IMG/VR virus record: IMGVR_UViG_2568526230_000010
Length of the DNA stretch: 44,797 nucleotides
Direction: 5' to 3' (one strand)
Source: a virus
Taxonomy: Duplodnaviria > Heunggongvirae > Uroviricota > Caudoviricetes
Shown: positions 1 to 44,797 of the stretch, in pieces
How positions within the stretch are numbered: the stretch's first letter is position 1
Layout: each line of letters begins with the position of its first letter
Notes under the pieces: generated by a model
The model's database searches: none
What the model was told of the DNA's origin: nothing
The model's input: the letters and a program-made list of their open reading frames with translations, nothing else
Made by a program: the position numbers and the translations under genes

Positions 1-516
1 ATGAAATTTAAAAAATGTCTTCTGCCTGTGGCAATGTTAGCGTCATTCACTCTGGCAGGATGCCAGTCAAATGCTGATGATCATGCCGCCGATGTTTATC
101 AAACCGATCAACTGAATACCAAACAAGAAACTAAAACCGTTAATATTATTTCCATTCTTCCCGCAAAAGTTGCCGTAGACAACGCCCAAAATAAACGGAA
201 CGCACAAGCCTTCGGCGCGCTTATTGGCGCTGTCGCTGGCGGTGTTATCGGCCACAACGTCGGGTCTGGCAGCAATTCCGGAACGACGGCAGGTGCAGTT
301 GGCGGCGGAGCTGTAGGCGCGGCAGCGGGTTCTATGGTGAATGATAAAACCTTAGTGGAAGGTGTTTCTTTAACATATAAGGAAGGCACCAAAGTGTATA
401 CCTCCACCCAAGTGGGTAAAGAGTGCCAGTTTACGACAGGTTTAGCCGTTGTTATTACCACGACGTATAACGAAACGCGTATTCAGCCAAATACCAAATG
501 TCCTGAAAAGAGCTAA
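1..516 (+). CDS. yfgH: Host-flank outer-membrane lipoprotein with glycine-zipper domain
   Basis: ATG at position 1; signal peptide ending in lipobox LAGC; Gly/Ala-rich glycine-zipper segment GALIGAVAGGVIGHNVG; 171 aa. Symbol inferred from product class, size and the adjacent 179-aa secreted protein, not from a search. Confidence 0.6.
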   Translation: MKFKKCLLPVAMLASFTLAGCQSNADDHAADVYQTDQLNTKQETKTVNIISILPAKVAVDNAQNKRNAQAFGALIGAVAGGVIGHNVGSGSNSGTTAGAVGGGAVGAAAGSMVNDKTLVEGVSLTYKEGTKVYTSTQVGKECQFTTGLAVVITTTYNETRIQPNTKCPEKS

Positions 517-531
517 TAATCAGGAGGAGTC

Positions 532-1071
532 ATGAAGAAAGTTTTTCTTTGCGCCATCTTAGCCTCCTTAAGCTATCCGGCTATCGCCTCATCATTGCAG
601 GATCAACTCTCGGCTGTCGCAGAAGCGGAACAGCAAGGTAAAAATGAAGAGCAAAGGCAGCATGACGAATGGGTCGCGGAGCGCAACAGGGAAATCCAGC
701 AAGAGAAGCAACGTCGCGCAAACGCCCAGGCCGCGGCTAATAAAAGAGCGGCAACGGCAGCAGCGAATAAGAAAGCTCGTCAGGATAAACTGGACGCCGA
801 AGCCACTGCGGACAAAAAACGCGATCAAAGTTATGAAGATGAGCTACGTAGCTTAGAGATTCAGAAACAAAAACTGGCGCTGGCGAAAGAAGAAGCCCGC
901 GTTAAGCGCGAAAACGAATTTATCGATCAGGAACTGAAGCACAAAGCTGCGCAAACCGATGTGGTGCAATCTGAAGCTGACGCAAACAGAAATATGACTG
1001 AAGGCGGTCGCGATCTGATGAAAAGCGTGGGTAAAGCAGAAGAGAATAAATCAGATAGCTGGTTTAACTAA
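532..1071 (+). CDS. yfgI: Host-flank secreted K/E/Q/A-rich coiled-coil protein
   Basis: RBS AGGAGG 6 nt upstream; cleavable signal peptide (…AIASS); 179 aa, low-complexity charged helical sequence; followed by a strong terminator. Symbol inferred from size and neighbourhood only. Confidence 0.55.
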   Translation: MKKVFLCAILASLSYPAIASSLQDQLSAVAEAEQQGKNEEQRQHDEWVAERNREIQQEKQRRANAQAAANKRAATAAANKKARQDKLDAEATADKKRDQSYEDELRSLEIQKQKLALAKEEARVKRENEFIDQELKHKAAQTDVVQSEADANRNMTEGGRDLMKSVGKAEENKSDSWFN

Positions 1072-1110
1072 ACGATGTTAGTAACTTCAAACCTATAATT
1101 CTTTAGGATA

Positions 1111-1142
1111 AAAAACCCTCTGTAGTAACAGAGGGTTTTGTT
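1111..1142. terminator. Bidirectional rho-independent terminator
   Basis: 10-bp perfect stem AACCCTCTGT/ACAGAGGGTT with loop AGTA, A-tract 5' and T-tract 3', directly after the stop of the 532..1071 gene. Confidence 0.7.
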
Positions 1143-1161
1143 CATTCATAGTGCAGGGTCA

Positions 1162-1260
1162 AATCATTCCCACTCAATTATTTACGGACACCATAACTAA
1201 TTGAGTGATAACATTTTTCCAAAGATGAATTTTTCTCGTACCGTTTTATATACCGTCACC
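1162..1260. other. Candidate att core and P' arm (start of attL/attP identity)
   Basis: First bases shared by the left junction and the inter-copy junction; contains 10-bp inverted repeat CACTCAATTA (1171-1180) / TAATTGAGTG (1198-1207) and the 11-mer ATACCGTCACC (1250-1260) that recurs in the opposite arm at 40954-40964. Confidence 0.35.
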
Positions 1261-1288
1261 GGAAATCAGTACCATGAAAAATGCCATG

Positions 1289-1771
1289 CTATCTGGTCAG
1301 TGTGTCGTACTGTTTTTCGCAGACTCTTCCGGCTTCGGCTGCCCGGTCAGCATACTCTGCCAGTTGTCTGTTTCTCTCGAGAGATTTGCTGAGCACGTCG
1401 GCAAGCAAAACTCCGGTGTCTGCGGCTGACGTCCCAGCGCCGACAATGGCGTTATACTGCCTGAGCTGCTCACGGATGGCAAAGAGTTGTTGCTGCAACC
1501 TGCCAGCGCGAGCGGCAGCATCAAGAGCATCGCTGCGCGCCTGCTCGATCCTCTGCTGCGCTTCACGTTCATTGGTCGCTTTCTCCTGTTCGTAGTGCTG
1601 ACGAACTTTTTCTTCTTCGGCTTTGCGGTCTTCTTTCGCCTGCGCATACCCGGCGTCGTACTGACGACTGCCGTGTGCATTCCAGGCTACAACTCCTGAT
1701 ATGACCAGAACAGCAAGCATCGCCATGATAACCAACTGTTTCCAGTATGCTTTTACGAATGCCCAGATCAT
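1289..1771 (-). CDS. Rz-like inner-membrane spanin
   Basis: 160 aa; N-terminal TM helix then Q/E/R/A-rich coiled coil; last gene of the lysis cassette, overlaps the endolysin stop by 4 nt. Confidence 0.75.
1297..1530 (-). CDS. Rz1-like outer-membrane lipoprotein spanin, embedded in Rz in the +1 frame
   Basis: Internal start gives [12 protein letters not shown]… with lipobox LAGC and a Pro/Ser-rich 77-aa product lying entirely inside the Rz ORF, as in lambda Rz/Rz1. Confidence 0.6.
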   Translation of the reverse strand: MLLMLPLALAGCSNNSLPSVSSSGSITPLSALGRQPQTPEFCLPTCSANLSRETDNWQSMLTGQPKPEESAKNSTTH

Positions 1772-2397
1772 ACCGCTAGCGCCTTACTGGCAGTGATGTA
1801 CCGAGCGCGCCGGTCGTCGATGCCGTTCCTGCCACCATTGATAATCAGAGTTACACGTGCAATATCGCCGGTATACTTCATGCAGCCTTTGCTGGAGAAA
1901 AACCACGCCGCGCTACGAGCTGCATATTCGTCCTGCGCCAGCAGTTCAGGATTCTCCAGCAGGTCCACTTTCAGGCCGTTTCCGCAGTCACGATAGTTAT
2001 TCAAACCGGTAATCTGGATAAGTCCGCGCCCACGGTAATTCCATCCATCGCCTGGGGCATTGTTACCCATGCGTTTGCTGTACACCAGATTTGCGATCGC
2101 GCGCTGGCGCTCGAGTTGCAATGGTGGTTCACCAGCACGGCGACCCAGTGCGTTGGCCTGTCCCTGAGTGAGACGTCCTGCCCGAACAAAGTTAGCCAGT
2201 CCTGTGACACTGTAGTTGAAATTCTCCTGCAACCTGGTGAAGCCACCAGACTCATGCCCGACTTGAGCAATAAACATTGCCTGATCTTCTGCTTTGCTGA
2301 TACCAAACTCTTTCATTGCAGAAGTTATATGCGAGAACCAGCGTGCGGCCAGCGCCTCGCTAATACCAGCAGCTCGCTGGAATTGTTTAATCTCCAT
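1768..2397 (-). CDS. Endolysin, glycoside hydrolase family 19 (chitinase-like lysozyme)
   Basis: 209 aa; motifs [12 protein letters not shown] and [12 protein letters not shown] typical of GH19 phage endolysins; sits between holin-like genes and Rz. Confidence 0.8.
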
Positions 2398-2695
2398 GTT
2401 TAGACCTCGTTATCTTGAAAATCTGAACGACGTTACCGCGAGTTTTAAGAACCGCAGCAAGCATGACAGCGTTGATAATGACCTCAGATAAATCCACAGC
2501 CATTGGCGTGCGTAACCAGATTGCATAGGCGACTCGAACAGGAATACTGGCCGCAGCAACAATCAGGAAATAAGCAAGCCATCCTCCCCACCTTCGATGT
2601 TGAGAGCCGTTACGCCGGAATGTGACAACGCGAATTGCTATGCCAGTGCAAATAACTGCATTGGTGATAAGCAAAAAAAACTCATGCGTTACCAT
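2387..2695 (-). CDS. Holin-like small membrane protein
   Basis: 102 aa with hydrophobic TM segments and a charged C-terminus; overlaps the endolysin start. Confidence 0.5.
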
Positions 2696-3086
2696 CGTCT
2701 TTTCTCCCCGGAATTAACTCGCGTGGATTATCGGAACGGTGATAGAGCCATATACCAATACGCACAGCGACAATTGCTGACACAAATGCGCCTGCAGAGA
2801 AAACAATCCCTTTTTCAAAAGAGTCCTGCGTGATGGTAGGGATCAGGCTGGCTATGCCGATAAGAATTGATGCTGCTGGTTTGTAAAAGAGAAGGCCGCA
2901 AAGAAAGCTGAGCATCGACAGGAGCACCCGGCGACGGATGGGGTACTCTACTGCAGAGGTAACAAAAATTACCGCCCCAGCCAAAGCCCCTAAAGCAACC
3001 TCCGGAGGGACACCTGCAATAACCGCAGCAAGAGAACTAACACTAAGCCACTGATTTGAAGTTTCATTGGTTAGTTGGAATGACAT
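2682..3086 (-). CDS. Holin/antiholin-like multi-TM membrane protein
   Basis: 134 aa, three to four hydrophobic helices; first gene of the lysis cassette, downstream of the tailspike. Confidence 0.5.
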   Translation of the reverse strand: MSFQLTNETSNQWLSVSSLAAVIAGVPPEVALGALAGAVIFVTSAVEYPIRRRVLLSMLSFLCGLLFYKPAASILIGIASLIPTITQDSFEKGIVFSAGAFVSAIVAVRIGIWLYHRSDNPRELIPGRKDDGNA

Positions 3087-3158
3087 AACGAAACCCGTTT
3101 ATTTGCAAACACCCTGCTTCAGGAAAAGTATACCGCGCAACAACACACCATTTACGGT

Positions 3159-5621
3159 TCAATTCCCTGTTAATTGCAAAACTTGCTCTTCCAGCTTTTT
3201 AACCCTGCGTCTCATCATCGCAGATTCCAGAATCAGAGCCTCTTCATAACGGATACCGTAACATTCACCAGCCTCGACGGCTTCGCGTACCAGAACCTTT
3301 GTCTGTATAAGTGGGTAAACTCCTGCAGAATGCTCTTCTTCCGTCACATCCCTGTATTCTGCCGGGGTCTCATTCCACTTGTCATAACAGATAAATGCCA
3401 GTCGTGACACATCTATGCCTTCATTCTGAAATACACTGATAACATGCTGCGCAACTGCACCAAAGTGCCATCTTGCTCCGTCTTTACCTTTCACTTCGAT
3501 CCTGTCAAGGTACTGGTATGAAACCCATTCCACTCTTTCCCATGCGTCCAGTATTTTCTCATCAATAACCTCTGGAGCAGTCTTGAAACGCGCATCGGAC
3601 AGCACCGTAAACGCTGACTGGGTAAATCCCCCCGACCATGCACGACCAGCCAACCCAAGAGAATAAGTATTCGTTGTCGATGGTGTCATGGCTGAATCAG
3701 AAAACTGTATATATTCTGAATTTCCAGTAGATATTCGAATATTTCCATTTATTAGCGACATAGTGCCTTTAGTATTATCACTATTGAATAATTTCAATTG
3801 CGAACTTATACCGCCTCCCACAGCCAGAGATACATCGCCTTCAGCAAGCATTCTGAATTTATCTGCAGAAACAAGCGTCTGGTTAGCAAGGTTAAAATAT
3901 TTAACCCACCATTCAAAACGCCCTGACATAGTCCCAACGTACTGACCAAGCGCAGGGACGTGAACAACATTGCTATTTGTAGTGCCGTCTATACTGGAAA
4001 TACCAGTCACCGCTGATGCAGAACTCAGAATATTATTTCTGTCACCAGGATGTTTAATTTCAACAAAGTTCCTGATACACCCTTCCTCGAAGGTAACCAC
4101 GCCGGAAGAACTATACATGGGGAATATTGACGCATAATTACTGCGTGCAGCATCTAAGAAACGAATGGTTGTAGATGTCTGCAGATCTCCTGATTCATTT
4201 TTCCCATCACACCCAGTCATTAGAATATTACTGGCAATATTATTATTTCCCTGAACGGTGACGCCGTGCGCCTGCTTTGCGTCCGATTCAGAGTAATCAA
4301 CCAGCACATCCGAAATCAGGTTACCAGTCCCCTTGCCAACAACTACTGCGGCGTATTTTGGGTTGTTAGCCATTACACTGCTAATGATATTATTCGTTGG
4401 GGCAGTTTCCGTCTCAGTTCCATTGTAAACAACGTGCTGACACTCTTCACCAATAACATTGCTGACAATGTTATATTTTGCTGCTGTTTTAAGTTCCACT
4501 GCACCAAACTGAGGATAATTTCTGGCTATCACACCATCAATTAGCGTATTTTGCGATGAATCAAAAAGCACACAACCTGCTTTTTTATTATTTGCGAACC
4601 CTAAATACTCTCCTCTTATATCTCTAACAATGTAACCTGACGGAATACCATTATTCGGATAAGCGATCAAGCTAAATCCTGTTCCTCGCGTATTTGTAAA
4701 TCTGATATTTTTAACCGATACATCATGGCCACCTGAAAATGACACCTGGTGTCCCTGCACACTATCATCTGATTTATTTCCCATAATTGTTAGCGTACTA
4801 AGCATGCCACCATCGGGCATGTTAAAAACCAGATGATTACCATCTCTGTCATACTGTTTTATCGTTCCCCCACCTGTTCCGTACAAGCCACAACGTGAAA
4901 GAGAAACTAAAGATGTATTGAATACCCCTTCCGGAACAAAAACACTGCTAAACGAATGTAATGATTTTGTAAAAGCATCCTTGTTATCATTTAAGATTCC
5001 ATTTTGAGCTCCAAAATCCTTAATGCTGACACCATCACGCATCTTATCCTGGAACGTTCTGTATACCGCTCCAGAACCATACTGAATAAACCAACCAAAA
5101 CCACCAATAACTCCGGCGATTGCAGCATCGACATAATTACGCATTGAGCGATTATTTACAGCGTCCTGCTCAAGTGATGGATCGGCAAGGTTAGATATTC
5201 TGTTTTGCTTTGCATCGTAATATTTTGCAAGCAAAGATGGTTTCATCAATGCACGTCTGAACAACCCAAAACATCGCTGGATCAGCATCGTCAGGTAGTC
5301 AAATGCATCCTCATGAACTTCGGGGAAAAATTTTCCCTGATTGCGAAGATCAGTCTCCTGCACCACATCAAGCACACGCTCTATCGTGATTCGCCAGCCA
5401 GCAGCAAGCGGCGACGGAAGAACCACTGCACCGCCACTATAAGTTCCCGCCCCTGTTACCGTATAACCAGCATCCAGCACTAGTTTTGTAACGTTACCGT
5501 TAAGGTCAGACACCTGAACAACCAGGTCGGATTTTTTGAAAATACGGAAGGTATACGGAAATGATGTCGTAACGCCGTTACCTGTGTATTCGTTGTGGTC
5601 AACTTCGGTTGAGACCGTCAT
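3159..5621 (-). CDS. Tailspike with beta-helix and C-terminal intramolecular chaperone (S74-type autoproteolytic) domain
   Basis: 820 aa; conserved podovirus particle-binding N-terminus; long Gly/Asn/Ser/Thr-rich repetitive middle; C-terminal 150 aa ending in a coiled coil resembles endosialidase-type chaperone domains. Confidence 0.8.
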   Translation of the reverse strand: MTVSTEVDHNEYTGNGVTTSFPYTFRIFKKSDLVVQVSDLNGNVTKLVLDAGYTVTGAGTYSGGAVVLPSPLAAGWRITIERVLDVVQETDLRNQGKFFPEVHEDAFDYLTMLIQRCFGLFRRALMKPSLLAKYYDAKQNRISNLADPSLEQDAVNNRSMRNYVDAAIAGVIGGFGWFIQYGSGAVYRTFQDKMRDGVSIKDFGAQNGILNDNKDAFTKSLHSFSSVFVPEGVFNTSLVSLSRCGLYGTGGGTIKQYDRDGNHLVFNMPDGGMLSTLTIMGNKSDDSVQGHQVSFSGGHDVSVKNIRFTNTRGTGFSLIAYPNNGIPSGYIVRDIRGEYLGFANNKKAGCVLFDSSQNTLIDGVIARNYPQFGAVELKTAAKYNIVSNVIGEECQHVVYNGTETETAPTNNIISSVMANNPKYAAVVVGKGTGNLISDVLVDYSESDAKQAHGVTVQGNNNIASNILMTGCDGKNESGDLQTSTTIRFLDAARSNYASIFPMYSSSGVVTFEEGCIRNFVEIKHPGDRNNILSSASAVTGISSIDGTTNSNVVHVPALGQYVGTMSGRFEWWVKYFNLANQTLVSADKFRMLAEGDVSLAVGGGISSQLKLFNSDNTKGTMSLINGNIRISTGNSEYIQFSDSAMTPSTTNTYSLGLAGRAWSGGFTQSAFTVLSDARFKTAPEVIDEKILDAWERVEWVSYQYLDRIEVKGKDGARWHFGAVAQHVISVFQNEGIDVSRLAFICYDKWNETPAEYRDVTEEEHSAGVYPLIQTKVLVREAVEAGECYGIRYEEALILESAMMRRRVKKLEEQVLQLTGN

Positions 5622-5725
5622 GTTAAATCTCCAGATAGTCGCAGCACCCGTTGCGCCGCATATCTGGTTATTCTATTACCTGAAAAACCATATATGGATA
5701 AAAAGACTGTAAATACGAATAGATA

Positions 5726-5740
5726 TTACCTTTCAGGTAA
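5726..5740. promoter_or_regulatory. Operator-like palindrome TTACCTTTCAGGTAA (perfect 6-3-6)
   Basis: Perfect inverted repeat in the divergent region between the tailspike and the accessory island; one of 13 family members. Confidence 0.5.
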
Positions 5741-5777
5741 TTTGCAAAACGTGCTGGATAGCAAACAAATTATTTGC

Positions 5778-5797
5778 TACTGTATAAATATACAGTT
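5778..5797. promoter_or_regulatory. LexA (SOS) box TACTGTATAAATATACAGTT
   Basis: CTGT-N8-ACAG with an AT-rich spacer, matching the enterobacterial SOS-box consensus at 19 of 20 positions; 21 nt upstream of the ATG at 5818. Confidence 0.7.
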
Positions 5798-5817
5798 ATT
5801 GCATGGAGAAGATTAAG

Positions 5818-6075
5818 ATGCAGCAGTATCACTATCCACTGGAAGACGGATTTACCGAAAGGATTCACACGCCGGGAGGCGTCAGGTCACTGGTGGAGGG
5901 ATCGCACTTGATGAAATTACTCCGGGATCTCGATAAGGATGGATTTAATGTCGATGGCCCACTTGCCGAACTGACTGCACTGATTAACTACGTCACCAGC
6001 TCACAGATGTCTATGCAGGATCTGCAAACACATCTCGACTATTGTGCCGAACAATTACGAAAACAAACCAGATAA
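5818..6075 (+). CDS. Small protein homologous to the C-terminal domain of the downstream antirepressor-like protein
   Basis: 85 aa; RBS GGAG 9 nt upstream; IHTPGGVRSLVEGSHLMKLL…MQDLQTHLDY aligns with IHSPSGVLGLTENSLLMNLL…LRDIQTHAEY in the 6889..7608 product. Confidence 0.6.
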   Translation: MQQYHYPLEDGFTERIHTPGGVRSLVEGSHLMKLLRDLDKDGFNVDGPLAELTALINYVTSSQMSMQDLQTHLDYCAEQLRKQTR

Positions 6076-6106
6076 GGTTTGAAATTACCAAATGGAGTGC
6101 TTATAT

Positions 6107-6121
6107 TTACCTTTGCGGTAA
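6107..6121. promoter_or_regulatory. Operator-like palindrome TTACCTTTGCGGTAA inside a hairpin
   Basis: Family member with one mismatch, lying in the loop of the inverted repeat GGAGTGC (6094-6100) / GCACTCC (6131-6137) just after the small-gene stop. Confidence 0.4.
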
Positions 6122-6147
6122 ATTTACATCGCACTCCTCTTGTGCCA

Positions 6148-6240
6148 TAGTAATCGGGCACTGGCAAAATCCAGTGCCGGGATTGGCGTCCCGGATTACT
6201 AGTAGGCGCATACCACGCCAGACGTGGTTTTTTTATGCGT
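6148..6240 (+). ncRNA. Candidate structured small RNA: tRNA-like three-way junction plus intrinsic terminator
   Basis: 8-bp closing stem TAGTAATC/GATTACTA encloses hairpins GGCACTGG-CAAAAT-CCAGTGCC and GGGA-TTGGCG-TCCC, followed by terminator ACCACG-CCAGA-CGTGGT plus T7; no credible ORF on either strand. Confidence 0.4.
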
Positions 6241-6389
6241 ATAGCACAGTCATATCCGAATTATGGTGGGCTGGGCAGGGGCACCGAAAGGTGCGCCGGT
6301 ACCTACTAGGCCGGTACGCCAACCTTGTCCAGTTCACCACCAGCAATTGGCGTTGCGGTGGTGGGTAACTTACTAGTAGAGGTATCGCT

Positions 6390-6896
6390 ATGCCAGGCCA
6401 AAAAATCTCAAACGACGATCTGTATTGGTTAATTTCTAATTCTCCACTCCTTCTTATGCTAAGGCAAGAAAGTGCACCACTGGTCAGTGAATTGATTAGC
6501 TGTAGAAATAGAATGTGGGATGAAGGGGCAGATTTAGATACCAATTTGTTTGATCATCTTATGCAACTAGCAGTCGATAACAAGGCAAAACTACGCTCTG
6601 AATACAACGCTTATCCAGAAATAGCAAAATACCTTAACGCTGAAATACTTGGTGGACCAGGTCAACCAGACCTAAAAACAAAAGATGGTTACCCTGTTGA
6701 GGTGAAGGTAGATACTTTTTCTCCTTCAGCATTAAAACAATTATTAAGGTATATGGATGCTTCTGGCGCAGATTTTGGTTTTGCTTGTGCAAAAACTCTT
6801 TCTGTAAAACTCCCTGAAAACATAAAGTTCATCCAGTTAGATTATAAAGATAATTGCTATTTCGTCGTGAAAGATGGAGGCAATGAAAATGCGTAA
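6390..6896 (+). CDS. Hypothetical protein, AT-rich accessory gene coupled to the antirepressor-like gene
   Basis: 168 aa; RBS GAGGT 5 nt upstream; lower GC than flanking phage genes; its end overlaps the start of the next gene. Confidence 0.55.
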   Translation: MPGQKISNDDLYWLISNSPLLLMLRQESAPLVSELISCRNRMWDEGADLDTNLFDHLMQLAVDNKAKLRSEYNAYPEIAKYLNAEILGGPGQPDLKTKDGYPVEVKVDTFSPSALKQLLRYMDASGADFGFACAKTLSVKLPENIKFIQLDYKDNCYFVVKDGGNENA

Positions 6897-7608
6897 TATA
6901 GCTATTGATAAGTTGCCGATAACAACTCATTGCAACATCCCTGTAATGACTACAGAAATGCTTGCTGATTTGTATGACACAGAACCCAAACTGATTCGTC
7001 AAAACTATCAACGAAATGCAGATCGATTCATTGAGGGAAAACATTGTTTCAAGCTGATAGGCGAAGAATTACGAGCATTTAAGAACGAGTCCTCTCAAAG
7101 AGGTTTGCTTAATATTGCACCAAAAGTAAGTCATCTTTTCTTATGGACCGCTCGCGGTGCAGCACGACATGCGAAAATTCTTGAGACTGAAAAAGCGTGG
7201 GAGGTCTTCGAAAAACTGGAAGATTGCTACTTCGACAGAAAACCCGCAAATGTCAGTGGAGATGTTCGTCTCTCAGGTGGAGCTGATTTATCAAAGGCCA
7301 CTCAGGTAATTGAAAAATTCATGCCCGCCATTATGGAGGCGATCAAGCTGGAAGACAAAAAAGAATACAGTGCCCCACTGAAGCCCGGCTACCGCAGCCT
7401 GATTCATTCTCCGTCTGGTGTTCTCGGCCTGACGGAGAACTCACTGCTGATGAATCTGCTGAACCAGTTACAGGAAGACGGGCACGACGTATCGGGCGCG
7501 GCGGCGGAGCTGACCACCATGTTCTGCTACATCGTCGGTGTGAGCAAATGCCTGCGTGATATCCAGACCCACGCGGAGTACATCAACGACAAGGCAGGGT
7601 TCTTCTGA
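6889..7608 (+). CDS. Antirepressor-like protein with N-terminal ORF6N-type DNA-binding domain
   Basis: N-terminus fits the ORF6N pattern (VMTTEMLADLYDTEPKLIRQNYQRNADRFIEGKHCFKLIGEEL); C-terminal domain is a paralog of the 5818..6075 product. Start placed at the ATG 8 nt after GGAGG; the ORF track starts at 6874. Confidence 0.65.
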   Translation: MRNIAIDKLPITTHCNIPVMTTEMLADLYDTEPKLIRQNYQRNADRFIEGKHCFKLIGEELRAFKNESSQRGLLNIAPKVSHLFLWTARGAARHAKILETEKAWEVFEKLEDCYFDRKPANVSGDVRLSGGADLSKATQVIEKFMPAIMEAIKLEDKKEYSAPLKPGYRSLIHSPSGVLGLTENSLLMNLLNQLQEDGHDVSGAAAELTTMFCYIVGVSKCLRDIQTHAEYINDKAGFF

Positions 7609-7680
7609 CGGGCGGCGGCACATGGATGTGCCTTTAAATAATTCTGTACAGATTGCAGACTGTGGGTGAATAGCGTACTA

Positions 7681-7695
7681 TTACCTCAAGGGTAA
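7681..7695. promoter_or_regulatory. Operator-like palindrome TTACCTCAAGGGTAA
   Basis: Family member with one mismatch, between the antirepressor-like stop and the toxin module; followed by hairpin ACGGATT/AATCCGT. Confidence 0.4.
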
Positions 7696-7755
7696 ACGGA
7701 TTGGTTTCATTTTTATTAATCCGTGTAATGAACTTATGAGATATGAGGTAATGTC

Positions 7756-7935
7756 ATGCGAAACGAAAAATTGCAGATGCGTAGAGCGCAAGCTGCCGCA
7801 AGACGTTCTTTCAATGGAAGCGTAGAGTACGTAAAAGTTACTATGACAAAAGATCACGCAAGTCGCGTATCCCGCGCTTTCTTTGATTCTCGTAACAATA
7901 AGGAAAATTATGAGTTCGTCTGCGTCGCAGAATGA
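7756..7935 (+). CDS. Small basic protein, candidate antitoxin or regulator partner of the YafO-like toxin
   Basis: 59 aa, below the ORF-track cutoff; RBS GAGGT 6 nt upstream; Arg/Lys-rich; its 3' end overlaps the toxin start by 26 nt. No Phd/YefM/YafN-like signature recognised. Confidence 0.35.
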   Translation: MRNEKLQMRRAQAAARRSFNGSVEYVKVTMTKDHASRVSRAFFDSRNNKENYEFVCVAE

Positions 7936-8455
7936 TAAAAATCAAATTGTCAGATATAAGGGTCGAGTGTTGCATACGCAAAATTTCTCGGCCCTTTGTG
8001 CATCTGATCTTGAGCTGAAGAAAGTATCTGATGCCTTTACCCAGTATTGGAAAACGGGATACCATCCATCTCTTGGTAAAGATGCTGCATTTGCTCGTCC
8101 GACAGAAATGCTTAAACTAAATGTCAGGCATACTCATGTCGATAACCAAGACTATATTCCAGAAGATAGTGATAAAAAACACACTGGTAAAAAATCATCT
8201 TGGGATGCATGGAAAAATATAGCGTCTGTACAAGTAAAATGCATACCAACAAGTGATTGCTTTTTAGTTTATTCGGTAAATCACAATCGTGATGCGCTGG
8301 TTATGTTTTTTGTTGACGCAGATGCTCACAACATAACTGAGCAAGAAGAGTTTAAAGAGGAAGCAATCACTATCAGTTATCAATTCTTTGAGAAAACAAA
8401 AACAGAACCAATGCCTTTAGAAGAAGATCTTTTTTCTGATAAATGGAAGGAATAG
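7910..8455 (+). CDS. YafO-family toxin homolog (ribosome-dependent mRNA interferase family) with C-terminal extension
   Basis: Aligns by eye with E. coli YafO as recalled: FTQYWKTGYHPSLGKDAAFARP vs FISYKRDGVLPDIFGRDALYD, LNVRHTHV vs ERVAHIHL, CFLVYSV…ALVMFFV vs AHLVYCQ…AWLLIAI. Start at the ATG with RBS AAGGA; AT-rich; followed by a terminator. Confidence 0.65.
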   Translation: MSSSASQNDKNQIVRYKGRVLHTQNFSALCASDLELKKVSDAFTQYWKTGYHPSLGKDAAFARPTEMLKLNVRHTHVDNQDYIPEDSDKKHTGKKSSWDAWKNIASVQVKCIPTSDCFLVYSVNHNRDALVMFFVDADAHNITEQEEFKEEAITISYQFFEKTKTEPMPLEEDLFSDKWKE

Positions 8456-8475
8456 CCCGCAGCGCGGGCTTTTTT
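8455..8475 (+). terminator. Rho-independent terminator
   Basis: GCCCGC-AGC-GCGGGC followed by T6, at the stop of the toxin gene. Confidence 0.7.
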
Positions 8476-8547
8476 GTGGACGAAACACAAGTCAGTGCTA
8501 CACTCATTGACGCCACATTGAGGTGGCTTATAGATGGAAATTTCACA

Positions 8548-8709
8548 ATGAAAAAAGCATTTGCTGCACTGTTCGTTTTGTTGTCTCTGGTAGCTTCAAC
8601 TCAGGCCTTTGCCGGTCGTTGTCAGCACGACAGCGACACTGCTGCTGACGGCTCCCGCTGCGGTGGGCGTTCTGCGGATTCCCGCCCGGGCGGCGGTGGC
8701 ATTCGTTAA
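8548..8709 (+). CDS. Small exported peptide (signal peptide plus about 31-aa Cys/Gly/Arg-rich mature part)
   Basis: MKKAFAALFVLLSLVASTQAFA signal peptide; possible promoter TTGACG-N16-TATAGA upstream; GC-rich, so real coding is uncertain. Confidence 0.35.
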   Translation: MKKAFAALFVLLSLVASTQAFAGRCQHDSDTAADGSRCGGRSADSRPGGGGIR

Positions 8710-8731
8710 AAACAAGGCCGCGAAAGCGGCC
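8706..8731 (-). terminator. Terminator closing the minus-strand late operon
   Basis: GGCCGC-GAAA-GCGGCC (GNRA loop) followed on the minus strand by TTGTTTTT, 15 nt after the stop of the 8746..9306 gene. Confidence 0.6.
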
Positions 8732-8745
8732 TGTGACATGTCACA

Positions 8746-9306
8746 CTACATTGATATATGATTCATAAAGTAGCTTAAAGATTTACTTCCCAGAAAAGAA
8801 ATTTCTTTTCCTGGATATGTCGCAATAATTGAGCATGACTTATCCCCGTTAGAGGTAACAAATCCTGAATAACCTACTTGTTCTTTACCATTTTGTTGCT
8901 TGGCTAAAAAGTAGAGGTAGCTTATCTTTTTGCCCTCTGGGTAAAACTCTGCCAAACCAGTATCGGTGATTGAATATTTTATTCTCCCGCCTTGAGTAAC
9001 GTTTTCCATCTCAAGTTTAGCTATGTCTTTTCTGTTGTATTCAGCATTGATTTTCCTTTCGAAATCAATGTTGTTTTCAAATGAGTAGGAAGCAACAGTC
9101 TGAATAGATGGGAACACGTTTATCTGGATGCCTCCACAGTCGGCACAGGTATAAAGGTATGAATCAGATGGAATCCCCATAAAAGAAAACTGAGTTACCT
9201 TAAATTTATCGCTATCTCCAAAGTATTGAAGTTCGCATTTAACATTTTGCCCTGCAAAAGAAAATGCAGACATCAATATTGAAACAAAAAATATAATTGC
9301 CTTCAT
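8746..9306 (-). CDS. Exported protein of unknown function, AT-rich moron at the end of the late operon
   Basis: 186 aa; signal peptide MKAIIFFVSILMSAFSFA; markedly lower GC than the upstream ejection-protein gene; start 3 nt after the preceding stop. Confidence 0.6.
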   Translation of the reverse strand: MKAIIFFVSILMSAFSFAGQNVKCELQYFGDSDKFKVTQFSFMGIPSDSYLYTCADCGGIQINVFPSIQTVASYSFENNIDFERKINAEYNRKDIAKLEMENVTQGGRIKYSITDTGLAEFYPEGKKISYLYFLAKQQNGKEQVGYSGFVTSNGDKSCSIIATYPGKEISFLGSKSLSYFMNHISM

Positions 9307-9308
9307 TA

Positions 9309-11861
9309 TTATTTACCTAGCATGAACTGCGATGGTGGGATCAGAAAGTCGTTCCCCTGCTCACGCTCAACACGGCGCTGATAACGCTCAAGAGAGCCTG
9401 GGTCAAGGGCATCTTGTATCCGGTTCAATATTAAACCATTCATCGCCGTACGAAGCCAGAACACGTTGAGGAATGGCGTATTGTCAAGTGCCGTGCGATA
9501 CCAGTCACCCAAATCTGCATCCCCTCTCGTGGTCTGCTGGAGCAGCGTGATAATGCTGTCAGCGTTCGATGCTGCTGGCCCCATTAGCGACGTAACCGGC
9601 CCGGCCCCCATGCGGTTGACCTCACCAAACATGAAGTCACCCAAGATGCCAAGACCGCCCCCCTGAGATGCGGCTGCGAGAAACGTCTTGGCATCTGCCG
9701 GGCGTGGTGTTTGCCCTTTCAGCATGAGTTTTGACTGCATGGAGATATAACCAAACATAGTCGCCCAGACAAAGAGGTTTGCAGCACCAAGGAAAGCCCC
9801 CTTCCCGTTACGTAGCAGCGCATTCGTCAGCGATCCGGTTTTCGACTCACCAAGCCCAGCAGGAATATAACCACGCCCGAATACTTCGCGTCCTAGTACG
9901 TTCTGCATGAAGCTTGCAGTGAACGATTTGTACTGACCAGCGAATCGTATTGCTTCCCCAGCCACCGTTCCTGGCACCGTGCCCATCTTCATAAACGCCT
10001 GCGTGCGATCGCCAGGCTCTGACATGGCGATATTCAGGCGGTCAAGGATGTAGCCGCGCAACTGCCCTTCCAATTGATCGCGTGCGTCAGCGATAGCGCG
10101 CTGCGTTGGTTTGATCCCCTTACTCTCTACATAACCGGCAATCACTTCGTCAGGCACGCCGCGGATGCCGCTGGTCGTCATGAACTTACGACCTTCGCTA
10201 TCGGCCATGTCCATGTTGCGAAAAATTTCCCACTCACGTTCGCCAATACCGTGCAGATCCAGCACGCGTCGCAGGTCTTCCGGTAGCCGCGCATGAGACT
10301 GGTCAGCATTCTTTGCAAGCCAGTTGGTTATCATCATGGCGTTGCTGTTGCGACCGCTCTCGGTCCAGAAGTTCATGAGGTTGTACTTAAAGAAAAGCTG
10401 CTGCGCGCGACCAAGCTTTCCATTCAGCGTGTCATCACCAGATATGCGCCGGATGATTTCCTGCGTCATGGAGTCGGAATAAACTCCGATAGAGGAAAGG
10501 ATCTCTTTCTGCTCCGCGCTGTTGTAACGCGTGAAGCGGCCTCTCATAGCACCAAGCAACGCCTGCATAAAATTCTGCCCTTGGTAGCGCATCTCGGTAG
10601 CGGCGATAGGCACGTCGTTAAACGATGAGATTACCGCGCCACCAAGTTGGCTCATACGCAACCAGCCGCGTACAGCCGCCGACGCATTGGCCCAGCCTAC
10701 GCTGCCAGGAATATTTAGCGAGCCGTCAACCTGCGGCATTACGGTACGGTTAATGCGACGCACCTTCGTCATGTAGTCAGCCAACGCTGCCGGTCTTCCG
10801 GATTTGCTGATATCTTCAGCAATGGCGTCCGTCAGGTACTTAAACATGTTCTGTGGGTTAGTGCCCAGTACGCGCATCATGCCCGTTGTGCGGGCAGCGC
10901 TGTTTAAGCCACCAAACAGCGCTTCTCGCAGGCTGCCGGTGCCGAATTGCTGGTTGTACTCGTGCCACGAGATACCATCTTTGAAGTGCAAAATTCGCTC
11001 TTGGCTGGCGCGTTTAGCTGCGTTCGCCGATCCCTTAAAGCCATTCATCCAATCGGGCTTTTCAGATGTAAGATGCACGCCGGAAGCCAGCCCGTTATAA
11101 ATGTTACGCATGAACTGCTCGCGGTCAGCCACGCCGTCAAAAGTGCGCTCATCAAGGCGCGGGAGAATAGCATTTCGCCATGCTTCATAACCTGCGGCGC
11201 GGATCTTCATGATGTCGTGTGACTGGCGCACTATATAGCCCGGCTCTTTGCGTATCCATGCCCCGGCGCGGTTCTCATCAATGCGCGCAGTTTCCTGCCA
11301 TTTCATGATGATTTGTGCAGCGCTTACGGATTGCTTTGTCATACCGTCAGTTGACTGCCCGCGCCCTATGCGCCACATTGCATCGGCAATTTCCCGGTCA
11401 TTGCTGCCGCTGGCGATGAATTGCACCAGCCCGGCACGGTCAAAATCGTAGTTGATACCGGAATGATACTTGCCGCGCAGTTGCGCCACCTCCGAAGATA
11501 CCGACCGGCGGGCGCCGGTACGCGCATCGTTGCGGCCAACCAGCATTGCTTCAAGCCCGATATCCGGGCGGTCTTTCCAGATAGTACGAAGCTCTCTAAG
11601 TCGTTGTGCGGCAATACGGGCGTTGATTGCCTTATTGCGAGCCTCAATCTGTTTTGCCAGCATATCGGCATTGCTCAGTTCTTCCGCTGCGCGCATCGCG
11701 GCCTCTTCCAGAGACAGCGCCTCATTGGTCGCCAGAATTCGCCTAGTGGTGTCGTTCATGTCACGCACCAGCGACTCCATCTCATCGGAAGAAAGCTCGC
11801 GACCAGCGGCAGCATTTACACTGCGCTCGCACTGCGTCAAAAATTCGTTTGCTGCCATCAC
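9309..11861 (-). CDS. Large internal virion/ejection protein
   Basis: 850 aa; start overlaps the upstream stop by 4 nt; part of the coupled block of large proteins typical of podovirus ejection proteins. Confidence 0.6.
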   Translation of the reverse strand: MMAANEFLTQCERSVNAAAGRELSSDEMESLVRDMNDTTRRILATNEALSLEEAAMRAAEELSNADMLAKQIEARNKAINARIAAQRLRELRTIWKDRPDIGLEAMLVGRNDARTGARRSVSSEVAQLRGKYHSGINYDFDRAGLVQFIASGSNDREIADAMWRIGRGQSTDGMTKQSVSAAQIIMKWQETARIDENRAGAWIRKEPGYIVRQSHDIMKIRAAGYEAWRNAILPRLDERTFDGVADREQFMRNIYNGLASGVHLTSEKPDWMNGFKGSANAAKRASQERILHFKDGISWHEYNQQFGTGSLREALFGGLNSAARTTGMMRVLGTNPQNMFKYLTDAIAEDISKSGRPAALADYMTKVRRINRTVMPQVDGSLNIPGSVGWANASAAVRGWLRMSQLGGAVISSFNDVPIAATEMRYQGQNFMQALLGAMRGRFTRYNSAEQKEILSSIGVYSDSMTQEIIRRISGDDTLNGKLGRAQQLFFKYNLMNFWTESGRNSNAMMITNWLAKNADQSHARLPEDLRRVLDLHGIGEREWEIFRNMDMADSEGRKFMTTSGIRGVPDEVIAGYVESKGIKPTQRAIADARDQLEGQLRGYILDRLNIAMSEPGDRTQAFMKMGTVPGTVAGEAIRFAGQYKSFTASFMQNVLGREVFGRGYIPAGLGESKTGSLTNALLRNGKGAFLGAANLFVWATMFGYISMQSKLMLKGQTPRPADAKTFLAAASQGGGLGILGDFMFGEVNRMGAGPVTSLMGPAASNADSIITLLQQTTRGDADLGDWYRTALDNTPFLNVFWLRTAMNGLILNRIQDALDPGSLERYQRRVEREQGNDFLIPPSQFMLGK

Positions 11862-13555
11862 ATCCCCCGGTTAATCATACAGGCGGCAAATGCCCGGAAA
11901 GCGTTGCTCATACTATTGTCGCTGGCGTCGGCACGAATATCATTGAGTTTCTGGCGCAACGTGGTCGCAAGATCAGGGTTATCGACAGCGATATCGTCAA
12001 GCAGGGCGTTACTCAGGTTGAGCTCGTTATCAAGGTCTGCAGCGGCAGCGGTAATTTCATGATCTGCCTTTTGCGTTTCTTGATAAACCCGATCGGCTGT
12101 TTCGCTTGCTGGGCGAGCCGTTTCATCAACCTGCCGTGCCGGGTTCTGTATGCGATGGATGGCGCGTTCACGCAGTGCTGGTTTGTGCAGTTCATAGAAG
12201 GGCTCAACATCTGGGCTACGTCCTTCCATCATGTGTGCCAGCGCAGCGCGATACGCCTGCTGGTTCACGTTCCAGTCAGCATCCCTGATGGCGCTTGCGG
12301 CAGTGCGAACTGCGCCAGCGACCGGCGACATCTGCATGCCGTCCAGGATCTGCTGCGCACGCTCGGAAATGGTGACTTTCAGGTCGTCGGGGATCTCGCC
12401 GCGGGAAATCTGAGACTGGCGCCAGCGCGCCTGCTCTGCTGTCGCGTTCTGCTCCAGCGATGTGTTGATCTCCTGATTGCGTGCAGCGATGGCGTCTTTC
12501 TCGGCCTGAATCTCTTTCAGTGCCCTAGAGCGCGCATCCTTAAACTTCATCCGCTGCCCCTGATACTTTTTGGTGCGCTGCTGCAGCGTCGCATCAAGCG
12601 AGTCAGCATGACGTTGATTAGCCGCAAGCTCGGCACGCAGGTCGGCAACGTTACCGATCTGCCCGCTCTGTAACTCCTGCTGGCGCGCCATATAGTCAGG
12701 AACCACGTCGTCATAAGCCCGGCTGTATGCGTAGCTCTCCGCTTCACTGGAAATGGCCGCCGCCAGATCTGCGTTAGCGCCAACCTCAGGGATATTCACG
12801 CCCGCCGGAATGTTGTCAGGCGTTATCACCGGGGTTGGCTGCGCATCGCCAGAAAACGCCGGGGACTCTCCCGTTGCAGCATCGGGAACGCGACGCGGTC
12901 GCACGATATCGGCGATAAGGCCGCCGCCAGCATGTATTAGACCGCCAGCCATCGTGTTAAAGAAAGTACTTTCCAACGCGTTGCTATAGGTGAAGTCGTC
13001 ACCTTCCGCCGCCGCTGCCAGCCCGGTAAGCGGCACGGTCACCAACGCCTGCGCTGCCCCCATGCGTGCACCAGCAACAAATCGCTCGCCAAATCGGCCA
13101 AGCACAGAAGCCGCCTTTGCTTCTCCAGCGAACGGAACCAGCGCCAGCGCCACGTTACCAGGATCTGCCATTGAACCAGCTAGGCTGGCTGCGAAATTAA
13201 GCGGCGTGGCTACCCACCCGCTCGGTGCCGACATCGCGATCTGCTGGCGTGCCAGAGAATCTTTGCGTTCGGCAATAACATGATCGAGAAAAGCCTGCGT
13301 AACGCCAGAATCTGGCACGTTTATGCTCTTTACGCCGTACTGCTTCAGGAGCTCATCCGCTTCCTGCTTACTGATAACTGTAGAGTTTGGGTCATTCGCC
13401 AGCGAGTCGGCCTGCGCAAAGCGGTAGCCGGACATGACCGGCCCCTCTTCAAATCCCTGCTTAAGGGAAGAAAGCAGCGATTCGCCAAGCCCTGCTGGCG
13501 CGTTGCCAATTGGCTGGTTAATTCCCTGTCCCGGATCATCTGTGTAAATTGGCAT
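11858..13555 (-). CDS. Internal virion/ejection protein
   Basis: 565 aa, Ala/Gln-rich with coiled-coil segments; adjacent to the transglycosylase-domain protein. Confidence 0.6.
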   Translation of the reverse strand: MPIYTDDPGQGINQPIGNAPAGLGESLLSSLKQGFEEGPVMSGYRFAQADSLANDPNSTVISKQEADELLKQYGVKSINVPDSGVTQAFLDHVIAERKDSLARQQIAMSAPSGWVATPLNFAASLAGSMADPGNVALALVPFAGEAKAASVLGRFGERFVAGARMGAAQALVTVPLTGLAAAAEGDDFTYSNALESTFFNTMAGGLIHAGGGLIADIVRPRRVPDAATGESPAFSGDAQPTPVITPDNIPAGVNIPEVGANADLAAAISSEAESYAYSRAYDDVVPDYMARQQELQSGQIGNVADLRAELAANQRHADSLDATLQQRTKKYQGQRMKFKDARSRALKEIQAEKDAIAARNQEINTSLEQNATAEQARWRQSQISRGEIPDDLKVTISERAQQILDGMQMSPVAGAVRTAASAIRDADWNVNQQAYRAALAHMMEGRSPDVEPFYELHKPALRERAIHRIQNPARQVDETARPASETADRVYQETQKADHEITAAAADLDNELNLSNALLDDIAVDNPDLATTLRQKLNDIRADASDNSMSNAFRAFAACMINRGM

Positions 13556-13556
13556 G

Positions 13557-16178
13557 TTATCGTCCTGATTGCTGGCCGTTCTGGAAAATGTTAATCAGGT
13601 TGTCGCGCTGACTTTCTGCGCTGTATTCCTTAGACTGTCCGGGAGTATATTTCACCGGAGTATCAATGAACTTGGTAATGCTGTTCCATACTGATCGGTT
13701 GGTTGTTCCCAGTTTCGCCAGATCGTTGAACGGCACCGTAATCGGGTTGCCGTCGGCACCGTTGACGATCAGCCCGTTGAGCATCAGGGTAAGTCCTGTT
13801 TCGTCGCTGTTGGTAACCCACTGCGCATTATCACGAATGCGGGAGATACTCTGCTCACGGTTGACCTCATCAGGTAGCCTTGGGTCACCAATAAGCGGCA
13901 TAATCTGATCTGCTGACAGGTTTTTCAGATACGCATTGGCACCATCGTTAACGTCACGAATATCTATCCCTGCACGCTTAGGTAGCCGCCAAGTGCCATT
14001 GGTCTGGTACTGCTCGCCGAGGATGTCCTGATACGCCTGTTTTGCTGCATCAGACGCCGACATTCCGCGCTGCATGTTGATGTAAGTAAGTCGTTTTCCC
14101 TGCTCGTTGAAGTTATTCCACACGGCAGTGCCACCAGGCTGAACAACCATCGTGCCAGCAAAATCTTTCGATTGGTCATTCCATGACGAGTCGGCGCTAT
14201 CCGCGTCGGTTTTCTCAAGACTGCCGCGTAAGTCAGCAGTTTTAACGCTACGGTTTTGCCAGAGCGCATTTGCCGCGCGCGGGTTCTCGGTAGCCATGAC
14301 AACCTGCAACGCAGGATAAGCGCTCTTCTGAACCTGCTGCATCACCTGATCCGAGTATTTGCCGAACGACTGCGCCACCGACTGAATGGCCTTTACGCTA
14401 GATTCCTGCGTGTTGTCAATACGCTGCAGTACGTCGTTGACCATGGACTCCGGTAAAACTTTTTTGCTCATTATCCCCAGGCGGTCTTTTTCAGACTGTA
14501 TGCGGGAAACTAGGTATTCACCAGATGAAGGGTCATTCAGGTACTGCTGGAATGCAGCCTGCACAACCGGAGAGTTTTGTTGCAGCCATGCCCCCGGATC
14601 CGCTTCCCGCGCCTTCAGTACCTGCCCAAGCTTGACCTTTGCCGATGCATAAAGCTCTGCTTTGTATTTAAAGTCAGGGTCGTTTTCCTGCGGTGCCATT
14701 GCCTGCACGGCGGCGGTACCCTGCTGGACGTTGCCCTGCATAATGGTCTGATAAACAGGTTGTAGCGTCATTGCCTGCTGGTATTGCTGGAAGGTTTTTT
14801 CCATCTGCAGGCGCTCGGCAGGCGCTGCCTGAAGCGGCATAACGGCGGCCCATTCGTGCGCTGAAATAGGCGTCACCTGCTTACCGGCCTCAATTTTGGA
14901 TAGGTCGTCCTGCATTCGACTCTGTAGCGCAACGCGACCGGCTGAAGCCTGCATGTCGTACATGCCAGCAACCTTGCTCATCATCTGCGACTTTTTGTCC
15001 GGACTCATGGCGTTCCAGAATGGCTGTGCGATGAGGTTTTCCATCGTCGCAGATCCAGGAATAGCTCCAGCACTGCCAGTTACTTTTGCCACATAATTGC
15101 GCGTCTCGTCGTATGGGATAGCTGCGGCAAACTGGGCGTTACTGACTTCGCCTGTGCGCGGATCGCCAATCTGTTTAATCCAGCCGTCAACCTTTCCTGG
15201 GCCAGCGTTATAGGCAGCTACTGCCAGAACCGGGTTATTGTCGTATTTCTTCATCTGCGCGCCGAAATAAGCTTGCCCCAAGCGGGCATTATAGCGCGGG
15301 TCATTCAACCATTTATCTCGGTCCCACGGCACGCCAGCAAGGCGGGCAGCTTCGGGGCCAGTATCTTCCGTCACCTGCGCTACGCCAACAGCGCCTTTTG
15401 GCGACACCAGAGGTGTTCCGTCCTTTCCGTACTGATTTCCGCCACTCTCCTGCCAGATTATTGCAGAGAATAACTGCGCCTCACTCGGTGTATCGGTTAC
15501 CTCAATCTTGCCGTTCGGACCCATCATCTGTTGATACATCGGCACATACCACGCCTCCGCCGCACCGTTCGCGGCATTCTCGCGCCACGAAACCCAGTTC
15601 TGTTCGATCTCTTCCTGACTCTGGCCGTGGGCTTCGCCGTAAGCGATGATGCTATGATATGCCTTCAATCCTGCCTGGTTTGCCATTGTCGGGTTACGGA
15701 ACTGCATCGATAGGTTTTTTAGTGTCGCATCCTGCATATCCGCCTCATACTGGCGAACCTGTCCTATTTCGTACCTCCCGGCCTGCGTAGTGAACTGAAT
15801 GCGCTGCTGCTGCGCCTGCTGCATGAAAGCATTACGAGCCTGTTCATCCGGCAGCGACATAGCCAGTTGTTCGACCTGAGCATCAAACTGCTGCGTATAC
15901 TCATGGCCTTTTCCAATAGCATTTTTCCCTTTCAGGTTAAGCAATCCTGTTTCAGGATTATTCAGCAGATCGCTGCTTATCTGACTGAGGTTAAGAGATG
16001 CCTCCTGAGCCAGAGCGATATTGGCACGCTGTTTTGCCTGCCCCAAAACATCAATTGCCTCTGTCCCTGCCCGAACAAAAGCATCACCAATACCTGGCTG
16101 AGAAAACGTCTGCAAACCTGCTGACTGAACTCCACGACTCTCAACCTGACGTCCGGATACTGTTGGTACGACTGGCAT
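13557..16178 (-). CDS. Internal virion protein with lytic transglycosylase (SLT) domain
   Basis: Motif AIIWQESGGNQYG…AVGVAQV…AAYNAGPGKV is a soluble lytic transglycosylase signature. Start set at the ATG preceded by GGAGG, overlapping the upstream stop by 1 nt; the ORF track extends to 16253. Confidence 0.7.
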   Translation of the reverse strand: MPVVPTVSGRQVESRGVQSAGLQTFSQPGIGDAFVRAGTEAIDVLGQAKQRANIALAQEASLNLSQISSDLLNNPETGLLNLKGKNAIGKGHEYTQQFDAQVEQLAMSLPDEQARNAFMQQAQQQRIQFTTQAGRYEIGQVRQYEADMQDATLKNLSMQFRNPTMANQAGLKAYHSIIAYGEAHGQSQEEIEQNWVSWRENAANGAAEAWYVPMYQQMMGPNGKIEVTDTPSEAQLFSAIIWQESGGNQYGKDGTPLVSPKGAVGVAQVTEDTGPEAARLAGVPWDRDKWLNDPRYNARLGQAYFGAQMKKYDNNPVLAVAAYNAGPGKVDGWIKQIGDPRTGEVSNAQFAAAIPYDETRNYVAKVTGSAGAIPGSATMENLIAQPFWNAMSPDKKSQMMSKVAGMYDMQASAGRVALQSRMQDDLSKIEAGKQVTPISAHEWAAVMPLQAAPAERLQMEKTFQQYQQAMTLQPVYQTIMQGNVQQGTAAVQAMAPQENDPDFKYKAELYASAKVKLGQVLKAREADPGAWLQQNSPVVQAAFQQYLNDPSSGEYLVSRIQSEKDRLGIMSKKVLPESMVNDVLQRIDNTQESSVKAIQSVAQSFGKYSDQVMQQVQKSAYPALQVVMATENPRAANALWQNRSVKTADLRGSLEKTDADSADSSWNDQSKDFAGTMVVQPGGTAVWNNFNEQGKRLTYINMQRGMSASDAAKQAYQDILGEQYQTNGTWRLPKRAGIDIRDVNDGANAYLKNLSADQIMPLIGDPRLPDEVNREQSISRIRDNAQWVTNSDETGLTLMLNGLIVNGADGNPITVPFNDLAKLGTTNRSVWNSITKFIDTPVKYTPGQSKEYSAESQRDNLINIFQNGQQSGR

Positions 16179-16723
16179 TATAATCCTCCGGGTAATCTGG
16201 TTCCTGCCGCTGCCCCGATTGGCGCAGGAGTGCTTTGAGTAAACGGACTCCACGTCCCACCAAACATCTGGTACGCACCGTATGCCTTCAGAGGCGCGGT
16301 GAGCAATGTTGTTGCTGCTCCCACATTCCCCTGTTTACGGGCTGAACTGGCTTCTGCTTTATAGTTGGCAGCCTGAACCTGATAACCGTAAGCCTCGCGT
16401 TGCGCGTTATTCACCGTCGTCAGCGAATCAAGAGCGCCAAACTGGGCAGTGTCGCCAAATATATCCAGCGCGTTACCTGTAGATAAATCAGCGCCGGTAG
16501 CCCCCATTGTCGCCGCCTGTGTACCAAGCCGCTGTCGGGTCTCTCTGCGCCGTTTCTCAGCTTCAGCGTTACCTCTGTTTATTGCATCATTTGCCTGAGC
16601 TGTGGCTATATCTGCGTTCGCTTCTGCAACCTTCGAGGCATACTTTCCCTGTTGGTACTGGGTGTATGCCTGAATGCCACTCATGGCGAGCATTGCGCCA
16701 CCAGCAATAACCGGATCGCACAT
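16178..16723 (-). CDS. Internal virion protein
   Basis: 181 aa, Ala/Gly/Thr-rich; coupled to neighbours by 1-nt overlaps. Confidence 0.55.
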   Translation of the reverse strand: MCDPVIAGGAMLAMSGIQAYTQYQQGKYASKVAEANADIATAQANDAINRGNAEAEKRRRETRQRLGTQAATMGATGADLSTGNALDIFGDTAQFGALDSLTTVNNAQREAYGYQVQAANYKAEASSARKQGNVGAATTLLTAPLKAYGAYQMFGGTWSPFTQSTPAPIGAAAGTRLPGGL

Positions 16724-17187
16724 TATTTTCTCTCCATGTGAAATCTGTGGAAATTAAGACCAAGAGCACCATAAGGCGCGGCTTCTTCAAGCCTGAATCC
16801 AAGCCAGTGCAGCCATGCTTTGGCAACATGGTTTCGCTCGTCGACGTAGTTTTCCAGGCGCGGATAAACTGCCAACATCTGCTGCAATACAGGGCGGCAG
16901 TGGCGAAGAAATGCCTTCTGATATTTTTCAATACGGCTGGTCCCGACCAGCCAGGGCGTACCATTGCCACCGATCATTGACGCCGGAGATACGCCAAACA
17001 TGGTTACCAGTTCTCCGTTCGCGAACCCTGACCAGGCCATAGTCGCAGTGCGCAGACCAACACGCAGCGCATCTTCGGTAGTCATCAGCGATACCGCATA
17101 CAGTTCGTCAATATCAGCCTGACGAACATCCGGCAAAATCATCTGAAGATGCTCTTCGGTAGCGGGAATAATTTGAACGTAGATCAT
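16723..17187 (-). CDS. Hypothetical virion-associated protein
   Basis: 154 aa; coupled inside the tail/ejection block. Confidence 0.5.
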   Translation of the reverse strand: MIYVQIIPATEEHLQMILPDVRQADIDELYAVSLMTTEDALRVGLRTATMAWSGFANGELVTMFGVSPASMIGGNGTPWLVGTSRIEKYQKAFLRHCRPVLQQMLAVYPRLENYVDERNHVAKAWLHWLGFRLEEAAPYGALGLNFHRFHMERK

Positions 17188-19658
17188 CAGAATCCCCCAA
17201 CAGTAAGGCGAGGAATAACGGCAAGAACAGACAGCGGCAACGGATCAAGCTGACGGATTTTTACACGTCCGTTTTTGCCCCAGTTACTGTCCAGTTTCAC
17301 TTCTACTTTTCCGGTAGCATCATCAACAGGATCATCGTAGAACTCGAATTCACGCTGTGGATATTCGTACCATTTACCGCCGGGCGTAGTCGCCCAGATG
17401 CCGCGACTGGCATTCACAACCAGAGTAACGGATGGGATCACCTGTTTTTTGTCCAGCAGCGTTTCCTGTCCGTTAATGTTGATATCCAGTGTTTCGAATT
17501 CAGCAGTTATTGGCAGGCCGATGTGCACTACAGCCCCCGGAGATTCCAGCGTGACGGCACCTCCGGAAACTACTTTCTGTGGTTCCACGTTCGCATCAGA
17601 GAGGATGTTTACGGTCTGGCCTTCAAGATGAGACAAGCCGCCAAATGTCCGGCGCGCCATCTGCCAGTTCGTGGTGGCCACATTCCTGAGGGATGGCGGG
17701 ACGTTCCTGTTAGCACGAACCACTACAGCGGTATTGCTGGTTACAGAAATAATGTCGCAACGTAATTCTTTTGACACTTCATCGCCAGTATCAGGATCAG
17801 TTCCGGTATAAGGGAACTGTAGTTGCGCGCCGACATCACTACTGGTGAAGTACGCACCACCAGAAACACTGATTGTATATTCCGCATGGTAATCCCATTC
17901 ACCAGAACCACCAGTGATGGTCATCGTTCTGTCAGACGTATTTCTTCCATCATAGCTAAGGCCAGAATCAACAAAGAAAGCATCTTCATCGCTGGTAAAT
18001 AAACGGCTGGACAGTCGCTCGATGTATCTCACTGTTTGCCCGTTAACGGTTCGGTTAACGACGAAATACACCGCATCTTCATTGCCTTCGCTGATACTGC
18101 ATGTGCTTTCATATTTTCCGGTACTGGATTGTGGTGCCCATGCAAAAACCTGCTGATCACGCAAATAGGTCATCACCAGTAATTTACCGTCATCACGAAT
18201 GCAGAAGGCACTGGAGTAAGGGACAATCGAGAAGCACCAGTCAACAATGCTGTGCTTCTGAAAAAGATGATTGGCAAGGATGGTCAGGTCGTTCCCCTGA
18301 TAGCCGTCAACATCGAATGAGTAGGCCAGATCACGGACAACGCTGCCTTTCTCCTGGACGAACAGAGCAATATTCGCCACGGCAATTGGCGGGACGTTGC
18401 TTGAGCCATTTGATCCCTGAGAGCTGAATGCAAATGATGATGGGGTTAACACTTTGTTCTGGTCGCCGGTGATGACGTACTCACCTCCGGAAGTCAGCGC
18501 CACCAGAGAACCAACATCAATCAGGTGGCGGATCTCATTAACCTGACGTCCGGCATAGGTGTAGATAATTCTGTCGTCATCCTGCGTAGGATTGCTTTTG
18601 CCAAAATCCTTATAATCCCCGGTACGGCTGGCCCAGATAGTCTGAGGAAACGCAGTCGATGCGGCGAAGTAAAGACGTTGTTGATAATAAACAACAGTGC
18701 CAGGATAACCATTAACACTGTTCCAGGCATATTTAGCCCATTTATAGCTGGCATTATCCTCGCCAACGACCTGCGAAGGGATATAGGAAATCACCTCAGC
18801 AGTTGCAGTAGTGCCATTTGCAGCAGTGATACGGGCAATGCCAAAACCACTGTGCAGATACTCCCACTCAATGCCAGTATCATCATCACCGGATCCGCCC
18901 CAGCCATCCCATGATGTGCCTTCTGTATGCGAAGGGCGCAAAGTACCTGTTTTGCCTGCTGTAACGGCGCGATAGTAGTTACTGTCTGCACGGCGAATAT
19001 CGCCAATCGACGTACTCTTACTGGTTTCCCATACCGGCACAGAATCCACTGCAGGCTGTTCCAGATAGAACAATTTGCCTACCTGCTCCGCGCCAAAAAT
19101 AGAGGCGCTTGCCGTTAACGTAATTGTCCCGGTGCTGGCGCTGGCATAAACCGTCACTGACTCGTCAATATTGATATCTTCAAATGGCCCGTTCTTCGTT
19201 ACCACATCAACCAGTTGCCAGTTGTCATGCGCATAGCGGCGCAACTCTTTCGGCGGGTATGCCGGATGAACCAGCGTAAGCACGTCTGCGCTTTGCGTGA
19301 ATTTAATTCGGAACAGATCGGCTTCAGTATATGGCGTGGAAATTTCATAAATAACATTGCTGCTGTTCAGCACCAACGCACCATCTTTGATAACGCGCAT
19401 GTACTGGTGTCCGAACTCCAGAGCATAAGTCTGAACCGTCGAGAACTGGAACGGGATCAGGCGGCATTTCCGATTTGGGTATTTGGCGGCACCGACAAAA
19501 CGCGTACCAGGTCGATTCTCAACTCCGCCATACTGCCGCACGATAAAGTTATCGCACTTGCGCAATGCCACCTGGTACTTCGCCATGTCAATACGACCGT
19601 ACAACGACGGTCCAATCTCACCACCGGCAAAGCTGGGCTGGATCCAACTGATAGCCAT
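17187..19658 (-). CDS. Tail tubular (nozzle) protein B-like
   Basis: 823 aa; size and position match T7-gp12-type tail tube proteins; N-terminal pattern loosely resembles gp12. Confidence 0.55.
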   Translation of the reverse strand: MAISWIQPSFAGGEIGPSLYGRIDMAKYQVALRKCDNFIVRQYGGVENRPGTRFVGAAKYPNRKCRLIPFQFSTVQTYALEFGHQYMRVIKDGALVLNSSNVIYEISTPYTEADLFRIKFTQSADVLTLVHPAYPPKELRRYAHDNWQLVDVVTKNGPFEDINIDESVTVYASASTGTITLTASASIFGAEQVGKLFYLEQPAVDSVPVWETSKSTSIGDIRRADSNYYRAVTAGKTGTLRPSHTEGTSWDGWGGSGDDDTGIEWEYLHSGFGIARITAANGTTATAEVISYIPSQVVGEDNASYKWAKYAWNSVNGYPGTVVYYQQRLYFAASTAFPQTIWASRTGDYKDFGKSNPTQDDDRIIYTYAGRQVNEIRHLIDVGSLVALTSGGEYVITGDQNKVLTPSSFAFSSQGSNGSSNVPPIAVANIALFVQEKGSVVRDLAYSFDVDGYQGNDLTILANHLFQKHSIVDWCFSIVPYSSAFCIRDDGKLLVMTYLRDQQVFAWAPQSSTGKYESTCSISEGNEDAVYFVVNRTVNGQTVRYIERLSSRLFTSDEDAFFVDSGLSYDGRNTSDRTMTITGGSGEWDYHAEYTISVSGGAYFTSSDVGAQLQFPYTGTDPDTGDEVSKELRCDIISVTSNTAVVVRANRNVPPSLRNVATTNWQMARRTFGGLSHLEGQTVNILSDANVEPQKVVSGGAVTLESPGAVVHIGLPITAEFETLDININGQETLLDKKQVIPSVTLVVNASRGIWATTPGGKWYEYPQREFEFYDDPVDDATGKVEVKLDSNWGKNGRVKIRQLDPLPLSVLAVIPRLTVGGF

Positions 19659-20263
19659 CAGGACAACCTCGCAATGGTAAACTCGTCAACCGGTGGCAGT
19701 GGTTCCTGTGATTCATTCTGGCTATGCGAGCCAGCACTAAGAATCACGCGATTGTACATATTGAGGGCAAACGTACCGAGGTCTGCATTCCCAGTCAGCG
19801 CCATGTTAATAGCTGCCGCAAGACGCCAGGCCAACGCCTCCATAAAAATGGCATCAAACATGTTCACATCTGAAACGCGAGATACATACTTGAGCCATGC
19901 CTGCGGCTGGTCTGTGTAGATCAACTTTCCTGTTCCGTTGGTGTCTGCACCAACTTCGTACTGAACGCGCATTGCTGCTGTTGGATTGCGTACACCAGGA
20001 AGCATAATTTCAGTAATGCGCAGACAATCGGACGGGTACTGGTACGCATATTCCCAGTCAGGCGGTGGATTGCTCGTATCTGCAAGCGCCACGCGTTTGG
20101 TAGCAAAGTTCCAGTCAAAATCAGAAAGCACAGCATCACGGCAGGCCTCAAAGTGCAGCGAACATTCCCCCGCTTCCTTGCTGGCTTCCGTCAGGCTGTT
20201 AATACTGCGGCTGTTGCCAATATTGGACAGCGCACGATTGCAGATCTCTACTACAGAGGCCAT
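19658..20263 (-). CDS. Tail tubular/adaptor protein A-like
   Basis: 201 aa; immediately upstream of the nozzle-like gene with 1-nt overlap; size matches gp11-type adaptors. Confidence 0.5.
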   Translation of the reverse strand: MASVVEICNRALSNIGNSRSINSLTEASKEAGECSLHFEACRDAVLSDFDWNFATKRVALADTSNPPPDWEYAYQYPSDCLRITEIMLPGVRNPTAAMRVQYEVGADTNGTGKLIYTDQPQAWLKYVSRVSDVNMFDAIFMEALAWRLAAAINMALTGNADLGTFALNMYNRVILSAGSHSQNESQEPLPPVDEFTIARLS

Positions 20264-20319
20264 AAGTTTCTATACTCCTGCAATAAAGGGGCCGAAGCCC
20301 CTTGTCTGATTCGCGAGGC

Positions 20320-20664
20320 TTACACGCCCAGTTCTTTACGCTTATCTGCGATCTTCTCGCGTAGCGTTTCGGCTTTGGCGTTATGGTGTGGCTTCTCGTT
20401 AAAGAGCAATTCGTACTCTTCACGGAGCTTATCCAGTTCACCATCATCTGACACATCGTTGATGATTTTGGTGCTGGTTGCTGCCATTGACACCTTTCCT
20501 GCAACTTTTGCTTTTGCCTGTCTGGCTGCATCGTTAACAGGTTCCAGTGCGCTACCAGGCTCACCTTCGTATTCGATTTCTGCCCCCTCCGGCCACAGAG
20601 TGTTATGGATATGAGAGAGGCGCAAAACGCGGTATCTTGGTTTCTCACCTGACATCGATATCAC
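20320..20664 (-). CDS. Hypothetical head-tail region protein
   Basis: 114 aa ORF in the operon orientation between capsid-associated and tail genes. Confidence 0.45.
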   Translation of the reverse strand: MISMSGEKPRYRVLRLSHIHNTLWPEGAEIEYEGEPGSALEPVNDAARQAKAKVAGKVSMAATSTKIINDVSDDGELDKLREEYELLFNEKPHHNAKAETLREKIADKRKELGV

Positions 20665-20665
20665 C

Positions 20666-21103
20666 TTAACCAGTTACTTTTGAGCGGATCGGATACGGCG
20701 TATTGGCATCAACATCAAGACTGATACCAGCAGTGAATTCGCCAGCCGTTAGTGGGCCAGTTGCGACGGAGTAGTTAACACGCAGATATCGCTGAACACC
20801 GGCAGGCACCTTTGCAGAAACAACTCGTTTACCTGCTGTCAGGGCGGTCTTTGCCAGTGCGCCACTATCATAAATAGTGGTCCATGAGCTGTTATTCTCA
20901 CTCGTCTGCAACTGGATGTTTACAGTTGCATCACCGCTTGCCGCGGCGGCTGTGTTAACCAGCGCCCAAAACTCAAGCGGGTAACCCACGCCGATATCAC
21001 GACGTTTTCCGTCAATTGGACCGAGATCGATTACGTCAGTAGAAGCCGCGGTATTCGTAACCGCCTGAGCTTCGGAGAACATCAACAGTTTGTCGGTGAT
21101 CAT
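20666..21103 (-). CDS. Capsid decoration/auxiliary protein (candidate)
   Basis: 145 aa, Ala/Thr/Gly-rich, directly downstream of the major capsid gene. Confidence 0.5.
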   Translation of the reverse strand: MITDKLLMFSEAQAVTNTAASTDVIDLGPIDGKRRDIGVGYPLEFWALVNTAAAASGDATVNIQLQTSENNSSWTTIYDSGALAKTALTAGKRVVSAKVPAGVQRYLRVNYSVATGPLTAGEFTAGISLDVDANTPYPIRSKVTG

Positions 21104-21154
21104 CTTCTTTCTCCATTAGTGGGTCTGTTACGACCCACAGGTTAATAACAGGCG

Positions 21155-22147
21155 TTACACCACGCGGGCTTCTGTTTCCAGAAGCGCATCAGTTTCACGG
21201 ATTGGTACACCACGGAATGAAGTCCACCACTCGCCTTCTGTCTCTTTTACGCTGATCGCCAGAGATGTTTTCTCCAGAGATTGCAGATCAAGAGCCTGGC
21301 CTACAGTGCGGTTCATGTAGAACACCGGGCGACCCATGCCACGATTTGTAATGCGATGCAGTGCTTTAACCATCAACTTCGCAATATTTGCGGCAGAGGA
21401 AGGTTCTGAAAGATTGCTGACATCGATGTTTGCAATGCGAACAACATAACGCCAGTCACGCAGAGCAAGTCCGTTGTCCCATTTGTAATGGGTACGGTAG
21501 CCTTCGTACTTGCCGCCATTCGCATCTTCCAGTGTCACCTGGCCTTTATCTTCCATCTGGATGCCAGCCTTCTGCCCTTTCGGGAAGATGCCATGCACGG
21601 TGTTTTCGCCCCAAACCACTAACCAGATTGAGGTGTTATCTGTACCCGTGCCACCAGCATCAATGATGTTCTGAGCATTACCCGCAGACAGGCTGGAATA
21701 GCGGGAGGACAGTCCCATAAACTGCTGAGGGTTAACGCTGGAATCACCATAAAACAGTGTCTGCGCCATCTGCTGATTCATCGCTTCAATAAATGCGCGG
21801 TCTTCAGACAGGCGGAATTCGGCGGTATTACCGTTCAGATCAGCCAGTGACTTATCGACTTCAGCATAGGTTTCCAGCATGCCAACGGAATCGGTGACCT
21901 GCACTGTGGTTGATTTGCTTGGCTGTACACCATAGTTCAGCAAACGCCAGGTAGCTGAAGGTAAACCAGAACGAATGGTGGTTCGGTGTCCGGTAGGAAG
22001 GTTCCCTTCGACAAAAGGCATATCCTGAAGGATCGGGTTAGTTTGACCGAGAAGCTCGATAATCTTATCGACTTTCCCGTTTGGATCGACGCGCTTACCC
22101 CAGTCAGCCAGCGTTAGCGCAGTTAAGCCTTTAACAGCCATTGTCAT
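21155..22147 (-). CDS. Major capsid protein (HK97-fold, epsilon15 gp7-like size)
   Basis: 330 aa; lies between scaffold-like and decoration-like genes downstream of the portal. Confidence 0.75.
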   Translation of the reverse strand: MTMAVKGLTALTLADWGKRVDPNGKVDKIIELLGQTNPILQDMPFVEGNLPTGHRTTIRSGLPSATWRLLNYGVQPSKSTTVQVTDSVGMLETYAEVDKSLADLNGNTAEFRLSEDRAFIEAMNQQMAQTLFYGDSSVNPQQFMGLSSRYSSLSAGNAQNIIDAGGTGTDNTSIWLVVWGENTVHGIFPKGQKAGIQMEDKGQVTLEDANGGKYEGYRTHYKWDNGLALRDWRYVVRIANIDVSNLSEPSSAANIAKLMVKALHRITNRGMGRPVFYMNRTVGQALDLQSLEKTSLAISVKETEGEWWTSFRGVPIRETDALLETEARVV

Positions 22148-22155
22148 TTCCTCTC

Positions 22156-22857
22156 TTATTTGCCATAGAGCACTTCGGCCGCACTACGCTGGCCTTCATT
22201 ACCACCGGTGACCATGCCATCTTCAGACATCGCCTTTCCGATTTTCACGAACGTTTTGACCAGATCAGGGTGATTACCCAGCCCGGTGGTGTTCAGATAT
22301 TCTTTGAGCTCGGGTGTCCCGAACTGGTCAAGCGCACGCTGTGCGGCGCTAAGGTTAGAAATCAACTTGTCGCCACCAATTTCTTTGTCAGCTTTTACAT
22401 CAGCAGCCCACTGCTCGGTTGTTTTCTGCCAGGCTTCTGCCTGGCGCTGCTGCACACCTGCCAGAATCTTCGGATAAGCATCAACCAGCTTTTGCGCTTG
22501 CTCGTTGGTCAGGTTTAGTTCTCGCGCCACCGGCTCGAATTCCTTCAACGCTTCTGTATCCAGCTCTACGCCTTCGGCAGCCTGAAACTCGTACTTCTCA
22601 GGCGCACCCTCTGGTTTATCGCCGCCCTTTTTTTCATCCTGCTTATCGTTTTCAGGCTTTTTGTCATCAGCAGGTTTATCGCCATCAGAAACAGGTTGTG
22701 GCTTATCACCTTCCTGTTGTGATGGATCACCAACTGGAGCAGGGTTATCACCTGCAGGCGCTGACGGTTCTGACGCGGCCGGAGCTGCTCCACCATCGAC
22801 TGGTTGCTCATTGCAAAGACGGCGATACAGCAAACGCTCAAATAAATTCATGATCAC
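22156..22857 (-). CDS. Scaffolding protein (candidate)
   Basis: 233 aa; acidic Pro/Asp/Lys-rich low-complexity N-terminal half and helical C-terminal half; positioned between portal and capsid. Confidence 0.55.
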   Translation of the reverse strand: MIMNLFERLLYRRLCNEQPVDGGAAPAASEPSAPAGDNPAPVGDPSQQEGDKPQPVSDGDKPADDKKPENDKQDEKKGGDKPEGAPEKYEFQAAEGVELDTEALKEFEPVARELNLTNEQAQKLVDAYPKILAGVQQRQAEAWQKTTEQWAADVKADKEIGGDKLISNLSAAQRALDQFGTPELKEYLNTTGLGNHPDLVKTFVKIGKAMSEDGMVTGGNEGQRSAAEVLYGK

Positions 22858-23150
22858 TCCTGTTCACTGGCCTCTTTGGCCATCTTCAAATACTGTTCAG
22901 GGCAATGCGCCATAACGCGCTGAAACAGTTCCAGCGCCAGATTGCGTTGCCCCTCATTAAATGCCATTGCCATAGCATCCATCGGAGAGATAGCGGAAAA
23001 CACCCGGCCTTTCTCCAGCACCGACCAGACAACGCGACGCCCCTGTTCACTGCTCATGACAAAGCGAATGTCATCAATTTCACGCTGTGCCATGTCACGT
23101 TGCTTACGGGCGTTTTCTTCTTTCAGTTGATCGTCTTCGTAATCTGTCAT
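22854..23150 (-). CDS. Hypothetical small protein between portal and scaffold
   Basis: 98 aa; 4-nt overlaps with both neighbours. Confidence 0.5.
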   Translation of the reverse strand: MTDYEDDQLKEENARKQRDMAQREIDDIRFVMSSEQGRRVVWSVLEKGRVFSAISPMDAMAMAFNEGQRNLALELFQRVMAHCPEQYLKMAKEASEQE

Positions 23151-24826
23151 TGTGATTGCCCACCCTGACCACTAACTGCATTCGCCATAGCTGACAAAAC
23201 ACTCGGATCCGAAGTTTTAGCTTCGCTTAGCGTCTTGGCACCCTGTGCCGCCGCCATCCCCATCGCCATCATTTGTTGCTGCTGTTGTTGCTGTGCCCGT
23301 TGCTGGCGAGCCTGCTCAACCTGTTCCTGCGGAACAATGACGGTTGGAGACACTCCGGACATATCAGCGAATGCATCGATCGCCTGATCAACGTTGAGTT
23401 TGTCGAGAGCTTCTGGTTTCGCTTGCGCAAGTTGACCAATGAAGTTAACCGTGGACGCCAGACTGGACAGGCCGATAGACTTCTGCGCCTGAGCCATGAC
23501 GGAAATGTATTCGACCTTCAGGGGCATACCTTCCATCACGTCTGGCGGTGGCGGCAGCATGTTTTTACGCACCATCATCGAGAAAGAGCGGTCAATGAGA
23601 GGATTAAGACATTCGTCGTTCAGACGCTCCAGAACCGGCCCCAACATCAGAAGTTTTTCTTCTTTCATTTCGATCACCGCTTCAACAGGCATCGAGCGGG
23701 TATTGATGTTCTGCAACATCATGAACAGATCGACAAAGTAGGCGCTGTTAATGATTTGACGAGTGTCCTGAATGTCTGCCACCAAATCTGCTGTACTGGG
23801 GTTAACCAGATAAGCAGGCCTGAAACCATCCTGACCAGTAATCTGATCGATATACGTGATGTCGCCAGGAAGAAGGGAGGCGCGCTGATTCTTGAGGGAA
23901 GTCGGAGCAACCATCGGCGGATTGGTGGCTTTATCAATCAACTGCGACTTGCGCTTCTGGAGAAGCTGCAATGCCTTAACAGGTCCAAGCGCCAGCATAC
24001 CCGGGCATGATGATCCATAAACATCTTCGCCGTTAACTTCCCAGCGCGGAGCCATAATTGGAAACTCATCGAATCCGGACTCACGCAACAACTTGTCGTT
24101 ATCGCCACCAACCTCGTAATAAACCGATTTGAATGGCTTGTTCTTGCTATCCAGCTTCGATGTATCGCGGTCAATGTTCGGGTAAACCGAATGCATCACT
24201 TCAATCCACTTCTCGTAGGTGCCGCTTTCCCACATGCTTTTTACGGATTCGCTGACGTTATTTAGCCCGAACTCCTGAACAAGCTGACGAACAGTCATAG
24301 AGAACTTGCGAAAACAGGTGTCCACACTGCCACGAGGTGAGTTAGCCAGGTAGTAACTGCCTATCGGGAATGGCATTGTGCGAATGATGTCCTCGTCATC
24401 CTCCAGCACTGCCATTGCACCAGTGCTGTATGTGCCGAGGCTTCCGTATAACTGCGGAAGAGACTGGTAGAGATTCGACTTATTGAACATATCGTTCATG
24501 CGGTTCTGCACCACCTCAAGCCACAACTTAACAGGGCCATAATCCATCATTTCAGGATCTGGCGTAGCCAGGCGAAACCACGGACGCGCGGGGCTTGTGA
24601 TGCCTGACATCATGCCGCTGGCGAGAGTGCGCGCCGCCATAGTCCCGGTCGAATCAATAATACGTGTATTGCGTCGATCGTTACGGTTGACCTCAGAAGT
24701 CAGAAAGCGGGAACCACGCGGGTTGATGTAATCACTCAACTCGCGCCAGTGCGGCTCAAACGACTGACGCTCGCTTTCAAGTTGTGCGAACTGTTTGTTC
24801 AATCGCTCTTTAGTTGTTTCCGCCAT
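23147..24826 (-). CDS. Portal (T7-type head-to-tail connector)
   Basis: 559 aa; size and composition of T7-gp8-type connectors, including the Gln/Ala-rich tail; RBS GGAG 9 nt upstream. Confidence 0.75.
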   Translation of the reverse strand: MAETTKERLNKQFAQLESERQSFEPHWRELSDYINPRGSRFLTSEVNRNDRRNTRIIDSTGTMAARTLASGMMSGITSPARPWFRLATPDPEMMDYGPVKLWLEVVQNRMNDMFNKSNLYQSLPQLYGSLGTYSTGAMAVLEDDEDIIRTMPFPIGSYYLANSPRGSVDTCFRKFSMTVRQLVQEFGLNNVSESVKSMWESGTYEKWIEVMHSVYPNIDRDTSKLDSKNKPFKSVYYEVGGDNDKLLRESGFDEFPIMAPRWEVNGEDVYGSSCPGMLALGPVKALQLLQKRKSQLIDKATNPPMVAPTSLKNQRASLLPGDITYIDQITGQDGFRPAYLVNPSTADLVADIQDTRQIINSAYFVDLFMMLQNINTRSMPVEAVIEMKEEKLLMLGPVLERLNDECLNPLIDRSFSMMVRKNMLPPPPDVMEGMPLKVEYISVMAQAQKSIGLSSLASTVNFIGQLAQAKPEALDKLNVDQAIDAFADMSGVSPTVIVPQEQVEQARQQRAQQQQQQQMMAMGMAAAQGAKTLSEAKTSDPSVLSAMANAVSGQGGQSQ

Positions 24827-24840
24827 TTCAATGACTCCGG

Positions 24841-25047
24841 TTACTGACCAAGCAGCGTTTTACCGCTGGTATTAGCGGTTGATGTGTCGCCCTGAGAACC
24901 GGTAAGCAGCGTAGAACTACGACCAGCAGCAGCGCGACGGCGACGTGTTTCTTCGTCGCGGGCATCAACAACGGCGACATCCTGCTCCTGTGGTGCTGCC
25001 TGAACTTCTGGTGTTGCAGGCACTGATGGTGAGCTACCCATGCACAT
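24841..25047 (-). CDS. Small acidic protein upstream of portal
   Basis: 68 aa; shares the initiation context GGAGTCATTGAWATG with the portal gene; stop 12 nt before the portal RBS. Confidence 0.45.
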   Translation of the reverse strand: MCMGSSPSVPATPEVQAAPQEQDVAVVDARDEETRRRRAAAGRSSTLLTGSQGDTSTANTSGKTLLGQ

Positions 25048-25137
25048 ATCAATGACTCCGTACGCAATTAAATTATTACCAATTTAACCACATATGTTTT
25101 ATTTATCGTAGAAGGTTGACATTTAACGCGCTAATTA

Positions 25138-25152
25138 TTACCCTTCAGGTAA
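25138..25152. promoter_or_regulatory. Operator-like palindrome TTACCCTTCAGGTAA next to a TTGACA -35 element
   Basis: Family member with one mismatch; TTGACA at 25116-25121 lies 16 bp upstream, in the divergent region between the portal operon and the tRNA. Confidence 0.4.
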
Positions 25153-25474
25153 CTAAAGAGTTCATTCCGGTTACTAACCTGACTGGCTTGTCGTTAAATT
25201 GAACAGGTGGAGTGAGCTTTTATTTTGAGCAGTACGGCGTATGGCACATGCGCCGATAGCGGTCTGGATACGTTTAAGGGGCACCCTCCCTTGCTCGGGC
25301 AAACGAACCAGGTAGCCGGAATGTGCAAGTCGAGCGGTTTTATTCCGCGCACGGGGATTCACCATCCCGGCGATTCGGTGTGACGCCTCGGAAGAGACGA
25401 GGGTACAACGATGAGAGCATTTATGGAGCCGCGACAAAGTGTGGCGCCTTAACAGGCTAAGTGCTCTCAGCGTT

Positions 25475-25551
25475 GTGGCATTAGCTCAGTTGGACAGAGC
25501 AACCGCCTTCTAAGCGGTTGGTCGCAGGTTCGAATCCTGCATGCCACGCCA
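25475..25551 (+). tRNA. tRNA-Arg (anticodon UCU), phage-encoded
   Basis: Cloverleaf folded by hand: acceptor GTGGCAT/ATGCCAC, D-stem GCTC/GAGC, anticodon stem ACCGC/GCGGT with loop CTTCTAA, T-arm GCAGG-TTCGAAT-CCTGC, discriminator G and encoded CCA. Acceptor stem differs from host argU as recalled. Confidence 0.85.
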
Positions 25552-25594
25552 GAATCACGCCTAAGGACCGTGATGCCAGAAGTTCCAGGGGCTT

Positions 25595-25636
25595 GGCGGT
25601 GATGGTTTCCCTTGAAGGACTATCACCGCCCTTTTT
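25595..25636 (+). terminator. Terminator hairpin after the tRNA
   Basis: 9-bp stem GGCGGTGAT/ATCACCGCC followed by CTTTTT. Confidence 0.5.
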
Positions 25637-25714
25637 ACAGCAGGACGCCATTGCGATGACTTCATGCTGTAAACCAGTACAGCCACGGAAGGCATAACTC
25701 ATTGCTTCCAGTTC

Positions 25715-25738
25715 GCCCGGTTCGCCGGGCATTTTTTT
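25715..25738 (+). terminator. Rho-independent terminator with UUCG tetraloop
   Basis: GCCCGG-TTCG-CCGGGC followed by T7, ending 5 nt before the RBS of the 25750 gene. Confidence 0.65.
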
Positions 25739-25749
25739 AAGGTGAGATT

Positions 25750-26106
25750 ATGAACGACCAGCAAATCGAAAAAGAAATCGTTGAGAAAGGCAAAACCGCT
25801 CCGCGAGTTACGCCTCAATATATCGAAAGCATCATTCTTGAAGAGCATTTCTTTACTGCTTATGACGGCATTCGTGCTGCCAATATGGGCGTTGGCGATT
25901 CATGGACAGCGCATAAATCTACAGACCTCCTGACTTTCTGCGTATTGGTACTGAAGAATGGCTTCACCGTCACCGGAGAGAGTGCCTGTGCAAGTCCGGA
26001 AAATTTTGATGCAGAAATTGGTCGGAAGATTGCCCGGCAGAATGCTGTAAACAAAATCTGGATGCTCGAAGGTTACTTGCTGAAGCAGAAGTTAAGCGAG
26101 CAATAA
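25750..26106 (+). CDS. Gp49-like phage protein (N4 gp49 / Sf6 gp66 family), moron on the opposite strand
   Basis: 118 aa; RBS AGGTGAG; sequence resembles the Gp49-like family; transcribed against the surrounding structural operon. Confidence 0.6.
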   Translation: MNDQQIEKEIVEKGKTAPRVTPQYIESIILEEHFFTAYDGIRAANMGVGDSWTAHKSTDLLTFCVLVLKNGFTVTGESACASPENFDAEIGRKIARQNAVNKIWMLEGYLLKQKLSEQ

Positions 26107-26196
26107 CACCGTGGCATGTCACAAACAGCAAGCCTATGAACTGGCTTTGTTTTATCCTCACCAGAAGATATCAACGACATTATCCCCACCAGCGAA

Positions 26197-27672
26197 TTAA
26201 GCATAAGGGTCATAATCCGTTATGGCCCTTCCCTGCTGGCTTTGCTGTCCTGGTATATTTATGCGTTTCGAGACCGGGAAAGCAAACGTCAGCAGTAGCG
26301 CATCGCCTTTACCAGGAGAACGCCCAAGACGCTCTTTGATATCTTCCTTCGGTTCGATAACGATTTTACCGTCCACACGAACTTTGTACTCTGCCGCAGA
26401 CAGGTCGTCCGCTGTTTCCTGGTCATCCAGCATGCCGCCCAGCCTCAGCCATGTCTTGCATGAGTTGAACATCTCCCCACGCTTGTTGAGCATCTGCGGG
26501 TCAGTAGACGCGCCACCGAACGGAACAAGTTGCCATGTGCGCCCCCAACCATCACCGATTGACTTCAGACCGGTACCGTAACCGAAGTCGATGAACACCG
26601 CGTCAGCCTGATACTGGTCTTCAAAGTCAGCGATACGCTTCGCCATAATCAGATCGTCGGTAGTCTTGTTGCCAGTCCACAGCACCTTACTGTGTAGCCC
26701 CTGCCGCAGGTATATCACCGCGTCATCAACGCCTGAATATGCCGGGTCAACACCGATTATCACCGGAGCATGCGCCACCTGCGCAGCGGTTACCACCCGT
26801 TTCATTGCCTCATCAGTAAGACCGGTAGGGATAAACTGCAATTCAGATGCATCAGGGAATATGCCGCGCACACGGATTTTAACGAAGTCGCTGTCTTCCC
26901 CGTAGTCATCGACCCATTTCTGCAACTGCTGTTTGTTAGTGCCTTCCACCGTCCGGCTGTCAATCTGCGCAGTTTTCCAGCGGTGTTTATATTTGCGGAA
27001 ACATTCGCGGAAACGCCCGGTGTTACGTGTAGGGTTTCCGAACGCCACCCAGATAATCTCAGTGTCTTCGTCCGTAAGCGCACCCTCAGCAACTTCCCAC
27101 ACCAGATCCGCAATGTTCGACGCTTCATCGAATACCACGATGATGCGTTTGCGCTCGTTGTGTAGTCCGGCGAATGCCTCAGTGTTGTGCTCAGACCAGG
27201 GGATTGCGTCAGCTCGCCACCGCTTGTCGTGCCCAGGATCATTGCTGTACATCGCGGTAGCGGTACAGGTAAACCAGTCTTTCGTGATAGCAAGGTTCGA
27301 CCACTTGATAATTTCCGGCCAGGTCTTCGTTCGTAGCTGGTTGTCGGTGTTGGCGGTCACCACGACCTTACAATCCTCGCAAGTGGACATGCCCCAGTTG
27401 ATCAGCATTGAGATGAATGCGGATTTACCAATACCGTGACCAGAAGCACGTGCCAGCATAAGCGGCTGATATCGCGTCTCTGGATTCTGCAGGTGATCAC
27501 GTATCTCTCGGAACGCATCGGCCTGCCACTGACGTGGACCGGTGGCATGTGCCAGTTCAGTACCCTCTTCCCCCCACGGGAACGCATAGAGGGCATAGCC
27601 AAGCGGATCGTGAGTGAACCCTGCAATATCCTCGATTAACTGCTCTTCAGGAGATAACGCTGTATCTGTCAC
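26197..27672 (-). CDS. Terminase large subunit
   Basis: 491 aa; Walker-A-like GHGIGKSAF in the N-terminal ATPase part and acidic nuclease-domain motifs (VIIGVDPAYSGVDD); start overlaps the TerS stop by 4 nt. Confidence 0.85.
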   Translation of the reverse strand: MTDTALSPEEQLIEDIAGFTHDPLGYALYAFPWGEEGTELAHATGPRQWQADAFREIRDHLQNPETRYQPLMLARASGHGIGKSAFISMLINWGMSTCEDCKVVVTANTDNQLRTKTWPEIIKWSNLAITKDWFTCTATAMYSNDPGHDKRWRADAIPWSEHNTEAFAGLHNERKRIIVVFDEASNIADLVWEVAEGALTDEDTEIIWVAFGNPTRNTGRFRECFRKYKHRWKTAQIDSRTVEGTNKQQLQKWVDDYGEDSDFVKIRVRGIFPDASELQFIPTGLTDEAMKRVVTAAQVAHAPVIIGVDPAYSGVDDAVIYLRQGLHSKVLWTGNKTTDDLIMAKRIADFEDQYQADAVFIDFGYGTGLKSIGDGWGRTWQLVPFGGASTDPQMLNKRGEMFNSCKTWLRLGGMLDDQETADDLSAAEYKVRVDGKIVIEPKEDIKERLGRSPGKGDALLLTFAFPVSKRINIPGQQSQQGRAITDYDPYA

Positions 27673-28265
27673 TGATTACCATCCTGACGTTCTTTGAGTC
27701 GCTTCCTGGCTGCTGCTATGCGATCAGCAATTGTCACATTCACATTAACATCCAGGCGTTCTTTGAACGCATTGACGTCGACGTGCTTACCAATCAGTTC
27801 GAGGTTCTTCACCTTGTCAGGCCATTTAATTTTTTTGAGGATTGTCTCTATCGAATCCTCGTTCATGTTCATGATGGTCGATGACAGATCAAAGCCGCTA
27901 AGCGTAGTGCGCCAGATTTTCGGCCACTCGCGGATTGGCTTAAGGCTCCCATCGTCGTTGAGGATGTCGATCACGTCCATCTGGTCGATCTCCACCAGGC
28001 GCATGAGAACGTAATCAGCACTGACGCGCATTCGTTTGTTGCGCTCCTCCATCAACTCGGCAATCCGTTTTTGAATGCGTTCATCGCGCATCATGACACT
28101 GGCTTTAACTGCCGCTGTATTTGGGGAGAATCCTGCGTTAATCGCTGCCTGAGTCTGGTTTTCAGGCGTTTTGATGTATGACTGGCAATAAGCCTCCTGC
28201 ATTGCTGTTAGTGGCTTAAATTGCGTTGATTTGCGTTTATAGGCTTTAGGTTCAGCAGGCATCAT
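27669..28265 (-). CDS. Terminase small subunit
   Basis: Terminase_2-like N-terminus (LTAMQEAYCQSYIKTPENQTQAAINAGFS). The ORF track extends to a TTG at 28343 through a repeat-containing leader; the start is placed at the first ATG pair. Confidence 0.7.
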   Translation of the reverse strand: MMPAEPKAYKRKSTQFKPLTAMQEAYCQSYIKTPENQTQAAINAGFSPNTAAVKASVMMRDERIQKRIAELMEERNKRMRVSADYVLMRLVEIDQMDVIDILNDDGSLKPIREWPKIWRTTLSGFDLSSTIMNMNEDSIETILKKIKWPDKVKNLELIGKHVDVNAFKERLDVNVNVTIADRIAAARKRLKERQDGNQ

Positions 28266-28383
28266 AACCACCGTGGTAATAGTTACCGTTGTGGTAATAG
28301 TATCATGCAAAATAAAGCCGCCATAGTTGGCGGCAGTATTCAAACCCCATCAAATTCATCATGCATAATCTACTCGTGACATG

Positions 28384-28725
28384 TCACACTATTAATTTCG
28401 TTTCATGCCAGCCTTTAGTCACCCAGCATTGCGAGTCACCATCACACGGGCATGAATTCACAGGAACTCTCTCGCCGCACTTACCGCAACGTTTTCTGCT
28501 GATCGATTTTATACGCCCGTGCACGCGTGCATCATCCTGGCGGATCAGTAACGCTATATACTCACCAAATTCGTAAGGCGCACGCCCGGGGCGACGCGTG
28601 GCACAGTTACGCTCCAGCATTTCAATTTCCTGAGCATCAAGCACAATTTCCAGCTTACGCACACCAGATGCAGCTTGTCTGGCTCTCTGAGCGGCTTTGC
28701 GCTCTGCTGCTGATTTAGCCATCAA
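28384..28725 (-). CDS. Hypothetical protein with C-terminal zinc ribbon, upstream of terminase
   Basis: 113 aa; basic helical N-terminus; C-terminal CGKCG…CPC cysteine cluster. Confidence 0.5.
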   Translation of the reverse strand: MMAKSAAERKAAQRARQAASGVRKLEIVLDAQEIEMLERNCATRRPGRAPYEFGEYIALLIRQDDARVHGRIKSISRKRCGKCGERVPVNSCPCDGDSQCWVTKGWHETKLIV

Positions 28726-28996
28726 TATTCACCTTTATCGCGAACACCTTTACCGGTTTATCTCCGAAGTGCGGATGTGTGATTGTCTTGATTTCATACC
28801 CTTCATACGGGACGTCTATTCTGCGGCTGGAATCGTCGCGCTTCGGATATCCCTTTGTGATAATCAGGCGGTCATACTCGCGGAACATAATTCGCTTATT
28901 CCAGTAGTCATTACACAGGCGATACTCTTCCGTTTTCTCTCCGCGAATCATGGCATCGAAGTATTCACCTTTAACGGCAAGTTGCAGGTTAGCCAC
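28715..28996 (-). CDS. ASCH/PUA-like small protein (DUF3850-like)
   Basis: 93 aa; pattern LQLAVKGEYFDAMIRGEKTEEYR…IITKGYP resembles ASCH-fold DUF3850 proteins common in phages. Confidence 0.5.
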   Translation of the reverse strand: MANLQLAVKGEYFDAMIRGEKTEEYRLCNDYWNKRIMFREYDRLIITKGYPKRDDSSRRIDVPYEGYEIKTITHPHFGDKPVKVFAIKVNIDG

Positions 28997-29276
28997 GACC
29001 TTCCTCCTTTGGCTTGTGAATTTGTATCGTCATGCCGCTTTGAGTGGTGACTACAACGACAGAACCAGGCTGAAGACTGTTAAGATTGAATGCTTCGTAA
29101 AACGAAGCCAAGGCCAGCGCTTTTTTATTCTTTCGGTTCCACCAACGCCATCCATTGCTACAGGCTACACTGACAATCCACTGTCCACTCCTGTAAGCCA
29201 TATAAAACCAGATGAGCAAAACCTGAATGAATGCTATCCAGTCAATAATCGTATATTTCGCGAAGGAGACCATCAA
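28989..29276 (-). CDS. Small membrane protein
   Basis: 95 aa with an N-terminal hydrophobic helix; 4-nt overlap with the upstream gene. Confidence 0.45.
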   Translation of the reverse strand: MMVSFAKYTIIDWIAFIQVLLIWFYMAYRSGQWIVSVACSNGWRWWNRKNKKALALASFYEAFNLNSLQPGSVVVVTTQSGMTIQIHKPKEEGRG

Positions 29277-30088
29277 TTAACCTCCTGCGGCGGTTCCGGT
29301 AGAGGCATCCAGTACAAGGCGTTCCCTAACCACGATAAAGTGCCGTCGCTCAACTCCACGTATTCCCCTTGTACCTGTCCTGCCATATACTCGCCGTGCT
29401 TTGAATAAATTAAAATCCAATCATCTTGAGCGGGCATTCGCTCACTACAGCTTATCCAACCATCAGGAGTTACCGGAGTTGGTCCATCGAATTCGGGCAT
29501 GTCAGGACCTTTTCTGATAGCTTTAGCCAGCTCCAGCGGGTCATCGTAAAGCCAGTCGCCAGTTTGTGGGTGATTTGCTTCTGCAAGCTGCGCAGCCCAT
29601 TCAAGACCATCTTTTTGACCTTGGAGATAATCAAGCGGCAACTCTTCATGATTACTTACAGGTTCGGCACCATGAAGCATGGCGTCGCTCCGCTCTATGC
29701 CATCCAGCGCGATTCGCAGTGCCTGAATTGTGGTAGAGCTATCGTTTGGGGCTATTCCATATCGCTCGAATACAGCTAAATGGTTGCGCATAATCTCAGG
29801 CGTAAGCTCTTTGTAAGCATAAGCAAGAGGCTCTGATGCATTATCCGGCATAACCGACACAGGCGCGGCAGCATAAACAGGAATAACGTCCGCTTGCTCT
29901 TTATTGCTTTCATCCGTTAAAGCCCAGAATAATTTCCCGGCCGGATGTTTGAAAATATAAGCAACTGGTTCTGCTTCCAGCGATGCCAGAGCAATTCGTG
30001 CCAGTTCCATTTGTTCGCCACGAGTAAGCCCGTTTTCAAGCGGATTTTTAATGAACAATTCAATACGTTCTTTGGTAATAGTGGTCAT
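29273..30088 (-). CDS. DUF551-domain protein
   Basis: 271 aa; C-terminus DGWISCSERMPAQDDWILIY…LYWMPLPEPP matches the DUF551 signature of enterobacterial prophage nin-region proteins. Confidence 0.65.
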   Translation of the reverse strand: MTTITKERIELFIKNPLENGLTRGEQMELARIALASLEAEPVAYIFKHPAGKLFWALTDESNKEQADVIPVYAAAPVSVMPDNASEPLAYAYKELTPEIMRNHLAVFERYGIAPNDSSTTIQALRIALDGIERSDAMLHGAEPVSNHEELPLDYLQGQKDGLEWAAQLAEANHPQTGDWLYDDPLELAKAIRKGPDMPEFDGPTPVTPDGWISCSERMPAQDDWILIYSKHGEYMAGQVQGEYVELSDGTLSWLGNALYWMPLPEPPQEVN

Positions 30089-30098
30089 TTGTTAGTCC

Positions 30099-30854
30099 TT
30101 AAACTGCTAGTTGCAATTGCATTTCAAAGCGGTCGCGTTGTTCACAATACGCAAGAGAACCAGGGCTATTGTGTGCCTCAATCCGTTCTACCATTAATGC
30201 TGCGCGTGTCTCTTTACTTGCAGGTGCATAAGCCCCAGACCAGGCTTTATCAATACCGATGTTTCGAGCGACGTTCGTACTATCTGCGCTGGCTAAGGGT
30301 AATTTTGTGAATATCAGCGGATTTAACATGCGCAATCCATGTAGTTTCGTAACCGGCTGACCATGCCCATCAACAATGTGACGAATCAGGTCTTTCATTC
30401 TGGCTACCGCAAGAGTTGGGCGCTTTACGTCATAGTCGCCACAACTACCGATAGCCACTCGCGGAAACTCATTGCACAAATGAATAAATCGCGCGTCACT
30501 TTCATTCATGTGCCACACTGGAACGCCAGCTAGTTTTCCGTGAGGCCACTCATTCAGAAGCGCATCATTTTCCTCCTCTCCGCCATCAATAATATCCGGG
30601 ATAATGGCAAAATCGAATCCTGGGTGATTCTTCCAGCGAGCAACAAACTCGTAGTAATCGCTCCAGTCGATTTTGTTTTTGCCAGCTGCTTTCCAGGCGG
30701 TGAATGCACCGTTGTCCAGCGCGAACGACTGACAGTATTCAGCCGCGAGATTGATCTGGCCTGAATGCGCAAAACTGATAAACGCATGTCGCCCTTTCCA
30801 TGCTCTCATTGCGCACGTATCAGGAGTAATAGGCCCACCGTGGTAGTGAATCAT
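30099..30854 (-). CDS. Hypothetical protein (family not assigned)
   Basis: 251 aa; coupled in the nin-like block; weak, unverified motif resemblance to TGT-type enzymes (see findings). Confidence 0.55.
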   Translation of the reverse strand: MIHYHGGPITPDTCAMRAWKGRHAFISFAHSGQINLAAEYCQSFALDNGAFTAWKAAGKNKIDWSDYYEFVARWKNHPGFDFAIIPDIIDGGEEENDALLNEWPHGKLAGVPVWHMNESDARFIHLCNEFPRVAIGSCGDYDVKRPTLAVARMKDLIRHIVDGHGQPVTKLHGLRMLNPLIFTKLPLASADSTNVARNIGIDKAWSGAYAPASKETRAALMVERIEAHNSPGSLAYCEQRDRFEMQLQLAV

Positions 30855-30855
30855 C

Positions 30856-31512
30856 TCACTCTCCTTTGATGCGAATGCCAGCGGCGCGGATTGCAGCGAT
30901 GACTTCAGAAACTTTGTATGCCATTACCGTTTGGTAATCCTCGTGAAAATCTGTTCGATGAAGCATGCTGCTACGTTCCGGGAGCAGTATTTCCCGCTCC
31001 TCCAGTTCTGCTATGCGATTCTCTGCGGCTTCCAGCTTCTCGCGCATATCGTCAACGTACTCGACCAGAGATCCGCCAGCAGGAATTTCGCACTCCTCGA
31101 CCAGTTGGAAGTAGATATCAGCTGCGGCCCGTGTGTTGCTATGCCTAGCGTCGCCCATCTCACCTTCACGAAGAGCATCGCGTTCGGCGGTAAGATTGGC
31201 TATTTTGCTGTCTTTGCCTTCCAGCTCAACGCGAAGCCTCCCTACCGTTAGCGCAATTTCCTCGTTCTCCTGGTCACGGCGTTTGATGTATTGCTGGTTT
31301 CTTTCCCGTTCATCCAGCAGTGCCAGCACGGTTTCTGGTCCGGTCAGAAATTTGAAGGCGTTGAGCGCATCAATATCCACACCGTAATCTTTAAGTTCCT
31401 GTTCACTTATCAGATCATCATCAACTGGCAACATTAACAGGCGTTCCATTGCCGGAATTGCACGTTCTGCCGCCTCACGCAGCGCCAGTGTGTCGATGTC
31501 GATGTTGCTCAT
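30856..31512 (-). CDS. Ead/Ea22-like coiled-coil protein
   Basis: Acidic coiled-coil protein; start set at the ATG forming an ATGA overlap with the upstream stop (ORF track extends to 31536). Confidence 0.5.
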   Translation of the reverse strand: MSNIDIDTLALREAAERAIPAMERLLMLPVDDDLISEQELKDYGVDIDALNAFKFLTGPETVLALLDERERNQQYIKRRDQENEEIALTVGRLRVELEGKDSKIANLTAERDALREGEMGDARHSNTRAAADIYFQLVEECEIPAGGSLVEYVDDMREKLEAAENRIAELEEREILLPERSSMLHRTDFHEDYQTVMAYKVSEVIAAIRAAGIRIKGE

Positions 31513-31742
31513 TGTGCCTCCTCGATTTCGTCCCATTCCACCCAGGCATTCTCTCCATCAGCATCGATTTCACCTTTGTGACCGCATTTGGAACAAACGG
31601 CCTCATCACCCGCCCACAAAGAATCTTTGGTTACCGACCATCCTGTTACCCTGGCTTTGCCGTGCTGGCACCTAGGGCAATCATCAAGCCATTCGACTTC
31701 GACCGTTGAAGGACCAAATCCATGTTCAGTTCGGATGCTCAT
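31509..31742 (-). CDS. Small zinc-binding protein
   Basis: 77 aa with CPRC…CSKCGH motif; ATGA overlap with the upstream gene. Confidence 0.5.
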   Translation of the reverse strand: MSIRTEHGFGPSTVEVEWLDDCPRCQHGKARVTGWSVTKDSLWAGDEAVCSKCGHKGEIDADGENAWVEWDEIEEAQ

Positions 31743-32386
31743 GACTGAACTCCTTTGCGAATCTGTTCCGCCCATTCTTCAAGGGATTTCTCCGCATATT
31801 CACCGGACAGGCCATCAATCGGATGCGGTTCATTAGCCAACTCTTCTTTCGCTGACAAAATCATGCGTGTAACGTCGAAAACTTCACGCAAAGACTTATT
31901 GATAAATCCGTGATTGAACGCAGCAGCAAGACGGCTTGCGGTGTAGTTAATCCCCTCGTTGCGTGCCTCCGCACGTATTTCAGCCAGGAAAGCGTCGGTG
32001 GCTGACATATTTCCTGTTGCCTTCATGGCCTTCAAAATAACCAGAACGCCATCTTGCCCAACCAACTCGGAGATAATCTCAGTGTTGTCGCCAACAACCT
32101 CACAGAATGCCTGAACAGCTTTACGAGCCAGCTCATTCTCCGCCGCCAGCACCGAAAACTTCTCGTGCGCCAACTTAACAGCCGAATCAGCCTGCTTAAT
32201 TGACTCAGTCGCTCTCTGGTGGTCTTCGGCCAGCGCATTAGCACGCACCAGTTGCACTTCCAGTTGCGTTGCCAAATCGCTGATCAGCTTTGCCACACTG
32301 CGCATATCAACGGCACCACATTCTGCTTTCAGTTCCGAAGCCATCTCATGCCCGGCGGCAACTAACCCTTTGATATTACTTTCCAT
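31739..32386 (-). CDS. Hypothetical protein
   Basis: 215 aa, helical Ala/Glu-rich; first long ORF after the DUF1064-like gene. Confidence 0.5.
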   Translation of the reverse strand: MESNIKGLVAAGHEMASELKAECGAVDMRSVAKLISDLATQLEVQLVRANALAEDHQRATESIKQADSAVKLAHEKFSVLAAENELARKAVQAFCEVVGDNTEIISELVGQDGVLVILKAMKATGNMSATDAFLAEIRAEARNEGINYTASRLAAAFNHGFINKSLREVFDVTRMILSAKEELANEPHPIDGLSGEYAEKSLEEWAEQIRKGVQS

Positions 32387-32447
32387 CTTTACCCTCGCTT
32401 ATCCACATAACTTATTGATTACATTGATAACTAAAAAGATCGTCGAT

Positions 32448-32792
32448 TCAGAACTCTTCGATGTTCCAGCCGCCACCTGCTTTCTTTGGTTTAACCGTTA
32501 CCCCGATGATTCGGAACGGATACTGATCTGCGGCTACTTTGGTTTTCACTCTGGCGTCGTCGGTCCAGAAACCTTTCACTTCGTGCAGTTCCATCTCTCC
32601 GGTGGCGAGCATCACAGCGAAATCGGGCGTATAGAACGTGTTGTCAGCTAACCGCAGCTTAATACCCTCGAATCGATACCAGGCGATTTCCCCTGCACGT
32701 TTACGCTGCTCAAGGTGCTGGCAATACGCAGATTCTGTTTTGTTCATCTGGCCTGTTTTGAGTCGACCAAGAGCCTGTATCTGTTTTCTCAT
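32448..32792 (-). CDS. DUF1064-like phage protein
   Basis: 114 aa; pattern NKTESAYCQHLE…YTPDFAV…HEVKG resembles DUF1064; RBS GAGGT. Confidence 0.55.
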   Translation of the reverse strand: MRKQIQALGRLKTGQMNKTESAYCQHLEQRKRAGEIAWYRFEGIKLRLADNTFYTPDFAVMLATGEMELHEVKGFWTDDARVKTKVAADQYPFRIIGVTVKPKKAGGGWNIEEF

Positions 32793-32795
32793 GAT

Positions 32796-32872
32796 TTACC
32801 TCTAAGGTAATTAAAAACCACATAAGACACGAAATCAATAGATCTTAGAATATTTTGTTACCTTATAGGTAA
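32796..32872. promoter_or_regulatory. Pair of perfect operator-like palindromes, 62 bp apart
   Basis: TTACCTCTAAGGTAA (32796-32810) and TTACCTTATAGGTAA (32858-32872) in the gap between the P-like and DUF1064-like genes; the first overlaps the DUF1064 RBS. Confidence 0.5.
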
Positions 32873-32909
32873 TTATTGAGGCGTAAAAAAATGCGCTATC
32901 GCGCTGGTA

Positions 32910-33686
32910 TTACTTGATAAATCCTGCCGCCTTTCCCCGCCTGTATTCCTCCATCAGCCACTGCGCCGGTGTTATTCCCCCAAGGGTGGCGGCGTTAGGC
33001 ATGCACCCGAAACTTCGCCCTGGTGGATGGTAAACGTCTCTCCCTGTGTCCGGAGGTGTACTCATGGGCTCTGGCTTTGCCTGTATGCTGATCACCGGAT
33101 CGGGTATCTGCTGTCCGGAAGCCACCTTTTTCGCCCAATCATCGAGCAGCCTGCGCGCGTGTTTCTCAACCTCAATCTCGCTAAGCTGGCGCTGATACAT
33201 TGCACGGCGGGTATCACATACGACCCAGTACATAACCGGATGCCGCCACGGGAATCTTTCGGGACCACCAGGATATAAACTTTTTTCCTTGCTGTACCGG
33301 TGAAACTCCGCCATCACATCGTCAATGGTGACGCCAAGAACCATCTTGCTGTCTTTGCACCACTTGATGAATTGCCCAGGCGACGGCCAGAACGGAGATT
33401 CACTGGCGCGGGCGTGGCGCATACCAGCGTTAACCTGTTCCATTGTTGTGATCCCATTCTCCAGAAACGCAAGCATCCATTGCTTACGGAATTCATTAAG
33501 TTTGTTCTGCTCCCTTATGGTCGAAACGCTTGCAGGAAATGCAGCCTGTAACTGGACAAATAGTTCATTGAAAATTCTAGCAACCTGCTCCTTTTTGCCA
33601 TTGCTGTCACGCCGCTCTTCATGCACAGCAACACCATGCTCACGTAAGCGATCGTACTCATTGAGAAGTTCTGGAGTTGATTTCAT
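32910..33686 (-). CDS. Replication protein P-like (DnaB helicase loader)
   Basis: AAFPASVSTIREQNKLNEFRKQWMLAFLENGITTMEQVNAGMRHARASESPFWPSPGQFIKWC aligns closely with lambda P as recalled. Confidence 0.8.
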   Translation of the reverse strand: MKSTPELLNEYDRLREHGVAVHEERRDSNGKKEQVARIFNELFVQLQAAFPASVSTIREQNKLNEFRKQWMLAFLENGITTMEQVNAGMRHARASESPFWPSPGQFIKWCKDSKMVLGVTIDDVMAEFHRYSKEKSLYPGGPERFPWRHPVMYWVVCDTRRAMYQRQLSEIEVEKHARRLLDDWAKKVASGQQIPDPVISIQAKPEPMSTPPDTGRDVYHPPGRSFGCMPNAATLGGITPAQWLMEEYRRGKAAGFIK

Positions 33687-34506
33687 CCCACACCCCTTCT
33701 ATCCAGTCAGTGTTATTCCAGTCAAGCTCATCGCTTTTCCCGGCGTTTTTTGATTTTCCCCTGATATGATTTACGCGCCTGGCGAATTTTTGTTCCCACT
33801 GAACCTGCGTGAACACTTTGCCCTCAGCCATCCAGTAATCCCGGAATGCAGCAAGTTCAGCAGGTGTAAATTCCGGTTCCGGCAGGGCCGTTCCCCACAG
33901 CGCAGCACGCCGTCGAAAATCCGGCGACGGATGCCAGCCATCGGTCATCGGAAATTTCCCGATGGGTTCACTCAGGCCATCCAGAAATTCAGGTTCAGCC
34001 ACCTGCAACGGCATACCGTTCGCTTCACTGGTCGGAGCACCCTCGCGCACGTGCGCTATGTGTGGGGTTTTATATATATCTTCCTCTTCCTCTTCCTCTG
34101 GTAACTCCTTTTGTAACGCTGTTGGCGTTACTTTTTGCGTTACTCGTTTTCGATGCTCTGCCACTCTTCTATTCGTAAGTGCACGTTTTTTCGATGATTC
34201 TCCATTATGTCGCTCAAAGTTTGGAAGAATTAGTTTGCCGTCATGATAAGCAAGCCATCCGACGCTAATGAGGGCGTCAGCAAATCCTGTAATAAAAGCG
34301 AGTCTATCAAGTACTCCTTTTGTAACGCTGCCAGCGTTACCGTCTATTGTTTGCTGGTCAGCCCATGCCCATATACGAACCAGCTTTCCAAGAACAGCAT
34401 CTGGATCAATACCCAGAATTTCTGCTATCTGAAAAATTTCAGGTTTATCAGGAGTGATAACTTCAACCTTAATCCAGCTGCTTGCCATAGGTTTCCCCTC
34501 TTGCAC
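33658..34506 (-). CDS. Replication initiation protein (O-like position, DnaT-like C-terminal region)
   Basis: 282 aa directly upstream of the P-like gene; N-terminus resembles replisome-organiser domains, central acidic linker (EEEEEED), C-terminal aromatic region. Confidence 0.6.
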   Translation of the reverse strand: MQEGKPMASSWIKVEVITPDKPEIFQIAEILGIDPDAVLGKLVRIWAWADQQTIDGNAGSVTKGVLDRLAFITGFADALISVGWLAYHDGKLILPNFERHNGESSKKRALTNRRVAEHRKRVTQKVTPTALQKELPEEEEEEDIYKTPHIAHVREGAPTSEANGMPLQVAEPEFLDGLSEPIGKFPMTDGWHPSPDFRRRAALWGTALPEPEFTPAELAAFRDYWMAEGKVFTQVQWEQKFARRVNHIRGKSKNAGKSDELDWNNTDWIEGVWDEINSRTSQ

Positions 34507-34681
34507 TCTTTAGTGCACAAGCAAATTCATTACGATGGCGGTTGGCGCTATTCATTGCACATTCAACACATGTTCCGTTCAGAACATACCTTTCAGAGAG
34601 ATGGCCGTGACGGCACCGCTTTCCTGTGAAATAGCGATTTAACCCGGCTTTTGCGGCCTCCATTCTGGTTACTATCTTCAA
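34469..34681 (-). CDS. Small zinc-finger protein (cII-position regulator candidate)
   Basis: 70 aa with CRHGH…CVEC cysteine/histidine cluster; lies between a tR1-like terminator and the O-like gene. Confidence 0.45.
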   Translation of the reverse strand: MKIVTRMEAAKAGLNRYFTGKRCRHGHLSERYVLNGTCVECAMNSANRHRNEFACALKSARGETYGKQLD

Positions 34682-34759
34682 TTTTTCCGCCCCTTTTTGT
34701 TATTGATATTGGCTATTTTGCACAATTGGAAAATTTGATCAACCAGATTTGGTTTTTTA

Positions 34760-34774
34760 TTACCTTTGAGGTAC
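34760..34774. promoter_or_regulatory. Operator-like palindrome TTACCTTTGAGGTAC
   Basis: Family member with one mismatch, in the leader between the Cro-like and zinc-finger genes. Confidence 0.35.
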
Positions 34775-34775
34775 G

Positions 34776-34807
34776 AATAGATATGAAAAGACCGCCGGGT
34801 GGCGGTC
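34776..34807 (-). terminator. tR1-like terminator downstream of the Cro-like gene
   Basis: GACCGCC-GGGT-GGCGGTC hairpin followed on the minus strand by a U-rich tract. Confidence 0.5.
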
Positions 34808-34829
34808 TACAGAGGGTTGTAGCTGGATA

Positions 34830-35060
34830 TCATGAGTAGAAGAAGTATGCCAGTTCTGCTTTTGAGCGCAGCCATTGTCTTGTTTTACAGGCTTTAAAAA
34901 GCCCATTCATCAATACTTTACCTGGCATTTTGCGCTTACCTGTTAAGTGAGTCTGGATATAGTGACTCGTCGTTCCGGCTTCCTGTGCGAAGGCTTCACG
35001 CTCATCCGGAGTAAGTGCAAGCCAGTGCTTTTTGAAATCGAAATGTCCGTTATCGCTCAT
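34830..35060 (-). CDS. Cro-like small DNA-binding regulator
   Basis: 76 aa, basic, transcribed divergently from the repressor-like gene across an operator-rich 154-bp region. Confidence 0.6.
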   Translation of the reverse strand: MSDNGHFDFKKHWLALTPDEREAFAQEAGTTSHYIQTHLTGKRKMPGKVLMNGLFKACKTRQWLRSKAELAYFFYS

Positions 35061-35096
35061 AGCTATTGCCTGATATTTATTTCAGATAATAAATAT

Positions 35097-35159
35097 TCAC
35101 CCATAAGGTAACAAAAATCAAGGATAGTTACCCATGAGGTGCATTTACCTGTTGGGTAA
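35097..35159. promoter_or_regulatory. Switch-region operator cluster (three TTACCT-N3-AGGTAA-like sites)
   Basis: TCACCCATAAGGTAA (35097-35111), TTACCCATGAGGTGC (35128-35142) and TTACCTGTTGGGTAA (35145-35159) between the divergent Cro-like and repressor-like starts. Confidence 0.5.
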
Positions 35160-35214
35160 TATTGCTTTAAATTGAATCATCTACTGATTCATATATGAGG
35201 CGATTTTCCAGAAA

Positions 35215-35799
35215 ATGAAAAGTATCCAGGACGTCCGCAGGCAAAATCTCAACGACTTGATCGACCGTGAATTCAATGGTGTTCAGACGCGGATGGCAGA
35301 AAAACTTGGAACTCAGGCAAATCTGGTAAACCGCTGGGCTCTTGGCAAGAAGGTTATCGGCGACCAGGTTGCGCGAAAAATTGAAGCTGCCGCCAATAAA
35401 CCACGTAACTGGCTTGATATCGATCGCTCGCTTTCTCAGGAAGGTTTTCAGCCTGTCGGCCCAAGCGACATTGGTCAGCTGGCGGCTCACAACCTGGAAC
35501 GCTGGATGAGCGAAAGCCGCGACCTTTCAACTCAGGGAAAACTTCACCGCGCATCCGGCGTCGCCCAGGTGACAATCAGCCGCCTGTTAAACAATGAGGT
35601 CAGTGTTTCCATTTCCACCCTGGAGAATGTTGCATCAGCATTCGGGCGTCACGGCTATGAATTACTGATTCACCCGCACGACCCTGCGACCATCAACTAT
35701 GACCGCTCGCGCTACGCATTGTTACCCGAAACCGAGAAAGCAAAGATCGAAAGTTACATTGAATTTGTCATCAACCAGAACGAAAAAAACAAACAATAA
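35215..35799 (+). CDS. Prophage repressor candidate with two HTH (XRE-type) motifs and no S24 peptidase domain
   Basis: 194 aa; HTH-like segments near residues 20-45 and 105-135; no Ala-Gly cleavage site or Ser/Lys peptidase domain seen; own terminator downstream. Confidence 0.6.
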   Translation: MKSIQDVRRQNLNDLIDREFNGVQTRMAEKLGTQANLVNRWALGKKVIGDQVARKIEAAANKPRNWLDIDRSLSQEGFQPVGPSDIGQLAAHNLERWMSESRDLSTQGKLHRASGVAQVTISRLLNNEVSVSISTLENVASAFGRHGYELLIHPHDPATINYDRSRYALLPETEKAKIESYIEFVINQNEKNKQ

Positions 35800-35821
35800 A
35801 ATCATATTTTTCAGTAAGTAA

Positions 35822-35843
35822 GCCGCCTTCTGGCGGCTTTTTT
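35822..35843 (+). terminator. Rho-independent terminator
   Basis: GCCGCC-TTCT-GGCGGC followed by T6, after the repressor-like gene. Confidence 0.7.
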
Positions 35844-35856
35844 ATTGCCTATACTA

Positions 35857-35933
35857 TTACCTAATGGGTAATTTTTTTAACTCATATCTATTGACATCAA
35901 ACCAAATACGCATAATTATTACCTCAACGGTAA
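35857..35933. promoter_or_regulatory. Early promoter flanked by two operator-like palindromes
   Basis: TTACCTAATGGGTAA (35857-35871), -35 TTGACA (35891-35896), AT-rich -10 near 35912-35919, then TTACCTCAACGGTAA (35919-35933). Confidence 0.5.
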
Positions 35934-35952
35934 CAGACCGAGGTAACAAGTT

Positions 35953-36105
35953 ATGCAGTGGAAAATCATCAACGGTTGGTACTGCGTTACTGCATGCGGA
36001 TTCATGAGCTGGAAGTTCCGCACCTTACAGGAAGGCATTAAGTGGGCTTTCGTCAGCAAAGAAGCTCGCGATGTGGCCAACGATAACGAGATATGGGAGG
36101 GCTGA
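35953..36105 (+). CDS. Small hypothetical protein, first gene of the plus-strand early operon
   Basis: 50 aa, below the ORF-track cutoff; RBS GAGGTAA; Trp-rich. Confidence 0.35.
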   Translation: MQWKIINGWYCVTACGFMSWKFRTLQEGIKWAFVSKEARDVANDNEIWEG

Positions 36106-36107
36106 TA

Positions 36108-36407
36108 ATGAACGTTAATCAGCAGAAAAATCTTCAAAAAATCATGCTGGCATTCGACAAGGACTACCGCCTGTCAGAACAGCTATATGACCGACAAGTT
36201 GAACTGATCGAGAGCATCCGGCTTCATCAACTGGCCTCAACTTTCGACGCTGTAACAGGTAAAGGCGTTCGCCAGGAAGTACTGGAGGCCGCTAAAGACA
36301 GTCCAGAGTTCGAAGAACTGATGGATTCCTACCGGCGAGAGGCAATGGCAATTATCGCCCGCTGGGATCTGGCTGATCAGCTTGATGGGCAGAGGGACGC
36401 GGCATGA
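36108..36407 (+). CDS. Hypothetical early protein
   Basis: 99 aa from the ATG preceded by GGGAGGG (ORF track starts at 36093); 4-nt overlap with the next gene. Confidence 0.5.
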   Translation: MNVNQQKNLQKIMLAFDKDYRLSEQLYDRQVELIESIRLHQLASTFDAVTGKGVRQEVLEAAKDSPEFEELMDSYRREAMAIIARWDLADQLDGQRDAA

Positions 36408-37225
36408 AACCGGGAATTTATTTCGACATCAGCAACGAAGACTACCACGCCGGTGACGGCGTGAGTAAGTCGCAACTGGACATGGTTGCCAAGAATCCGG
36501 CGCTTCTTAAATGGGTTCAGGCAGCACCAGAAGACGAAGAGAAAAAGTCTGCACTGGATATGGGAACCGCATTGCACTGTCTGCTTCTGGAGCCTGGAGA
36601 GTTCGACAAACGCTTCATTGTTTCACCGAAATTCGAACGTCGGACGAAACAAGGTAAAGCTGACGAAGAGGCATTTCTTCGTGATATTGCGGATATGGGG
36701 ATTTCGGTACTTGATGCAGAGCAGTGGCGGAAACTGGAGCTGATGCGTGATAGCGCAATGGCTCACCCGGCGGCACGCTGGATGTTGGAAGCACCTGGTT
36801 ACTGCGAAGCATCAATGTACTGGAACGATGAAGAGACGGGGGAGTTGTGCCGAATTCGTCCAGACAAATGGCTGAACGAGCACAACGTGATCGTCGACGT
36901 GAAAAAGGTTGCAGATATGGACCGTTTTGCACGCCACATCGAGGAATTCCGCTACCACGTGCAGGACGCAATGTACCGCGAAGGCGCAATGAGGGTTACT
37001 GGTCAGCCGCATGGTTTTTTCTTTCTTGCCGTGAGCGAAAGCATTGATTGTGGTCGGTATCCGGTACGCGTGTTCGAGCTGGATGCGCCAGATGTCGATG
37101 CCGGGCACGCTCTGTTCCGCCGGGATCTGAATACCTATCACGAATGCCGCATCAACGATGAATGGGGCGGAGTGGAAATTATTAAACGCCCTGACTGGGC
37201 ACGTAAACAGGATATGTACGTATGA
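36404..37225 (+). CDS. RecE-like exonuclease, PD-(D/E)xK family
   Basis: N-terminus GIYFDISNEDYHAGDGVSKSQLD and the IVDVKKV motif are typical of exonuclease VIII-type nucleases; directly upstream of an annealase gene. Confidence 0.7.
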   Translation: MKPGIYFDISNEDYHAGDGVSKSQLDMVAKNPALLKWVQAAPEDEEKKSALDMGTALHCLLLEPGEFDKRFIVSPKFERRTKQGKADEEAFLRDIADMGISVLDAEQWRKLELMRDSAMAHPAARWMLEAPGYCEASMYWNDEETGELCRIRPDKWLNEHNVIVDVKKVADMDRFARHIEEFRYHVQDAMYREGAMRVTGQPHGFFFLAVSESIDCGRYPVRVFELDAPDVDAGHALFRRDLNTYHECRINDEWGGVEIIKRPDWARKQDMYV

Positions 37226-38103
37226 GCAATGATATCGCAATCACATCACAACCAGGCGCAACTGTAGGTACTGCTGCGGCAATCTTCAGCCCGGAGGGCA
37301 TGAATCAACTGGTGCGTTTCGCGGAGTTGATGTCACAAAGCAAAGCGACTGTACCGAAACATCTTGAAGGCAAACCTGCCGATTGCCTGGCGGTGACCAT
37401 GCAGGCGGCACAGTGGGGAATGAACCCTTTCGCCGTGGCGCAGAAAACGCATGTGGTAAACGGAACGTTAGGCTACGAAGCACAGTTGGTAAACGCGGTC
37501 GTATCCTCTTCCAGCCTGCTAGCGACACGCCTGAATTATCGCTGGAGCGGTGACTGGTCGAATGTTAACGGCAAAACAGATAAATCACCGAATCTGACGG
37601 TAACTGTGTCAGCAGTTCTTAAAGGAGAAGCAGAACCCCGTGAGCTTACCATCAGTATGGCGCAAGCCGGAGTGCGTAACTCTCCATTGTGGGAACAGGA
37701 TCCGCGCCAGCAGCTTGCCTATCTTTGCACGAAACGATGGGCTCGCCTGCACGCTCCTGATGTGCTTCTCGGTGTTTACACCCCTGACGAATTACAGGAA
37801 ACGGCACCGCGCGTTGAGCGAGACATTACTCCGCAAACGACTACTGCTGCGGGAATGAACAGTCTGATCAACGCTAAACCAGTGAAAAAGCATGATGAGC
37901 AAACGCGTAAAGCGGATAGCCGTGATCCAGAAGAAATGCTGATGGCCTTTACCAGCGCAGCGATGAATTACAGCACCGTCTCCGAACTGGATAAGGCTTA
38001 CAAATACATTGCACAAAAACTTTCAGATGATGACGAACTGCTGGCAAAAGCCACCGACGTTTACAGCGTTCGTCGGGAAGAATTAAACGAAACATCTATG
38101 TAA
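37222..38103 (+). CDS. Single-strand annealing protein (RecT/Red-beta family)
   Basis: Segments LAVTMQAAQWGMNPFA and SPLWEQDPRQQLAYLCTKRWARL parallel conserved Red-beta/RecT regions; coupled to the exonuclease. Confidence 0.7.
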   Translation: MSNDIAITSQPGATVGTAAAIFSPEGMNQLVRFAELMSQSKATVPKHLEGKPADCLAVTMQAAQWGMNPFAVAQKTHVVNGTLGYEAQLVNAVVSSSSLLATRLNYRWSGDWSNVNGKTDKSPNLTVTVSAVLKGEAEPRELTISMAQAGVRNSPLWEQDPRQQLAYLCTKRWARLHAPDVLLGVYTPDELQETAPRVERDITPQTTTAAGMNSLINAKPVKKHDEQTRKADSRDPEEMLMAFTSAAMNYSTVSELDKAYKYIAQKLSDDDELLAKATDVYSVRREELNETSM

Positions 38104-38152
38104 CCACCACCGCGGCGCCACGCGCGCCGCACTGCAACCAAGAGAGGTATTT

Positions 38153-38401
38153 ATGAAAGGTGCATTAGGTAAGAAGGAACTCCTGGCGGTGGTGCCACTG
38201 TCATGGAGCACTATCGACCGTATGGAGCGCGCAGGTGAATTTCCTAAACGCTGGTATATCACTGACAAACGCTGCGCATGGAACCGTGACGAAGTTGAGC
38301 GTTGGCTTGATGAACGTCAGGCAGCAAGCCCGGCAGAGTTCCAGGGTAAAAAACCTCCTGTTCAGCAACGTGTATATCGTCCCGTGAGCAACGCTGCATG
38401 A
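38153..38401 (+). CDS. AlpA-family DNA-binding protein (excisionase-like regulator)
   Basis: 82 aa; LSWSTIDRMERAGEFPKRWYITDKRCAWNRDEVERWL matches the AlpA/Xis-like family. Confidence 0.7.
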   Translation: MKGALGKKELLAVVPLSWSTIDRMERAGEFPKRWYITDKRCAWNRDEVERWLDERQAASPAEFQGKKPPVQQRVYRPVSNAA

Positions 38402-38510
38402 GTGCGCTGCTAAGGCACTGGATCAAATGGTCAGGATGGTACTTATTCCTGGCCTCTGTTTCAGCATGGCTTTATCTGCTGGCATTAATTTTCAGAGAGG
38501 GTTGGATTAA

Positions 38511-38783
38511 GTGAGAAAGTTAAGCCGACTTGAAAAATATCACATGAATAAGGTTTCAATGCGCAGTCCGTCAAAGATTGTCGCCGTTACTCCTGCGGCG
38601 ATAGAGATCGAAAAACGCGCGATTGAAAGAGAGAAAAAGGGCAGTTCCGCATTGCCGCTCACCTTTGGCTTCAGTGTATGGATGTTGCTTCTGGTGATGT
38701 TGAGCGTGCAAGGATCGCGGTTCGCAGGGACCAATGTATCACAAAAGGTAACGGCCTTCGCCGTGGAGACTATAGCGGTATAG
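38511..38783 (+). CDS. Hypothetical small protein with a C-terminal hydrophobic segment
   Basis: 90 aa; basic N-terminus then a hydrophobic stretch (FGFSVWMLLLVMLSV). Confidence 0.4.
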   Translation: MRKLSRLEKYHMNKVSMRSPSKIVAVTPAAIEIEKRAIEREKKGSSALPLTFGFSVWMLLLVMLSVQGSRFAGTNVSQKVTAFAVETIAV

Positions 38784-38801
38784 GATGTTGCGGGGTGGTT
38801 T

Positions 38802-39452
38802 ATGACTAAGAAATACACACTAATCTATGCAGATCCACCCTGGGTATACCGGGACAAAGCCGCAGATGGTAATCGCGGTGCCGGTTTTAAATATCCGGTT
38901 ATGAGTGTGCTGGATATCTGCCGCCTTCCTGTGTGGGATTTGGCCGATGAAAACTGTCTGTTGGCCATGTGGTGGGTGCCAACACAACCACTCGAAGCAC
39001 TAAAAGTTGTTGAAGCCTGGGGATTCCGTCTGATGACGATGAAGGGCTTCACGTGGATAAAATGTGGTAGTCGACAACCAGATAAACTGGTTATGGGTAT
39101 GGGACACATGACTCGCGCCAATAGTGAAGATTGCCTGTTTGCGGTAAAGGGAAAACTACCTACGCGCATTAATGCAGGGATCGTTCAGTCATTTACCGCA
39201 CCGCGGCTTGAGCATTCAAGAAAGCCAGATATCGTTCGTGAAAAACTTGTGCAATTATTAGGCGATGTTTCTCGCATTGAACTGTTCGCCCGCCAGACGT
39301 CTCATGGCTTCGATGTTTGGGGTAATCAGTGCGAAGACCCGGCAGTGCAACTACACCCTGGATACGCGTTGGATATTGGCGGATTAACAAATGCATTCAG
39401 CAATGCTCCGCTGTCACCAACAGACAACCAGGGGCGGGAGCGTGCTGCATGA
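38802..39452 (+). CDS. MT-A70-family DNA N6-adenine methyltransferase (orphan)
   Basis: 216 aa; catalytic DPPW motif in IYADPPWVY; no restriction endonuclease gene adjacent. Confidence 0.75.
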   Translation: MTKKYTLIYADPPWVYRDKAADGNRGAGFKYPVMSVLDICRLPVWDLADENCLLAMWWVPTQPLEALKVVEAWGFRLMTMKGFTWIKCGSRQPDKLVMGMGHMTRANSEDCLFAVKGKLPTRINAGIVQSFTAPRLEHSRKPDIVREKLVQLLGDVSRIELFARQTSHGFDVWGNQCEDPAVQLHPGYALDIGGLTNAFSNAPLSPTDNQGRERAA

Positions 39453-39643
39453 ACAGGGCATCACCAGCAGATTTAAGAAAATGCCTTGAAACTGCAAACA
39501 TGCTTGCACACAGCGGGATCAGGTTTGTTCCAATTCCCGCTGTCACTGATGCTGAATTTGCAACACTGTCAGCAATATTCGAAAACAAAATTGAATCACT
39601 GGCAGCAGAAGCAGAGATGGAAGAAAATCAGCAGAACTATTAA
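39449..39643 (+). CDS. Hypothetical small protein
   Basis: 64 aa; start forms an ATGA overlap with the methyltransferase stop. Confidence 0.45.
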   Translation: MNRASPADLRKCLETANMLAHSGIRFVPIPAVTDAEFATLSAIFENKIESLAAEAEMEENQQNY

Positions 39644-39646
39644 ACG

Positions 39647-40897
39647 TTATTCCCCCGCCATCCACTTCTCAAACTTCGACGGGGAGAACGGAATCAGATC
39701 CGTATGCTCCCCGTCAATCCATGAATCAATCATATCGGCCCACTGCTGCAACATGTAGGCGCGCTGTCTGGCGTATTCCGCTTTGTTATATACGGCGCGC
39801 ACACCTTTCTGCTCATGTGCCAGAGCCTTTTCAATCCAGTCTGAAGGATAACCAGCCTCATGCAACAACGTACTGGCTGTACGGCGCATATCATGTACAG
39901 TGAAGTCCTGAATATGCTCACCATCTTCATTTATTATTTTCACCGTTCTGTCGATCAGAGAGTTCAGCGCGGCATTAGATAATGGCTTCCGGAAATTGTA
40001 ACGACCAGGAACCAGATATTCACTTCCACCAGCGCACATCTGCAACCCGACCAATATATCCTGTGCCTGTTTAGGCAGGTAAATAACGTGCGCCCGGCTT
40101 CCCTTCATGCGGTCTGGAGGAATTGTCCATGTCCATTTTTTAAAATCTATTTCATCCCACGTTGCATTGGTGAATTCGCCCTTACGAACCATAGTGATAA
40201 GCACCAGTTTTAAAGCCATTTTCATAGTGCCCATAGCACCAATGGCATCCAGCGTGCGGAAGAACAGGCCAATTTCTTCTGGTGTCAGTGTTCGCTCTCG
40301 TGGTTTAAATATGGCGATAGACGAAGGTTTAATGTCAGCCGCAGGATTAAACAAACCATGACCACGGTCATTGGCGTGACGGTATACGCTACTGATGATC
40401 TCCCTGGCCTGCACTGCTGTTGCCCGGCCACCGCGTTCGACAATCCGGTCACACAAATCACGAACCATCGATGTGGTAATTTCAGCCATCATTTTATTGC
40501 CAAGAACCGGAAGTATGTCACGGTCGATCACCGCCTGTTTCATTGCGCGGGTACTGTCAGCCAGGATGACGTGTTTCATATAACTGTCGGTATGTACCGC
40601 AAACGTCTCGGCACCACGAATCTTTTTGATACCGTCACGTTTAGCCGCAGCCGGTGACTGGCCTGCTTTAAGCAGCTTCTTTGCAGCAATCAGTTCTTCT
40701 CGCGCTTCTGCCAGGCTGATACCGTCACGCCCATACTGCCCGATTACCAGTGTTTCGCGGCGACCGTTGATACGGTAGTCATAGCGAAACGAGACCGTGC
40801 CTGACGTAAGCACAGCTACATACAGCCCGTCACGATCGGAGACCTTGTACAGTTTGTCCTGCGGCTTGAGGTTTTTTAATTTTGTATCGGTAAGCAC
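39647..40897 (-). CDS. int: Tyrosine integrase (P4-type with N-terminal arm-binding domain)
   Basis: 416 aa; N-terminal DUF4102-like region (LYKVSDRDGLYVAVLTSGTVSFRYDYR) and C-terminal catalytic region with HDMRRT and a conserved Tyr; last gene before the inter-copy junction. Confidence 0.85.
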   Translation of the reverse strand: MLTDTKLKNLKPQDKLYKVSDRDGLYVAVLTSGTVSFRYDYRINGRRETLVIGQYGRDGISLAEAREELIAAKKLLKAGQSPAAAKRDGIKKIRGAETFAVHTDSYMKHVILADSTRAMKQAVIDRDILPVLGNKMMAEITTSMVRDLCDRIVERGGRATAVQAREIISSVYRHANDRGHGLFNPAADIKPSSIAIFKPRERTLTPEEIGLFFRTLDAIGAMGTMKMALKLVLITMVRKGEFTNATWDEIDFKKWTWTIPPDRMKGSRAHVIYLPKQAQDILVGLQMCAGGSEYLVPGRYNFRKPLSNAALNSLIDRTVKIINEDGEHIQDFTVHDMRRTASTLLHEAGYPSDWIEKALAHEQKGVRAVYNKAEYARQRAYMLQQWADMIDSWIDGEHTDLIPFSPSKFEKWMAGE

Positions 40898-41087
40898 AAT
40901 TCACCCGTATAGAAACCATTTTCATGACGGTATGAGAGTATACCTTTAAGGTAATACCGTCACCTGTACCGACGAAAAATATGGTGTAGAGTGAATAGAA
41001 ATGAATACATAAAAACAAAAACCCTCTGTAAAAACAGAGGGTTAAATTAGTATCTGAATAGGAATGAGTTGCTATGAGTTAGCTGTT
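40898..41087. other. attP-type P arm between the integrase and the second prophage copy
   Basis: Unique 190-bp segment carrying a terminator hairpin, an ATACCT-N3-AGGTAA site (40940-40954) and the ATACCGTCACC repeat (40954-40964); identity with the left junction resumes at 41088. Confidence 0.5.
41011..41043 (-). terminator. Terminator hairpin nearly identical to the host-flank terminator
   Basis: Stem AACCCTCTGT/ACAGAGGGTT identical to 1114-1137; loop AAAA instead of AGTA; U-tract only on the minus strand. Confidence 0.55.
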
Positions 41088-41214
41088 AATCATTCCCACT
41101 CAATTATTTACGGACACCATAACTAATTGAGTGATAACATTTTTCCAAAGATGAATTTTTCTCGTACCGTTTTATATACCGTCACCGGAAATCAGTACCA
41201 TGAAAAATGCCATG

Positions 41215-41697
41215 CTATCTGGTCAGTGTGTCGTACTGTTTTTCGCAGACTCTTCCGGCTTCGGCTGCCCGGTCAGCATACTCTGCCAGTTGTCTGTTTC
41301 TCTCGAGAGATTTGCTGAGCACGTCGGCAAGCAAAACTCCGGTGTCTGCGGCTGACGTCCCAGCGCCGACAATGGCGTTATACTGCCTGAGCTGCTCACG
41401 GATGGCAAAGAGTTGTTGCTGCAACCTGCCAGCGCGAGCGGCAGCATCAAGAGCATCGCTGCGCGCCTGCTCGATCCTCTGCTGCGCTTCACGTTCATTG
41501 GTCGCTTTCTCCTGTTCGTAGTGCTGACGAACTTTTTCTTCTTCGGCTTTGCGGTCTTCTTTCGCCTGCGCATACCCGGCGTCGTACTGACGACTGCCGT
41601 GTGCATTCCAGGCTACAACTCCTGATATGACCAGAACAGCAAGCATCGCCATGATAACCAACTGTTTCCAGTATGCTTTTACGAATGCCCAGATCAT
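41215..41697 (-). CDS. Rz-like spanin (copy 2)
   Basis: Protein identical to the 1289..1771 product. Confidence 0.75.
41223..41456 (-). CDS. Embedded Rz1-like lipoprotein spanin (copy 2)
   Basis: Identical to the 1297..1530 ORF. Confidence 0.55.
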   Translation of the reverse strand: MLLMLPLALAGCSNNSLPSVSSSGSITPLSALGRQPQTPEFCLPTCSANLSRETDNWQSMLTGQPKPEESAKNSTTH

Positions 41698-42323
41698 ACC
41701 GCTAGCGCCTTACTGGCAGTGATGTACCGAGCGCGCCGGTCGTCGATGCCGTTCCTGCCACCATTGATAATCAGAGTTACACGTGCAATATCGCCGGTAT
41801 ACTTCATGCAGCCTTTGCTGGAGAAAAACCACGCCGCGCTACGAGCTGCATATTCGTCCTGCGCCAGCAGTTCAGGATTCTCCAGCAGGTCCACTTTCAG
41901 GCCGTTTCCGCAGTCACGATAGTTATTCAAACCGGTAATCTGGATAAGTCCGCGCCCACGGTAATTCCATCCATCGCCTGGGGCATTGTTACCCATGCGT
42001 TTGCTGTACACCAGATTTGCGATCGCGCGCTGGCGCTCGAGTTGCAATGGTGGTTCACCAGCACGGCGACCCAGTGCGTTGGCCTGTCCCTGAGTGAGAC
42101 GTCCTGCCCGAACAAAGTTAGCCAGTCCTGTGACACTGTAGTTGAAATTCTCCTGCAACCTGGTGAAGCCACCAGACTCATGCCCGACTTGAGCAATAAA
42201 CATTGCCTGATCTTCTGCTTTGCTGATACCAAACTCTTTCATTGCAGAAGTTATATGCGAGAACCAGCGTGCGGCCAGCGCCTCGCTAATACCAGCAGCT
42301 CGCTGGAATTGTTTAATCTCCAT
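41694..42323 (-). CDS. GH19 endolysin (copy 2)
   Basis: Protein identical to the 1768..2397 product. Confidence 0.8.
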
Positions 42324-42621
42324 GTTTAGACCTCGTTATCTTGAAAATCTGAACGACGTTACCGCGAGTTTTAAGAACCGCAGCAAGCATGACAGCGTTG
42401 ATAATGACCTCAGATAAATCCACAGCCATTGGCGTGCGTAACCAGATTGCATAGGCGACTCGAACAGGAATACTGGCCGCAGCAACAATCAGGAAATAAG
42501 CAAGCCATCCTCCCCACCTTCGATGTTGAGAGCCGTTACGCCGGAATGTGACAACGCGAATTGCTATGCCAGTGCAAATAACTGCATTGGTGATAAGCAA
42601 AAAAAACTCATGCGTTACCAT
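42313..42621 (-). CDS. Holin-like membrane protein (copy 2)
   Basis: Identical to 2387..2695. Confidence 0.5.
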
Positions 42622-43012
42622 CGTCTTTTCTCCCCGGAATTAACTCGCGTGGATTATCGGAACGGTGATAGAGCCATATACCAATACGCACAGCGACAAT
42701 TGCTGACACAAATGCGCCTGCAGAGAAAACAATCCCTTTTTCAAAAGAGTCCTGCGTGATGGTAGGGATCAGGCTGGCTATGCCGATAAGAATTGATGCT
42801 GCTGGTTTGTAAAAGAGAAGGCCGCAAAGAAAGCTGAGCATCGACAGGAGCACCCGGCGACGGATGGGGTACTCTACTGCAGAGGTAACAAAAATTACCG
42901 CCCCAGCCAAAGCCCCTAAAGCAACCTCCGGAGGGACACCTGCAATAACCGCAGCAAGAGAACTAACACTAAGCCACTGATTTGAAGTTTCATTGGTTAG
43001 TTGGAATGACAT
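42608..43012 (-). CDS. Holin/antiholin-like membrane protein (copy 2)
   Basis: Identical to 2682..3086. Confidence 0.5.
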   Translation of the reverse strand: MSFQLTNETSNQWLSVSSLAAVIAGVPPEVALGALAGAVIFVTSAVEYPIRRRVLLSMLSFLCGLLFYKPAASILIGIASLIPTITQDSFEKGIVFSAGAFVSAIVAVRIGIWLYHRSDNPRELIPGRKDDGNA

Positions 43013-43084
43013 AACGAAACCCGTTTATTTGCAAACACCCTGCTTCAGGAAAAGTATACCGCGCAACAACACACCATTTACGGT

Positions 43085-44797
43085 TCAATTCCCTGTTAAT
43101 TGCAAAACTTGCTCTTCCAGCTTTTTAACCCTGCGTCTCATCATCGCAGATTCCAGAATCAGAGCCTCTTCATAACGGATACCGTAACATTCACCAGCCT
43201 CGACGGCTTCGCGTACCAGAACCTTTGTCTGTATAAGTGGGTAAACTCCTGCAGAATGCTCTTCTTCCGTCACATCCCTGTATTCTGCCGGGGTCTCATT
43301 CCACTTGTCATAACAGATAAATGCCAGTCGTGACACATCTATGCCTTCATTCTGAAATACACTGATAACATGCTGCGCAACTGCACCAAAGTGCCATCTT
43401 GCTCCGTCTTTACCTTTCACTTCGATCCTGTCAAGGTACTGGTATGAAACCCATTCCACTCTTTCCCATGCGTCCAGTATTTTCTCATCAATAACCTCTG
43501 GAGCAGTCTTGAAACGCGCATCGGACAGCACCGTAAACGCTGACTGGGTAAATCCCCCCGACCATGCACGACCAGCCAACCCAAGAGAATAAGTATTCGT
43601 TGTCGATGGTGTCATGGCTGAATCAGAAAACTGTATATATTCTGAATTTCCAGTAGATATTCGAATATTTCCATTTATTAGCGACATAGTGCCTTTAGTA
43701 TTATCACTATTGAATAATTTCAATTGCGAACTTATACCGCCTCCCACAGCCAGAGATACATCGCCTTCAGCAAGCATTCTGAATTTATCTGCAGAAACAA
43801 GCGTCTGGTTAGCAAGGTTAAAATATTTAACCCACCATTCAAAACGCCCTGACATAGTCCCAACGTACTGACCAAGCGCAGGGACGTGAACAACATTGCT
43901 ATTTGTAGTGCCGTCTATACTGGAAATACCAGTCACCGCTGATGCAGAACTCAGAATATTATTTCTGTCACCAGGATGTTTAATTTCAACAAAGTTCCTG
44001 ATACACCCTTCCTCGAAGGTAACCACGCCGGAAGAACTATACATGGGGAATATTGACGCATAATTACTGCGTGCAGCATCTAAGAAACGAATGGTTGTAG
44101 ATGTCTGCAGATCTCCTGATTCATTTTTCCCATCACACCCAGTCATTAGAATATTACTGGCAATATTATTATTTCCCTGAACGGTGACGCCGTGCGCCTG
44201 CTTTGCGTCCGATTCAGAGTAATCAACCAGCACATCCGAAATCAGGTTACCAGTCCCCTTGCCAACAACTACTGCGGCGTATTTTGGGTTGTTAGCCATT
44301 ACACTGCTAATGATATTATTCGTTGGGGCAGTTTCCGTCTCAGTTCCATTGTAAACAACGTGCTGACACTCTTCACCAATAACATTGCTGACAATGTTAT
44401 ATTTTGCTGCTGTTTTAAGTTCCACTGCACCAAACTGAGGATAATTTCTGGCTATCACACCATCAATTAGCGTATTTTGCGATGAATCAAAAAGCACACA
44501 ACCTGCTTTTTTATTATTTGCGAACCCTAAATACTCTCCTCTTATATCTCTAACAATGTAACCTGACGGAATACCATTATTCGGATAAGCGATCAAGCTA
44601 AATCCTGTTCCTCGCGTATTTGTAAATCTGATATTTTTAACCGATACATCATGGCCACCTGAAAATGACACCTGGTGTCCCTGCACACTATCATCTGATT
44701 TATTTCCCATAATTGTTAGCGTACTAAGCATGCCACCATCGGGCATGTTAAAAACCAGATGATTACCATCTCTGTCATACTGTTTTATCGTTCCCCC
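43085..44797 (-). CDS. Tailspike (copy 2), partial: N-terminal part lies beyond the window end
   Basis: Identical to the C-terminal 570 codons of 3159..5621; the reading frame stays open to the last base of the window. Confidence 0.75.
   Translation of the reverse strand, partial: GGTIKQYDRDGNHLVFNMPDGGMLSTLTIMGNKSDDSVQGHQVSFSGGHDVSVKNIRFTNTRGTGFSLIAYPNNGIPSGYIVRDIRGEYLGFANNKKAGCVLFDSSQNTLIDGVIARNYPQFGAVELKTAAKYNIVSNVIGEECQHVVYNGTETETAPTNNIISSVMANNPKYAAVVVGKGTGNLISDVLVDYSESDAKQAHGVTVQGNNNIASNILMTGCDGKNESGDLQTSTTIRFLDAARSNYASIFPMYSSSGVVTFEEGCIRNFVEIKHPGDRNNILSSASAVTGISSIDGTTNSNVVHVPALGQYVGTMSGRFEWWVKYFNLANQTLVSADKFRMLAEGDVSLAVGGGISSQLKLFNSDNTKGTMSLINGNIRISTGNSEYIQFSDSAMTPSTTNTYSLGLAGRAWSGGFTQSAFTVLSDARFKTAPEVIDEKILDAWERVEWVSYQYLDRIEVKGKDGARWHFGAVAQHVISVFQNEGIDVSRLAFICYDKWNETPAEYRDVTEEEHSAGVYPLIQTKVLVREAVEAGECYGIRYEEALILESAMMRRRVKKLEEQVLQLTGN

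Follow-up and report, generated by a model that had tools for sequence, protein, structure and literature searches.

A phage attachment arm carries a predicted guaA terminator whose stem is identical to that of the displaced Escherichia coli terminator

When a prophage integrates at the 3' end of guaA and parts the gene from its own terminator, what ends guaA transcription and keeps it out of the phage integrase gene? The question is raised by the window studied here, the whole 44,797-nucleotide stretch of IMG/VR record IMGVR_UViG_2568526230_000010, which holds E. coli yfgH-yfgI and then a tandem phiV10/epsilon15-type (Uetakevirus) prophage. The host genes are yfgH (1..516, + strand), a glycine-zipper lipoprotein gene assigned from how E. 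coli genomes annotate the regions that match it at 100% and from Pfam (Rick_17kDa_Anti/Gly-zipper), whose start codon possibly lies just beyond the window edge, and yfgI (532..1071, + strand; DUF5384, by E. coli annotation and Pfam); in the unoccupied chromosome yfgI and guaA are convergent. The prophage unit is 39,926 bp long, and the start of its second copy (41088..44797) is 100% identical to 1162-4871. On the minus strand we found an Rz-like spanin gene (DUF2514; 1289..1771; annotation and Pfam), which is the final gene of the leftward lysis cassette, the endolysin gene (1768-2397; Pfam), and a leftward tyrosine integrase gene, int (39647..40897; Pfam Arm-DNA-bind_3 and Phage_integrase), whose DNA is 97-98% identical to that of phiV10 and ZX5 and whose start codon is GTG.

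The 17-bp att core, AATCATTCCCACTCAAT, lies at 1162..1178 in attL (B-O-P'), where identity between the prophage copies begins and where the K-12 comparison and the published core place it as well. A second copy, located by sequence and by the repeat identity, lies at 41088..41104 in the P-O-P' junction between the tandem prophages. Read on the minus strand, the core is ATT GAG TGG GAA TGA, the final four guaA codons and stop, followed by TT. It matches the published core, attgagtgggaatgatt, and both the core and the guaA target have been published for epsilon15, phiV10 and vB_EcoP_ZX5 (PMC9782041). K-12 attB, the window's attL, the P-O-P' junction and the attR of the single lysogen Ecol_AZ162 align exactly at the core. 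Insertion leaves the target intact, a full 525-aa GuaA protein being annotated in the lysogen. Three clustered synonymous guaA differences beside the lysogen core were considered as phage-derived and rejected, as many unoccupied sites have this allele too.

The sequence-only reading of this DNA had proposed that the stem of a host-flank terminator at 1114-1137 is reproduced in the phage arm at 41020-41043, with changes only in the loop and the downstream tract, and direct comparison bore this out. The host copy (1111-1137) is AAAAACCCTCTGTAGTAACAGAGGGTT and the phage copy (41017-41043) is AAAAACCCTCTGTAAAAACAGAGGGTT; 25 of their 27 bases are identical, and both mismatches fall inside the 4-nt loop (1125-1126, GT in the host and AA in the phage). 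The 10-bp stems, AACCCTCTGT/ACAGAGGGTT, are the same in both (1114-1123/1128-1137 and 41020-41029/41034-41043), and the plus-strand 3' tails differ, with TTTTGTTC after the host copy and AAATTAGT after the phage copy. Chance does not account for the likeness: the highest-scoring 27-mer pairing of the 150-170-nt arms reached 25/27, compared with at most 20 in 300 shuffles. Outside the hairpin we detected no residual homology between the arms, either in the spacers (p = 0.97) or in the left flanks (p = 0.91). The hairpin sequence occurs once per genome in 5407 of 5426 E. coli genomes, and a second copy appears only in the approximately 569 that carry this prophage type; with a median of one place per genome and a maximum of three, it is not a dispersed palindromic repeat of the REP/BIME kind. 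Nor is the hairpin itself the crossover core. Its copies are 39906 bp apart, which is 20 nt short of the 39926-bp prophage repeat, and the 17-bp core, as published, lies 24 nt from the end of the host hairpin and 44 nt from the end of the phage hairpin. The intervening spacers are unrelated; the 24-nt host B-arm spacer (1138..1161) is identical in K-12 attB, and the 44-nt phage P-arm spacer (41044..41087) contains a GAATAG repeat and corresponds to a part of epsilon15 in which IHF sites are annotated.

Both hairpins have the form expected of an intrinsic terminator stem (G+C-rich, about 5-14 bp, with a short loop), having 10 bp, 6 G-C pairs and a 4-nt loop. Rfam gave no match above the gathering threshold at either, only sub-threshold hits of 10-29 bits against cut-offs of 40-175. 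On sequence, folds and K-12 attB, the host element (1110..1141) is a predicted bidirectional terminator serving yfgI in the plus sense and guaA in the minus sense. It comprises an A6 tract (1110-1115), the stem, the loop (1124-1127) and T4 (1136-1139), and folds at -19.3 kcal/mol on the plus strand and -17.8 on the minus strand (z -5.7 and -5.0), with tails of U4GUU and U6, respectively. Because A6 lies upstream and T4 downstream, it can act in both directions. A simple terminator scan did not call it, in our reading because the stem runs into the A/T tracts. Comparison with the unoccupied attB of K-12 placed this hairpin between the convergent yfgI and guaA genes, 26 nt past the guaA stop, and its order of A-tract, stem and T-tract resembles that of bidirectional E. 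coli terminators between convergent genes.

In contrast to such terminators, the phage copy lacks a plus-strand U-tract and is unidirectional. As had been noted, its U-tract is on the minus strand only (AACCCUCUGUUUUUACAGAGGGUUUUUGUUUUUA), and the scan called that strand alone. This predicted terminator (41009..41043, - strand), for which the fold, the epsilon15 and phiV10 annotation and conservation also speak, consists of a stem (41043-41034/41029-41020), a loop (41033-41030) and the template of the U-tract (41019-41009; RNA UUUGUUUUUAU); it folds at -15.9 kcal/mol (z -5.4). The U-rich tract directly 3' of the stem is UUUUUGUUUUU, on the minus strand only, and the tail in the guaA sense is U5GU5. 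Termination here, and how efficient it would be, are predictions from these features.

The position of the phage hairpin relative to genes depends on the junction. The sequence-only reading had leftward transcription entering from the host side after integration. In this window 41020-41043 is not at a host junction; it lies at P-O-P' between the tandem prophages, a kind of junction also present in five complete E. coli genomes. The attR of a single lysogen does join it to the host. In Ecol_AZ162 the order is intact guaA, core, 44-nt phage spacer, phage hairpin, U-tract and int, so leftward guaA transcription reaches the hairpin before int. The geometry in which leftward host transcription meets the hairpin ahead of int is thus supported, the source being guaA, outside the window. 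At attR the hairpin is 46 nt past the guaA stop and upstream of int, and it is 122 nt upstream of the int start codon. At the tandem junction 172 nt separate it from the Rz stop, and it is the first minus-strand terminator call after Rz/Rz1 both there and in the circular form. It therefore stands downstream of a gene in either setting, guaA at attR and Rz at the tandem junction. What the phage supplies in place of the displaced host sequence is a terminator in the same orientation and at a comparable distance from the guaA stop, 46 nt against 26 nt in the host.

Taken together, the observed anatomy of attB and attR and the conservation in related attP sites lend good support to the proposal that the phage brings a replacement terminator with it. 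We put at roughly three in four the probability that the hairpin is a replacement guaA terminator and int insulator built into the P arm, which would also end the lysis operon in the free phage. It would act on leftward RNA as a unidirectional intrinsic terminator between the core and an integrase arm-type repeat. The latter is represented in the P arm by a copy of ATACCGTCAC (40954..40963, + strand), identified by sequence match to a repeat that the epsilon15 record lists as a binding site for integrase; other exact copies begin at 1250, 41176, 40629, 40719 and 40376 (- strand), and 13 matches were observed where 1.9 were expected. In free or replicating phage the hairpin would end the lysis transcript (holin, endolysin, Rz/Rz1) ahead of int. 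On integration guaA's own predicted bidirectional terminator (1114-1137) stays at attL, 40 kb from guaA, and the phage hairpin, now joined to guaA at attR, would stop guaBA transcription there before it reaches int. The exchange would be reciprocal, in that the host hairpin at attL may stop the prophage lysis operon before it enters yfgI in the antisense direction.

Related attP or attR sites without the hairpin would speak against this role, and among those examined there was no such case. The hairpin is present in 8 GenBank phages of E. coli, Salmonella, Klebsiella and Enterobacter; within IMG/VR, every attP and attR copy of the family has it too, with its distance to TCATT constant at 46 nt. 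We judged pairing in the variants by folding each one, including one with a one-base loop deletion (L188). All three variant positions in the phage stem, and the one host variant, give a G.U pair in minus-strand RNA and a C.A mismatch in plus-strand RNA; the variants fold at -14.7 to -16.5 kcal/mol on the minus strand and as weakly as -9.6 on the plus strand. This observed strand bias may point to strand-specific selection, with p about 0.06 when each of the four distinct sites is counted once. More distant elements, with integrases 55-71% identical, likewise start int approximately 190-225 nt past the guaA stop, and each carries a different hairpin and U-tract starting 36-47 nt past that stop; five or more unrelated stems are represented among them. 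Conservation alone is no proof of a guaA role, since a role in the free phage would conserve the hairpin anyway.

That point leads to the alternative that the hairpin is the phage's own late-operon terminator and is under no selection for a role at guaA. It would then follow guaA in the lysogen only incidentally, and would resemble the host hairpin through descent. Its standing as the first minus-strand terminator after Rz fits such an account, as does its annotation in that capacity in the epsilon15 and phiV10 records. We nevertheless consider it unlikely, because in all the related-integrase elements, compared on their guaA side, the distance from the guaA stop to a terminator stays the same while the terminator's sequence differs, and because relic hairpins persist beside guaA after the rest of the element has gone. 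The late-operon and guaA roles are compatible with each other and are not mutually exclusive.

In phage lambda, sib, the retroregulator of int, is an RNA hairpin at the attachment site, downstream of int, whose linkage to genes is changed by integration and which works through RNase III processing. The phage hairpin shares the location at the attachment site and the linkage altered on integration, but it has intrinsic terminator form and lies upstream of the int start (40897), and we rejected a retroregulator of the sib type, an RNase III-sensitive hairpin downstream of int.

A leaky attenuator, through which controlled read-through from the guaBA promoter would express int in the lysogen, has a precedent in the asn-int arrangement of ICEKp1 in Klebsiella pneumoniae, where the tRNA-Asn terminator is displaced and stem-loops lie in the int 5' UTR (PMC13023037). 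ICEKp1 resembles the present case in its insertion at the 3' end of a host gene, in the host terminator lying at the element's far end, and in element-borne stem-loops between core and int that limit host-promoter transcription into int. It differs in that read-through does express int and the stem-loops merely attenuate it, whereas the phage hairpin, known here from sequence alone, is canonical, with a long U-tract and a stem matching the displaced host terminator. A crude scan found no sigma-70-like promoter between hairpin and int, in keeping with this reading, but a GTGACG-15 nt-TATACT candidate is visible by eye. With a canonical strong stem and long U-tract in place of the weak ICEKp1 stem-loops, we regard attenuation as distinctly improbable.

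Finally, a DNA-level recombination element (an IHF, Xis or Int site, or a cruciform), present in attP and attB because the integrase needs it, would suit a hairpin lying inside attP between arm-type repeat and core, the IHF site that the epsilon15 record puts over its right half and the 20-bp spacing difference of about two helical turns, but it is very improbable indeed given that lysogens form in hosts with an unrelated B-arm hairpin, that unrelated hairpins occupy this position beside related integrases and that substitutions keep RNA pairing on one strand only.

A replacement guaA terminator would fit a broader pattern. Islands in tRNA and tmRNA genes (Islander database, PMC4383910) make good the 3' end of the gene that they enter, as do prophages inserted at the ends of protein genes; in those elements, as here, the carried sequence replaces what integration removes and the target stays functional. 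Unlike them, the restored coding part here is the 17-bp core only, and the unrelated 44-nt spacer separates the terminator that resembles the host's from the identity block. Annotation of the hairpin as a terminator is not new: a rho-independent terminator between Rz and int is annotated in epsilon15 (AY150271.2, stem_loop 26795-26824) and phiV10 (DQ126339.2, regulatory 26781-26813), and it is the orthologous element, the same in position, stem and strand. Neither guaA termination nor likeness to E. coli yfgI/guaA is mentioned in those record annotations or in the ZX5 paper (PMC9782041), and a literature search for the guaA/yfgI terminator returned nothing relevant; within these sources, which do not include the epsilon15 and phiV10 papers, where it may be discussed, we did not find the identity to the E. 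coli terminator stated.

As biology, a replacement terminator is tidy but mostly expected and raises no new question. It would show a prophage at the end of the essential, highly expressed guaBA avoiding both unterminated host mRNA and host-driven int transcription, and a terminator kept in position and varied in sequence among related-integrase elements points to a general design rule for att sites in gene 3' ends. Uses include att-site annotation, guaA integration vectors and the recognition of prophage scars.

The identity of the stem to that of E. coli is a separate matter. We considered whether the phage hairpin tracks the terminator of its own host genus and rejected this, as the E. coli-type stem is found in all the phages. 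It bears no relation to the terminators that natively follow guaA in Citrobacter sp., Raoultella, Tatumella, Enterobacter and Pseudocitrobacter, and some lysogens are in hosts where guaA natively has an unrelated terminator. Likeness to the host is thus unnecessary for function, and function does not explain the identity to E. coli, since this stem also occurs in phages of other hosts. Parts of it, with paired changes, recur in hairpins at the corresponding yfgI-proximal position of E. marmotae, E. albertii, Citrobacter portucalensis and Salmonella, and we infer an Escherichia-type yfgI/guaA terminator as the source from which the phage captured its stem. Two relics bear on its later fate: in Citrobacter sp. 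NCU1 the phage hairpin, together with a spacer like the phage's, still stands beside guaA with the integrase absent, and in one S. enterica genome a hairpin of the phage type, again spaced by 46 nt, adjoins an IS3 fragment. They suggest that a leftover hairpin may become a working guaA terminator. The full sequence of events, in which the Uetakevirus attP terminator is a captured Escherichia yfgI/guaA copy that spread to Salmonella, Klebsiella, Enterobacter and Citrobacter and, after prophage decay, took over at guaA, is one we hold tentatively and at somewhat less than even odds; if true, terminators pass both ways between the chromosome and the elements that target it. The host orthologous loci in this comparison were gathered through YfgI homologues; a contig scan with the guaA 3' end gave mostly unrelated phyla because that end is widely conserved. 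A spacer-plus-terminator common to Citrobacter, Tatumella and other loci was considered as the arm of another element, and this was rejected; we treat it as host sequence because it also serves as the host B arm in lysogens.

The first 1161 nucleotides of the window are E. coli chromosome, matched by over 5,300 complete genomes of the species, and contain yfgH (1-516) and yfgI (532-1071), both on the plus strand and both identified by E. coli genome matches and Pfam. From 1162 onward the sequence is that of a phiV10/epsilon15-type podophage of the genus Uetakevirus, whose leftward Rz/Rz1 and endolysin genes lie at 1289-2397 and occur a second time from 41215, whose leftward int lies at 40897-39647, and whose tRNA-Arg(TCT) (25475-25551, plus strand) is the sole tRNA in the window. 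Across int-att-Rz, identity is 97-98% with phiV10, vB_EcoP_ZX5 and the O157 typing phages and ∼83% with epsilon15 and SPN1S. Positions 41088-44797 repeat 1162-4871 at 100% identity (0 mismatches over 3.7 kb), and the prophage, as assembled, is a head-to-tail tandem with a 39,926-bp unit. This prophage type is present in ∼565 of 5,426 complete E. coli genomes, five of which have a P-O-P' tandem junction (none identical to that of the window), and 4,571 have an uninterrupted attB. An uninterrupted yfgI-guaA attB is absent from ∼855 genomes, versus ∼565 with this prophage type; the remainder may have other insertions or divergent alleles at this site.

The 17-bp core, AATCATTCCCACTCAAT, stands at 1162-1178 and 41088-41104, where identity between the prophage copies starts. 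It is the reverse complement of attgagtgggaatgatt, the core already published, together with integration at the guaA 3' end, for phiV10, epsilon15 and ZX5 (PMC9782041), and its minus strand reads ATT GAG TGG GAA TGA, the final four guaA codons and the stop. In K-12, yfgI (+) and guaA (-) are convergent and 92 bp apart, and the unoccupied site runs yfgI, hairpin, 24 nt, core, guaA. The core copies and this order identify 1162 as attL (B-O-P') and 41088 as a P-O-P' junction, with the true attR beyond the window. Ecol_AZ162, a single lysogen whose left junction is 100% identical to that of the window, has an attR consisting of int, the P arm with its hairpin, a 44-nt spacer, the core and an intact 525-aa guaA. 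Just before the core, the guaA codons of this lysogen (locus L004, 47270-47286) and of K-12 (locus L003, 3474-3490) show three synonymous differences within 10 nt, which we set aside as ordinary host polymorphism because the lysogen allele is common in unoccupied sites too. The phage hairpin (41020-41043) lies inside attP, between a copy of ATACCGTCAC at 40954 and the core. This repeat, annotated in the epsilon15 record as an integrase-binding site, is enriched around att (13 matches versus 1.9 expected), with exact copies at 40376 (minus strand), 40629, 40719, 40954, 41176 and 1250, three of them within the int coding region.

The sequence-only reading had described the phage hairpin as a near-copy of the host terminator at 1114-1137, changed only in the loop and downstream tract and with a U-tract only on the minus strand, and our comparison bore this description out. 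Two loop bases are all that separates the 27-mers at 1111-1137 and 41017-41043, and their 10-bp stems are identical; the host stem is preceded by A6 and followed by T4, and the phage stem is preceded by an A-rich tract and followed by AAATT. In a simple terminator scan, the phage hairpin is called only on the minus strand, with the tail TTTGTTTTTA. The same scan made no call at the host hairpin, which we attribute to its stem extending into the A/T tracts; both hairpins, on both strands, fold far better than shuffled controls. Shuffled arms never gave a match above 20/27, so the observed 25/27 is not due to chance, and no relationship was found in the remainder of the two arms. Nearly every E. 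coli genome has exactly one copy of the hairpin sequence, at the yfgI-guaA locus, and a second copy is present only where the prophage is. In two attP sequences from IMG/VR (L233 and L258), the phage hairpin has the loop TTTTT instead of AAAAA on an unchanged stem, a change that resembles inversion of the loop.

The hairpin is left of the core in both host and phage, and Rz/Rz1, endolysin, int and, at attR, guaA are all transcribed leftward. Integration swaps the partners, leaving guaA's own terminator at attL, 40 kb from guaA, and placing the phage hairpin with its U5GU5 tract 46 nt past the guaA stop; it stands 122 nt ahead of the int start. Reciprocally, the prophage lysis operon acquires the host hairpin downstream, with a U6 tail in its minus-strand RNA. 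Both in the circular phage genome and at the tandem junction, the phage hairpin is the first terminator that minus-strand transcription would meet beyond Rz, and it probably serves the phage's own lysis operon as well. Both the unoccupied K-12 attB and the single-lysogen Ecol_AZ162 attR support the proposal that the phage brings in a replacement terminator, and termination in the guaA sense is a supported prediction. We consider the likeness to the host hairpin incidental to this function.

Related phages lacking the hairpin would have spoken against the replacement-terminator proposal, and none was found: the hairpin occurs in eight GenBank phages, whose hosts are E. coli, Salmonella, Klebsiella and Enterobacter, as well as in every attP/attR that IMG/VR yielded for this family, at a constant 46 nt from TCATT. 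Three stem positions vary among phages and one differs in a host variant, and all changes are transitions that turn the pair into G.U in the minus-strand RNA and into a C.A mismatch on the plus strand; the variants fold at -14.7 to -16.5 kcal/mol on the minus strand and down to -9.6 on the plus strand. This strand bias, at four distinct sites, is suggestive rather than conclusive of an RNA terminator acting in the guaA sense. IMG/VR attR junctions at the same guaA core (L265, L271/L278/L290, L279/L303, L293 and L295) include elements whose integrases share 55-71% identity with that of the window, lie in the same orientation and start 190-225 nt downstream of the guaA stop. Every one of these elements has its own hairpin plus U-tract, beginning 36-47 nt after the stop codon, and at least five of the stems are unrelated to one another. 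Position and form are kept and sequence is not, which fits a terminator and argues against a sequence-specific DNA-binding site. A further IMG/VR sequence, L179, joins an L271-type P arm via the core to a Uetakevirus P' arm, indicating two different guaA-targeting elements in tandem.

Two host loci have a phage-type hairpin with the phage-like 46-nt spacing beside guaA and no integrase nearby: Citrobacter sp. NCU1 (L130, ∼1340-1450), with a cytochrome c gene upstream, and one S. enterica genome (L134, ∼3940-4030), where it adjoins a fragment of an IS3 transposase. Both loci have the appearance of prophage scars, from which guaA would now draw its terminator.

On the host side, Escherichia coli alone shows the stem match. 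The guaA terminators native to Citrobacter sp., Raoultella, Tatumella, Enterobacter and Pseudocitrobacter are unrelated (GCCCGC...GCGGGC types), and lysogens are found also in hosts with such B arms, so neither integration nor function requires likeness to the host. Phages from other genera likewise bear the E. coli-type stem in place of one resembling their own host's. The stem could have passed from phage to host. The hairpin beside yfgI, though, has recognisable host relatives with paired changes: that of E. marmotae shares ACAGAGGGTTTTGTT, and the others are AACCCTCC...GGAGGGTT in E. albertii, AGCCCTCT...AGAGGGCT in C. portucalensis and AACCTCTG...CAGAGGTT in Salmonella. From these relatives, the hairpin appears to be of long standing in the host lineage, and the phage would have captured its version from an Escherichia-type site, a direction we infer. 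The arms share nothing beyond the hairpin, which leaves no simple aberrant-excision route. In Salmonella, unrelated insertions have expanded the yfgI-guaA interval (L134, L260, L261 and L135/L136) to 270 bp in S. bongori and 1 kb or several kb in S. enterica, and yfgI and guaA each have their own terminator.

The epsilon15 and phiV10 records already annotate the phage hairpin as a rho-independent terminator. It is a standard principle that an integrative element makes good what its insertion removes from the target gene (PMC4383910), and experiments on ICEKp1 published in 2026 demonstrated that the tRNA-Asn terminator is displaced on integration and that stem-loops in the int 5' UTR reduce host-promoter read-through (PMC13023037). 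In the literature searched, which did not take in the original epsilon15 and phiV10 genome papers, we found no mention that the phage stem equals the displaced E. coli terminator and no account of elements with related integrases keeping the hairpin's position while its sequence varies. Our finding is a well-documented further example of a known phenomenon.

Elsewhere in the prophage, Rfam matches to isrK (6158-6234, plus strand, 68 bits) and C4 antisense RNA (6259-6344, plus strand, 77 bits), both above the gathering score, lie side by side and presumably represent antisense-RNA control of an antirepressor, as in P1/P7/P22-type immunity regions. In the early or immunity region, a 28-nt direct repeat (34104-34131 and 34313-34340; 89% identical, 209 bp apart) contains the palindrome GTAACGC...GCGTTAC and may represent operators or terminators.

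What the first reader, a model, noticed from the sequence alone, without database searches (positions are those of the whole stretch)
1162..44797. Tandem prophage: full unit plus start of an identical second copy with an attP-type internal junction
Sequence from 1162 onward repeats exactly from 41088 (period 39,926 bp). The left junction has host sequence to its left, while the internal junction has the integrase and a unique 190-bp arm to its left, as expected for attL-prophage-attP-prophage. Tandem lysogens are rarely resolved in assemblies, and gene dosage of the island and toxin would be doubled.
Basis: seen in the sequence. Interest (0 to 1): 0.5.

Follow-up and report, generated by a model that had tools for sequence, protein, structure and literature searches.

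The report
Known prophage repeated at scaffold gap
The repeat is real: a well-known type of E. coli virus sits at its published insertion site next to guaA, followed by a head-to-tail joint and the first 3.7 kb of the same virus again. The sequence comes from a draft assembly and stops at a gap, so a true double insertion cannot be told apart from an assembler running into free circular virus DNA, and both are ordinary.

Summary
Window 1162-4871 equals 41088-44797 (3,710 bp, 0 mismatches, period 39,926).

- **What it is:** an epsilon15/phiV10-like (Uetakevirus) prophage between yfgI and guaA of E. coli.
- **Junctions:** the left junction is attL. The internal junction is a reconstituted attP. 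Both carry the published 17-bp core AATCATTCCCACTCAAT (the guaA 3' end), which lies 190 bp from the integrase start, as published for phiV10, epsilon15 and ZX5.
- **Source:** I traced the window to draft scaffold KI929682.1 (GCA_000522145.1). It ends exactly at a 7,507-N gap. After the gap come 236 bp of the integrase-side arm, then the attR core and guaA. A full second copy would need a 35,980-bp gap.
- **Closest relative:** window 1-41104 is 100% identical to closed genome Ecol_AZ162, a single lysogen.
- **Relatives support both readings:** about 7 of 569 closed E. coli genomes carrying this phage family have the attP junction in the chromosome. The three I checked are complete tandems, and one of them has an IS2 in only one copy. 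Two other closed genomes hold the phage both integrated and as a separate 41-kb circle.

A real tandem lysogen (about 0.5) and read-through into excised circular or concatemeric DNA (about 0.4) cannot be separated without the reads. Both are textbook phenomena, so interest is low.

The parts
1..1071 (+). Host flank: yfgH (1-516) and yfgI (532-1071).
   Evidence: 100% match to the E. coli chromosome with PGAP names yfgH and yfgI. Same order as in K-12.
1115..1138 (.). Host hairpin between yfgI and guaA (AACCCTCTGT-agta-ACAGAGGGTT), part of the B arm of attB/attL.
   Evidence: Read directly in the sequence. Folds at -17.8 to -19.5 kcal/mol. Present in the unoccupied K-12 attB.
1162..1178 (.). 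attL core (O): AATCATTCCCACTCAAT.
   Evidence: The same 17 bp occur in K-12 attB, in window attL and attP, and in attR of single lysogens. It is the reverse complement of the published core attgagtgggaatgatt (PMC9782041).
1162..41087 (.). Prophage copy 1, one complete unit of 39,926 bp. It is an epsilon15/phiV10-like podovirus (Uetakevirus).
   Evidence: About 97% identity over 52-55% of a 23.8-kb query to phiv142-3, HEMP4, TL-2011b and phiV10, and 77% to epsilon15. Identical with 0 mismatches to the prophage of Ecol_AZ162.
1289..3086 (-). Lysis cassette next to the P' arm: DUF2514 Rz-like (1289-1771), GH19 endolysin (1768-2397) and two holins (2387-2695, 2682-3086).
   Evidence: Pfam DUF2514 at E=4e-43. 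PGAP names in the identical Ecol_AZ162 region. Pfam tags.
3159..5621 (-). Tailspike, 820 aa. It has a conserved N-terminal domain, a beta-helix and a C-terminal Peptidase_S74 chaperone domain.
   Evidence: Pfam and PHROG hits.
5803..9306 (.). Accessory ('moron') region.
   Evidence: ORF6N at E=1e-18. YafO_toxin scores 26.1 bits against a cut-off of 25. PHROG anti-repressor families. PGAP names.
25475..25551 (+). Phage tRNA-Arg (TCT).
   Evidence: ARAGORN. Annotated in all related prophages examined.
26197..28343 (-). Large terminase (26197-27672) and small terminase (27669-28343).
   Evidence: PGAP names in the identical Ecol_AZ162 prophage. ORFs.
39647..40897 (-). Tyrosine integrase, 416 aa.
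   Evidence: Pfam Arm-DNA-bind_3, Phage_int_M and Phage_integrase. Next to guaA in all 10 places shown for contigs that carry this exact integrase.
40898..41087 (.). P arm of attP, 190 bp. It holds a terminator-like hairpin at 41020-41043 (minus strand) and candidate arm-type repeats ATACCGTCA at 40925-40933 (inverted) and 40954-40962.
   Evidence: The same arm precedes guaA in attR of single lysogens and follows the gap in the source scaffold.
41088..41104 (.). Core of the internal attP-type junction (P-O-P').
   Evidence: The megablast match of single-lysogen attR ends at this base (query position 605 of 40500-41700).
41088..44797 (.). Re-entry into the same phage sequence: P' arm, lysis cassette and the C-terminal 570 codons of the tailspike. 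It is an exact copy of 1162-4871 and ends at a scaffold gap.
   Evidence: identity; the window end is the last base before 7,507 N in KI929682.1.

Best explanation
The window shows an epsilon15/phiV10-type temperate podovirus integrated by its tyrosine integrase at the 3' end of guaA. The attB core is AATCATTCCCACTCAAT, which covers the last four guaA codons, the stop codon and two further bases.

The layout is yfgI - attL (1162-1178) - one complete 39,926-bp genome - P arm - attP core (41088-41104) - the first 3,710 bp of the same genome. My preferred reading, by a narrow margin, is that the sequenced isolate really carried two head-to-tail copies (attL-prophage-attP-prophage-attR). The short-read scaffolder could assemble only the start of the second copy before the 40-kb repeat forced a gap.

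Shown: the three junction types, the core, and the identity of the repeat. Also shown: complete tandems occur in relatives.

Inferred: how the tandem arose. The candidates are Int-mediated recombination of a second circular genome with attL or attR of the resident copy, integration of a circular dimer at lysogenisation, or unequal attL x attR exchange between sister chromosomes. All give the same sequence. Expected consequences are also inferred: doubled dosage of repressor and accessory genes, easy loss of one copy by homologous recombination, and possibly headful packaging of a complete genome without excision.
For: - Junction anatomy and core match the published att site (PMC9782041).
- After the gap, the source scaffold holds the P arm, the core and guaA. 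All three junctions of a tandem (attL, attP, attR) are therefore present in one scaffold in the right order and orientation.
- Seven of 569 closed E. coli genomes with this phage family carry the int-attP-Rz junction in the chromosome, with 3 places per record.
- Three were checked end to end and are complete tandems between yfgI and guaA, each with a different tailspike module and a different host, so they are independent events. Z1323CEC0007 has two 40,055-bp copies with 0 differences. FDAARGOS_1301 has an IS2 in one copy only, which an assembly artefact cannot produce. The third is 97-3250.
- The assembler broke the full-coverage path into guaA and followed the attP path instead. That suggests attP molecules were not a rare minority (inference).
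Against: - The second copy is not in the record. Only 3,710 bp are present, and the declared gap is 7,507 N against the 35,980 bp required.
- The closest closed genome, Ecol_AZ162, is identical over all 41,104 bp up to the core and is a single lysogen. So are 8 other closed genomes identical over the stretches compared (1-1400, 41088-41700, 4500-5700).
- Of 25 long contigs encoding the identical Rz protein, only this draft scaffold has int next to Rz.
- Free circular copies of a related phage coexist with the integrated copy at assembly-level abundance in strains HL15 and SF10.
- ZX5 lysogens release 1e7 PFU/ml spontaneously.
- attP reads from spontaneous excision are seen in ordinary resequencing data (PMC8682789).
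- No read depth is available.
Confidence: 0.5

Rival explanations
1. Assembly read-through. The isolate is a single lysogen. Its DNA preparation also contained excised circular or concatemeric phage DNA from spontaneous induction. Those molecules supply true attP-spanning reads. At the branch after the P arm (to guaA or to the P' arm), the scaffolder followed the attP branch, re-entered the prophage for about one library length (3.7 kb), stopped, and placed the true attR contig after an arbitrary gap.
For: - The window ends exactly at a scaffold gap, with attR directly after it. The contig after the gap starts at window coordinate 40852, so under this model it simply overlaps the first contig.
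- The declared gap is far too small for a second copy.
- Ecol_AZ162 is 100% identical over 41,104 bp and is a single lysogen.
- HL15 and SF10 hold a related phage both integrated and as a separate 41,027-bp circular replicon.
- One metagenome (3300045988) yields both an attL contig and an attP contig with these exact junction sequences.
- Spontaneous release of 1e7 PFU/ml is reported for ZX5.
- attP split reads occur in routine WGS data.
- The end of the repeat at 44797 is not a boundary of any other genomic repeat, so it looks like a reach limit of the assembler.
Against: - A minor attP population would normally be removed by error correction or out-competed by the full-coverage attR path, so this needs a substantial episomal fraction (inference).
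- Under this model the true relation of the two contigs is an overlap of about -3.9 kb, so the positive 7.5-kb gap is not explained either.
- In the closed-genome census, chromosomal tandems (7 genomes) outnumber cases where the free circle was abundant enough to be assembled (2 near-identical strains).
Confidence: 0.4
2. A full prophage followed by a truncated second copy. If the gap size is taken literally, the second unit is only about 11.5 kb (3,710 + 7,507 + 253 bp). That would be a deletion derivative of a former tandem that keeps the lysis end and the int end.
For: It is the only model that takes the 7,507-N gap at face value. Tandem copies do decay independently in relatives: IS2 in one copy in FDAARGOS_1301.
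Against: - The 3,710 bp are identical to copy 1, so the event would be very recent and yet already deleted.
- No such remnant exists in any of the 9 closest closed genomes, each of which has only two junction matches (attL and attR).
- Gap sizes in short-read scaffolds next to repeats are unreliable (general knowledge).
Confidence: 0.05

Closest known systems
phiV10, epsilon15 and vB_EcoP_ZX5 (genus Uetakevirus) integration at the 3' end of guaA
   Same: Same 17-bp core (attgagtgggaatgatt), same 190-bp distance from the core to the integrase start, same target (guaA 3' end next to yfgI), same integrase architecture, and same gene order and size of about 39-40 kb.
   Different: The accessory region and tailspike differ. 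There is no O-acetyltransferase as in phiV10. This prophage has a YafO-like ORF, an ORF6N anti-repressor and a tailspike with a Peptidase_S74 domain. Nucleotide coverage by named phages is only 52-55% for E. coli relatives such as phiV10 and 34% for epsilon15.
Complete tandem prophages of the same family in closed E. coli genomes (Z1323CEC0007, FDAARGOS_1301, 97-3250)
   Same: Same locus, same attL/attP/attR cores, and the same order yfgI-attL-prophage-attP-prophage-attR-guaA.
   Different: In those genomes the second copy is fully sequenced. Here only 3.7 kb is, followed by a gap. Their junction regions are about 96-97% identical to the window, not the same phage variant.
Classical tandem polylysogens formed by Campbell integration (lambda dilysogens; tandem prophages at one att site in STEC)
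   Same: An attP is regenerated between two head-to-tail copies flanked by attL and attR. [quoted passage not shown] The lambda case is from my own knowledge.
   Different: Lambda uses cos packaging. This phage family is thought to package by headfuls (my knowledge, not tested here). The STEC cases in PMC8112680 mostly involve different phages or integration inside another prophage.
Terminal-overlap ('wrap') artefacts when circular or concatemeric DNA is assembled, e.g. pHL15EC-2, a phage genome deposited as a 41-kb circular plasmid
   Same: An attP junction is assembled from non-integrated phage DNA present in the same preparation as the lysogen chromosome.
   Different: In HL15 and SF10 the circle was assembled as its own replicon. 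Here the junction is joined to a chromosomal contig.

Membership tests
Uetakevirus (epsilon15/phiV10-like) prophage at guaA | 17-bp att core attgagtgggaatgatt shared by attP and the guaA 3' end | tested here: met
   Exact core at 1162-1178 and 41088-41104. The same core is in K-12 attB, where it encodes ...IEWE* of guaA. Published core in PMC9782041.
Uetakevirus (epsilon15/phiV10-like) prophage at guaA | Core lies 190 bp upstream of the integrase start; tyrosine integrase with an arm-binding domain | tested here: met
   int is 39647-40897 (minus strand) and the core starts at 41088, so the spacer is 190 bp. Pfam Arm-DNA-bind_3, Phage_int_M and Phage_integrase.
Uetakevirus (epsilon15/phiV10-like) prophage at guaA | Genome of about 39-40 kb that is nucleotide-similar and collinear with phiV10/epsilon15 | tested here: met
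   Unit length is 39,926 bp. Identity is 96-97% over 52-55% of a 23.8-kb query to phiV10, phiv142-3, HEMP4 and TL-2011b, and 77% to epsilon15.
Tandem (Campbell-type) dilysogen | attL (B-O-P') at the host-proximal end and a regenerated attP (P-O-P') between the units | tested here: met
   Junction sequences.
Tandem (Campbell-type) dilysogen | A second complete unit followed by attR | tested here: inconclusive
   Only 3,710 bp of the second unit are present. The source scaffold then has 7,507 N followed by 236 bp of P-side sequence, the attR core and guaA. A full unit needs 35,980 bp.
Tandem (Campbell-type) dilysogen | Two-fold read depth over the prophage and attL:attP:attR of 1:1:1 without attB | not testable with these tools
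   No reads are available.
Assembly wrap of circular/concatemeric phage DNA | The duplicated segment is an exact copy of the unit's start and sits at a contig end or gap | tested here: met
   0 mismatches in 3,710 bp. The window end is the gap edge.
Assembly wrap of circular/concatemeric phage DNA | Free phage DNA coexists with the integrated copy in sequenced cultures | tested here: inconclusive
   Shown for relatives (HL15 and SF10; metagenome 3300045988) and in the literature, but not for this isolate.

The most novel reading that the evidence does not exclude
The isolate carries a genuine, recently formed tandem. Tandem arrays of Uetakevirus prophages at guaA (about 1% of lysogens) would then be a recurrent functional state rather than an accident. 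Because the genome is packaged by headfuls, a head-to-tail pair would let the phage package a complete genome directly from the chromosome without excision, followed by lateral transduction of the yfgI-side host DNA. It would also double the dosage of immunity and accessory genes.
Probability: 0.08. Interest if true: 0.35.

Novelty: already known. Interest (0 to 1): 0.13.

Why it matters
It matters little biologically. The phage family, its att site, tandem lysogeny and assembly wraps are all established.

The practical lesson concerns curation. An attP junction inside a chromosomal contig of a draft assembly is not proof of a tandem prophage, and such records inflate apparent prophage copy number.

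A small by-product is a census for this phage family. About 7 of 569 closed E. coli lysogen genomes have a chromosomal attP junction. At least one of them is proven real by a copy-specific IS2. Two closed genomes hold the phage both integrated and as a free circle.

Tried and rejected
- **Source in public collections by exact junction patterns.**
  - IMG/VR gave one attP contig and three attL contigs, none of them the window.
  - JGI metagenomes gave one 39-kb attP contig.
  - GTDB representatives gave nothing.
- **Integrase look-up.** It is too widespread (4,815 blocks), and all 10 places shown were ordinary guaA-int attR.
- **What worked.** Looking up the truncated tailspike product that a gene caller would emit at the contig end identified KI929682.1.
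- **Literature search** for the assembly or scaffold accession found nothing, so the strain name and sequencing method are unconfirmed. The protein accession ETX94719.1 and the KI scaffold accession suggest a 2014 short-read scaffold assembly, but that is my inference.
- **Repeat boundary at 44797.** I tested whether the contig end coincides with another genomic repeat, such as a second tailspike N-terminal domain. The closest closed genomes have only one copy, so this is rejected.
- **Gap arithmetic.** 7,507 N fits neither model (+35,980 bp for a tandem, about -3,946 bp for a wrap). It remains unexplained.
- **Gally prophage of LF82** is not a guaA or Uetakevirus phage, so it is not used as evidence.
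- **Terminator scan.** It missed the host hairpin at 1115-1138. I think this is because the A/T-extended stem leaves too few T in the tail. The hairpin is supported by direct reading and folding instead.
Full report
**Observation.**
Comparing the window with itself at an offset of 39,926 bp gives one uninterrupted identical run, 1162-4871 = 41088-44797 (3,710 bp, no mismatch). To the left of 1162 nothing longer than 6 bp matches.

**What the sequence is.**
- Window 1-1161 is E. coli chromosome: yfgH, yfgI and the intergenic hairpin. It is found in 5,422 of 5,426 complete genomes.
- From 1162 onward the sequence is a temperate podovirus of the epsilon15/phiV10 group (genus Uetakevirus). It is 96-97% identical over 52-55% of a 23.8-kb query to phiv142-3, HEMP4, TL-2011b and phiV10, and 77% identical to epsilon15.
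- Gene content is typical. It comprises a lysis cassette, tailspike, anti-repressor and accessory region, internal virion proteins, capsid, portal, tRNA-Arg and terminase. It also has a lambda-P/DnaT-type replication module, repressor, RecT and nuclease, a methyltransferase and a tyrosine integrase.

**The junctions.**
Aligning the junctions from the window, the unoccupied K-12 site, single lysogens and a tandem lysogen shows a common 17-bp core, AATCATTCCCACTCAAT.

| Site | Sequence around the core |
|---|---|
| K-12 attB | ...GGGTCA / core / GGTAGC... |
| Window, 1162 | ...GGGTCA / core / TATTTACGG... (B-O-P', attL) |
| Window, 41088 | ...AGCTGTT / core / TATTTACGG... (P-O-P', attP) |
| Single lysogens | ...AGCTGTT / core / GGTAGC or AGTTGC... 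(P-O-B', attR) |

- In K-12 the core is the reverse complement of the last guaA codons (IEWE, stop).
- The core is exactly the one published for phiV10, epsilon15 and vB_EcoP_ZX5. [quoted passage not shown]

**Where the window comes from.**
The window ends in the middle of the tailspike gene. I therefore looked up the 570-residue fragment that a gene caller would produce at a contig end.
- It is on record in exactly one contig: scaffold KI929682.1 (5,108,942 bp) of NCBI assembly GCA_000522145.1, protein ETX94719.1.
- In that scaffold the last base of the window is followed by 7,507 N.
- After the gap come 46 bp of the integrase 5' end, the 190-bp P arm, the core and guaA, which together form attR.
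- The record therefore reads yfgI-attL-prophage-attP-3.7 kb-gap-attR-guaA.
- A complete second copy would need a gap of 35,980 bp. If there is only one copy, the contig after the gap overlaps the first contig by about 3.9 kb. The declared 7,507 fits neither model and remains unexplained.

**Closest relatives.**
- Window 1-41104, from yfgH to the last base of the second core, is 100.000% identical to the closed chromosome of strain Ecol_AZ162. In that strain the core is followed by guaA, so it is a single lysogen.
- Eight further closed genomes are identical over every stretch compared (1-1400, 41088-41700, 4500-5700), and each has just two junction matches, attL and attR.
- Among 25 long contigs encoding the identical Rz-like protein, only the source scaffold has the integrase next to it.
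- The point where the repeat stops (4871/44797) is not the edge of any other repeat in those genomes.

**Are tandem lysogens of this family real?**
Yes. A 1.2-kb query across the internal junction finds it uninterrupted in 5 complete E. coli chromosomes, and in 2 more with a divergent arm. That is 7 out of 569 genomes carrying this phage family, each with three places per record. I reconstructed three of them end to end.

| Strain | Structure |
|---|---|
| Z1323CEC0007 | attL, attP and attR spaced 40,055 bp apart; the two copies are identical |
| FDAARGOS_1301 | Copies of 41,973 and 40,638 bp that differ by an IS2 insertion in one copy, plus 2 mismatches and 2 indels |
| 97-3250 | Full tandem; the yfgI-proximal copy carries a run of 'frameshifted' genes, which suggests poor consensus there |

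- The IS2 difference in FDAARGOS_1301 cannot be an assembly artefact.
- The three phages have different tailspike and accessory modules and sit in unrelated hosts, so these are independent events.

**Is the rival plausible?**
Also yes.
- In strains HL15 and SF10 a phage of the same family is present as an integrated prophage, with attL and attR halves at 100% identity on the chromosome. It is also present as a separate 41,027-bp circular replicon deposited as plasmid pHL15EC-2, which contains the attP junction.
- One metagenome in IMG/VR yields both an attL contig and an attP contig with exactly the window's junction sequences.
- ZX5 lysogens spontaneously release 1e7 PFU/ml.
- attP-supporting split reads are seen in routine resequencing of lysogens (PMC8682789).
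- A short-read scaffolder meeting the branch 'P arm to guaA or to P' arm' could produce the observed layout from either a tandem or a mixture of integrated and free forms.

**Weighing.**
- For a real tandem:
  - All three junction types lie in the right order in one scaffold.
  - The assembler abandoned the full-coverage attR path, which argues that attP molecules were not rare.
  - In closed genomes, tandems outnumber assembled free circles (7 to 2).
- For an artefact:
  - The repeat sits at a gap edge.
  - The gap is too small.
  - The nearest closed genome is a single lysogen.
  - No other assembly of this phage variant shows the junction.
- My estimates are about 0.5 for a true tandem, about 0.4 for read-through into free phage DNA, and about 0.05 for a truncated second copy.
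- Only the reads can decide: depth ratio, junction counts and long reads.

**Mechanism.**
Shown here are the att sites and the integrase domains. The rest is inferred from established knowledge of tyrosine-integrase phages.
- The Arm-DNA-bind/Phage_integrase protein recombines attP with attB inside the 17-bp core and regenerates the guaA 3' end.
- A tandem arises in one of three ways: a second circular genome recombines with attL or attR, a circular dimer integrates, or sister chromosomes exchange attL x attR. All regenerate attP between the copies.
- Consequences would be doubled dosage of repressor and accessory genes, instability through homologous recombination between the copies, and possibly packaging of a full genome without excision.

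**Comparison and novelty.**
The element is a member of the phiV10/epsilon15 group by every feature tested: core, spacing, target, integrase and genome similarity. The arrangement is either a classical Campbell-type tandem lysogen or a classical assembly wrap. Neither is new, and the sequence is already in a public record. I rate it 'already known' with low interest.

Noticed in passing
window 41020-41043 versus 1115-1138: The phage P arm carries a hairpin (AACCCTCTGT-aaaa-ACAGAGGGTT, terminator-like on the minus strand with a T-run). Its 10-bp stem is identical to that of the host hairpin between yfgI and guaA. After integration it lies about 45 nt downstream of the guaA stop, so the phage appears to bring a replacement terminator for guaA. 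In the circular or tandem form it separates the lysis operon from int. The B arm and P arm align from this hairpin up to the core.
   Followed up: partly
window 40925-40933 (inverted), 40954-40962, 41176-41184: Three copies of ATACCGTCA flank the core, two in the P arm and one in the P' arm. They are candidate arm-type binding sites for the integrase's Arm-DNA-bind_3 domain. There is also an inverted repeat, CACTCAATTATTTACGG / CCATAACTAATTGAGTG, at 41097-41133 that overlaps the core.
   Followed up: no
source scaffold KI929682.1, locus L020 2494-10000 (directly right of window 44797): The 7,507-N gap fits neither a full second copy (35,980 bp) nor a single copy (an overlap of about -3.9 kb). 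Its origin is unexplained.
   Followed up: partly
window 5803-6075 and 6874-7608: The 90-aa ORF at 5803-6075 matches the same PHROG (phrog_450) as the C-terminal part of the ORF6N anti-repressor at 6874-7608. It looks like a free-standing duplicate of the anti-repressor C-terminal domain.
   Followed up: no
window 7883-8455: The 'toxin' of the accessory region is only a marginal YafO_toxin match (26.1 bits against a cut-off of 25, E=9e-6). No partner antitoxin was recognised. The overlapping ORF at 8443-8709 matches a PHROG annotated as a membrane-associated moron.
   Followed up: partly
NZ_CP079771.1 (pHL15EC-2) and NZ_CP079768.1, locus L028: Two RefSeq 'plasmids' of 41,027 bp are complete circular genomes of a phage of this family. 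The same strains also carry it integrated at guaA, so the plasmid label is probably wrong, or the phage is maintained or induced at high copy.
   Followed up: partly
NZ_CP027599.1 (strain 97-3250), locus L030 20127-29565: In this tandem lysogen the yfgI-proximal copy has about ten consecutive genes flagged 'frameshifted', while the other copy is clean. This looks like poor consensus quality in one copy of a long-read assembly rather than real decay.
   Followed up: no
NZ_CP070111.1 (FDAARGOS_1301), locus L026 33959-35187: An IS2 is inserted in only one of the two tandem prophage copies, in the accessory region. This is proof that the tandem is chromosomal and old enough to have diverged.
   Followed up: yes
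IMG/VR contig IMGVR_UViG_2571042668_000007 (locus L017): This 40,897-bp provirus record starts at the same base as the window (attL at 1150-1192). Its length equals the window coordinate of the integrase start (40897). It is the single-lysogen version of the same region cut at gene borders, which suggests the window was delimited the same way and ran on only because of the attP junction.
   Followed up: partly
window 25475-25551: A phage-borne tRNA-Arg (anticodon TCT) is conserved at the same position in all related prophages examined.
   Followed up: no

Follow-up and report, generated by a model that had tools for sequence, protein, structure and literature searches.

The attachment site of a tandem phiV10/epsilon15-type prophage at the 3′ end of guaA in E. 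coli, most likely a complex site of the lambda type

Where at the end of a prophage does its integrase exchange strands, and which of the repeats clustered there does it bind? These questions are raised by a stretch of DNA of 44,797 nucleotides (the window, by which we mean the whole of that stretch) in which E. coli chromosomal sequence gives way to prophage at position 1162. An earlier note on this DNA had proposed that an attachment site begins at 1162, that a perfect 10 bp inverted repeat just to the right forms the core-type integrase sites, and that an 11-mer shared by the two arms represents arm-type sites. We find the locus to be the attL of a prophage of the phiV10/epsilon15 type that sits at the guaA 3′ end, and the evidence presented here indicates that it most likely works as a complex attachment site like that of lambda.

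A tandem prophage of the phiV10/epsilon15 type

The window starts in E. coli chromosomal DNA containing yfgH (1–516) and yfgI (532–1071), as recognized by Pfam matches and by the RefSeq annotation of matching genomes, and is prophage from 1162 on. The genes near both ends are all on the minus strand, and those at the left prophage end encode an Rz-like spanin, an endolysin and a holin. Comparison of the left junction with a second, internal junction shows identity that begins at 1162 (corresponding to 41088), with the bases further to the left differing, and the 3,710 bp from 41088 to the end of the window are free of mismatches, giving a repeat unit of 39,926 bp. Because the sequence of 1162 onward restarts at 41088 without a mismatch, the window, past its chromosomal part, takes in attL and a whole prophage, then an attP-type junction beyond which a second, identical copy begins. 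This is thus a tandem lysogen, and it is for this reason that the site is seen again at 41088, there in an attP-type junction.

The phage is a Uetakevirus similar to phiV10 and epsilon15, with a prophage of 39,926 bp located at the guaA 3′ end. Identity across the int-att-Rz region is 97% to phiV10, ZX5 and related E. coli phages and 87–88% to the Salmonella phages SPN1S and epsilon15, and the integrase protein shares 98.6–99.3% identity with the phiV10 and ZX5 integrases and 87% with that of epsilon15. The att region differs from those of the phiV10 group in strain-level sequence only (96–97% identity to the phiV10 and ZX5 attP regions), apart from the tandem arrangement that places attL and an attP-type junction within a single window. 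Integration and excision have been shown for ZX5; for the present prophage the support is occupancy, with a junction of this kind found in about 360 of 5,426 complete E. coli genomes. No tRNA was found at the att site, and the target is therefore a protein gene, unlike that of many P4-type integrases.

The common core

Publicly available genomes delimit the core precisely in silico. The yfgI side is matched in 5,417 of the 5,426 complete E. coli genomes, and in those free of the prophage the match to window positions 700–1500 ends at query position 479, corresponding to window position 1178. The empty attB of E. coli LS4 reads GGGTCA, AATCATTCCCACTCAAT, AGTTGCTGG, with its final part corresponding to the guaA end on the minus strand (ATT GAG TGG GAA TGA). 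AZ162 is a single lysogen with 100% identity at attL, and its attR contains, in order, the int-proximal arm, the same 17 bp, and guaA, with the match to the internal junction of the window stopping at 41104. The empty LS4 site and the AZ162 attR together define a common core at 1162–1178, and show that the segment exchanged is this 17 bp core, AATCATTCCCACTCAAT, which is identical to the internal junction from 1162 and to the empty attB until 1178. A second copy lies at 41088–41104, in the attP-type junction between the tandem prophages, 190 bp from the int start codon (41088 − 40897 − 1). The core carries the last four guaA codons and the stop codon on the minus strand, and insertion therefore leaves guaA intact.

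Both copies are the exact reverse complement of a published core. In ZX5, the attP/attB core is attgagtgggaatgatt, located at the guaA 3′ end and 190 bp from the 5′ end of int, with attB, attL and attR all verified by PCR and Sanger sequencing, and the same core is cited as proven for phiV10 and epsilon15 (PMC9782041). The present locus shares with phiV10, ZX5 and epsilon15 the identical 17 bp sequence, the attB at the guaA stop codon, and an orthologous integrase at the same 190 bp spacing. An att site of the phiV10/epsilon15 type at the guaA 3′ end is thus already known from the literature. The proposal of an att site with core identity starting at 1162 is borne out, and the attB and single-lysogen attR sequences with which the earlier note had suggested the core be delimited, here taken from LS4 and AZ162, both give 1162–1178. 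The prophage boundaries in the window can accordingly be set exactly, at 1162–1178 and 41088–41104.

The overlap and candidate core-type half-sites

We aligned eight phage attPs, namely those of the window, phiV10, epsilon15, SPN1S, PAT1, BUCT554, Tyrion and BUCT711 (the last three from Enterobacter and Klebsiella phages), whose integrases are 79–99% identical to that of the window. All 33 placements of a 6, 7 or 8 bp spacer inside the core were scored in these attPs for dyad symmetry of the flanking 10 bp. A single placement, GTTAATCATT – CCCACTC – AATTATTTAC, with a 7 bp spacer, gives symmetry at 7–9 of 10 positions in all eight phages; every other placement gives six or fewer. CCCACTC is thus the candidate 7 bp overlap, at 1169–1175 with a second copy at 41095–41101. 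The candidate half-site C, GTTAATCATT, lies on the plus strand of the attP junction at 41085–41094, and its dyad partner C′, AATTATTTAC, at 41102–41111, also on the plus strand, with its attL copy at 1176–1185; in attL the bacterial half-site TCAAATCATT (1159–1168) takes the place of C. C agrees with the reverse complement of C′ at eight of ten positions here, and at nine of ten in epsilon15 and Tyrion.

The pattern of conservation is in keeping with this placement. A block at 1163–1185 is invariant in all eight phage attPs and continues for 7 bp outside the common core, which takes it precisely to the end of the candidate C′, as would be expected from the position of this proposed right half-site. 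The weak point of the placement is the guaA-side half-site of attB, AATAGTTGCT, at which five of ten positions match the proposed consensus.

More distant relatives of the integrase were sought for further comparison. The phage collection contains no integrase with between 33% and 79% identity, and the relatives that a single-protein search recovered from viral contigs were all 99–100% identical and of no use for footprinting. When species-representative genomes were scanned with the N-terminal 139 residues as the query, 80 relatives with 53–96% identity were recovered, and these inform on the int-side junction; conservation of the lysis-side arm and of the inverted repeat discussed below refers to the eight phages. 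About 75 of the 80 relatives, from other species, are located 204–321 bp downstream of GAGTGGGA(A/G)T, which is essentially the only sequence common to almost all of their junctions. These are homologous integrases next to the guaA 3′ end with GAGTGGGA, and they form a guaA-targeting family with that of the window. The family includes the integrase of GIsul2 on plasmid pAB3, which we picked by its int-alpA-repAC-trb-ars-resG-ISVsa3-sul2 context and which is 54% identical to the window's integrase over 95% of its length. GIsul2 recombines at the guaA 3′ end with the core GAGTGGGA, and its secondary sites are reduced to GGGA or TGGG (PMC9376610). GAGTGGGA is the reverse complement of window positions 1168–1175, and contains GAGTGGG, the reverse complement of CCCACTC. 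On the basis of the single conserved dyad, the GIsul2 core, and the sequence common to the relatives' junctions, we infer that strand exchange takes place across CCCACTC (1169–1175), flanked by imperfect inverted core-type half-sites.

Probable arm-type sites in both arms

The second type of repeat is the 11-mer ATACCGTCACC, present at 1250–1260 in the P′ arm and at 40954–40964 in the P arm, with a copy of the first at 41176–41186; its sequence and the two arm positions are just as first reported. With up to one mismatch allowed there are seven matches in the window, compared to 0.48 expected, and none of 100 shuffles reached seven. Three further copies lie at 40629–40639 and 40719–40729 on the plus strand and at 40375–40385 on the minus strand, all of them inside int. 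The earlier note had also described a GTACC motif following each 11-mer, and this is present in both places, but at different distances, 1 nt in one (40966–40970) and 8 nt in the other (1269–1273). The more regular feature is a TACCG half-copy, at 1239 and 40967, with a distance of 12 bp to the full copy in each case.

On the lysis side, the arm sites consist of a half-copy, GTACCGTTTT, at 1238–1247 and the full copy of ATACCGTCACC at 1250–1260, both on the plus strand, with a second copy of the pair at 41164–41186. GTACC at 1269–1273 (plus strand) is conserved as GTRCC, the G, T, C and C being invariant in the eight phages, including those with a different downstream gene, and it may be a weak third arm copy. 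The int-proximal arm sites span 40925–40971 and comprise an inverted 9-mer, TGACGGTAT, at 40925–40933, ATACCGTCACC at 40954–40964, and GTACCG at 40966–40971. Both groups are sharply conserved among the eight phages. The int-side block GGTAATACCGTCA with TACCG is invariant and neighboring stretches vary freely; likewise, the lysis-side 21 bp block TACCGTTTTATATACCGTCAC (1239–1259) is invariant and the 25 bp to its left vary freely.

The integrase gene (39647–40897, minus strand) codes for a 416-residue tyrosine integrase with Pfam matches to Arm-DNA-bind_3, Phage_int_M and Phage_integrase, the first of these covering residues 2–87 (E = 3.9e-20). It thus has a separate N-terminal arm-binding domain, and a repeated, conserved motif different from the core sequence is present on both arms, two features of a complex attP of the lambda type. 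The GenBank record of epsilon15 (AY150271.2) contains four 10 bp protein-binding features labeled "integrase", all of them ATACCGTCAC, at positions homologous to 40629, 40719, 40954 and 41176/1250 of the window, and copies of ATACCGTCAC occupy the same positions in phiV10, ZX5 and epsilon15. The arm-site part of the finding is therefore already annotated.

The motif also extends to distant relatives. TACCGT or ACGGTA occurs two to six times, in both orientations, in the guaA-int spacer of the examined relatives with a RYDYRINGRRET-type or closely similar N-terminal domain (roughly 55–96% identity, the lower limit lying at about 55–63%), including those in Proteus, Rahnella, Tolumonas, Chromobacterium and Cupriavidus. 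In the more distant GIsul2-like clade hardly any member has the full GACGGTAT, and as GIsul2 itself lacks it, its arm sites must differ. The persistence of a short motif in a spacer otherwise too diverged to align gives good grounds for regarding it as a site of protein binding that fits this arm-binding domain. The proposed role of the 11-mer as an arm-type site is upheld by the domain match, by the epsilon15 annotation, and by conservation both in the eight phages and in their distant relatives, making it very probable that the integrase does use the repeated 11-mer as an arm site; binding of the repeated (A)TACCGTCAC motif by the N-terminal Arm-DNA-bind_3 domain, as predicted from these comparisons, is strongly supported.

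The inverted repeat and a candidate IHF site

The inverted repeat to the right of the core is exactly as the earlier note described it: CACTCAATTA (1171–1180) and TAATTGAGTG (1198–1207) form a perfect 10 bp repeat with 17 bp between the arms. The 10-mer CACTCAATTA, at 1171–1180 on the plus strand and 1198–1207 on the minus strand, is found four times in the window, twice in each copy, where 0.10 would be expected. The arms are longer than had been noted, with 17 nt on each side (1171–1187 and 1191–1207), 15 of 17 positions complementary and a 3 nt center, and the structure ties for the longest inverted repeat in the window. The 10 bp repeat thus represents the outer ends of a 37 bp imperfect palindrome centered at 1189 (1171–1207; second copy at 41097–41133). 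Among the relatives, pairing ranges from 10 to 15 of 17 positions, and the changes break pairing instead of compensating.

The right arm of the palindrome coincides with a sequence resembling the IHF consensus. The element ACTCAATTAGTTA, on the minus strand at 1194–1206 between the core and the lysis-side arm sites, departs from the consensus WATCAANNNNTTR by one mismatch. Read on the minus strand the arm is A-n-TCAA-TTnn-TTA, which is WATCAANNNNTTR with the second position unmatched, and it is at this position that it always departs. In the right arms of the eight phages, positions 1192, 1194–1196, 1200–1204 and 1206 are invariant and 1197, 1198 and 1205 vary, and the invariant positions 1194–1196, 1200–1204 and 1206 coincide with those of the IHF consensus. 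A conserved T-tract (an A-tract on the minus strand) is located at 1214–1218, 7 nt upstream of the element on the minus strand, and this arrangement of an A-tract and an IHF-like element resembles the lambda H′ site. Both palindrome arms are annotated as IHF sites in the epsilon15 record. Matches to the IHF consensus with up to one mismatch are not enriched over the whole window (40 against 42 expected), so the assignment depends on position and on the pattern of conservation, not on statistics; the int-side arm has no match at this threshold. We consider the chances that the right arm is a working IHF site to be about even. The left arm is invariant because it is the right end of the overlap together with C′, and the best explanation for the 10 bp repeat is that the right end of the core and C′ (CACTCAATTATTTAC) resemble the IHF-like element in mirror image.

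Several other explanations for these repeats must be weighed. The reading in the earlier note, that CACTCAATTA and TAATTGAGTG are two core-type integrase sites with strand exchange between them, takes account of a perfect repeat that is very unlikely to arise by chance, that adjoins the core, and whose left arm overlaps it. The junctions, however, contradict exchange there: the whole spacer (1181–1197) lies beyond the right end of the core at 1178, the center at 1189 is 11 bp past that end, and there can be no crossover between the arms because from 1179 rightward attL is phage sequence and attB is guaA sequence. Tyrosine recombinases moreover need an overlap of 6–8 bp, and here the arms are 17 bp apart, or 3 bp apart if the palindrome is taken as a whole. 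The right arm is phage-only DNA and only partly conserved, retaining 7–9 of 10 positions in relatives with changes that break complementarity, and the homologous GIsul2 system recombines at GAGTGGGA. A core-type role for the pair is accordingly not sustained and has next to no probability, and the crossover should not be placed by reference to the 10 bp inverted repeat. A second proposal, that the palindrome forms a hairpin, as RNA or as cruciform DNA, in the 3′ untranslated end of the late lysis transcript (minus strand) ahead of a terminator at 41043–41020, where it might act as a stability or processing element, appears very unlikely. The minus-strand RNA from 41215 to 41010 does fold well (−62.6 kcal/mol, z = −6.1), with the palindrome forming one of its hairpins, and RNase III sites are annotated in this intergenic region of the epsilon15 record; those annotations lie elsewhere, however, and not on the palindrome, the paired fraction is no better than in shuffled sequences (176 of 500), and the region gave only chance matches below threshold to Rfam, with no family reaching it. 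Counting of the 17 pairs in the eight phage attPs reveals no covariation, as nine never vary, seven only lose pairing, and one has a double change, and the hairpin was rejected as the main explanation of the palindrome.

The palindrome might alternatively bind a dimeric phage protein and not IHF, such as an excision directionality factor, a regulator, or a second pair of integrase core domains competing with C and C′. Its dyad symmetry of 15 of 17 positions is the strongest in the window and exceeds what two IHF consensus elements would give, since symmetric positions outside that consensus, the outer C-G and inner G-C pairs (pairs 219–255 and 234–240), are also mostly conserved, and the mirror image of C′, ATAACTAATT (1193–1202), matches the half-site consensus at eight of ten positions with a 7 bp gap. 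The symmetry nonetheless falls to 10–12 of 17 in epsilon15, SPN1S, BUCT554 and BUCT711, and the variable right-arm positions 1197, 1198 and 1205 include two that the half-site model needs conserved, and are all N or mismatch positions of the IHF consensus. We therefore think a dimeric protein an unlikely ligand, albeit less so than the other two proposals, and favor the mirror-image resemblance between C′ and an IHF-like element.

Motif copies in int, its possible promoter and a terminator

Two of the arm-motif copies inside int, at 40629–40639 and 40719–40729 on the plus strand, have the sequence ATACCGTCACG, and both are at positions annotated as integrase-binding in epsilon15. On the minus strand they correspond to codons R87–I90 and R57–I60, respectively, and each encodes R-D-G-I. 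In the eight phages, five of the seven amino-acid-invariant codons within these copies are also invariant in DNA, compared to 22% of other such codons (p = 0.007); among the other invariant codons none of eight for Gly and none of five for Ile are invariant in DNA. In the distant relatives, D-G-I at codons 58–60 or 88–90 is always GACGGTAT in DNA (20 of 20 occurrences), and at a control D-G-L at codons 23–25, GGG, GGC and GGT are used freely. This synonymous-site invariance shows that the in-gene motif copies are under selection as DNA, and the constraint is a new observation here.

The in-gene copies (40629, 40719 and perhaps 40375), whose synonymous positions are under selection across genera, may be functional integrase-binding sites, and the palindrome, which overlaps C′, may be the target of a dimeric factor or of a second integrase pair, whose competition with core binding would govern directionality. 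We propose this combination only tentatively, as a doubtful but possible arrangement suggested by the sequence. If functional, the in-gene copies could enlarge the recombination complex so that it reaches into int, or serve in autoregulation as a roadblock. We found no experimental description in the literature consulted of functional in-gene copies or of a palindrome-bound factor for this integrase family.

A possible −10 box of the int promoter, TATACT, lies between the int-proximal arm sites at 40942–40937 on the minus strand and is conserved, appearing as TATAAT in epsilon15. A simple scan of 40700–41400 found no sigma-70 promoter upstream of int, so the proposal depends on this conserved sequence, which was read by eye. 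With the int-side arm sites bracketing the probable promoter, the integrase probably represses its own gene.

A Rho-independent terminator at 41020–41043 (minus strand) within the int-proximal arm is conserved in the eight phages. It would end transcripts of the late operon, or in a single lysogen those of guaA, before they reach int. This terminator is almost a duplicate of the one that the host has between yfgI and guaA at 1110–1140 (AAAAACCCTCTGTA..AACAGAGGGT), differing at 2 of 26 bp, and once the prophage is inserted guaA consequently has a copy of its own terminator behind it again.

Comparison with known systems and a proposed mechanism

The attP of lambda has the organization P-H-C-O-C′-H′-P′, with a 7 bp overlap, inverted core-type sites, repeats on both arms bound by a separate N-terminal domain, and an IHF site between the core and one arm. 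The candidate sites recognized from sequence in the present attP follow the same logic, and the total size, about 270 bp, is similar. It differs in that the arm-binding domain is of the P4-type Arm-DNA-bind_3 family and the motifs are unrelated, and in that int here points away from att, whereas in lambda it points towards it. KplE1 (CPS-53) IntS and the P4-type modules are closer in this latter respect, with int transcribed away from att and its promoter region overlapping the arm-type sites, an overlap that is predicted here; in KplE1 this layout was shown to give negative autoregulation (PMC2951348). The target here, however, is the protein-coding guaA and not a tRNA gene. GIsul2 shares the homologous integrase, the guaA 3′ end as its target and the core GAGTGGGA, but is a genomic island and not a phage, with a guaA-int spacer of about 320 bp as opposed to 204 bp. 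The closest likeness is to the phiV10 group, for which the arm-motif copies and the IHF-like elements are both annotated in the epsilon15 record.

These comparisons suggest the following mechanism. Four integrase protomers would assemble on C, C′ and the two attB half-sites around the 7 bp overlap, the central and catalytic domains binding GTTAATCATT in attP (or TCAAATCATT in attB and attL) and AATTATTTAC. The N-terminal domains would bridge to the copies of TACCGTCAC, about 65–90 bp away on the lysis side and about 130–175 bp away on the int side. An IHF-type bend at 1194–1206, for which we see roughly equal chances for and against, would bring the lysis-side arm sites back to the core, as at lambda H′. 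Integrase bound to the int-side arm copies flanking the −10 box would repress int, as in KplE1 IntS.

The site has little discovery value, since its core and target gene, and even its candidate integrase and IHF sites, had previously been published or entered in the GenBank record of epsilon15, and its practical value is in annotation. The overlap placement, the family-wide arm motif and the constrained in-gene copies are only modestly new material. They constitute a comparative result in three parts: a CCCACTC overlap shared with GIsul2, a TACCGT arm motif found family-wide, and copies within int that are synonymously constrained. These may possibly be of help in the study of guaA-targeting islands such as GIsul2, which spread sul2 resistance.

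Arm motif copies within the integrase gene

The arm motif, a repeated candidate integrase-binding sequence found on both att arms, is also present within the coding sequence of the tyrosine integrase gene (int), at 40629-40639, 40719-40729 and 40375-40385, where its copies lie at R-D-G-I codons. At the first two of these positions the D-G-I residues are encoded with GAC GGT codons in all 20 cases among distant relatives, unlike the control D-G-L in these relatives, for which the codons vary. Across the window and seven related phages, the same two copies show constraint at synonymous sites (p = 0.007).

Organization of the int-proximal arm

Several further elements are located between int and the attP-type junction. 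Two arm-motif copies on the int side form a 9 bp inverted repeat, TGACGGTAT...ATACCGTCA (40925-40962), which is annotated as an RNase III site in the epsilon15 record (AY150271.2). Between these copies, on the minus strand, is a conserved TATACT (TATAAT in epsilon15) that could be the -10 box of the int promoter. A direct repeat, 5′-TGAATAG(A/G)AATGA, is present in two copies (40992-41004 and 41055-41067; 63 bp from start to start) that flank the terminator of this arm, and both are retained in the attPs of all eight phages; the repeat may be a site for an accessory protein (excision factor).

The minus-strand RNA from 41010-41215, corresponding to the untranslated 3′ end of the late lysis mRNA, has a fold of -62.6 kcal/mol with four helices, the terminator among them, and folds unusually well relative to shuffled sequences (z = -6.1). 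A phage-encoded tRNA-Arg gene (anticodon TCT) is located mid-prophage, at 25475-25551 on the plus strand.

A tandem prophage

Two prophage copies are arranged in tandem from 1162 to 44797 in the window, with the junction at 41088 and a repeat unit of 39,926 bp; the window holds 3,710 bp of the second copy, all of it identical to the first copy. A chromosomal attP-type junction of this phage type is present in only five of 5,426 complete E. coli genomes, and none of these five junctions is identical to that in the window.

Integration at the guaA 3′ end

Species-representative genomes hold a large integrase family whose members sit downstream of guaA, 204-321 bp from its stop codon, and have N-terminal domains 53-96% identical to that of the window integrase. 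Its hosts are Gamma-, Beta- and Alphaproteobacteria and its members include the type carried by the genomic island GIsul2, a distribution indicating that the guaA 3′ end is an insertion hot spot widely used by one integrase lineage. Within the int-proximal arm, the phage carries a terminator (41017-41045) that nearly duplicates the host bidirectional yfgI/guaA terminator (1110-1140); the two (AAAAACCCTCTGTA..AACAGAGGGT) differ at 2 of 26 bp and are otherwise identical. Integration thus places a copy of guaA's own terminator after guaA once more, and the resemblance hints that the phage arm originated from host DNA.

Follow-up and report, generated by a model that had tools for sequence, protein, structure and literature searches.

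The window, the whole 44,797-nt stretch of viral DNA analysed here, carries a block of plus-strand genes lodged between a tailspike gene (3159-5621, minus strand) and a virion structural gene (9309-11861, minus strand). Read from left to right, the block holds a small gene behind a LexA box, a structured RNA, an ORF coupled to an ORF6N-domain gene, a YafO-like gene preceded by a small basic ORF, and a gene for a short signal-peptide protein. All the elements that a sequence-only reading of this DNA had listed were found in this position and orientation, including the AT-rich character of the ORF before the ORF6N gene, and its observation that the distant prophage repressor candidate has no autocleavage domain was likewise borne out. 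Below, we describe these components in turn and then consider how they may be wired together.

The LexA-boxed antirepressor and its repressor target

The LexA (SOS) box TACTGTATAAATATACAGTT (5778-5797) agrees with the consensus at 18 of 20 positions and is the sole near-consensus site in the window, with no such site in 100 shuffles. All ten aligned loci keep it ahead of the orthologous gene, and the orthologous site is also present in Salmonella phage SPC32H. The ORF that follows on the plus strand opens at 5803 and ends at 6075; because GGAGAAG lies 7 nt upstream of the ATG at 5818 and relatives encode 86 aa, we consider this ATG the likely start of ant, yielding an 85-aa protein. The promoter scan found no ant hexamers, and none could be placed with confidence. 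Small Ant matches the 'Anti-repressor protein' chain of PDB entry 5D50 (5D50_E, E 4.4e-47) and is 88% identical to the product of the annotated ant gene of SPC32H. Its likely target, the prophage repressor Rep (rep, 35215-35799, plus strand), matches the 'Repressor' chain of the same structure (5D50_A, SPC32H Rep; E 4e-42), at an identity of only about 45%; Pfam gave HTH_3 only for Rep, with no S24/protease (autocleavage) domain.

Judged by these comparisons, it is the small gene behind the LexA box that encodes the true SOS-gated antirepressor. The sequence-only reading was thus correct that a LexA-gated antirepressor exists, but the gene under the box is this one and not the one encoding the ORF6N protein. 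The LexA box would control Ant, which would bind and inactivate the non-cleavable Rep, and DNA damage would thereby induce the prophage; we infer the Ant-Rep inactivation step by orthology from the SPC32H experiments. The Rep/Ant/LexA system is already published, and a passage in PMC7380047, citing Kim and Ryu 2013, describes inactivation of the repressor by LexA-controlled Ant in Salmonella prophages. In the SPC32H switch (Kim and Ryu 2013; PDB 5D50), ant also sits beside the tailspike gene, and the LexA box, the upstream palindrome and ant are laid out as in the window. It differs in that ant stands alone there, whereas about 2.6 kb more is present here, comprising isrK, C4, ORF168, ant2 and the cargo.

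The isrK/C4 cassette, ORF168 and a second antirepressor

Downstream of ant, the promoter scan identified a plus-strand promoter (6123-6151) with a -35 element TTTACA, a 17-nt spacer and a -10 element CATAGT preceded by an upstream TG, both hexamers being invariant across ten divergent loci. It is followed by an isrK/c4-a1b1 element (6158-6234) comprising b1 (6183-6189), a1 (6199-6206) and an intrinsic terminator (6212-6234), and then by a C4 antisense RNA (6259-6344) with its a2 loop at 6302-6309 and b2 at 6316-6322, all on the plus strand. Rfam scored isrK at 6158-6234 with 68.1 bits (gathering score 50) and C4 at 6259-6344 with 76.7 bits (gathering score 45), while c4-a1b1 at 6145-6197, with 45.1 bits, falls slightly below its gathering score of 46.7. 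On the mRNA, b' (6347-6353) and a' (6373-6379) are exact 7-nt complements of b2 and a2, complements that occur in isrK too, and these target sites reach the Shine-Dalgarno sequence GAGG (6379-6382) of ORF168; their layout, 7-10 nt before the start codon, is the same in all related loci. The two exposed elements of C4 match the ORF168 ribosome-binding region and two isrK sites, and across 11 related loci all three places co-vary, with at least five specificity variants. Both isrK and C4 were recovered in 10 of 10 Uetakevirus-like loci that have a second antirepressor gene. By sequence and covariation, the structured RNA therefore combines an isrK/a1b1 element with a C4 antisense RNA in a cassette of the P1 immI or Gifsy-1 isrK-anrP type.

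ORF168 (6390-6896, plus strand) lies in a stretch of 37-39% GC, and its 3' end overlaps the ORF6N gene. ORF168 itself matched no family in Pfam, NCBIfam or PADLOC. Its roughly 300 homologues carry invariant E, D, E-x-K and Q residues, the structure model is a confident nuclease fold, and there are weak sequence matches to Cas4, with NucS_C matching weakly on remote homologues. In other phage lineages, distant homologues adjoin genes for Bro-N or pRha/ORF6C, and one representative is a Bro-N fusion. Together with its conserved position, these features predict ORF168 to be a PD-(D/E)xK nuclease of an unannotated family, co-expressed with Ant2. It shares the E...D...E-x-K signature with the NucS, AF1548 and type IIS restriction-endonuclease cleavage domains of that superfamily, but differs from them in its unique N-terminal helical domain and its genetic tie to antirepressor-like genes.

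The ORF6N gene, here named ant2 (6889-7608, plus strand; 239 aa), begins at a conserved ATG at 6889 and overlaps ORF168 by 8 nt, as in relatives. Its N-terminal region matches Pfam ORF6N (67.8 bits), and its C-terminal region (nucleotides about 7360-7590) is an Ant domain: residues 163-239, counted from an ATG at 6874, match 5D50_E with an E-value of 5.5e-14 and are a paralogue of small Ant at 42% identity. The full protein matches phrog_1760 'anti-repressor' (1e-97). On this domain evidence, the ORF6N protein is a second antirepressor, placed behind an isrK/C4 cassette with its own conserved promoter. Since Ant2 carries the Rep-binding domain of Ant behind ORF6N, it would offer a second route to Rep inactivation; at only about 40% identity to the crystallised Ant, its target could differ. 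For a Bro-N protein in the same position in phage ZX5, over-expression lowered lysogeny (PMC9782041).

In the mechanism that we propose, the conserved promoter would drive isrK, ending at its own terminator, and read-through would yield the C4 RNA and the ORF168-ant2 mRNA. The a2 and b2 elements of C4 would pair with a' and b' over the ribosome-binding site of ORF168, the first translated gene of this C4-gated operon, and the resulting block would extend to Ant2 through the 8-nt gene overlap. The decoy copies a1 and b1 in isrK could titrate C4, and Ant2 would be made on infection of a C4-free cell or once C4 is titrated. Because the gap between ant and isrK has no plus-strand terminator, SOS-driven transcripts should add isrK decoy and help release Ant2. 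Mechanistic precedents exist in P1 c4/Ant (PMC8546580) and Gifsy-1 isrK-orf45-anrP (PMC4825925).

Several features of the P1/P7 immI region (c4, icd, ant1/ant2) recur in the window: a C4-family RNA, here above the Rfam threshold; a1/b1 upstream and a'/b' downstream, the latter covering the first ORF's ribosome-binding site; an overlap of that ORF with the gene for the antirepressor; a promoter with a repressor-type site; and specificity loops that vary between relatives. The first ORF differs, being a 168-aa nuclease-fold protein in place of Icd, which in P1 has 73 aa; so do the antirepressor, an ORF6N protein with an SPC32H-type Ant domain, and the upstream element, which is closed by a terminator and additionally matches isrK. 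With the Gifsy-1 locus of Salmonella (PMC4825925), the window shares an RNA of the isrK family that has a promoter of its own and a leaky terminator, complementarity of isrK to the downstream leader, and a read-through mRNA in which an upstream ORF is coupled to the antirepressor. What is described as 'orf45' in Gifsy-1 corresponds here to two things, a distinct C4 RNA and, after it, a genuine gene of 168 aa, and the downstream output of Gifsy-1, the AntQ antiterminator, has no counterpart in the interval.

The YafO-like cargo cassette and a dispersed palindrome

The remaining plus-strand genes occupy a cargo slot, filled here by ORF59, the YafO-like gene and a small protein that would be secreted. 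ORF59 (7756-7935, plus strand; phrog_6685) encodes a small protein of basic character (pI 10.0), and its last 26 nt are shared with the YafO-like gene (7910-8455, plus strand; 181 aa). It lies upstream of every YafO-like homologue examined. Its family forms 32 clusters, all of 50-86 aa and lacking Pfam domains; no similarity to YafN or any solved antitoxin was found. The YafO-like protein, named YafO family toxin in RefSeq, matches Pfam YafO_toxin marginally (26.3 bits against a cut-off of 25); all 23 of 23 family members match it at E<=0.01, and in a profile-to-sequence comparison the probability of a match to E. coli YafO was only 6%. The two proteins share the blocks G-x-x-P-x-x-G-(K/R)-D and V-x-H-x-H, with the phage-borne one longer (181 versus 132 aa) owing to an insertion and to extensions at each end. 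The cassette resembles yafN-yafO of the E. coli dinB operon in its YafO_toxin domain just over the cut-off and its small overlapping upstream gene, but the upstream partner is unrelated to YafN, there is no LexA box, and a phage palindrome lies at the promoter. An intrinsic terminator (8454-8470, plus strand; a 7-bp stem with 6 G-C pairs and a T run) ends the cassette. The last ORF of the interval as first read is better taken as a 53-aa signal-peptide protein (8548-8709, plus strand), which matches phrog_14503 'membrane associated protein' (2e-40) and appears in phage TL-2011b as 'putative transmembrane anchored protein'. A G+C-rich hairpin (8715-8732), scored as the terminator of a minus-strand gene, closes the block.

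Of 5426 complete E. coli genomes, 61 carry the pair. It is also found without ORF168 and the ORF6N gene, behind Bro-N genes and in a Pectobacterium context that is not Uetakevirus-like, and other genes fill its slot in relatives. The TL-2011b copy is 98% identical; the combination of SOS-gated antirepressor and YafO-like gene that the sequence-only reading called unusual is not so for this phage group. Beside the same cassette, TL-2011b encodes a P22-type Ant, accompanied by sar RNA and a repressor resembling Arc (compare ant/arc/mnt/sar of P22 immI), and the 3' end of that ant has 97% DNA identity to the Ant-domain end of ant2; this third module is absent from the window, where a minus-strand 186-aa signal-peptide ORF stands instead.

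The window contains 16 copies of a palindrome, TTACC-N5-GGTAA, where 0.66 would be expected, and each of the three promoter regions of the interval has one beside or over it. The copy TTACCTTTCAGGTAA (5726-5740), between ant and the divergent tailspike gene, is invariant in ten related loci and SPC32H; TTACCTTTGCGGTAA (6107-6121) directly borders the isrK promoter at its -35 element, a position that it keeps in every related locus; and TTACCTCAAGGGTAA (7681-7695) overlaps a candidate plus-strand cargo promoter (-35 TTGCAG, 7653-7658; -10 TACTAT, 7676-7681), whose hexamers were read by eye, match at 8 of 12 positions and fall under the scan threshold. The same promoter-plus-palindrome layout recurs in six other loci, the palindrome overlapping or following the -10 in 7 of 7. 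Were the cargo there to protect lysogens, an operator covering its promoter would be surprising. Further copies lie at 35097 and 35145, between rep and a cro-like gene. The palindrome is probably the Rep operator. At isrK, it abuts the -35 without covering it, so a bound protein could activate rather than repress.

Alternative readings and interpretation

The palindrome might instead serve another regulator, Cro-like or an activator, or be a module-boundary sequence promoting cassette exchange. It flanks every exchangeable cassette, including those with unrelated cargo, accompanies the YafO-like cassette into the Pectobacterium context (locus L013), and abuts rather than covers the -35 at isrK. 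We nevertheless regard this as unlikely, given that the space separating rep from the divergent cro-like gene holds two perfect or near-perfect copies and a degenerate third between these, that sites head most early transcription units and also int, and that there is a resemblance to the 22 dispersed C1 operators of P1 (PMC8546580). A tentative case can be made that ORF59 and the YafO-like gene form a conventional type II toxin-antitoxin system expressed in the lysogen, stabilising the prophage or aborting other phages' infections, with the palindrome unrelated to control: the small upstream gene, the 26-nt overlap, the constant co-occurrence, the Pfam score above cut-off, the RefSeq name and the travel of the pair between elements as a unit all fit. 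The absence of antitoxin similarity in ORF59, a charge pattern reversed relative to YafN/YafO ('antitoxin' pI 10.0, 'toxin' pI 5.8), the marginal YafO score, the lack of a match among known defence-system profiles (PADLOC) and the palindrome's placement in all seven loci point the other way.

That ORF168 has no function of its own and is only a leader, translated so that the start of ant2 is opened, appears quite improbable. Its place between C4 and the antirepressor and its 8-nt overlap would suit such a role, as in Gifsy-1, where anrP translation needs that of orf45 and the orf45 amino-acid sequence is reported to be poorly conserved (PMC4825925), and partly in P1 icd; yet its invariant residues, its confident fold and its association with antirepressor-like genes elsewhere, even as a fusion, speak for a working protein. 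Least credible, in our judgement, is the sequence-only proposal of a single unit wired to SOS, with the ORF6N antirepressor and a YafO toxin both under LexA control as a coupled induction/abortive-infection module. The LexA box does head the block, the genes are all co-oriented, the gap between ant2 and ORF59 has no strong plus-strand terminator, and yafNO of E. coli is located in the dinB operon, which is LexA-regulated. However, the isrK terminator and C4 control intervene between the box and the ORF6N gene, and the scan of the window found no LexA box at the YafO-like cassette, whose own candidate promoter, of sigma-70-like type, overlaps the palindrome. The cassette also occurs without ORF168 and the ORF6N gene and in a different element, its slot takes unrelated genes in relatives, and it has no PADLOC match. 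From its sequence context, ORF59 and the YafO-like gene are a separate, mobile cargo cassette with a candidate promoter of its own.

We therefore favour, at a probability of roughly 70%, the reading of the interval as an antirepressor (immI-like) control region with three independently promoted units, in an E. coli Uetakevirus prophage of the epsilon15/phiV10/TL-2011b type, integrated at guaA. If the palindrome is the Rep operator, the lysogen would keep the toxin-like pair off and express it once Rep is inactivated, making any SOS link indirect; the toxin-like gene may thus still be tied to induction, by way of the repressor operator and not of LexA. Mostly, this is an ordinary region combining already known kinds of element. 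What is new, at the level of sequence, is the nuclease-like family of ORF168, the Ant domain common to Ant and Ant2, and the putative operator on the toxin-like cassette, and the ORF168 family is the one new protein family here worth testing.

A tandem Uetakevirus-type prophage with a dispersed putative operator

The window holds a Uetakevirus-type (epsilon15/phiV10/TL-2011b-like) prophage on a segment of the E. coli chromosome. The att core ATTGAGTGGGAATGATT, identical to the published one (PMC9782041), occurs at 1162-1178 and again at 41088-41104, a spacing of 39,926 bp. Because this core is present twice and the 3,710 nt lying 3' of both copies are identical (1162-4871 = 41088-44797), we describe the arrangement as a tandem lysogen: one complete 39,926-bp prophage followed, head to tail, by the beginning of a second identical copy. 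The neighboring chromosomal stretch (1-1071) encodes a glycine-zipper lipoprotein and a DUF5384 protein, genes that we take to be yfgH and yfgI, and the integration site fits the reported insertion at the guaA 3' end. The prophage also carries a tRNA-Arg gene with anticodon TCT (25475-25551, plus strand), which has the portal gene on one side and the terminase gene on the other.

The block studied here (5726-8709, plus strand) is flanked by the tailspike gene (3159-5621, minus strand) and by virion structural genes (from 9309, minus strand). Its closest DNA relatives, searched over 5600-8800, are TL-2011b, phiv142-3, ZX5 and phiV10, each with at most 67% coverage. What the sequence-only reading observed in this block is confirmed, and its interpretation is partly supported. 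A single LexA-driven operon spanning the whole block was rejected as a complete description: a terminator lies inside the block, two more promoters are conserved, and the cassettes are distributed independently of one another. We describe an SOS unit (Unit 1), an antisense-gated unit (Unit 2) and a cargo unit (Unit 3).

A palindrome, TTACC-N5-GGTAA (extended consensus TTACCT-N3-AGGTAA), recurs across the prophage. The window contains 16 sites, 10 of them perfect, against 0.66 expected (5494, 5726, 6107, 7681, 8930, 25138, 28265, 28283, 32796, 32858, 34760, 35097, 35145, 35857, 35919 and 40940), and almost all are intergenic and head transcription units. Within the studied region one stands 5' of ant, one at the isrK promoter and one at the cargo promoter, and these three are kept in all related loci, ahead of whatever cargo is there. 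The intergenic region between the repressor gene rep and a divergent cro-like gene carries the sites at 35097 and 35145 with a degenerate copy in between; others follow rep, occupy several early intergenic regions or lie 5' of int. By analogy with P1, which has 22 C1 operators (PMC8546580), the palindrome is probably a dispersed operator for Rep. If so, all three units would also be under repressor control, and the toxin-like cassette of Unit 3 would serve at induction or infection rather than being expressed in the lysogen.

Antirepressors under predicted SOS and antisense-RNA control

Unit 1 opens with the LexA box TACTGTATAAATATACAGTT (5778-5797), an 18/20 match placed 21 nt 5' of the start codon of the small gene ant (5818-6075), most likely ATG 5818. 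It is the single near-consensus box in the window (0/100 shuffles gave any); ten loci, spanning six genera, keep it 5' of their ant orthologue, and so does the Salmonella phage SPC32H. Small Ant matches chain E ('Anti-repressor protein') of the SPC32H structure PDB 5D50 with E 4.4e-47 and shares 88% identity with the annotated SPC32H ant; the rep product (194 aa, 35215-35799) matches chain A ('Repressor') with E 4e-42. In Pfam, Rep shows helix-turn-helix domains only and no Peptidase_S24, and so is without a RecA-dependent autocleavage domain. SPC32H shares with the window the palindrome, the LexA box and the ant gene, all next to the tailspike gene; both it and epsilon15 carry a single Ant-domain copy. 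For ant itself, neither the promoter scan nor inspection by eye placed -35/-10 hexamers.

In Salmonella prophages of this type, LexA self-cleavage allows Ant to be made, which inactivates the repressor by protein-protein contact (PMC7380047, citing Kim and Ryu 2013). Judged by these matches, Unit 1 is an orthologue of the published SPC32H-type LexA-controlled antirepressor system. The LexA-boxed small gene and the repressor lacking autocleavage thus stand as they had been read from the DNA, and so does the logic of an SOS-gated antirepressor acting on a non-cleavable repressor; that circuit is already established for this phage genus, poses no new question, and belongs to the small ant gene, not to the ORF6N gene to which it had been assigned.

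Unit 2 begins at a promoter identified on the plus strand by promoter scan (-35 TTTACA, 6123-6128; 17-nt spacer; -10 CATAGT, 6146-6151; upstream TG), both hexamers of which are invariant in ten divergent loci. Its start point would fall at about 6158, position 1 of the isrK model. The structured RNA noted earlier resolves into two Rfam families on the plus strand, each above its gathering score: isrK (RF01394, 6158-6234; 68.1 bits against 50), ending in an intrinsic (Rho-independent) terminator found by terminator scan (6212-6234, comprising 6212-6228 and a T run), and the C4 antisense RNA (RF01695, clan CL00128; 6259-6344; 76.7 bits against 45, with the full model covered). Rfam also places c4-a1b1 ('a1, b1 targets of C4') at 6145-6197, just under the gathering score.

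C4 exposes two elements: CCUACUAG (a2, 6302-6309), which forms a hairpin loop, and ACGCCAA (b2, 6316-6322), which is single-stranded. Exact complements of CUACUAG (a2) occur in isrK at 6199-6206 and downstream at 6373-6379, and those of b2 at 6183-6189 and 6347-6353, respectively; the downstream a-type site extends to the GAGG Shine-Dalgarno of ORF168 (6390-6896, plus strand). Across eleven loci we recovered five variants of the first element (CUACUAG, CCUUUUAG, CGUUUAG, CCUUUGUAG and CCACUUAG) and four of the second (ACGCCAA, AGACCAA, GUUCCAA and GUGCAAA). The changes are mirrored at both target copies—in two loci, L009 and L011, the second element alone passed an exact 7-mer test—and in every case the downstream copy stops 7-10 nt short of the start codon. 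This three-way covariation between C4 and both target sets lends strong comparative support to the proposed pairing. Whole-RNA duplex folding discriminated poorly, 7 to 15 of 300 shuffles being equally good; we argue instead from the exact complements and their covariation. With at least five co-varying types, the C4/isrK specificity loops predict a heteroimmunity code among these prophages.

In C4/immI-type control, the RNA is processed to roughly 77 nt and represses antirepressor synthesis in trans. P1 immI, in which c4 RNA represses Ant synthesis (PMC8546580), has a layout like that of Unit 2. The layout is likewise matched by Gifsy-1, in which base pairing of isrK RNA to the leader of the read-through isrK-orf45-anrP mRNA turns on translation of the AnrP antirepressor via a coupled upstream ORF (PMC4825925). 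The core of the window's a-type C4 target (6198-6206 and 6371-6379), ACUAGU, is self-complementary; when the read-through RNA is folded in silico (z -3.5), the isrK a-copy pairs with the copy near the ribosome-binding site, a pairing that resembles the translationally inactive 'structure A' of Gifsy-1. The terminator scan found no plus-strand terminator from the stop codon of ant (6075) up to isrK, so SOS-driven ant transcripts should run into isrK and add C4 decoy, a read-through that would couple Units 1 and 2.

The AT-rich ORF that had been described as coupled to an ORF6N gene is ORF168, which lies in a 37-39% GC stretch and whose end overlaps the next gene, ant2 (6889-7608; conserved start ATG 6889). 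The N-terminus of Ant2 is an ORF6N domain by Pfam. At its C-terminus, residues 163-239 (counted from ATG 6874) match the crystallised Ant protein (E 5.5e-14) and share 42% identity with the window's own small Ant; by this homology the ORF6N gene is a second antirepressor, predicted to be under antisense-RNA control. The same C-terminal Ant domain ends the Bro-N protein found at the ant2 position in TL-2011b, and the phiV10 protein ends in a truncated Ant domain. In ZX5, lysogeny fell when the Bro-N protein encoded at this position was over-expressed (PMC9782041). DNA of the window and TL-2011b is 98% identical from 7333 onward and unrelated across 6365-7332, which places a recombination joint inside ant2; by this alignment, the low-GC cassette of ORF168 plus the ORF6N domain stands in for the TL-2011b Bro-N domain.

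TL-2011b carries, on the opposite strand (L001 4994-6178), a third antirepressor, a P22-type Ant accompanied by an Arc-like repressor and by a match to sar RNA. At its 3' end this P22-type ant gene shares 97% DNA identity with the Ant-domain end of the window's ant2, and one Rep-binding domain thus appears to have been shuffled onto three N-terminal domains and control systems. Members of the genus in E. coli and Klebsiella would have a second antirepressor built on the same Rep-binding domain, and TL-2011b a third, the sensor differing from one to the next (LexA, C4/isrK antisense RNA or Arc/sar). This makes a compact natural example of a single repressor on which several inputs converge.

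The ORF59/YafO-like cargo cassette

Unit 3 comprises ORF59 (7756-7935, plus strand), whose product has a pI of 10.0, and a YafO-like gene (7910-8455, plus strand) that it overlaps by 26 nt. The YafO-like protein reaches 26.3 bits against the Pfam YafO_toxin profile (PF13957; cut-off 25), a marginal score, and the same profile matches 23/23 of its homologues at E<=0.01. Because hhalign against E. coli YafO, as a single-sequence template, returned 6% probability and the pairwise local alignment with that protein was weak, it is the Pfam profile by itself that assigns the protein to the YafO family. A search of its own profile against solved structures gave one non-significant match (E 0.48), and the ORF59 profile matched none. 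ORF59 did not align with YafN, the Phd/YefM-type antitoxin, and its best Pfam hit was DUF6955 (E 0.041), below threshold. In PADLOC-DB 2.0, ORF168, ORF59 and the YafO-like protein had no match; only the ORF6N domain did, to candidate PDC-S05.

The toxin of the yafNO system inhibits growth through ribosome-dependent mRNA cleavage and is neutralised by its partner. Both a YafN-type antitoxin and a LexA/SOS-regulated operon are absent from the window's pair: no LexA box lies near 7600-7760, and the window's sole near-consensus box is that at 5778. The sequence-only reading had seen a YafO-family toxin with a small basic upstream ORF and had coupled it to SOS. The basic ORF is borne out and the YafO match holds only marginally; the SOS coupling fails, the pair being independent cargo without a direct SOS link. 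RefSeq matches (H62-H69) list the cassette as 'YafO family toxin' only, the 59-aa partner ORF being apparently unannotated. Given the lack of a YafN partner and of an SOS box, and the apparent repressor control, caution is advised with the RefSeq type II toxin label.

A candidate cargo promoter, TTGCAG-17-TACTAT (7653-7681), was read by eye with 8/12 matches, and the palindrome at 7681-7695 overlaps it. In six other loci, the -10 of a sigma-70-like promoter is covered or closely followed by the palindrome. An inverted repeat, ACGGATT(15 nt)AATCCGT (7696-7726), separates this candidate promoter from ORF59; only the window and TL-2011b have it, and relative to five other loci it appears as an insertion. 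A strong plus-strand terminator (8454-8470) ends the cassette. Downstream of it, a gene for a 53-aa signal-peptide protein (8548-8709, plus strand; phrog_14503) is separated by a G+C-rich hairpin (8715-8732) from one for a 186-aa signal-peptide protein (8746-9306, minus strand; phrog_11983), where the GC content is about 38%; both count as further cargo. The ORF59/YafO-like pair occurs together in TL-2011b and in K. aerogenes, Serratia, Cedecea and Hafnia prophages, and in Pectobacterium within a different element; other relatives hold unrelated genes in the cargo slot. Among 5426 complete E. coli genomes, 61 carry the YafO-like cassette and 22 the exact ORF168/ORF6N variant.

ORF168 as a predicted nuclease tied to antirepressor-like genes

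ORF168 has no match in Pfam or NCBIfam, as in PADLOC, and its close clusters number only 11 among 5.8 billion proteins. A tblastn search of the INPHARED phage collection found nothing, so that, as far as these sequence collections reach, the variant is known from prophages only. Wherever it was found (Enterobacter, Salmonella, two Klebsiella species and an unassigned metagenomic contig, L016), C4 lies on one side of it and an ORF6N antirepressor gene on the other.

Searching 1.84 billion representatives with a profile recovered 307 remote homologues. In a 37-sequence alignment with identities down to 22%, E71, D94, E104, K106 and Q117 are invariant and P93 is nearly so, which yields a PD...E-x-K signature. 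A first structure model, from an eight-sequence alignment, reached a pLDDT of 44 and was discarded; a second, incorporating the remote homologues, reached 92.5. Its predicted core fold, alpha-beta-beta-beta-alpha-beta, is that of the PD-(D/E)xK superfamily, and Foldseek against a viral library returned weak restriction-endonuclease-like matches only.

In unrelated phage lineages, remote homologues lie directly 5' of a Bro-N protein gene (L018) or of a pRha/ORF6C protein gene (L020 and L021), and C4 or sRNA-Xcc1 matches adjoin them. The Rfam sRNA-Xcc1 matches fall between the ORF168 homologue and the following Bro-N or pRha/ORF6C gene (L018 2447-2538, L020 4652-4736 and L021 2034-2118); in L018 and L020 the downstream gene has a start region complementary to the Xcc1-type RNA, and sRNA-Xcc1 may be a C4-like antisense regulator at these loci. 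One representative protein from the remote search, P0140 (331 aa), combines an N-terminal Bro-N match (23.6 bits, just under the 25.6 cut-off) with an ORF168-type nuclease motif region at residues 237-306, a fusion that suggests joint action of the two gene products. Distribution, sequence motif and distant contexts together lead us to predict that ORF168 is a nuclease whose family, as yet unannotated, is repeatedly linked to antirepressor-like genes.

A broader reading, to which we assign a probability of roughly 0.3 and which is accordingly tentative, is that ORF168 founds a PD-(D/E)xK nuclease family, so far uncharacterised, that is integral to antisense-RNA-gated antirepressor (immI-type) operons. 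In Uetakevirus prophages, ORF168 would be the gene whose ribosome-binding site the C4 RNA covers; if it is active, release of C4 control by infection, induction or isrK titration would have nuclease and antirepressor made together. The nuclease might then cut host or rival-phage DNA or, alternatively, nick DNA and so feed the SOS/LexA-Ant arm in a positive feedback. Were this founding-family reading true, the Rep-type operator would make the ORF59/YafO-like translation-targeting RNase an induction-time function, not a lysogen-protecting toxin-antitoxin pair. The nuclease-like family is, in our view, the most interesting part of the region: Bro-N, pRha and ORF6N proteins, found very commonly in prophages, are poorly understood, and an unannotated protein with a predicted nuclease fold, under putative C4 control, is linked to these 'antirepressor-like' proteins in several lineages.

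Follow-up and report, generated by a model that had tools for sequence, protein, structure and literature searches.

For Salmonella phage epsilon15 (NC_004775), the genome paper (Kropinski et al. 2007, Virology 369:234) reportedly gives a 17-bp consensus, ATTACCWDWWNGGTAAT, and the Rep-Ant lytic switch of Salmonella phage SPC32H is said to be described in Kim & Ryu 2013 J Virol and Kim et al. 2016 PNAS. The SPC32H Rep, a crystallised protein, is described with a DNA-binding domain at its N terminus and as a tetramer on palindromic sites (PMC9638917, PMC9986798), and overexpression of the ZX5 repressor abolished free phage and lowered the lysis-gene (holin, endolysin) transcripts by 99.97-99.99% (PMC9782041).

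The window, the whole stretch of 44,797 nucleotides analyzed here, is an E. coli prophage of the phiV10/epsilon15 type (Uetakevirus), integrated next to guaA. It shares with epsilon15 an identical palindrome, TTACC-N5-GGTAA, and the same neighboring Rep and cro-like genes. Seven "protein_bind / repressor / lysogeny" features of the epsilon15 RefSeq record match the motif base for base and each is syntenic with a window site; shared locations are the terminase start, the gp3 leader, the tailspike/ant region, the early promoter pair and the pair before the RuvC/DUF1064 gene. Four of the seven are dispersed copies, and the three sites of the rep/cro region are not labeled as repressor sites in that record. 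The repeated palindrome is almost certainly the binding site of the prophage's own lysogeny repressor. As equivalent sites are annotated in epsilon15, the system is already known and the finding is correct but ordinary.

Results

A sequence-only reading of the window had listed 13 sites of a 6-3-6 palindrome, three of them perfect. All 13 are present, with exact matches at 5726, 32796 and 32858, and TTACCTNNNAGGTAA has these three exact matches in the window where 0.00 are expected. With up to two mismatches allowed the count rises to 19, where chance predicts 0.95 and 0 of 100 shuffles reach that number, and 12 of the 13 coordinates are recovered. The other one, 35128 (TTACCCATGAGGTGC), has three mismatches to the 6-3-6 pattern and two to a TTACC-N5-GGTAA core; it is still credible because its offset of 17 bp from 35145 is exactly that of a perfect copy in epsilon15, SPC32H and the Klebsiella phage. 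The 6-3-6 description itself gives way to a 5-5-5 core, TTACC-N5-GGTAA, as positions 6 and 10 are unconserved among 29 sites from relatives. The middle position of the same 29 sites is occupied by A or T in 56 of 58 symmetrised cases. This core has 16 matches with at most one mismatch in the window against 0.66 expected.

The claim that the sites are always intergenic holds. All 10 sites with an exact core are intergenic (binomial P = 4.7e-12, based on one genome length of 39,926 bp and a non-coding share of 7.4%). Four of the six one-mismatch sites are also intergenic, and just 1 of the 25 two-mismatch sites (35128). Low-stringency matches at 4082 (with a repeat at 44008), 5494, 8930, 15925, 29616 and 34936 are intragenic and look like chance. 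The 13 sites are real but the total was too low, since a pair 18 bp apart that abuts the terminase small-subunit start (28265-28279 and 28283-28297) had been missed, which brings the count to 15 (Table 1). The positions had otherwise been described correctly, except that 25138, labeled as beside a tRNA unit, actually precedes the gp3-portal structural operon. Operators were found at the starts of nearly every transcription unit. They track such starts: the lysis-cassette operator is restricted to phages whose operon is interrupted by an opposite-strand gene.

Table 1. Regulatory genes, promoters and predicted operators in the window (operator strand not assigned).
Feature	Coordinates	Strand	Context and evidence
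Rep, lysogeny repressor, proposed binder	35215..35799	+	PDB 5D50_A, E = 4e-42; Pfam and PHROGs matches
Cro-like small HTH protein	34830..35060	-	epsilon15 gp39 homologue; PHROG 35 "transcriptional repressor", E = 5.6e-13
Ant, small antirepressor	5803..6075	+	PDB 5D50_E, E = 4.4e-47; SPC32H Ant releases Rep from DNA
LexA box before ant	5780..5795		CTGTATAAATATACAG; conserved in alignment A7
C4 RNA match (Rfam)	6259-6344		In operon starting with isrK-like / C4-like RNAs
YafO-like toxin module	7756..8455		YafO_toxin match
PHROG-536 "transcriptional regulator"	28384..28725		Just upstream of terminase genes
Promoter, isrK/C4-antirepressor operon	6079..6107	+	TTGAAA-17-TATATT; 10/12 consensus matches
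Promoter before DUF1064	32810..32838	-	TTGATT-17-TTTAAT; geometry as early promoter; blocks conserved in alignment A8
Candidate cro-like promoter	35086..35114	-	TTGTTA-17-TATTAT
Early rightward promoter	35891..35919	+	TTGACA-17-AATTAT; 10/12 consensus matches; -35 invariant in six genomes
Operator, perfect	5726..5740		ATTACCTTTCAGGTAAT; divergent tailspike / ant region, 63 bp upstream of ant start, ~40 bp upstream of LexA box; conserved in 6/6 genomes (alignment A7); epsilon15 19895-19911 annotated repressor site
Operator	6107..6121		Begins at last T of -10 of strong sigma-70-like promoter of isrK-like / C4-like RNAs and second (ORF6N/Bro-N) antirepressor operon; identical copy in phiV10 at 20497
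Operator	7681..7695		61 bp upstream of 59-aa ORF and YafO-like toxin module
Operator	25138..25152		Upstream of gp3 and portal/head operon (- strand); promoter-proximal half runs into TAATAA -10-like element; boundary between unalignable upstream DNA and invariant leader (alignment A4); epsilon15 2931-2947 annotated repressor site
Operator, 1 mismatch	28265..28279		Abuts terminase small-subunit start codon; equivalents epsilon15 30-44, Tyrion 85-99, phiV10 105-119
Operator, exact core	28283..28297		18 bp upstream of 28265 site, just downstream of intrinsic terminator; epsilon15 12-27 annotated repressor site
Operator, promoter-proximal, DUF1064 pair	32796..32810		Begins at last T of -10 TTTAAT, ends 3 nt before ATG (alignment A8); right half also serves as Shine-Dalgarno sequence
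Operator, distal, DUF1064 pair	32858..32872		62 bp from 32796 site, just downstream of terminator; epsilon15 35906-35922 annotated repressor site
Operator, weak (GTACC left half)	34760..34774		Downstream of terminator after cro-like gene, ahead of replication genes; right half GGTAAT invariant, left half degenerate in all six genomes (alignment A9)
Operator	35097..35111		Within core of leftward cro-like promoter; imperfect in every genome
Operator, middle, rep / cro-like region	35128..35142		Degenerate here (GGTGC), perfect in epsilon15 group
Operator, rep-nearest	35145..35159		Exact core in 6/6 genomes, then conserved TAATAT
Operator, distal, rightward early promoter	35857..35871		Centred about -62 (alignment A6); epsilon15 32616-32632 annotated repressor site
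Operator, proximal, rightward early promoter	35919..35933		Begins at last T of -10, centre about +1; epsilon15 32554-32570 annotated repressor site
Operator-like site, least certain	40940..40954		43 bp upstream of integrase start; one half always GGTAT; same mismatch in 6/6 genomes (alignment A3)

The motif is comparably over-represented in relatives, with 15 matches in epsilon15 (0.50 expected), 15 in Tyrion (0.75), 14 in phiV10 (0.65), 18 in SPC32H (0.67) and 13 in Klebsiella phage BUCT711 (0.36). The phiV10 and epsilon15 groups have diverged, and alignments of their regulatory regions show few conserved blocks, among them the operators and the -35/-10 hexamers.

Rep combines a Cro/CI-type HTH at the N terminus with dimerisation/tetramerisation domains at the C terminus and is without an S24 peptidase domain; a Pfam HTH_3 match falls in its C-terminal half. 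Its identity is 100% with the repressors of ZX5 and phiV10, and it is 43% identical overall to the Rep proteins of epsilon15 and SPC32H. Despite overall identity down to 43%, the N-terminal domain is invariant, including NLVNRW of the predicted recognition helix, which fits an operator unchanged across the genus. Database annotation, homology and position together indicate that the 15 copies of (A)TTACC-N5-GGTAA(T) are very probably operators of Rep.

The cro-like protein might instead be the main binder, or the two might share the sites as in lambda, with the cro-like protein taking the dispersed copies. CI and Cro share operators in lambdoid phages, the PHROG of the cro-like protein is annotated as a transcriptional repressor, and its conservation throughout the genus (58-84% identity, with the HTH-like stretch AGTTSHYIQ invariant) would likewise explain an unchanged motif. 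We consider this unlikely. The epsilon15 annotation assigns the sites to the repressor, a lysogen contains Rep and not Cro when the late, antirepressor and accessory units need direct silencing, and Rep and the cro-like protein have predicted recognition helices of unrelated sequence. Several operators are adjoined by another conserved palindrome, AACCA-N4-TGGTT, a candidate site still free for the cro-like protein. That protein may also bind the operators themselves, or sites near them, as a second binder.

The operators overlap the -10/+1 region of sigma-70-like promoters with one recurrent geometry. At the clear promoters the operator begins at the last -10 base and covers +1, so that bound Rep would exclude RNA polymerase. 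Two promoters, the early rightward one and that of DUF1064, have an operator on either side at a distance of exactly 62 bp, a spacing found in 157 of 163 close operator pairs at 86 loci. Promoter-like matches as such are not enriched in regulatory regions. A recognizable -35 is absent at most late-gene sites, where promoter occlusion is no more than possible.

Such late-gene copies without a good -35 resemble activator-dependent promoters, and the PHROG-536 regulator gene lies directly upstream of the terminase-start pair. The copies outside the immunity region could belong to that regulator or to a host factor and merely resemble the immunity operators, but we regard this as very improbable: late-gene, accessory and immunity copies have the same invariant arms, spacing and A/T center, they overlap -10/+1 rather than lying upstream of -35, and dispersed copies are among the epsilon15 "repressor" features. 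Least probable of all is that the palindromes act as RNA, as short hairpins masking ribosome-binding sites or as terminators or processing sites. In its favor, the right half-site contains AGGT and at 32796 and 28265 also acts as the Shine-Dalgarno sequence; two separate Shine-Dalgarno sequences, GAGGTAA at 35940 and at 7746, can pair in silico with an operator left arm (7670-7760 fold z = -3.0), and the int-proximal copy lies in a longer inverted repeat labeled as RNase III / integrase sites, not repressor, in epsilon15. The earlier suggestion of hairpins that mask ribosome-binding sites is not supported: the A/U-rich stems of 6 bp are weak, local folds do not outperform those of shuffled sequence (z -1.1 to -1.5; int region z -1.1), dozens of copies from six genomes keep their arms unchanged without compensatory changes (the signature of protein recognition), the predicted start inside the operator at defined promoters would leave just one arm, not the left, transcribed, copies upstream of -35 elements fall outside the transcript altogether, and a T-run is absent after most copies.

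Discussion

The earlier proposal that one phage HTH repressor with dispersed operators controls the switch and other units is supported by the epsilon15 features, Rep homology, operator conservation and site positions. Its further description of a simple dimer does not fit, because the homologous Rep is reported to be a tetramer (PMC9638917, PMC9986798). The half-site centers are one helical turn apart, a spacing that suits a pair of N-terminal helix-turn-helix domains, and a tetramer, by homology with SPC32H Rep, would offer two such pairs and could hold two operators simultaneously. The predicted layout would place three operators in the rep / cro-like divergent region, a 62-bp pair around the early recombination promoter and an identical 62-bp pair around the DUF1064 promoter, and two sites in tandem, 18 bp apart, where the terminase genes start. 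One site each would serve the gp3-portal operon, the tailspike/ant region, the isrK/C4-antirepressor promoter and the YafO-like module, and the remaining ones would lie behind the cro terminator and ahead of int. Silencing of the prophage would then be direct at each unit, rather than through the early cascade only. Induction may follow the SPC32H scheme, in which DNA damage would take LexA off the ant box and Ant would bind Rep and strip it from the DNA.

Comparison With Known Systems

The epsilon15 annotation covers only seven features, although that genome has 15 motif matches. Relative to that phage, this prophage adds sites before the isrK/C4-antirepressor operon and the YafO-like module and is without the lysis-cassette site. 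The SPC32H Rep-Ant switch (PDB 5D50, 5D4Z) is matched by Rep and Ant homologues (E = 4e-42 and 4e-47), by a LexA box before ant, by a Rep that lacks an S24 autocleavage domain and by motif copies in the same places, 18 in SPC32H. The differences are the divergent Rep and a second, P1 immI-like antirepressor module carried by this prophage.

Beyond the genus, the divergent arrangement of the repressor and cro-like genes around three operators recalls the CI-Cro region and the tripartite OR and OL of lambda and P22, as do a further operator set at a leftward-early-type promoter and palindromic sites for HTH proteins. Here, however, the repressor is not of the S24 autocleaving kind and induction would run via an antirepressor, operators also stand at late, integrase and accessory units, and 62-bp pairs bracket promoters instead of forming tandem arrays. 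Phage P1 similarly has one repressor, C1, with operators scattered genome-wide, and its Op51 of immI (c4-icd-ant), like the 6107 site here, sits on the promoter of an operon that opens with a C4 antisense RNA and closes with an antirepressor; the P1 operators are asymmetric 17-mers for an unrelated protein, whereas the sites here are symmetric. The "stoperators" of mycobacteriophage L5 gp71 are also many repressor-site copies in short intergenic gaps that directly silence most of the prophage. They differ in being asymmetric 13-mers that are orientation-dependent and act on elongation within transcribed DNA, whereas the sites of this prophage are palindromic and stand at promoters and 5′ ends.

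Operator family and its placement

The palindrome TTACCT-N3-AGGTAA is highly non-random in the window. The sequence-only reading had described 13 copies, three of them perfect, and the family is real: the exact pattern, TTACCTNNNAGGTAA, occurs three times (5726, 32796 and 32858) where none is expected, and 19 matches with up to two mismatches are found against 0.95 expected. Twelve of the 13 positions are among these matches, while 35128 is more degenerate (TTACCCATGAGGTGC). Two members had been overlooked, 28265 and 28283, which lie 18 bp apart directly after a terminator and are flanked on the other side by the start codon of the terminase small subunit; with them the credible family has 15 members. 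The proposed layout of two 6-bp arms around a 3-bp spacer did not hold, since positions 6 and 10 vary in the sites gathered from relatives. These sites share a 5-5-5 core, TTACC-N5-GGTAA, with A or T as the central base in 56 of 58 symmetrised cases. Allowing one mismatch, this core is found 16 times in the window against 0.66 expected, and the operators comprise 10 exact and five near-exact intergenic copies, with an A/T centre in all ten exact ones. The family was tested for an inverted repeat with an A/T-rich centre, often flanked by A...T, and this feature is present.

Placement was assessed over one genome length (39,926 bp) using a gene list from ORFs and annotated relatives, in which 7.4% of the DNA is non-coding. 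The sites had been described as always intergenic, and all ten exact-core sites do fall in this small fraction (P = 4.7e-12), together with four of the six one-mismatch sites and a single two-mismatch site out of 25 (35128).

Operators and other features of the window (strand given where assigned)
Position	Strand	Feature	Detail
1-1150		yfgH and yfgI	E. coli genes
1150-4871		first 3.7 kb of phage DNA	lysis genes and part of tailspike
5667-5672		TAGAAT, -10-like	tailspike strand
5677-5682		ATTACC half-site	isolated, fully conserved
5686-5699		AACCA-N4-TGGTT	
5726		operator	
5780-5795		LexA box	perfect, upstream of ant
5803..6075	+	Ant	small antirepressor
6066-6079		AACCA-N4-TGGTT	
6079-7608		P1 immI-like module	
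6107		operator	promoter TTGAAA-17-TATATT
6158-6234		isrK-like RNA	Rfam, 68 bits
6259-6344		C4 antisense RNA	Rfam, 77 bits
6874..7608		ORF6N/Bro-N protein	antirepressor-like
7681		operator	
7756-8455		59-aa ORF and YafO-toxin-like ORF	Pfam YafO_toxin, E = 9e-6
25086-25099		AACCA-N4-TGGTT	
25136-25144		GGTAATA(A/T)T junction	
25138		operator	
25475-25551		tRNA-Arg(TCT)	strand opposite structural genes
28265		operator	
28283		operator	
28384..28725		PHROG-536 regulator	
32796		operator	promoter TTGATT-17-TTTAAT
32858		operator	
34741-34754		AACCA-N4-TGGTT	
34760		operator, doubtful	
34830..35060	-	cro-like protein	
35097		operator	candidate promoter TTGTTA-17-TATTAT
35128		operator	
35145		operator	
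35155-35163		GGTAATA(A/T)T junction	
35176-35192		6-5-6 palindrome, perfect	GAATCATCTACTGATTC
35215..35799	+	Rep	lysogeny repressor
35857		operator	
35919		operator	promoter TTGACA-17-AATTAT
40925-40965	-	inverted repeat	GACGGTAT...ATACCGTC
40940		operator-like site, doubtful	
41076-44797		exact repeat of 1150-4871	
41087-41103	-	attP core	

Conservation among relatives

The RefSeq record of epsilon15 carries seven features labelled "protein_bind, repressor, lysogeny", and all seven coincide with matches to TTACC-N5-GGTAA. Three of the seven belong to the early promoter beside the repressor gene. Of the others, one each precedes the terminase gene, gp3 and the gene next after the replication genes, and one occupies the interval from gp19 (the Ant homologue) to the tail fibre. 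A syntenic site exists in the window for six of them; the third early-promoter copy (epsilon15 32479-32494) is represented by a half-site only. Kropinski and colleagues, in their 2007 paper on the epsilon15 genome, reportedly gave the consensus as ATTACCWDWWNGGTAAT; a full-text literature search for this string returned no match.

Conservation of the sites in relatives is confirmed. The motif is enriched in five other phages to an extent comparable to the window, with 15 matches in epsilon15 (0.50 expected), 15 in Tyrion (0.75), 14 in phiV10 (0.65), 18 in SPC32H (0.67) and 13 in Klebsiella phage BUCT711 (0.36), and the operators are kept in alignments of orthologous regulatory regions from six genomes. 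At the early promoter, the phiV10 and epsilon15 groups share no blocks other than the distal operator, the TTGACA at -35 and a -10 merged with the proximal operator. Between rep and the cro-like gene, conservation covers the three operators plus some short blocks; the rep-proximal operator is perfect and the cro-like-promoter operator imperfect in all six genomes. Upstream of gp3 the operator forms the border between unalignable DNA and an invariant leader, and before DUF1064 or RuvC the order terminator, operator, -35, -10 plus operator and start codon is found regardless of the gene that follows. The site downstream of the cro terminator, present in six of six genomes, has an invariant GGTAAT arm and a degenerate second arm. 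A lysis-cassette site is present in phages with an opposite-strand conversion gene between tail fibre and lysis cassette; in the window these two gene groups are contiguous and no site precedes the lysis genes. Operators track the starts of transcription units.

Rep, Ant and the cro-like protein

In the PDB, Rep hits chain A of 5D50, the SPC32H repressor (E = 4e-42). A 100% identical protein is the repressor of phiV10, of ZX5 and of many other phages and is encoded in at least 80 IMG/VR contigs, counting all matches listed, suggesting that this immunity type is very widespread and strongly conserved. Pfam finds only HTH families and no Peptidase_S24 domain in the protein. Overall identity drops to 43% across five phages, with the N-terminal domain still highly conserved and NLVNRW, at the recognition-helix position of Cro/CI-type HTH proteins, invariant. 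This conservation would fit an unchanged operator, and no changed operator was found among the phages from the IMG/VR and species-level scans for Rep relatives. Five distant homologues of the N-terminal domain only (from Paraburkholderia, Hydrogenovibrio and Thiomicrospira) are 35-40% identical and keep NLVNRW. In none of the five does an exact TTACC-N5-GGTAA lie within 4 kb; the motif thus appears restricted to full-length Rep of the Uetakevirus type.

Ant matches 5D50 chain E (E = 4.4e-47). With its upstream LexA box, the LexA-controlled small antirepressor of this phage type is present in the window, as is a rep gene beside a divergently oriented cro-like gene, three operators filling the gap. 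Kim and Ryu are said to have found in 2013 that SOS induction leaves Rep uncleaved, and that Ant, made from a LexA-controlled promoter, inactivates it.

According to two papers that describe SPC32H Rep (PMC9638917, PMC9986798), the protein has an N-terminal DNA-binding, a middle dimerisation and a C-terminal tetramerisation domain; the tetramer binds palindromic sites with DNA-binding pairs drawn from different dimers and is released by a tetrameric antirepressor. With this same protein overexpressed, ZX5 gave no free phage, and its transcripts for holin and endolysin fell by 99.97-99.99% (PMC9782041). Rep is the predicted sequence-specific binder of the sites, with indirect support from the ZX5 overexpression and these secondary accounts of SPC32H Rep. 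The cro-like protein, annotated by PHROG as a transcriptional repressor and also well conserved, may share the putative Rep sites. No confident rep promoter could be placed, a conserved TAATAT after 35145 having no -35. The 6-5-6 palindrome that separates the last operator from the start codon of rep has an approximate copy in Tyrion and is absent from the epsilon15 group.

Promoter-operator modules

The centres of the two half-sites lie 10 bp from each other, as is classic for a pair of HTH domains. At three near-consensus sigma-70 promoters (6107, 32796, 35919) the -10 hexamer and TTACC share one T, which ends the former and begins the latter. The promoters at 35919 and 32796 also have a partner operator exactly 62 bp further upstream; at this distance, about six helical turns, paired operators face the same side of the DNA. 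In 86 related loci, mostly near-identical, 157 of 163 close pairs are spaced by 62 bp and the other six by 61 or 63 bp; six species-level relatives and five reference phages show the same spacing. All six informative prophages of the species-level scan for Rep relatives carry the motif, with pairs 61-63 bp apart. The candidate cro-like promoter has operator 35097 in its core, with the other two operators of the region 31 and 48 bp off. Since generic promoter scans showed no enrichment over shuffles in operator regions, only these three or four consensus-like promoters serve as evidence. At most late-gene sites, a stricter scan found no sigma-70-like -35. The half-site and -10-like element at 5667-5682 abut, and with the similar junctions at 35155-35163 and 25136-25144 they indicate that operator arm and -10 hexamer overlap repeatedly.

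Rep would occlude the -10/+1 of each unit, and one tetramer could engage two operators simultaneously, 17-18 bp or 62 bp apart. At the late-gene sites lacking a -35, Rep may target a promoter that needs an activator, or it may serve as a roadblock against read-through. We put forward tentatively, at rather less than even chances, that the conserved promoter-operator module is the route by which tetrameric Rep represses and that one immunity specificity is then genus-wide. Each of the two modules per genome consists of an operator fused to the -10/+1 and a partner exactly 62 bp upstream; a single tetramer would clamp the core promoter from both sides in a very small loop. If true, one immunity specificity would extend across Salmonella, Escherichia, Klebsiella, Enterobacter, Citrobacter and Erwinia hosts.

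RNA structure and the integrase-proximal site

The palindromes had also been proposed to form RNA hairpins that mask ribosome-binding sites. The overlap exists, as the right half-site is also the Shine-Dalgarno sequence at 32796 and 28265, but the folds do not exceed those of shuffled sequence: RNA folds of five sites were no better than controls (z -1.1 to -1.5), the one exception being a long-range pairing at 7670-7760. No compensatory changes occur in the operator arms across relatives, the arms being invariant, and the real terminators close by are separate G+C-rich hairpins. The stable stem, covarying arms and, for terminators, T-run that mark such elements were not found. With weak folds, no compensatory changes and transcripts predicted, from the promoters as placed, to start inside the operator, the hairpin reading was rejected for the family as a whole.

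The operator-like site at 40940 stands apart from the rest. It always has one arm GGTAT, and the annotators of epsilon15 labelled it an RNase III/integrase site. It is nested in a longer inverted repeat conserved in six genomes, whose fold is not significant (z -1.1). This repeat may regulate int apart from Rep.

Window make-up, accessory modules and a second motif

The window is 97-99% identical to Escherichia phages ZX5, HEMP4, TL-2011b and phiV10 (genus Uetakevirus, epsilon15-like podoviruses). The exact repeat just past the integrase and the attP core implies two tandem prophage copies or some join equivalent to this. In a genome whose left junction is identical, a single prophage copy adjoins guaA.

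The P1 immI-like module begins with a strong promoter carrying operator 6107, directly followed by the isrK-like and C4 RNAs, a 168-aa ORF of no assigned function and the ORF6N/Bro-N protein; it is a putative second antirepressor system beside Ant. The two ORFs directly downstream of operator 7681 apparently form a toxin-antitoxin-like accessory module under Rep control. The tRNA gene lies between the terminase and gp3 regions, and SPC32H carries a tRNA-Arg at the corresponding position.

Four Rep operators have a copy of a second palindrome-like motif 19-52 bp away. This motif can be read as AACCA-N4-TGGTT or as CATATnTGGTT. It occurs eight times against 1.5 expected in the first form and 13 times against 3.0 in the second. 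Blocks invariant across six genomes contain the copies that follow the cro terminator and those of the tailspike/ant region and the gp3 leader. The cro-like protein and the PHROG-536 regulator are candidate binders.

Comparison with known systems

Every feature of the Uetakevirus Rep operator family that can be tested in silico was found, and by sequence the set is that of an epsilon15/SPC32H-type Rep-Ant switch. The idea of one repressor with dispersed operators was essentially right; the same sites are annotated "repressor" in epsilon15 and the proteins are structurally characterised in a relative, so novelty is low. The system is already known, judging from the epsilon15 RefSeq features and secondary papers. 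What is added is a map of all 15 sites, the definition of the motif as 5-5-5, the pair at the terminase start, the recurring promoter-operator module whose partner lies at a fixed 62 bp, and the operators before two different antirepressor modules. The map is complete for a very common E. coli prophage type, and suggests that this lineage silences each transcription unit directly, both antirepressor modules included. It can help to annotate epsilon15-like phages and to predict their cross-immunity, and can guide the design of Rep-tetramer experiments, chiefly on the 62-bp pairs.

P1 C1 is alike in that one repressor serves many dispersed operators, including one at the promoter of a c4-ant operon, and the logic of the L5 stoperators is likewise similar. 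However, both involve asymmetric sites and unrelated proteins, whereas the window sites are two-fold symmetric and do not show the asymmetry with orientation dependence of the P1 C1 or L5 gp71 type. Lambda CI differs as well: it has an S24 autocleavage domain and operators confined to OR and OL, while Rep lacks S24, its homologue is inactivated by Ant, and eight of the 15 sites are found beyond the immunity and early region. With no S24 domain, operators at late and accessory units and induction by an antirepressor, the switch is not of the lambda CI type. It is not a new kind of system.

What the first reader, a model, noticed from the sequence alone, without database searches (positions are those of the whole stretch)
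5778..5797. Near-consensus LexA box immediately upstream of the first island gene
TACTGTATAAATATACAGTT matches CTGT-N8-ACAG with an AT-rich spacer and sits 21 nt before the ATG at 5818. In phages with non-cleavable repressors (186 Tum, Gifsy-type antirepressors) this arrangement drives SOS induction. A perfect operator-like palindrome (5726-5740) lies 38 bp further upstream, so the promoter may take dual input from LexA and the phage repressor.
Basis: partly seen in the sequence, partly recalled or inferred. Interest (0 to 1): 0.7.

Follow-up and report, generated by a model that had tools for sequence, protein, structure and literature searches.

The report
SOS-controlled phage antirepressor gene promoter
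The site is a real, conserved LexA (DNA-damage) operator in front of a small antirepressor gene of an E. coli epsilon15/phiV10-type prophage, and it matches a switch already worked out experimentally in the related Salmonella phage SPC32H, so it is correct but ordinary.

Summary
TACTGTATAAATATACAGTT lies at 5778-5797, matches the E. coli LexA consensus at 18 of 20 positions, and is unique in the window (0 of 100 shuffles give such a match). It ends 20 nt before the ATG at 5818.

The 85-aa product is 88% identical to Ant of Salmonella phage SPC32H (PDB 5D50 chain E, E = 4e-47). The window also encodes the partner repressor Rep (35215-35799; PDB 5D50 chain A, E = 4e-42). Rep has HTH domains only and no S24 self-cleavage domain.

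The box is conserved in phiV10, epsilon15, SPC32H, Tyrion and BUCT554, and in 119 of 120 IMG/VR relatives, with variation confined to the spacer and position 20. SPC32N, the published constitutive-Ant mutant, differs from SPC32H by ACAG>AAAG inside the box.

So this is the known LexA -| Ant -| Rep induction switch (Kim & Ryu 2013; Kim et al. 2016) in an E. coli Uetakevirus prophage present in about 10% of complete E. coli genomes.

The upstream palindrome is one of at least 10 perfect copies of the phage operator motif TTACC-N5-GGTAA, and epsilon15's record annotates it as a repressor site. It lies about 57 bp upstream of the predicted start, between two divergent promoters, so dual LexA/Rep control remains plausible but unproven.

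Side observation: a second, longer antirepressor downstream, behind isrK and C4 RNAs, carries an Ant-like C-terminal domain.

The parts
5778..5797 (.). LexA (SOS) box TACTGTATAAATATACAGTT
   Evidence: It matches the consensus at 18 of 20 positions and is unique in the window, with 0 of 100 shuffles giving a match. CTGT and ACAG are conserved in 6 of 9 related phages and in 119 of 120 IMG/VR relatives, with variation confined to the spacer. SPC32N carries ACAG>AAAG here.
5755..5783 (+). Predicted ant promoter: -35 TGGATA (5755-5760), 17-bp spacer, -10 TACTGT (5778-5783, the left arm of the LexA box). The inferred start is near 5790.
   Evidence: This is the only rightward -35/-10 pair found at the same alignment columns in 8 of the 9 phages; Kp_ST11phi3.2 did not list it among its top 4. 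CTGGAnA and the TA of TACTGT are invariant. The start site was not mapped, so the promoter is an inference. The generic promoter scan did not call it.
5805..5809 (+). Shine-Dalgarno GGAGA, 8 nt before the ATG
   Evidence: Read directly; GGAG is invariant in 9 phages.
5818..6075 (+). ant: an 85-aa small antirepressor, orthologue of SPC32H Ant
   Evidence: It hits PDB 5d50_E 'Anti-repressor protein' at E = 4.1e-47, with 73/83 identical residues. The SPC32H and SPC32N records annotate the orthologue as ant. It matches phrog_450. RefSeq calls it a hypothetical protein.
5725..5741 (.). Phage operator motif ATTACCtttcaGGTAAT, the presumed Rep site
   Evidence: It is one of 10 perfect TTACC-N5-GGTAA copies in the window; the looser pattern gives 19 matches against 1.4 expected. 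It is invariant in 9 phages. The equivalent site in the epsilon15 record is annotated protein_bind 'repressor / lysogeny'.
5670..5698 (-). Conserved leftward promoter-like element for the tail-fibre gene: -35 TCCATA (5698>5693), 17-bp spacer, -10 TAGAAT (5675>5670)
   Evidence: It is among the top 3 leftward promoter-like candidates, at the same alignment columns, in all 9 phages, and is the top-ranked one in 8. It is a prediction only.
3159..5621 (-). Tail-fibre gene, divergent from ant
35215..35799 (+). rep: a 194-aa immunity repressor, orthologue of SPC32H Rep, with two HTH regions and no peptidase S24 domain
   Evidence: It hits PDB 5d50_A 'Repressor' at E = 4e-42, about 42% identical. Pfam finds HTH_3 and related HTH families only. 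Operator copies lie at 35097-35111 and 35145-35159 in the intergenic region it shares with a cro-like gene.
6106..6122 (.). Second operator copy TTTACCtttgcGGTAAA, abutting the -35 of the isrK promoter candidate (TTTACA 6123-6128 / TGcCATAGT 6146-6151)
   Evidence: TTACC and GGTAAAT are invariant in 5 phages.
6158..6344 (+). isrK-like sRNA (6158-6234, with terminator 6212-6235) and C4 antisense RNA (6259-6344). These form the leader of a P1 immI-like second antirepressor module directly downstream of ant.
   Evidence: Rfam gives isrK 68.1 bits and C4 76.7 bits, both above their gathering scores. The same pair is found in phiV10, Tyrion and two Klebsiella phages. No rightward terminator was found between the ant stop and 6212.
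6889..7608 (+). Long antirepressor: an ORF6N N-terminal domain plus an Ant-like C-terminal domain
   Evidence: Pfam ORF6N at E = 1e-18. Its C-terminus is 42% identical to the small Ant, E = 4e-16. It matches phrog_1760 'anti-repressor' and phrog_450.

Best explanation
The window holds an E. coli epsilon15/phiV10-type (Uetakevirus) prophage. The site at 5778-5797 is the host LexA operator of the promoter of ant (5818-6075). In an undamaged lysogen, LexA sits on the box, which overlaps the predicted -10 and transcription start, and keeps ant silent. The phage repressor Rep (35215-35799) holds the lytic promoters off through its TTACC-N5-GGTAA operators. Rep has no self-cleavage domain, so RecA* cannot inactivate it directly. 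After DNA damage LexA cleaves itself and ant is transcribed. Ant then binds Rep and strips it from DNA, and the prophage is induced. What is shown here: the box, its conservation, the orthology of Ant and Rep to the solved SPC32H proteins, and the absence of an S24 domain. What is taken from the literature on SPC32H: LexA binding, constitutive Ant in the box mutant SPC32N, and the Ant-Rep complex. What is inferred: the promoter hexamers and start site, that this Ant acts on this 42%-identical Rep, and that the upstream operator lets Rep also influence ant and/or the divergent tail-fibre promoter.
For: The box is 18/20 to consensus and unique, with 0 of 100 shuffles matching and a chance expectation of 1.4e-4. 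Ant hits 5d50_E at E = 4e-47 with 88% identity. Rep hits 5d50_A at E = 4e-42 and has only HTH domains. No S24 domain was found in ten other early-region proteins. SPC32H and SPC32N annotate the orthologue as ant, and the two differ by ACAG>AAAG in the box. CTGT/ACAG is conserved in phiV10, epsilon15, SPC32H, Tyrion and BUCT554, and in 119 of 120 IMG/VR contigs selected on the flanks only; the 18 box variants differ only in the spacer and at position 20. The conserved -35 TGGATA / -10 TACTGT pair places the box over the -10 and start. A review states that in S. enterica prophages, including the Kim & Ryu 2013 case, LexA self-cleavage leads to synthesis of an antirepressor that inhibits the repressor (PMC7380047). 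The Rep tetramer and its Ant tetramer disassembly are summarised in PMC9638917. A closely related E. coli phage, ZX5, is induced by mitomycin C (PMC9782041).
Against: There is no experimental datum for this E. coli prophage. The generic promoter scan did not call a promoter at the box, and an alternative -35 (TTGCAA, 5742-5747) scores slightly higher in this one sequence. Rep is only about 42% identical to SPC32H Rep while Ant is 88% identical, so the cognate pairing is inferred. The Klebsiella relatives have ATGT instead of CTGT in the left arm. The primary papers (J Virol 2013, PNAS 2016) could not be read here, so details such as the mapped promoter rest on my memory of the abstracts and on citing papers.
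Confidence: 0.9

Rival explanations
1. Dual-input promoter. Rep bound at 5725-5741 co-represses (or co-activates) Pant together with LexA, so that ant needs both SOS and falling Rep occupancy, or so that Ant feeds back positively on its own promoter.
For: The palindrome is a bona fide copy of the operator motif that also occurs in the rep/cro intergenic region. It is invariant across 9 phages at a fixed distance from the LexA box and is annotated as a repressor site in epsilon15. Its right end abuts a TTGCAA -35-like hexamer, the same geometry as the operator at the isrK promoter (GGTAAA|TTTACA).
Against: With the conserved promoter candidate, the operator centre is near -57 and outside the core promoter. 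The TTGCAA hexamer is not conserved in the Klebsiella relatives. The site is equally well placed (about -70) for the conserved leftward tail-fibre promoter. No binding or expression data are available.
Confidence: 0.35
2. The operator serves only the divergent tail-fibre/lysis promoter, and Pant is controlled by LexA alone.
For: In epsilon15 a terminator follows gp18 and the tail-fibre gene lies beyond the oppositely oriented ant, so it needs its own promoter. A leftward T(T/C)CATA-17-TAGAAT element is conserved in all 9 phages, with an extra invariant TTACC half-site next to its -10. Other late-region operators sit 70-120 nt upstream of structural genes.
Against: The operator does not overlap that core promoter either. 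No data distinguish the two directions.
Confidence: 0.4
3. The LexA-like palindrome is a chance or vestigial match with no regulatory role in this E. coli prophage.
For: There is no direct experiment on this phage. The promoter scan did not flag the site.
Against: The chance expectation is 1.4e-4. The arms are strictly conserved while the spacer varies in 18 variants. There is functional genetic evidence in the orthologous SPC32H/SPC32N pair (plus the literature).
Confidence: 0.03
4. Ant of this prophage acts mainly in trans on repressors of other prophages (Gifsy-style crosstalk), or is redundant with the long antirepressor, rather than being the cognate inducer of this prophage's Rep.
For: Ant is 88% conserved but Rep only 42% conserved relative to SPC32H. 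A second Ant-domain protein is encoded 0.8 kb downstream. Trans-acting antirepressors are documented in Salmonella (PMC3121763, listed).
Against: Ant and Rep orthologues co-occur in all the Uetakevirus genomes examined, and the N-terminal HTH recognition segment NLVNRW of Rep is conserved. This is not tested further.
Confidence: 0.1

Closest known systems
SPC32H Ant/Rep antirepression switch (Salmonella Uetakevirus; Kim & Ryu, J Virol 2013; Kim et al., PNAS 2016; PDB 5D50, 5D4Z)
   Same: The Ant protein is orthologous (88% identity). The Rep is orthologous, with two HTH regions and no S24 domain. The gene occupies the same position, divergent from the tail-fibre/tailspike gene. A LexA box lies at the same distance from the ATG, and the same upstream operator palindrome is present.
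   Different: The host is E. coli. Rep is only about 42% identical. The spacer of the box differs (ATAAATAT against ATGTTTAT). ant is followed by an extra isrK/C4/long-antirepressor/YafO block that SPC32H and epsilon15 lack.
Coliphage 186 Tum and Salmonella Gifsy/Fels-2 antirepressors (GfoA, GfhA, Tum)
   Same: The logic is the same: a non-cleavable immunity repressor, an antirepressor gene repressed by host LexA, and SOS induction through protein-protein inactivation (PMC7380047; PMC3121763).
   Different: The protein families are unrelated. Ant here gives no significant Pfam match (only a sub-threshold DUF724 hit, 17.6 bits against a 38.4-bit cutoff), so no domain links it to those proteins, although none of their sequences was compared directly. 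They also belong to different phage types (myo/siphoviruses) and differ in how they bind the repressor.
P22 immI region (ant, arc, mnt, sar)
   Same: An antirepressor module is embedded among late genes next to the tailspike gene of a podovirus.
   Different: P22 ant is controlled by Mnt, Arc and sar RNA rather than LexA, and P22 C2 is itself RecA-cleavable. No Arc/Mnt homologues were seen here.
P1/P7 immI (c4 - icd - ant) and the Gifsy-1 isrK-orf45-anrP locus
   Same: This applies to the module directly downstream of ant. It has C4 antisense RNA and isrK hits above the Rfam thresholds, followed by an ORF and an antirepressor, with a primary-repressor-type operator at the promoter.
   Different: It is not the element in the finding. 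Here it sits behind a LexA-controlled small Ant, and its antirepressor has an Ant-like C-terminal domain.

Membership tests
Gammaproteobacterial LexA (SOS) box | A 16-bp CTGT-N8-ACAG palindrome with an AT-rich spacer, within the 20-bp consensus TACTGTATATATATACAGTA | tested here: met
   18/20 match with all 8 core bases present; unique in the window with 0 of 100 shuffles matching.
Gammaproteobacterial LexA (SOS) box | The box overlaps or lies just downstream of a promoter for the regulated gene | tested here: inconclusive
   A conserved TGGATA-17-TACTGT candidate puts the box over the -10 and start. The generic scan found no promoter and the start site is unmapped.
Gammaproteobacterial LexA (SOS) box | The arms are conserved in orthologous loci while the spacer drifts | tested here: met
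   9-phage alignment. 119 of 120 IMG/VR contigs are intact, and the 18 variants differ only in the spacer and at position 20.
Gammaproteobacterial LexA (SOS) box | Binding by LexA and derepression on DNA damage | not testable with these tools
   This is reported for the SPC32H orthologue (Kim & Ryu 2013; the primary paper was not readable here). The SPC32N box mutation is visible.
SPC32H-type Ant/Rep antirepression system | A small (~86 aa) Ant protein homologous to PDB 5D50 chain E | tested here: met
   E = 4.1e-47, 73/83 identical.
SPC32H-type Ant/Rep antirepression system | A Rep homologue (PDB 5D50 chain A) lacking a RecA-dependent autocleavage (S24) domain | tested here: met
   E = 4e-42 over the full length; Pfam finds HTH families only.
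SPC32H-type Ant/Rep antirepression system | ant lies divergent from the tailspike/tail-fibre gene, with a LexA box in the intergenic region | tested here: met
SPC32H-type Ant/Rep antirepression system | Ant physically binds and inactivates the cognate Rep | not testable with these tools
   Inferred from orthology. Rep is only about 42% identical.
186 Tum / Gifsy GfoA-type LexA-controlled antirepressors | Sequence homology of the antirepressor to Tum/GfoA | not tested
   Ant was never compared with a Tum or GfoA sequence. The Pfam scan gave only a sub-threshold DUF724 hit, so there is no shared domain assignment, and PHROGs places Ant in phrog_450. The statement that the SPC32H family is structurally distinct comes from memory of the Kim & Ryu 2013 abstract. 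The system works like Tum, but membership is not claimed.
P1 immI-type antisense-RNA-gated antirepressor operon (downstream module only) | A C4 antisense RNA gene upstream of an ORF plus antirepressor | tested here: met
   Rfam C4 scores 76.7 bits against a gathering score of 45, and isrK 68.1 against 50. The ORF6N antirepressor lies downstream.

The most novel reading that the evidence does not exclude
In the E. coli, Enterobacter and Klebsiella branch of these phages, the LexA-controlled ant may be the first stage of a two-stage antirepressor cascade. No rightward terminator was found between ant and isrK, so SOS-induced transcripts would read into the isrK/C4 leader. Inactivation of Rep by small Ant would also free the Rep-type operator that abuts the isrK/C4 promoter. 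Either route would release a second, longer antirepressor whose C-terminal domain is itself an Ant paralogue. In addition, the operator at 5725-5741 would make Pant itself responsive to Rep, giving positive feedback. None of this has been described for SPC32H or epsilon15, which lack the second module.
Probability: 0.25. Interest if true: 0.45.

Novelty: already known. Interest (0 to 1): 0.2.

Why it matters
The result explains how a prophage family found in about 10% of complete E. coli genomes (529 of 5426) is induced by DNA damage despite having a repressor that cannot self-cleave. It also allows an annotation fix: the 85-aa 'hypothetical protein' (WP_001188252.1 and its relatives in phiV10, ZX5 and others) is the LexA-controlled antirepressor Ant. 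The E. coli ZX5 study looked only at the larger Bro-N 'anti-repressor' and never mentions LexA. Beyond that, the mechanism is textbook for this phage genus. Only the tandem arrangement with a second Ant-domain antirepressor, and the possible Rep input, remain open questions of moderate interest.

Tried and rejected
1. I tried to read the primary papers and none is held: J Virol 2013 (DOI and PMC3807360), PNAS 2016 (DOI and PMC4983836) and the epsilon15 genome paper (PMC2698709). I relied on citing papers, the GenBank annotations and the PDB.

2. The generic sigma-70 scan found no promoter at the box. My own position weight matrix scan gave two candidates. I rejected TTGCAA/CAAATT as the main promoter because it is not conserved in relatives.

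3. The other two CTGT-N8-ACAG hits (21125, 25667) were rejected as chance. Their spacers are G+C-rich, neither is within 6 mismatches of the consensus, and 3 of 100 shuffles reach 3 hits.

4. Pfam has no family for Ant, only a sub-threshold DUF724 hit. PHROGs lists its family (phrog_450) as unknown function.

5. The genome-contig scan for the box plus Shine-Dalgarno pattern found only 3 species representatives (Citrobacter braakii, C. werkmanii, Pseudocitrobacter faecalis), because that collection holds one genome per species.

6. The isrK paper contains no mention of LexA, so there is no published link between the two modules.

7. I did not use the large protein searches or structure prediction. 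The PDB match made them unnecessary.

Full report
**Observation.** Reading the window directly shows TACTGTATAAATATACAGTT at 5778-5797. A Shine-Dalgarno GGAGA follows at 5805-5809 and an ATG at 5818. The box differs from the 20-nt E. coli LexA consensus TACTGTATATATATACAGTA at two non-core positions. It is the only site in the 44.8-kb window within three mismatches, and none of 100 dinucleotide-preserving shuffles produced one. The analytic expectation for <=2 mismatches is 1.4e-4. The loose CTGT-N8-ACAG pattern has two further hits (21125, 25667), but these have G+C-rich spacers and are compatible with chance.

**What the locus is.**
- The window is an E. coli chromosome segment (yfgH, yfgI) carrying a prophage of the epsilon15/phiV10 group, genus Uetakevirus.
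- The gene behind the box (5818-6075, 85 aa) is annotated 'hypothetical protein' in RefSeq.
- It matches the 'Anti-repressor protein' chain of PDB 5D50 at E = 4e-47, with 73/83 identical residues. The orthologous gene in the Salmonella phages SPC32H and SPC32N is annotated ant.
- The window also encodes the partner: ORF 35215-35799 (194 aa) matches the 'Repressor' chain of 5D50 over its whole length (E = 4e-42; about 42% identity).
- Pfam finds only helix-turn-helix families in this Rep and no peptidase S24 domain. None of ten neighbouring early-region proteins has one either.

**Conservation.**
- An alignment of the tail-fibre/ant intergenic region from nine phages was made: window, phiV10, epsilon15, SPC32H, Enterobacter Tyrion and BUCT554, and three Klebsiella phages. 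Only a few islands are conserved in an otherwise 75%-identical region. They are the operator palindrome, a CTGGAnA block, the LexA box arms and the ribosome-binding site.
- The Klebsiella phages have ATGT in place of CTGT in the left arm.
- SPC32N differs from SPC32H by ACAG>AAAG inside the box. From my memory of the abstract of Kim & Ryu 2013, this is the single-nucleotide LexA-site mutation that makes Ant constitutive and the phage unable to maintain lysogeny.
- Among IMG/VR viral contigs selected only on the flanking sequences (GCTGGATAG-N37-TTGCATGGAGA), 119 of 120 keep CTGT-N8-ACAG. The 18 box variants differ only in the central spacer and at position 20.
- The ant region is present in 529 of 5426 complete E. 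coli genomes.

**Mechanism.** This is the switch described for SPC32H. Rep is not cleaved during SOS. Instead, LexA represses ant, LexA self-cleavage releases Ant, and Ant inactivates Rep.
- The review PMC7380047 states this for S. enterica prophages, citing Kim & Ryu 2013.
- PMC9638917 summarises the structural work: Rep is a tetramer on DNA, and tetrameric Ant binds two Rep dimers and breaks the tetramer.
- A close E. coli relative, vB_EcoP_ZX5, is inducible by mitomycin C.
- For the promoter, my matrix scan of the nine aligned sequences finds one rightward candidate at the same alignment columns in eight of the nine, Kp_ST11phi3.2 being the exception: -35 TGGATA (5755-5760), a 17-bp spacer and -10 TACTGT (5778-5783).
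- That candidate puts the LexA box over the -10 and the start near 5790, in line with the published statement that the LexA site overlaps the ant promoter. This is a prediction. The generic scan missed it, and in this one sequence TTGCAA (5742-5747)/CAAATT scores slightly higher but is not conserved.

**The palindrome and the dual-input idea.**
- TTACC-N5-GGTAA occurs 10 times perfectly and 6 times with one mismatch in the window. With the flanking A/T included, there are 19 matches at <=2 mismatches against 1.4 expected.
- Most copies fall between ORFs. They lie in the rep/cro-like intergenic region (35097, 35145), downstream of rep (35857, 35919), in the replication region (32796, 32858, 34760), near the terminase (28265, 28283), near int (40940), and at 5726, 6107 and 7681.
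- The epsilon15 RefSeq record annotates the same motif at equivalent places, including upstream of gp19 (= ant), as 'repressor / lysogeny' binding sites.
- The presumed recognition segment of the Rep N-terminal HTH (NLVNRW) is conserved between this Rep and SPC32H Rep. That fits a shared operator despite 42% overall identity.
- So the palindrome is almost certainly an operator of the phage repressor. Whether it regulates ant is open.
- With the conserved promoter candidate its centre lies near -57. It also lies about -70 from a strongly conserved leftward promoter-like element (T(T/C)CATA-17-TAGAAT, 5698-5670) for the tail-fibre gene.
- I therefore rate 'dual LexA + Rep input on Pant' as plausible (about 0.35) and not shown.

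**Downstream context.**
- Unlike epsilon15 and SPC32H, where ant is followed at once by a terminator and the late genes, this prophage has an extra block after ant.
- The block holds an isrK-like sRNA (6158-6234), a C4 antisense RNA (6259-6344), a 168-aa ORF, an ORF6N antirepressor (6889-7608) and a YafO-family toxin ORF.
- The isrK/C4 pair recurs in phiV10, Tyrion and two Klebsiella phages.
- An operator copy (6106-6122) abuts the -35 of a promoter candidate whose predicted start coincides with the Rfam isrK start.
- The long antirepressor's C-terminal ~80 residues are homologous to the small Ant (42% identity, E = 4e-16; phrog_450). The same holds in Tyrion and a Klebsiella phage, and phiV10 keeps a truncated version.
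- No rightward terminator was found between the ant stop and the isrK terminator, so SOS-driven transcripts may enter this module. This is the basis of the 'novel case', a two-stage antirepressor cascade. It is speculative.

**Comparison and verdict.**
- The element meets every testable defining feature of the SPC32H-type Ant/Rep system and of a LexA box. Binding and induction could not be tested here.
- It works like 186 Tum and the Gifsy antirepressors. Ant shares no Pfam domain assignment with them, and none of their sequences was compared directly, so membership is not claimed.
- The finding is a correct rediscovery of a known switch in an un-annotated E. coli orthologue, so interest is low (0.2). 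Its practical value is annotation transfer. The ZX5 paper on a near-identical E. coli phage studied only the Bro-N antirepressor and never mentions LexA.

Noticed in passing
window 6874-7608 (RefSeq start 6889): The ORF6N 'long' antirepressor has a C-terminal domain (about aa 161-242) homologous to the small LexA-controlled Ant (42% identity, E = 4e-16). The phage therefore encodes two Ant-domain proteins 0.8 kb apart under different controls. The same is seen in Enterobacter phage Tyrion and Klebsiella phage ST11-OXA245phi3.2, and phiV10's Bro-N protein keeps only the first ~30 residues of the domain.
   Followed up: partly
window 6158-6234 and 6259-6344: isrK-like sRNA and C4 antisense RNA (Rfam, above gathering scores) lie directly downstream of ant and form a P1 immI-like or Gifsy-1 isrK-like leader for the long antirepressor. 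The sequence ACTAGTAG recurs in isrK (about 6199-6206) and at the ribosome-binding site of the 6390 ORF (about 6373-6380), and is complementary to CTACTAG in C4 (about 6304-6310). This suggests target-mimic or antisense pairing.
   Followed up: partly
window 5726, 6107, 7681, 25138, 28265, 28283, 32796, 32858, 34760, 35097, 35145, 35857, 35919, 40940: A genome-wide network of TTACC-N5-GGTAA operator-like palindromes (10 perfect copies), often in pairs 18, 48 or 62 bp apart. It matches the 'repressor' sites annotated in epsilon15 and is reminiscent of the scattered C1 operators of P1.
   Followed up: partly
window 1162-41087 and 41088-44797: The prophage (39,926 bp) is followed by a second, base-for-base identical copy that runs to the window end. 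This is either a tandem double lysogen or an assembly duplication. The att core AATCATTCCCACTCAAT lies at both junctions and is the reverse complement of the attP reported for phiV10 and ZX5. Ecol_AZ162 has only one copy of the ant region.
   Followed up: partly
window 7883-8455 (and small ORF 8443-8709): A YafO-family toxin ORF (Pfam YafO_toxin; RefSeq 'type II toxin-antitoxin system YafO family toxin') lies in the moron block, with an operator-like TTACCtcaagGGTAA at 7681-7695 upstream. No obvious YafN-type antitoxin was identified.
   Followed up: no
window 5670-5698, minus strand: A leftward promoter-like element T(T/C)CATA-17-TAGAAT, with an adjacent invariant TTACC half-site, is conserved in all nine phages. 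It is probably the tail-fibre gene's own promoter.
   Followed up: partly
window 6064-6081, minus strand: A terminator-like hairpin CAAACCTTATCTGGTTTG plus TTTTCG reads leftward at the 3' end of ant. It has no T-run on the + strand. It looks like the counterpart of the late-operon terminator that abuts ant in epsilon15, retained although a 2.6-kb block has been inserted beyond it.
   Followed up: no
window 25475-25548: A tRNA gene (Rfam tRNA, 73 bits) lies inside the prophage near the head-gene region, close to an operator copy at 25138.
   Followed up: no
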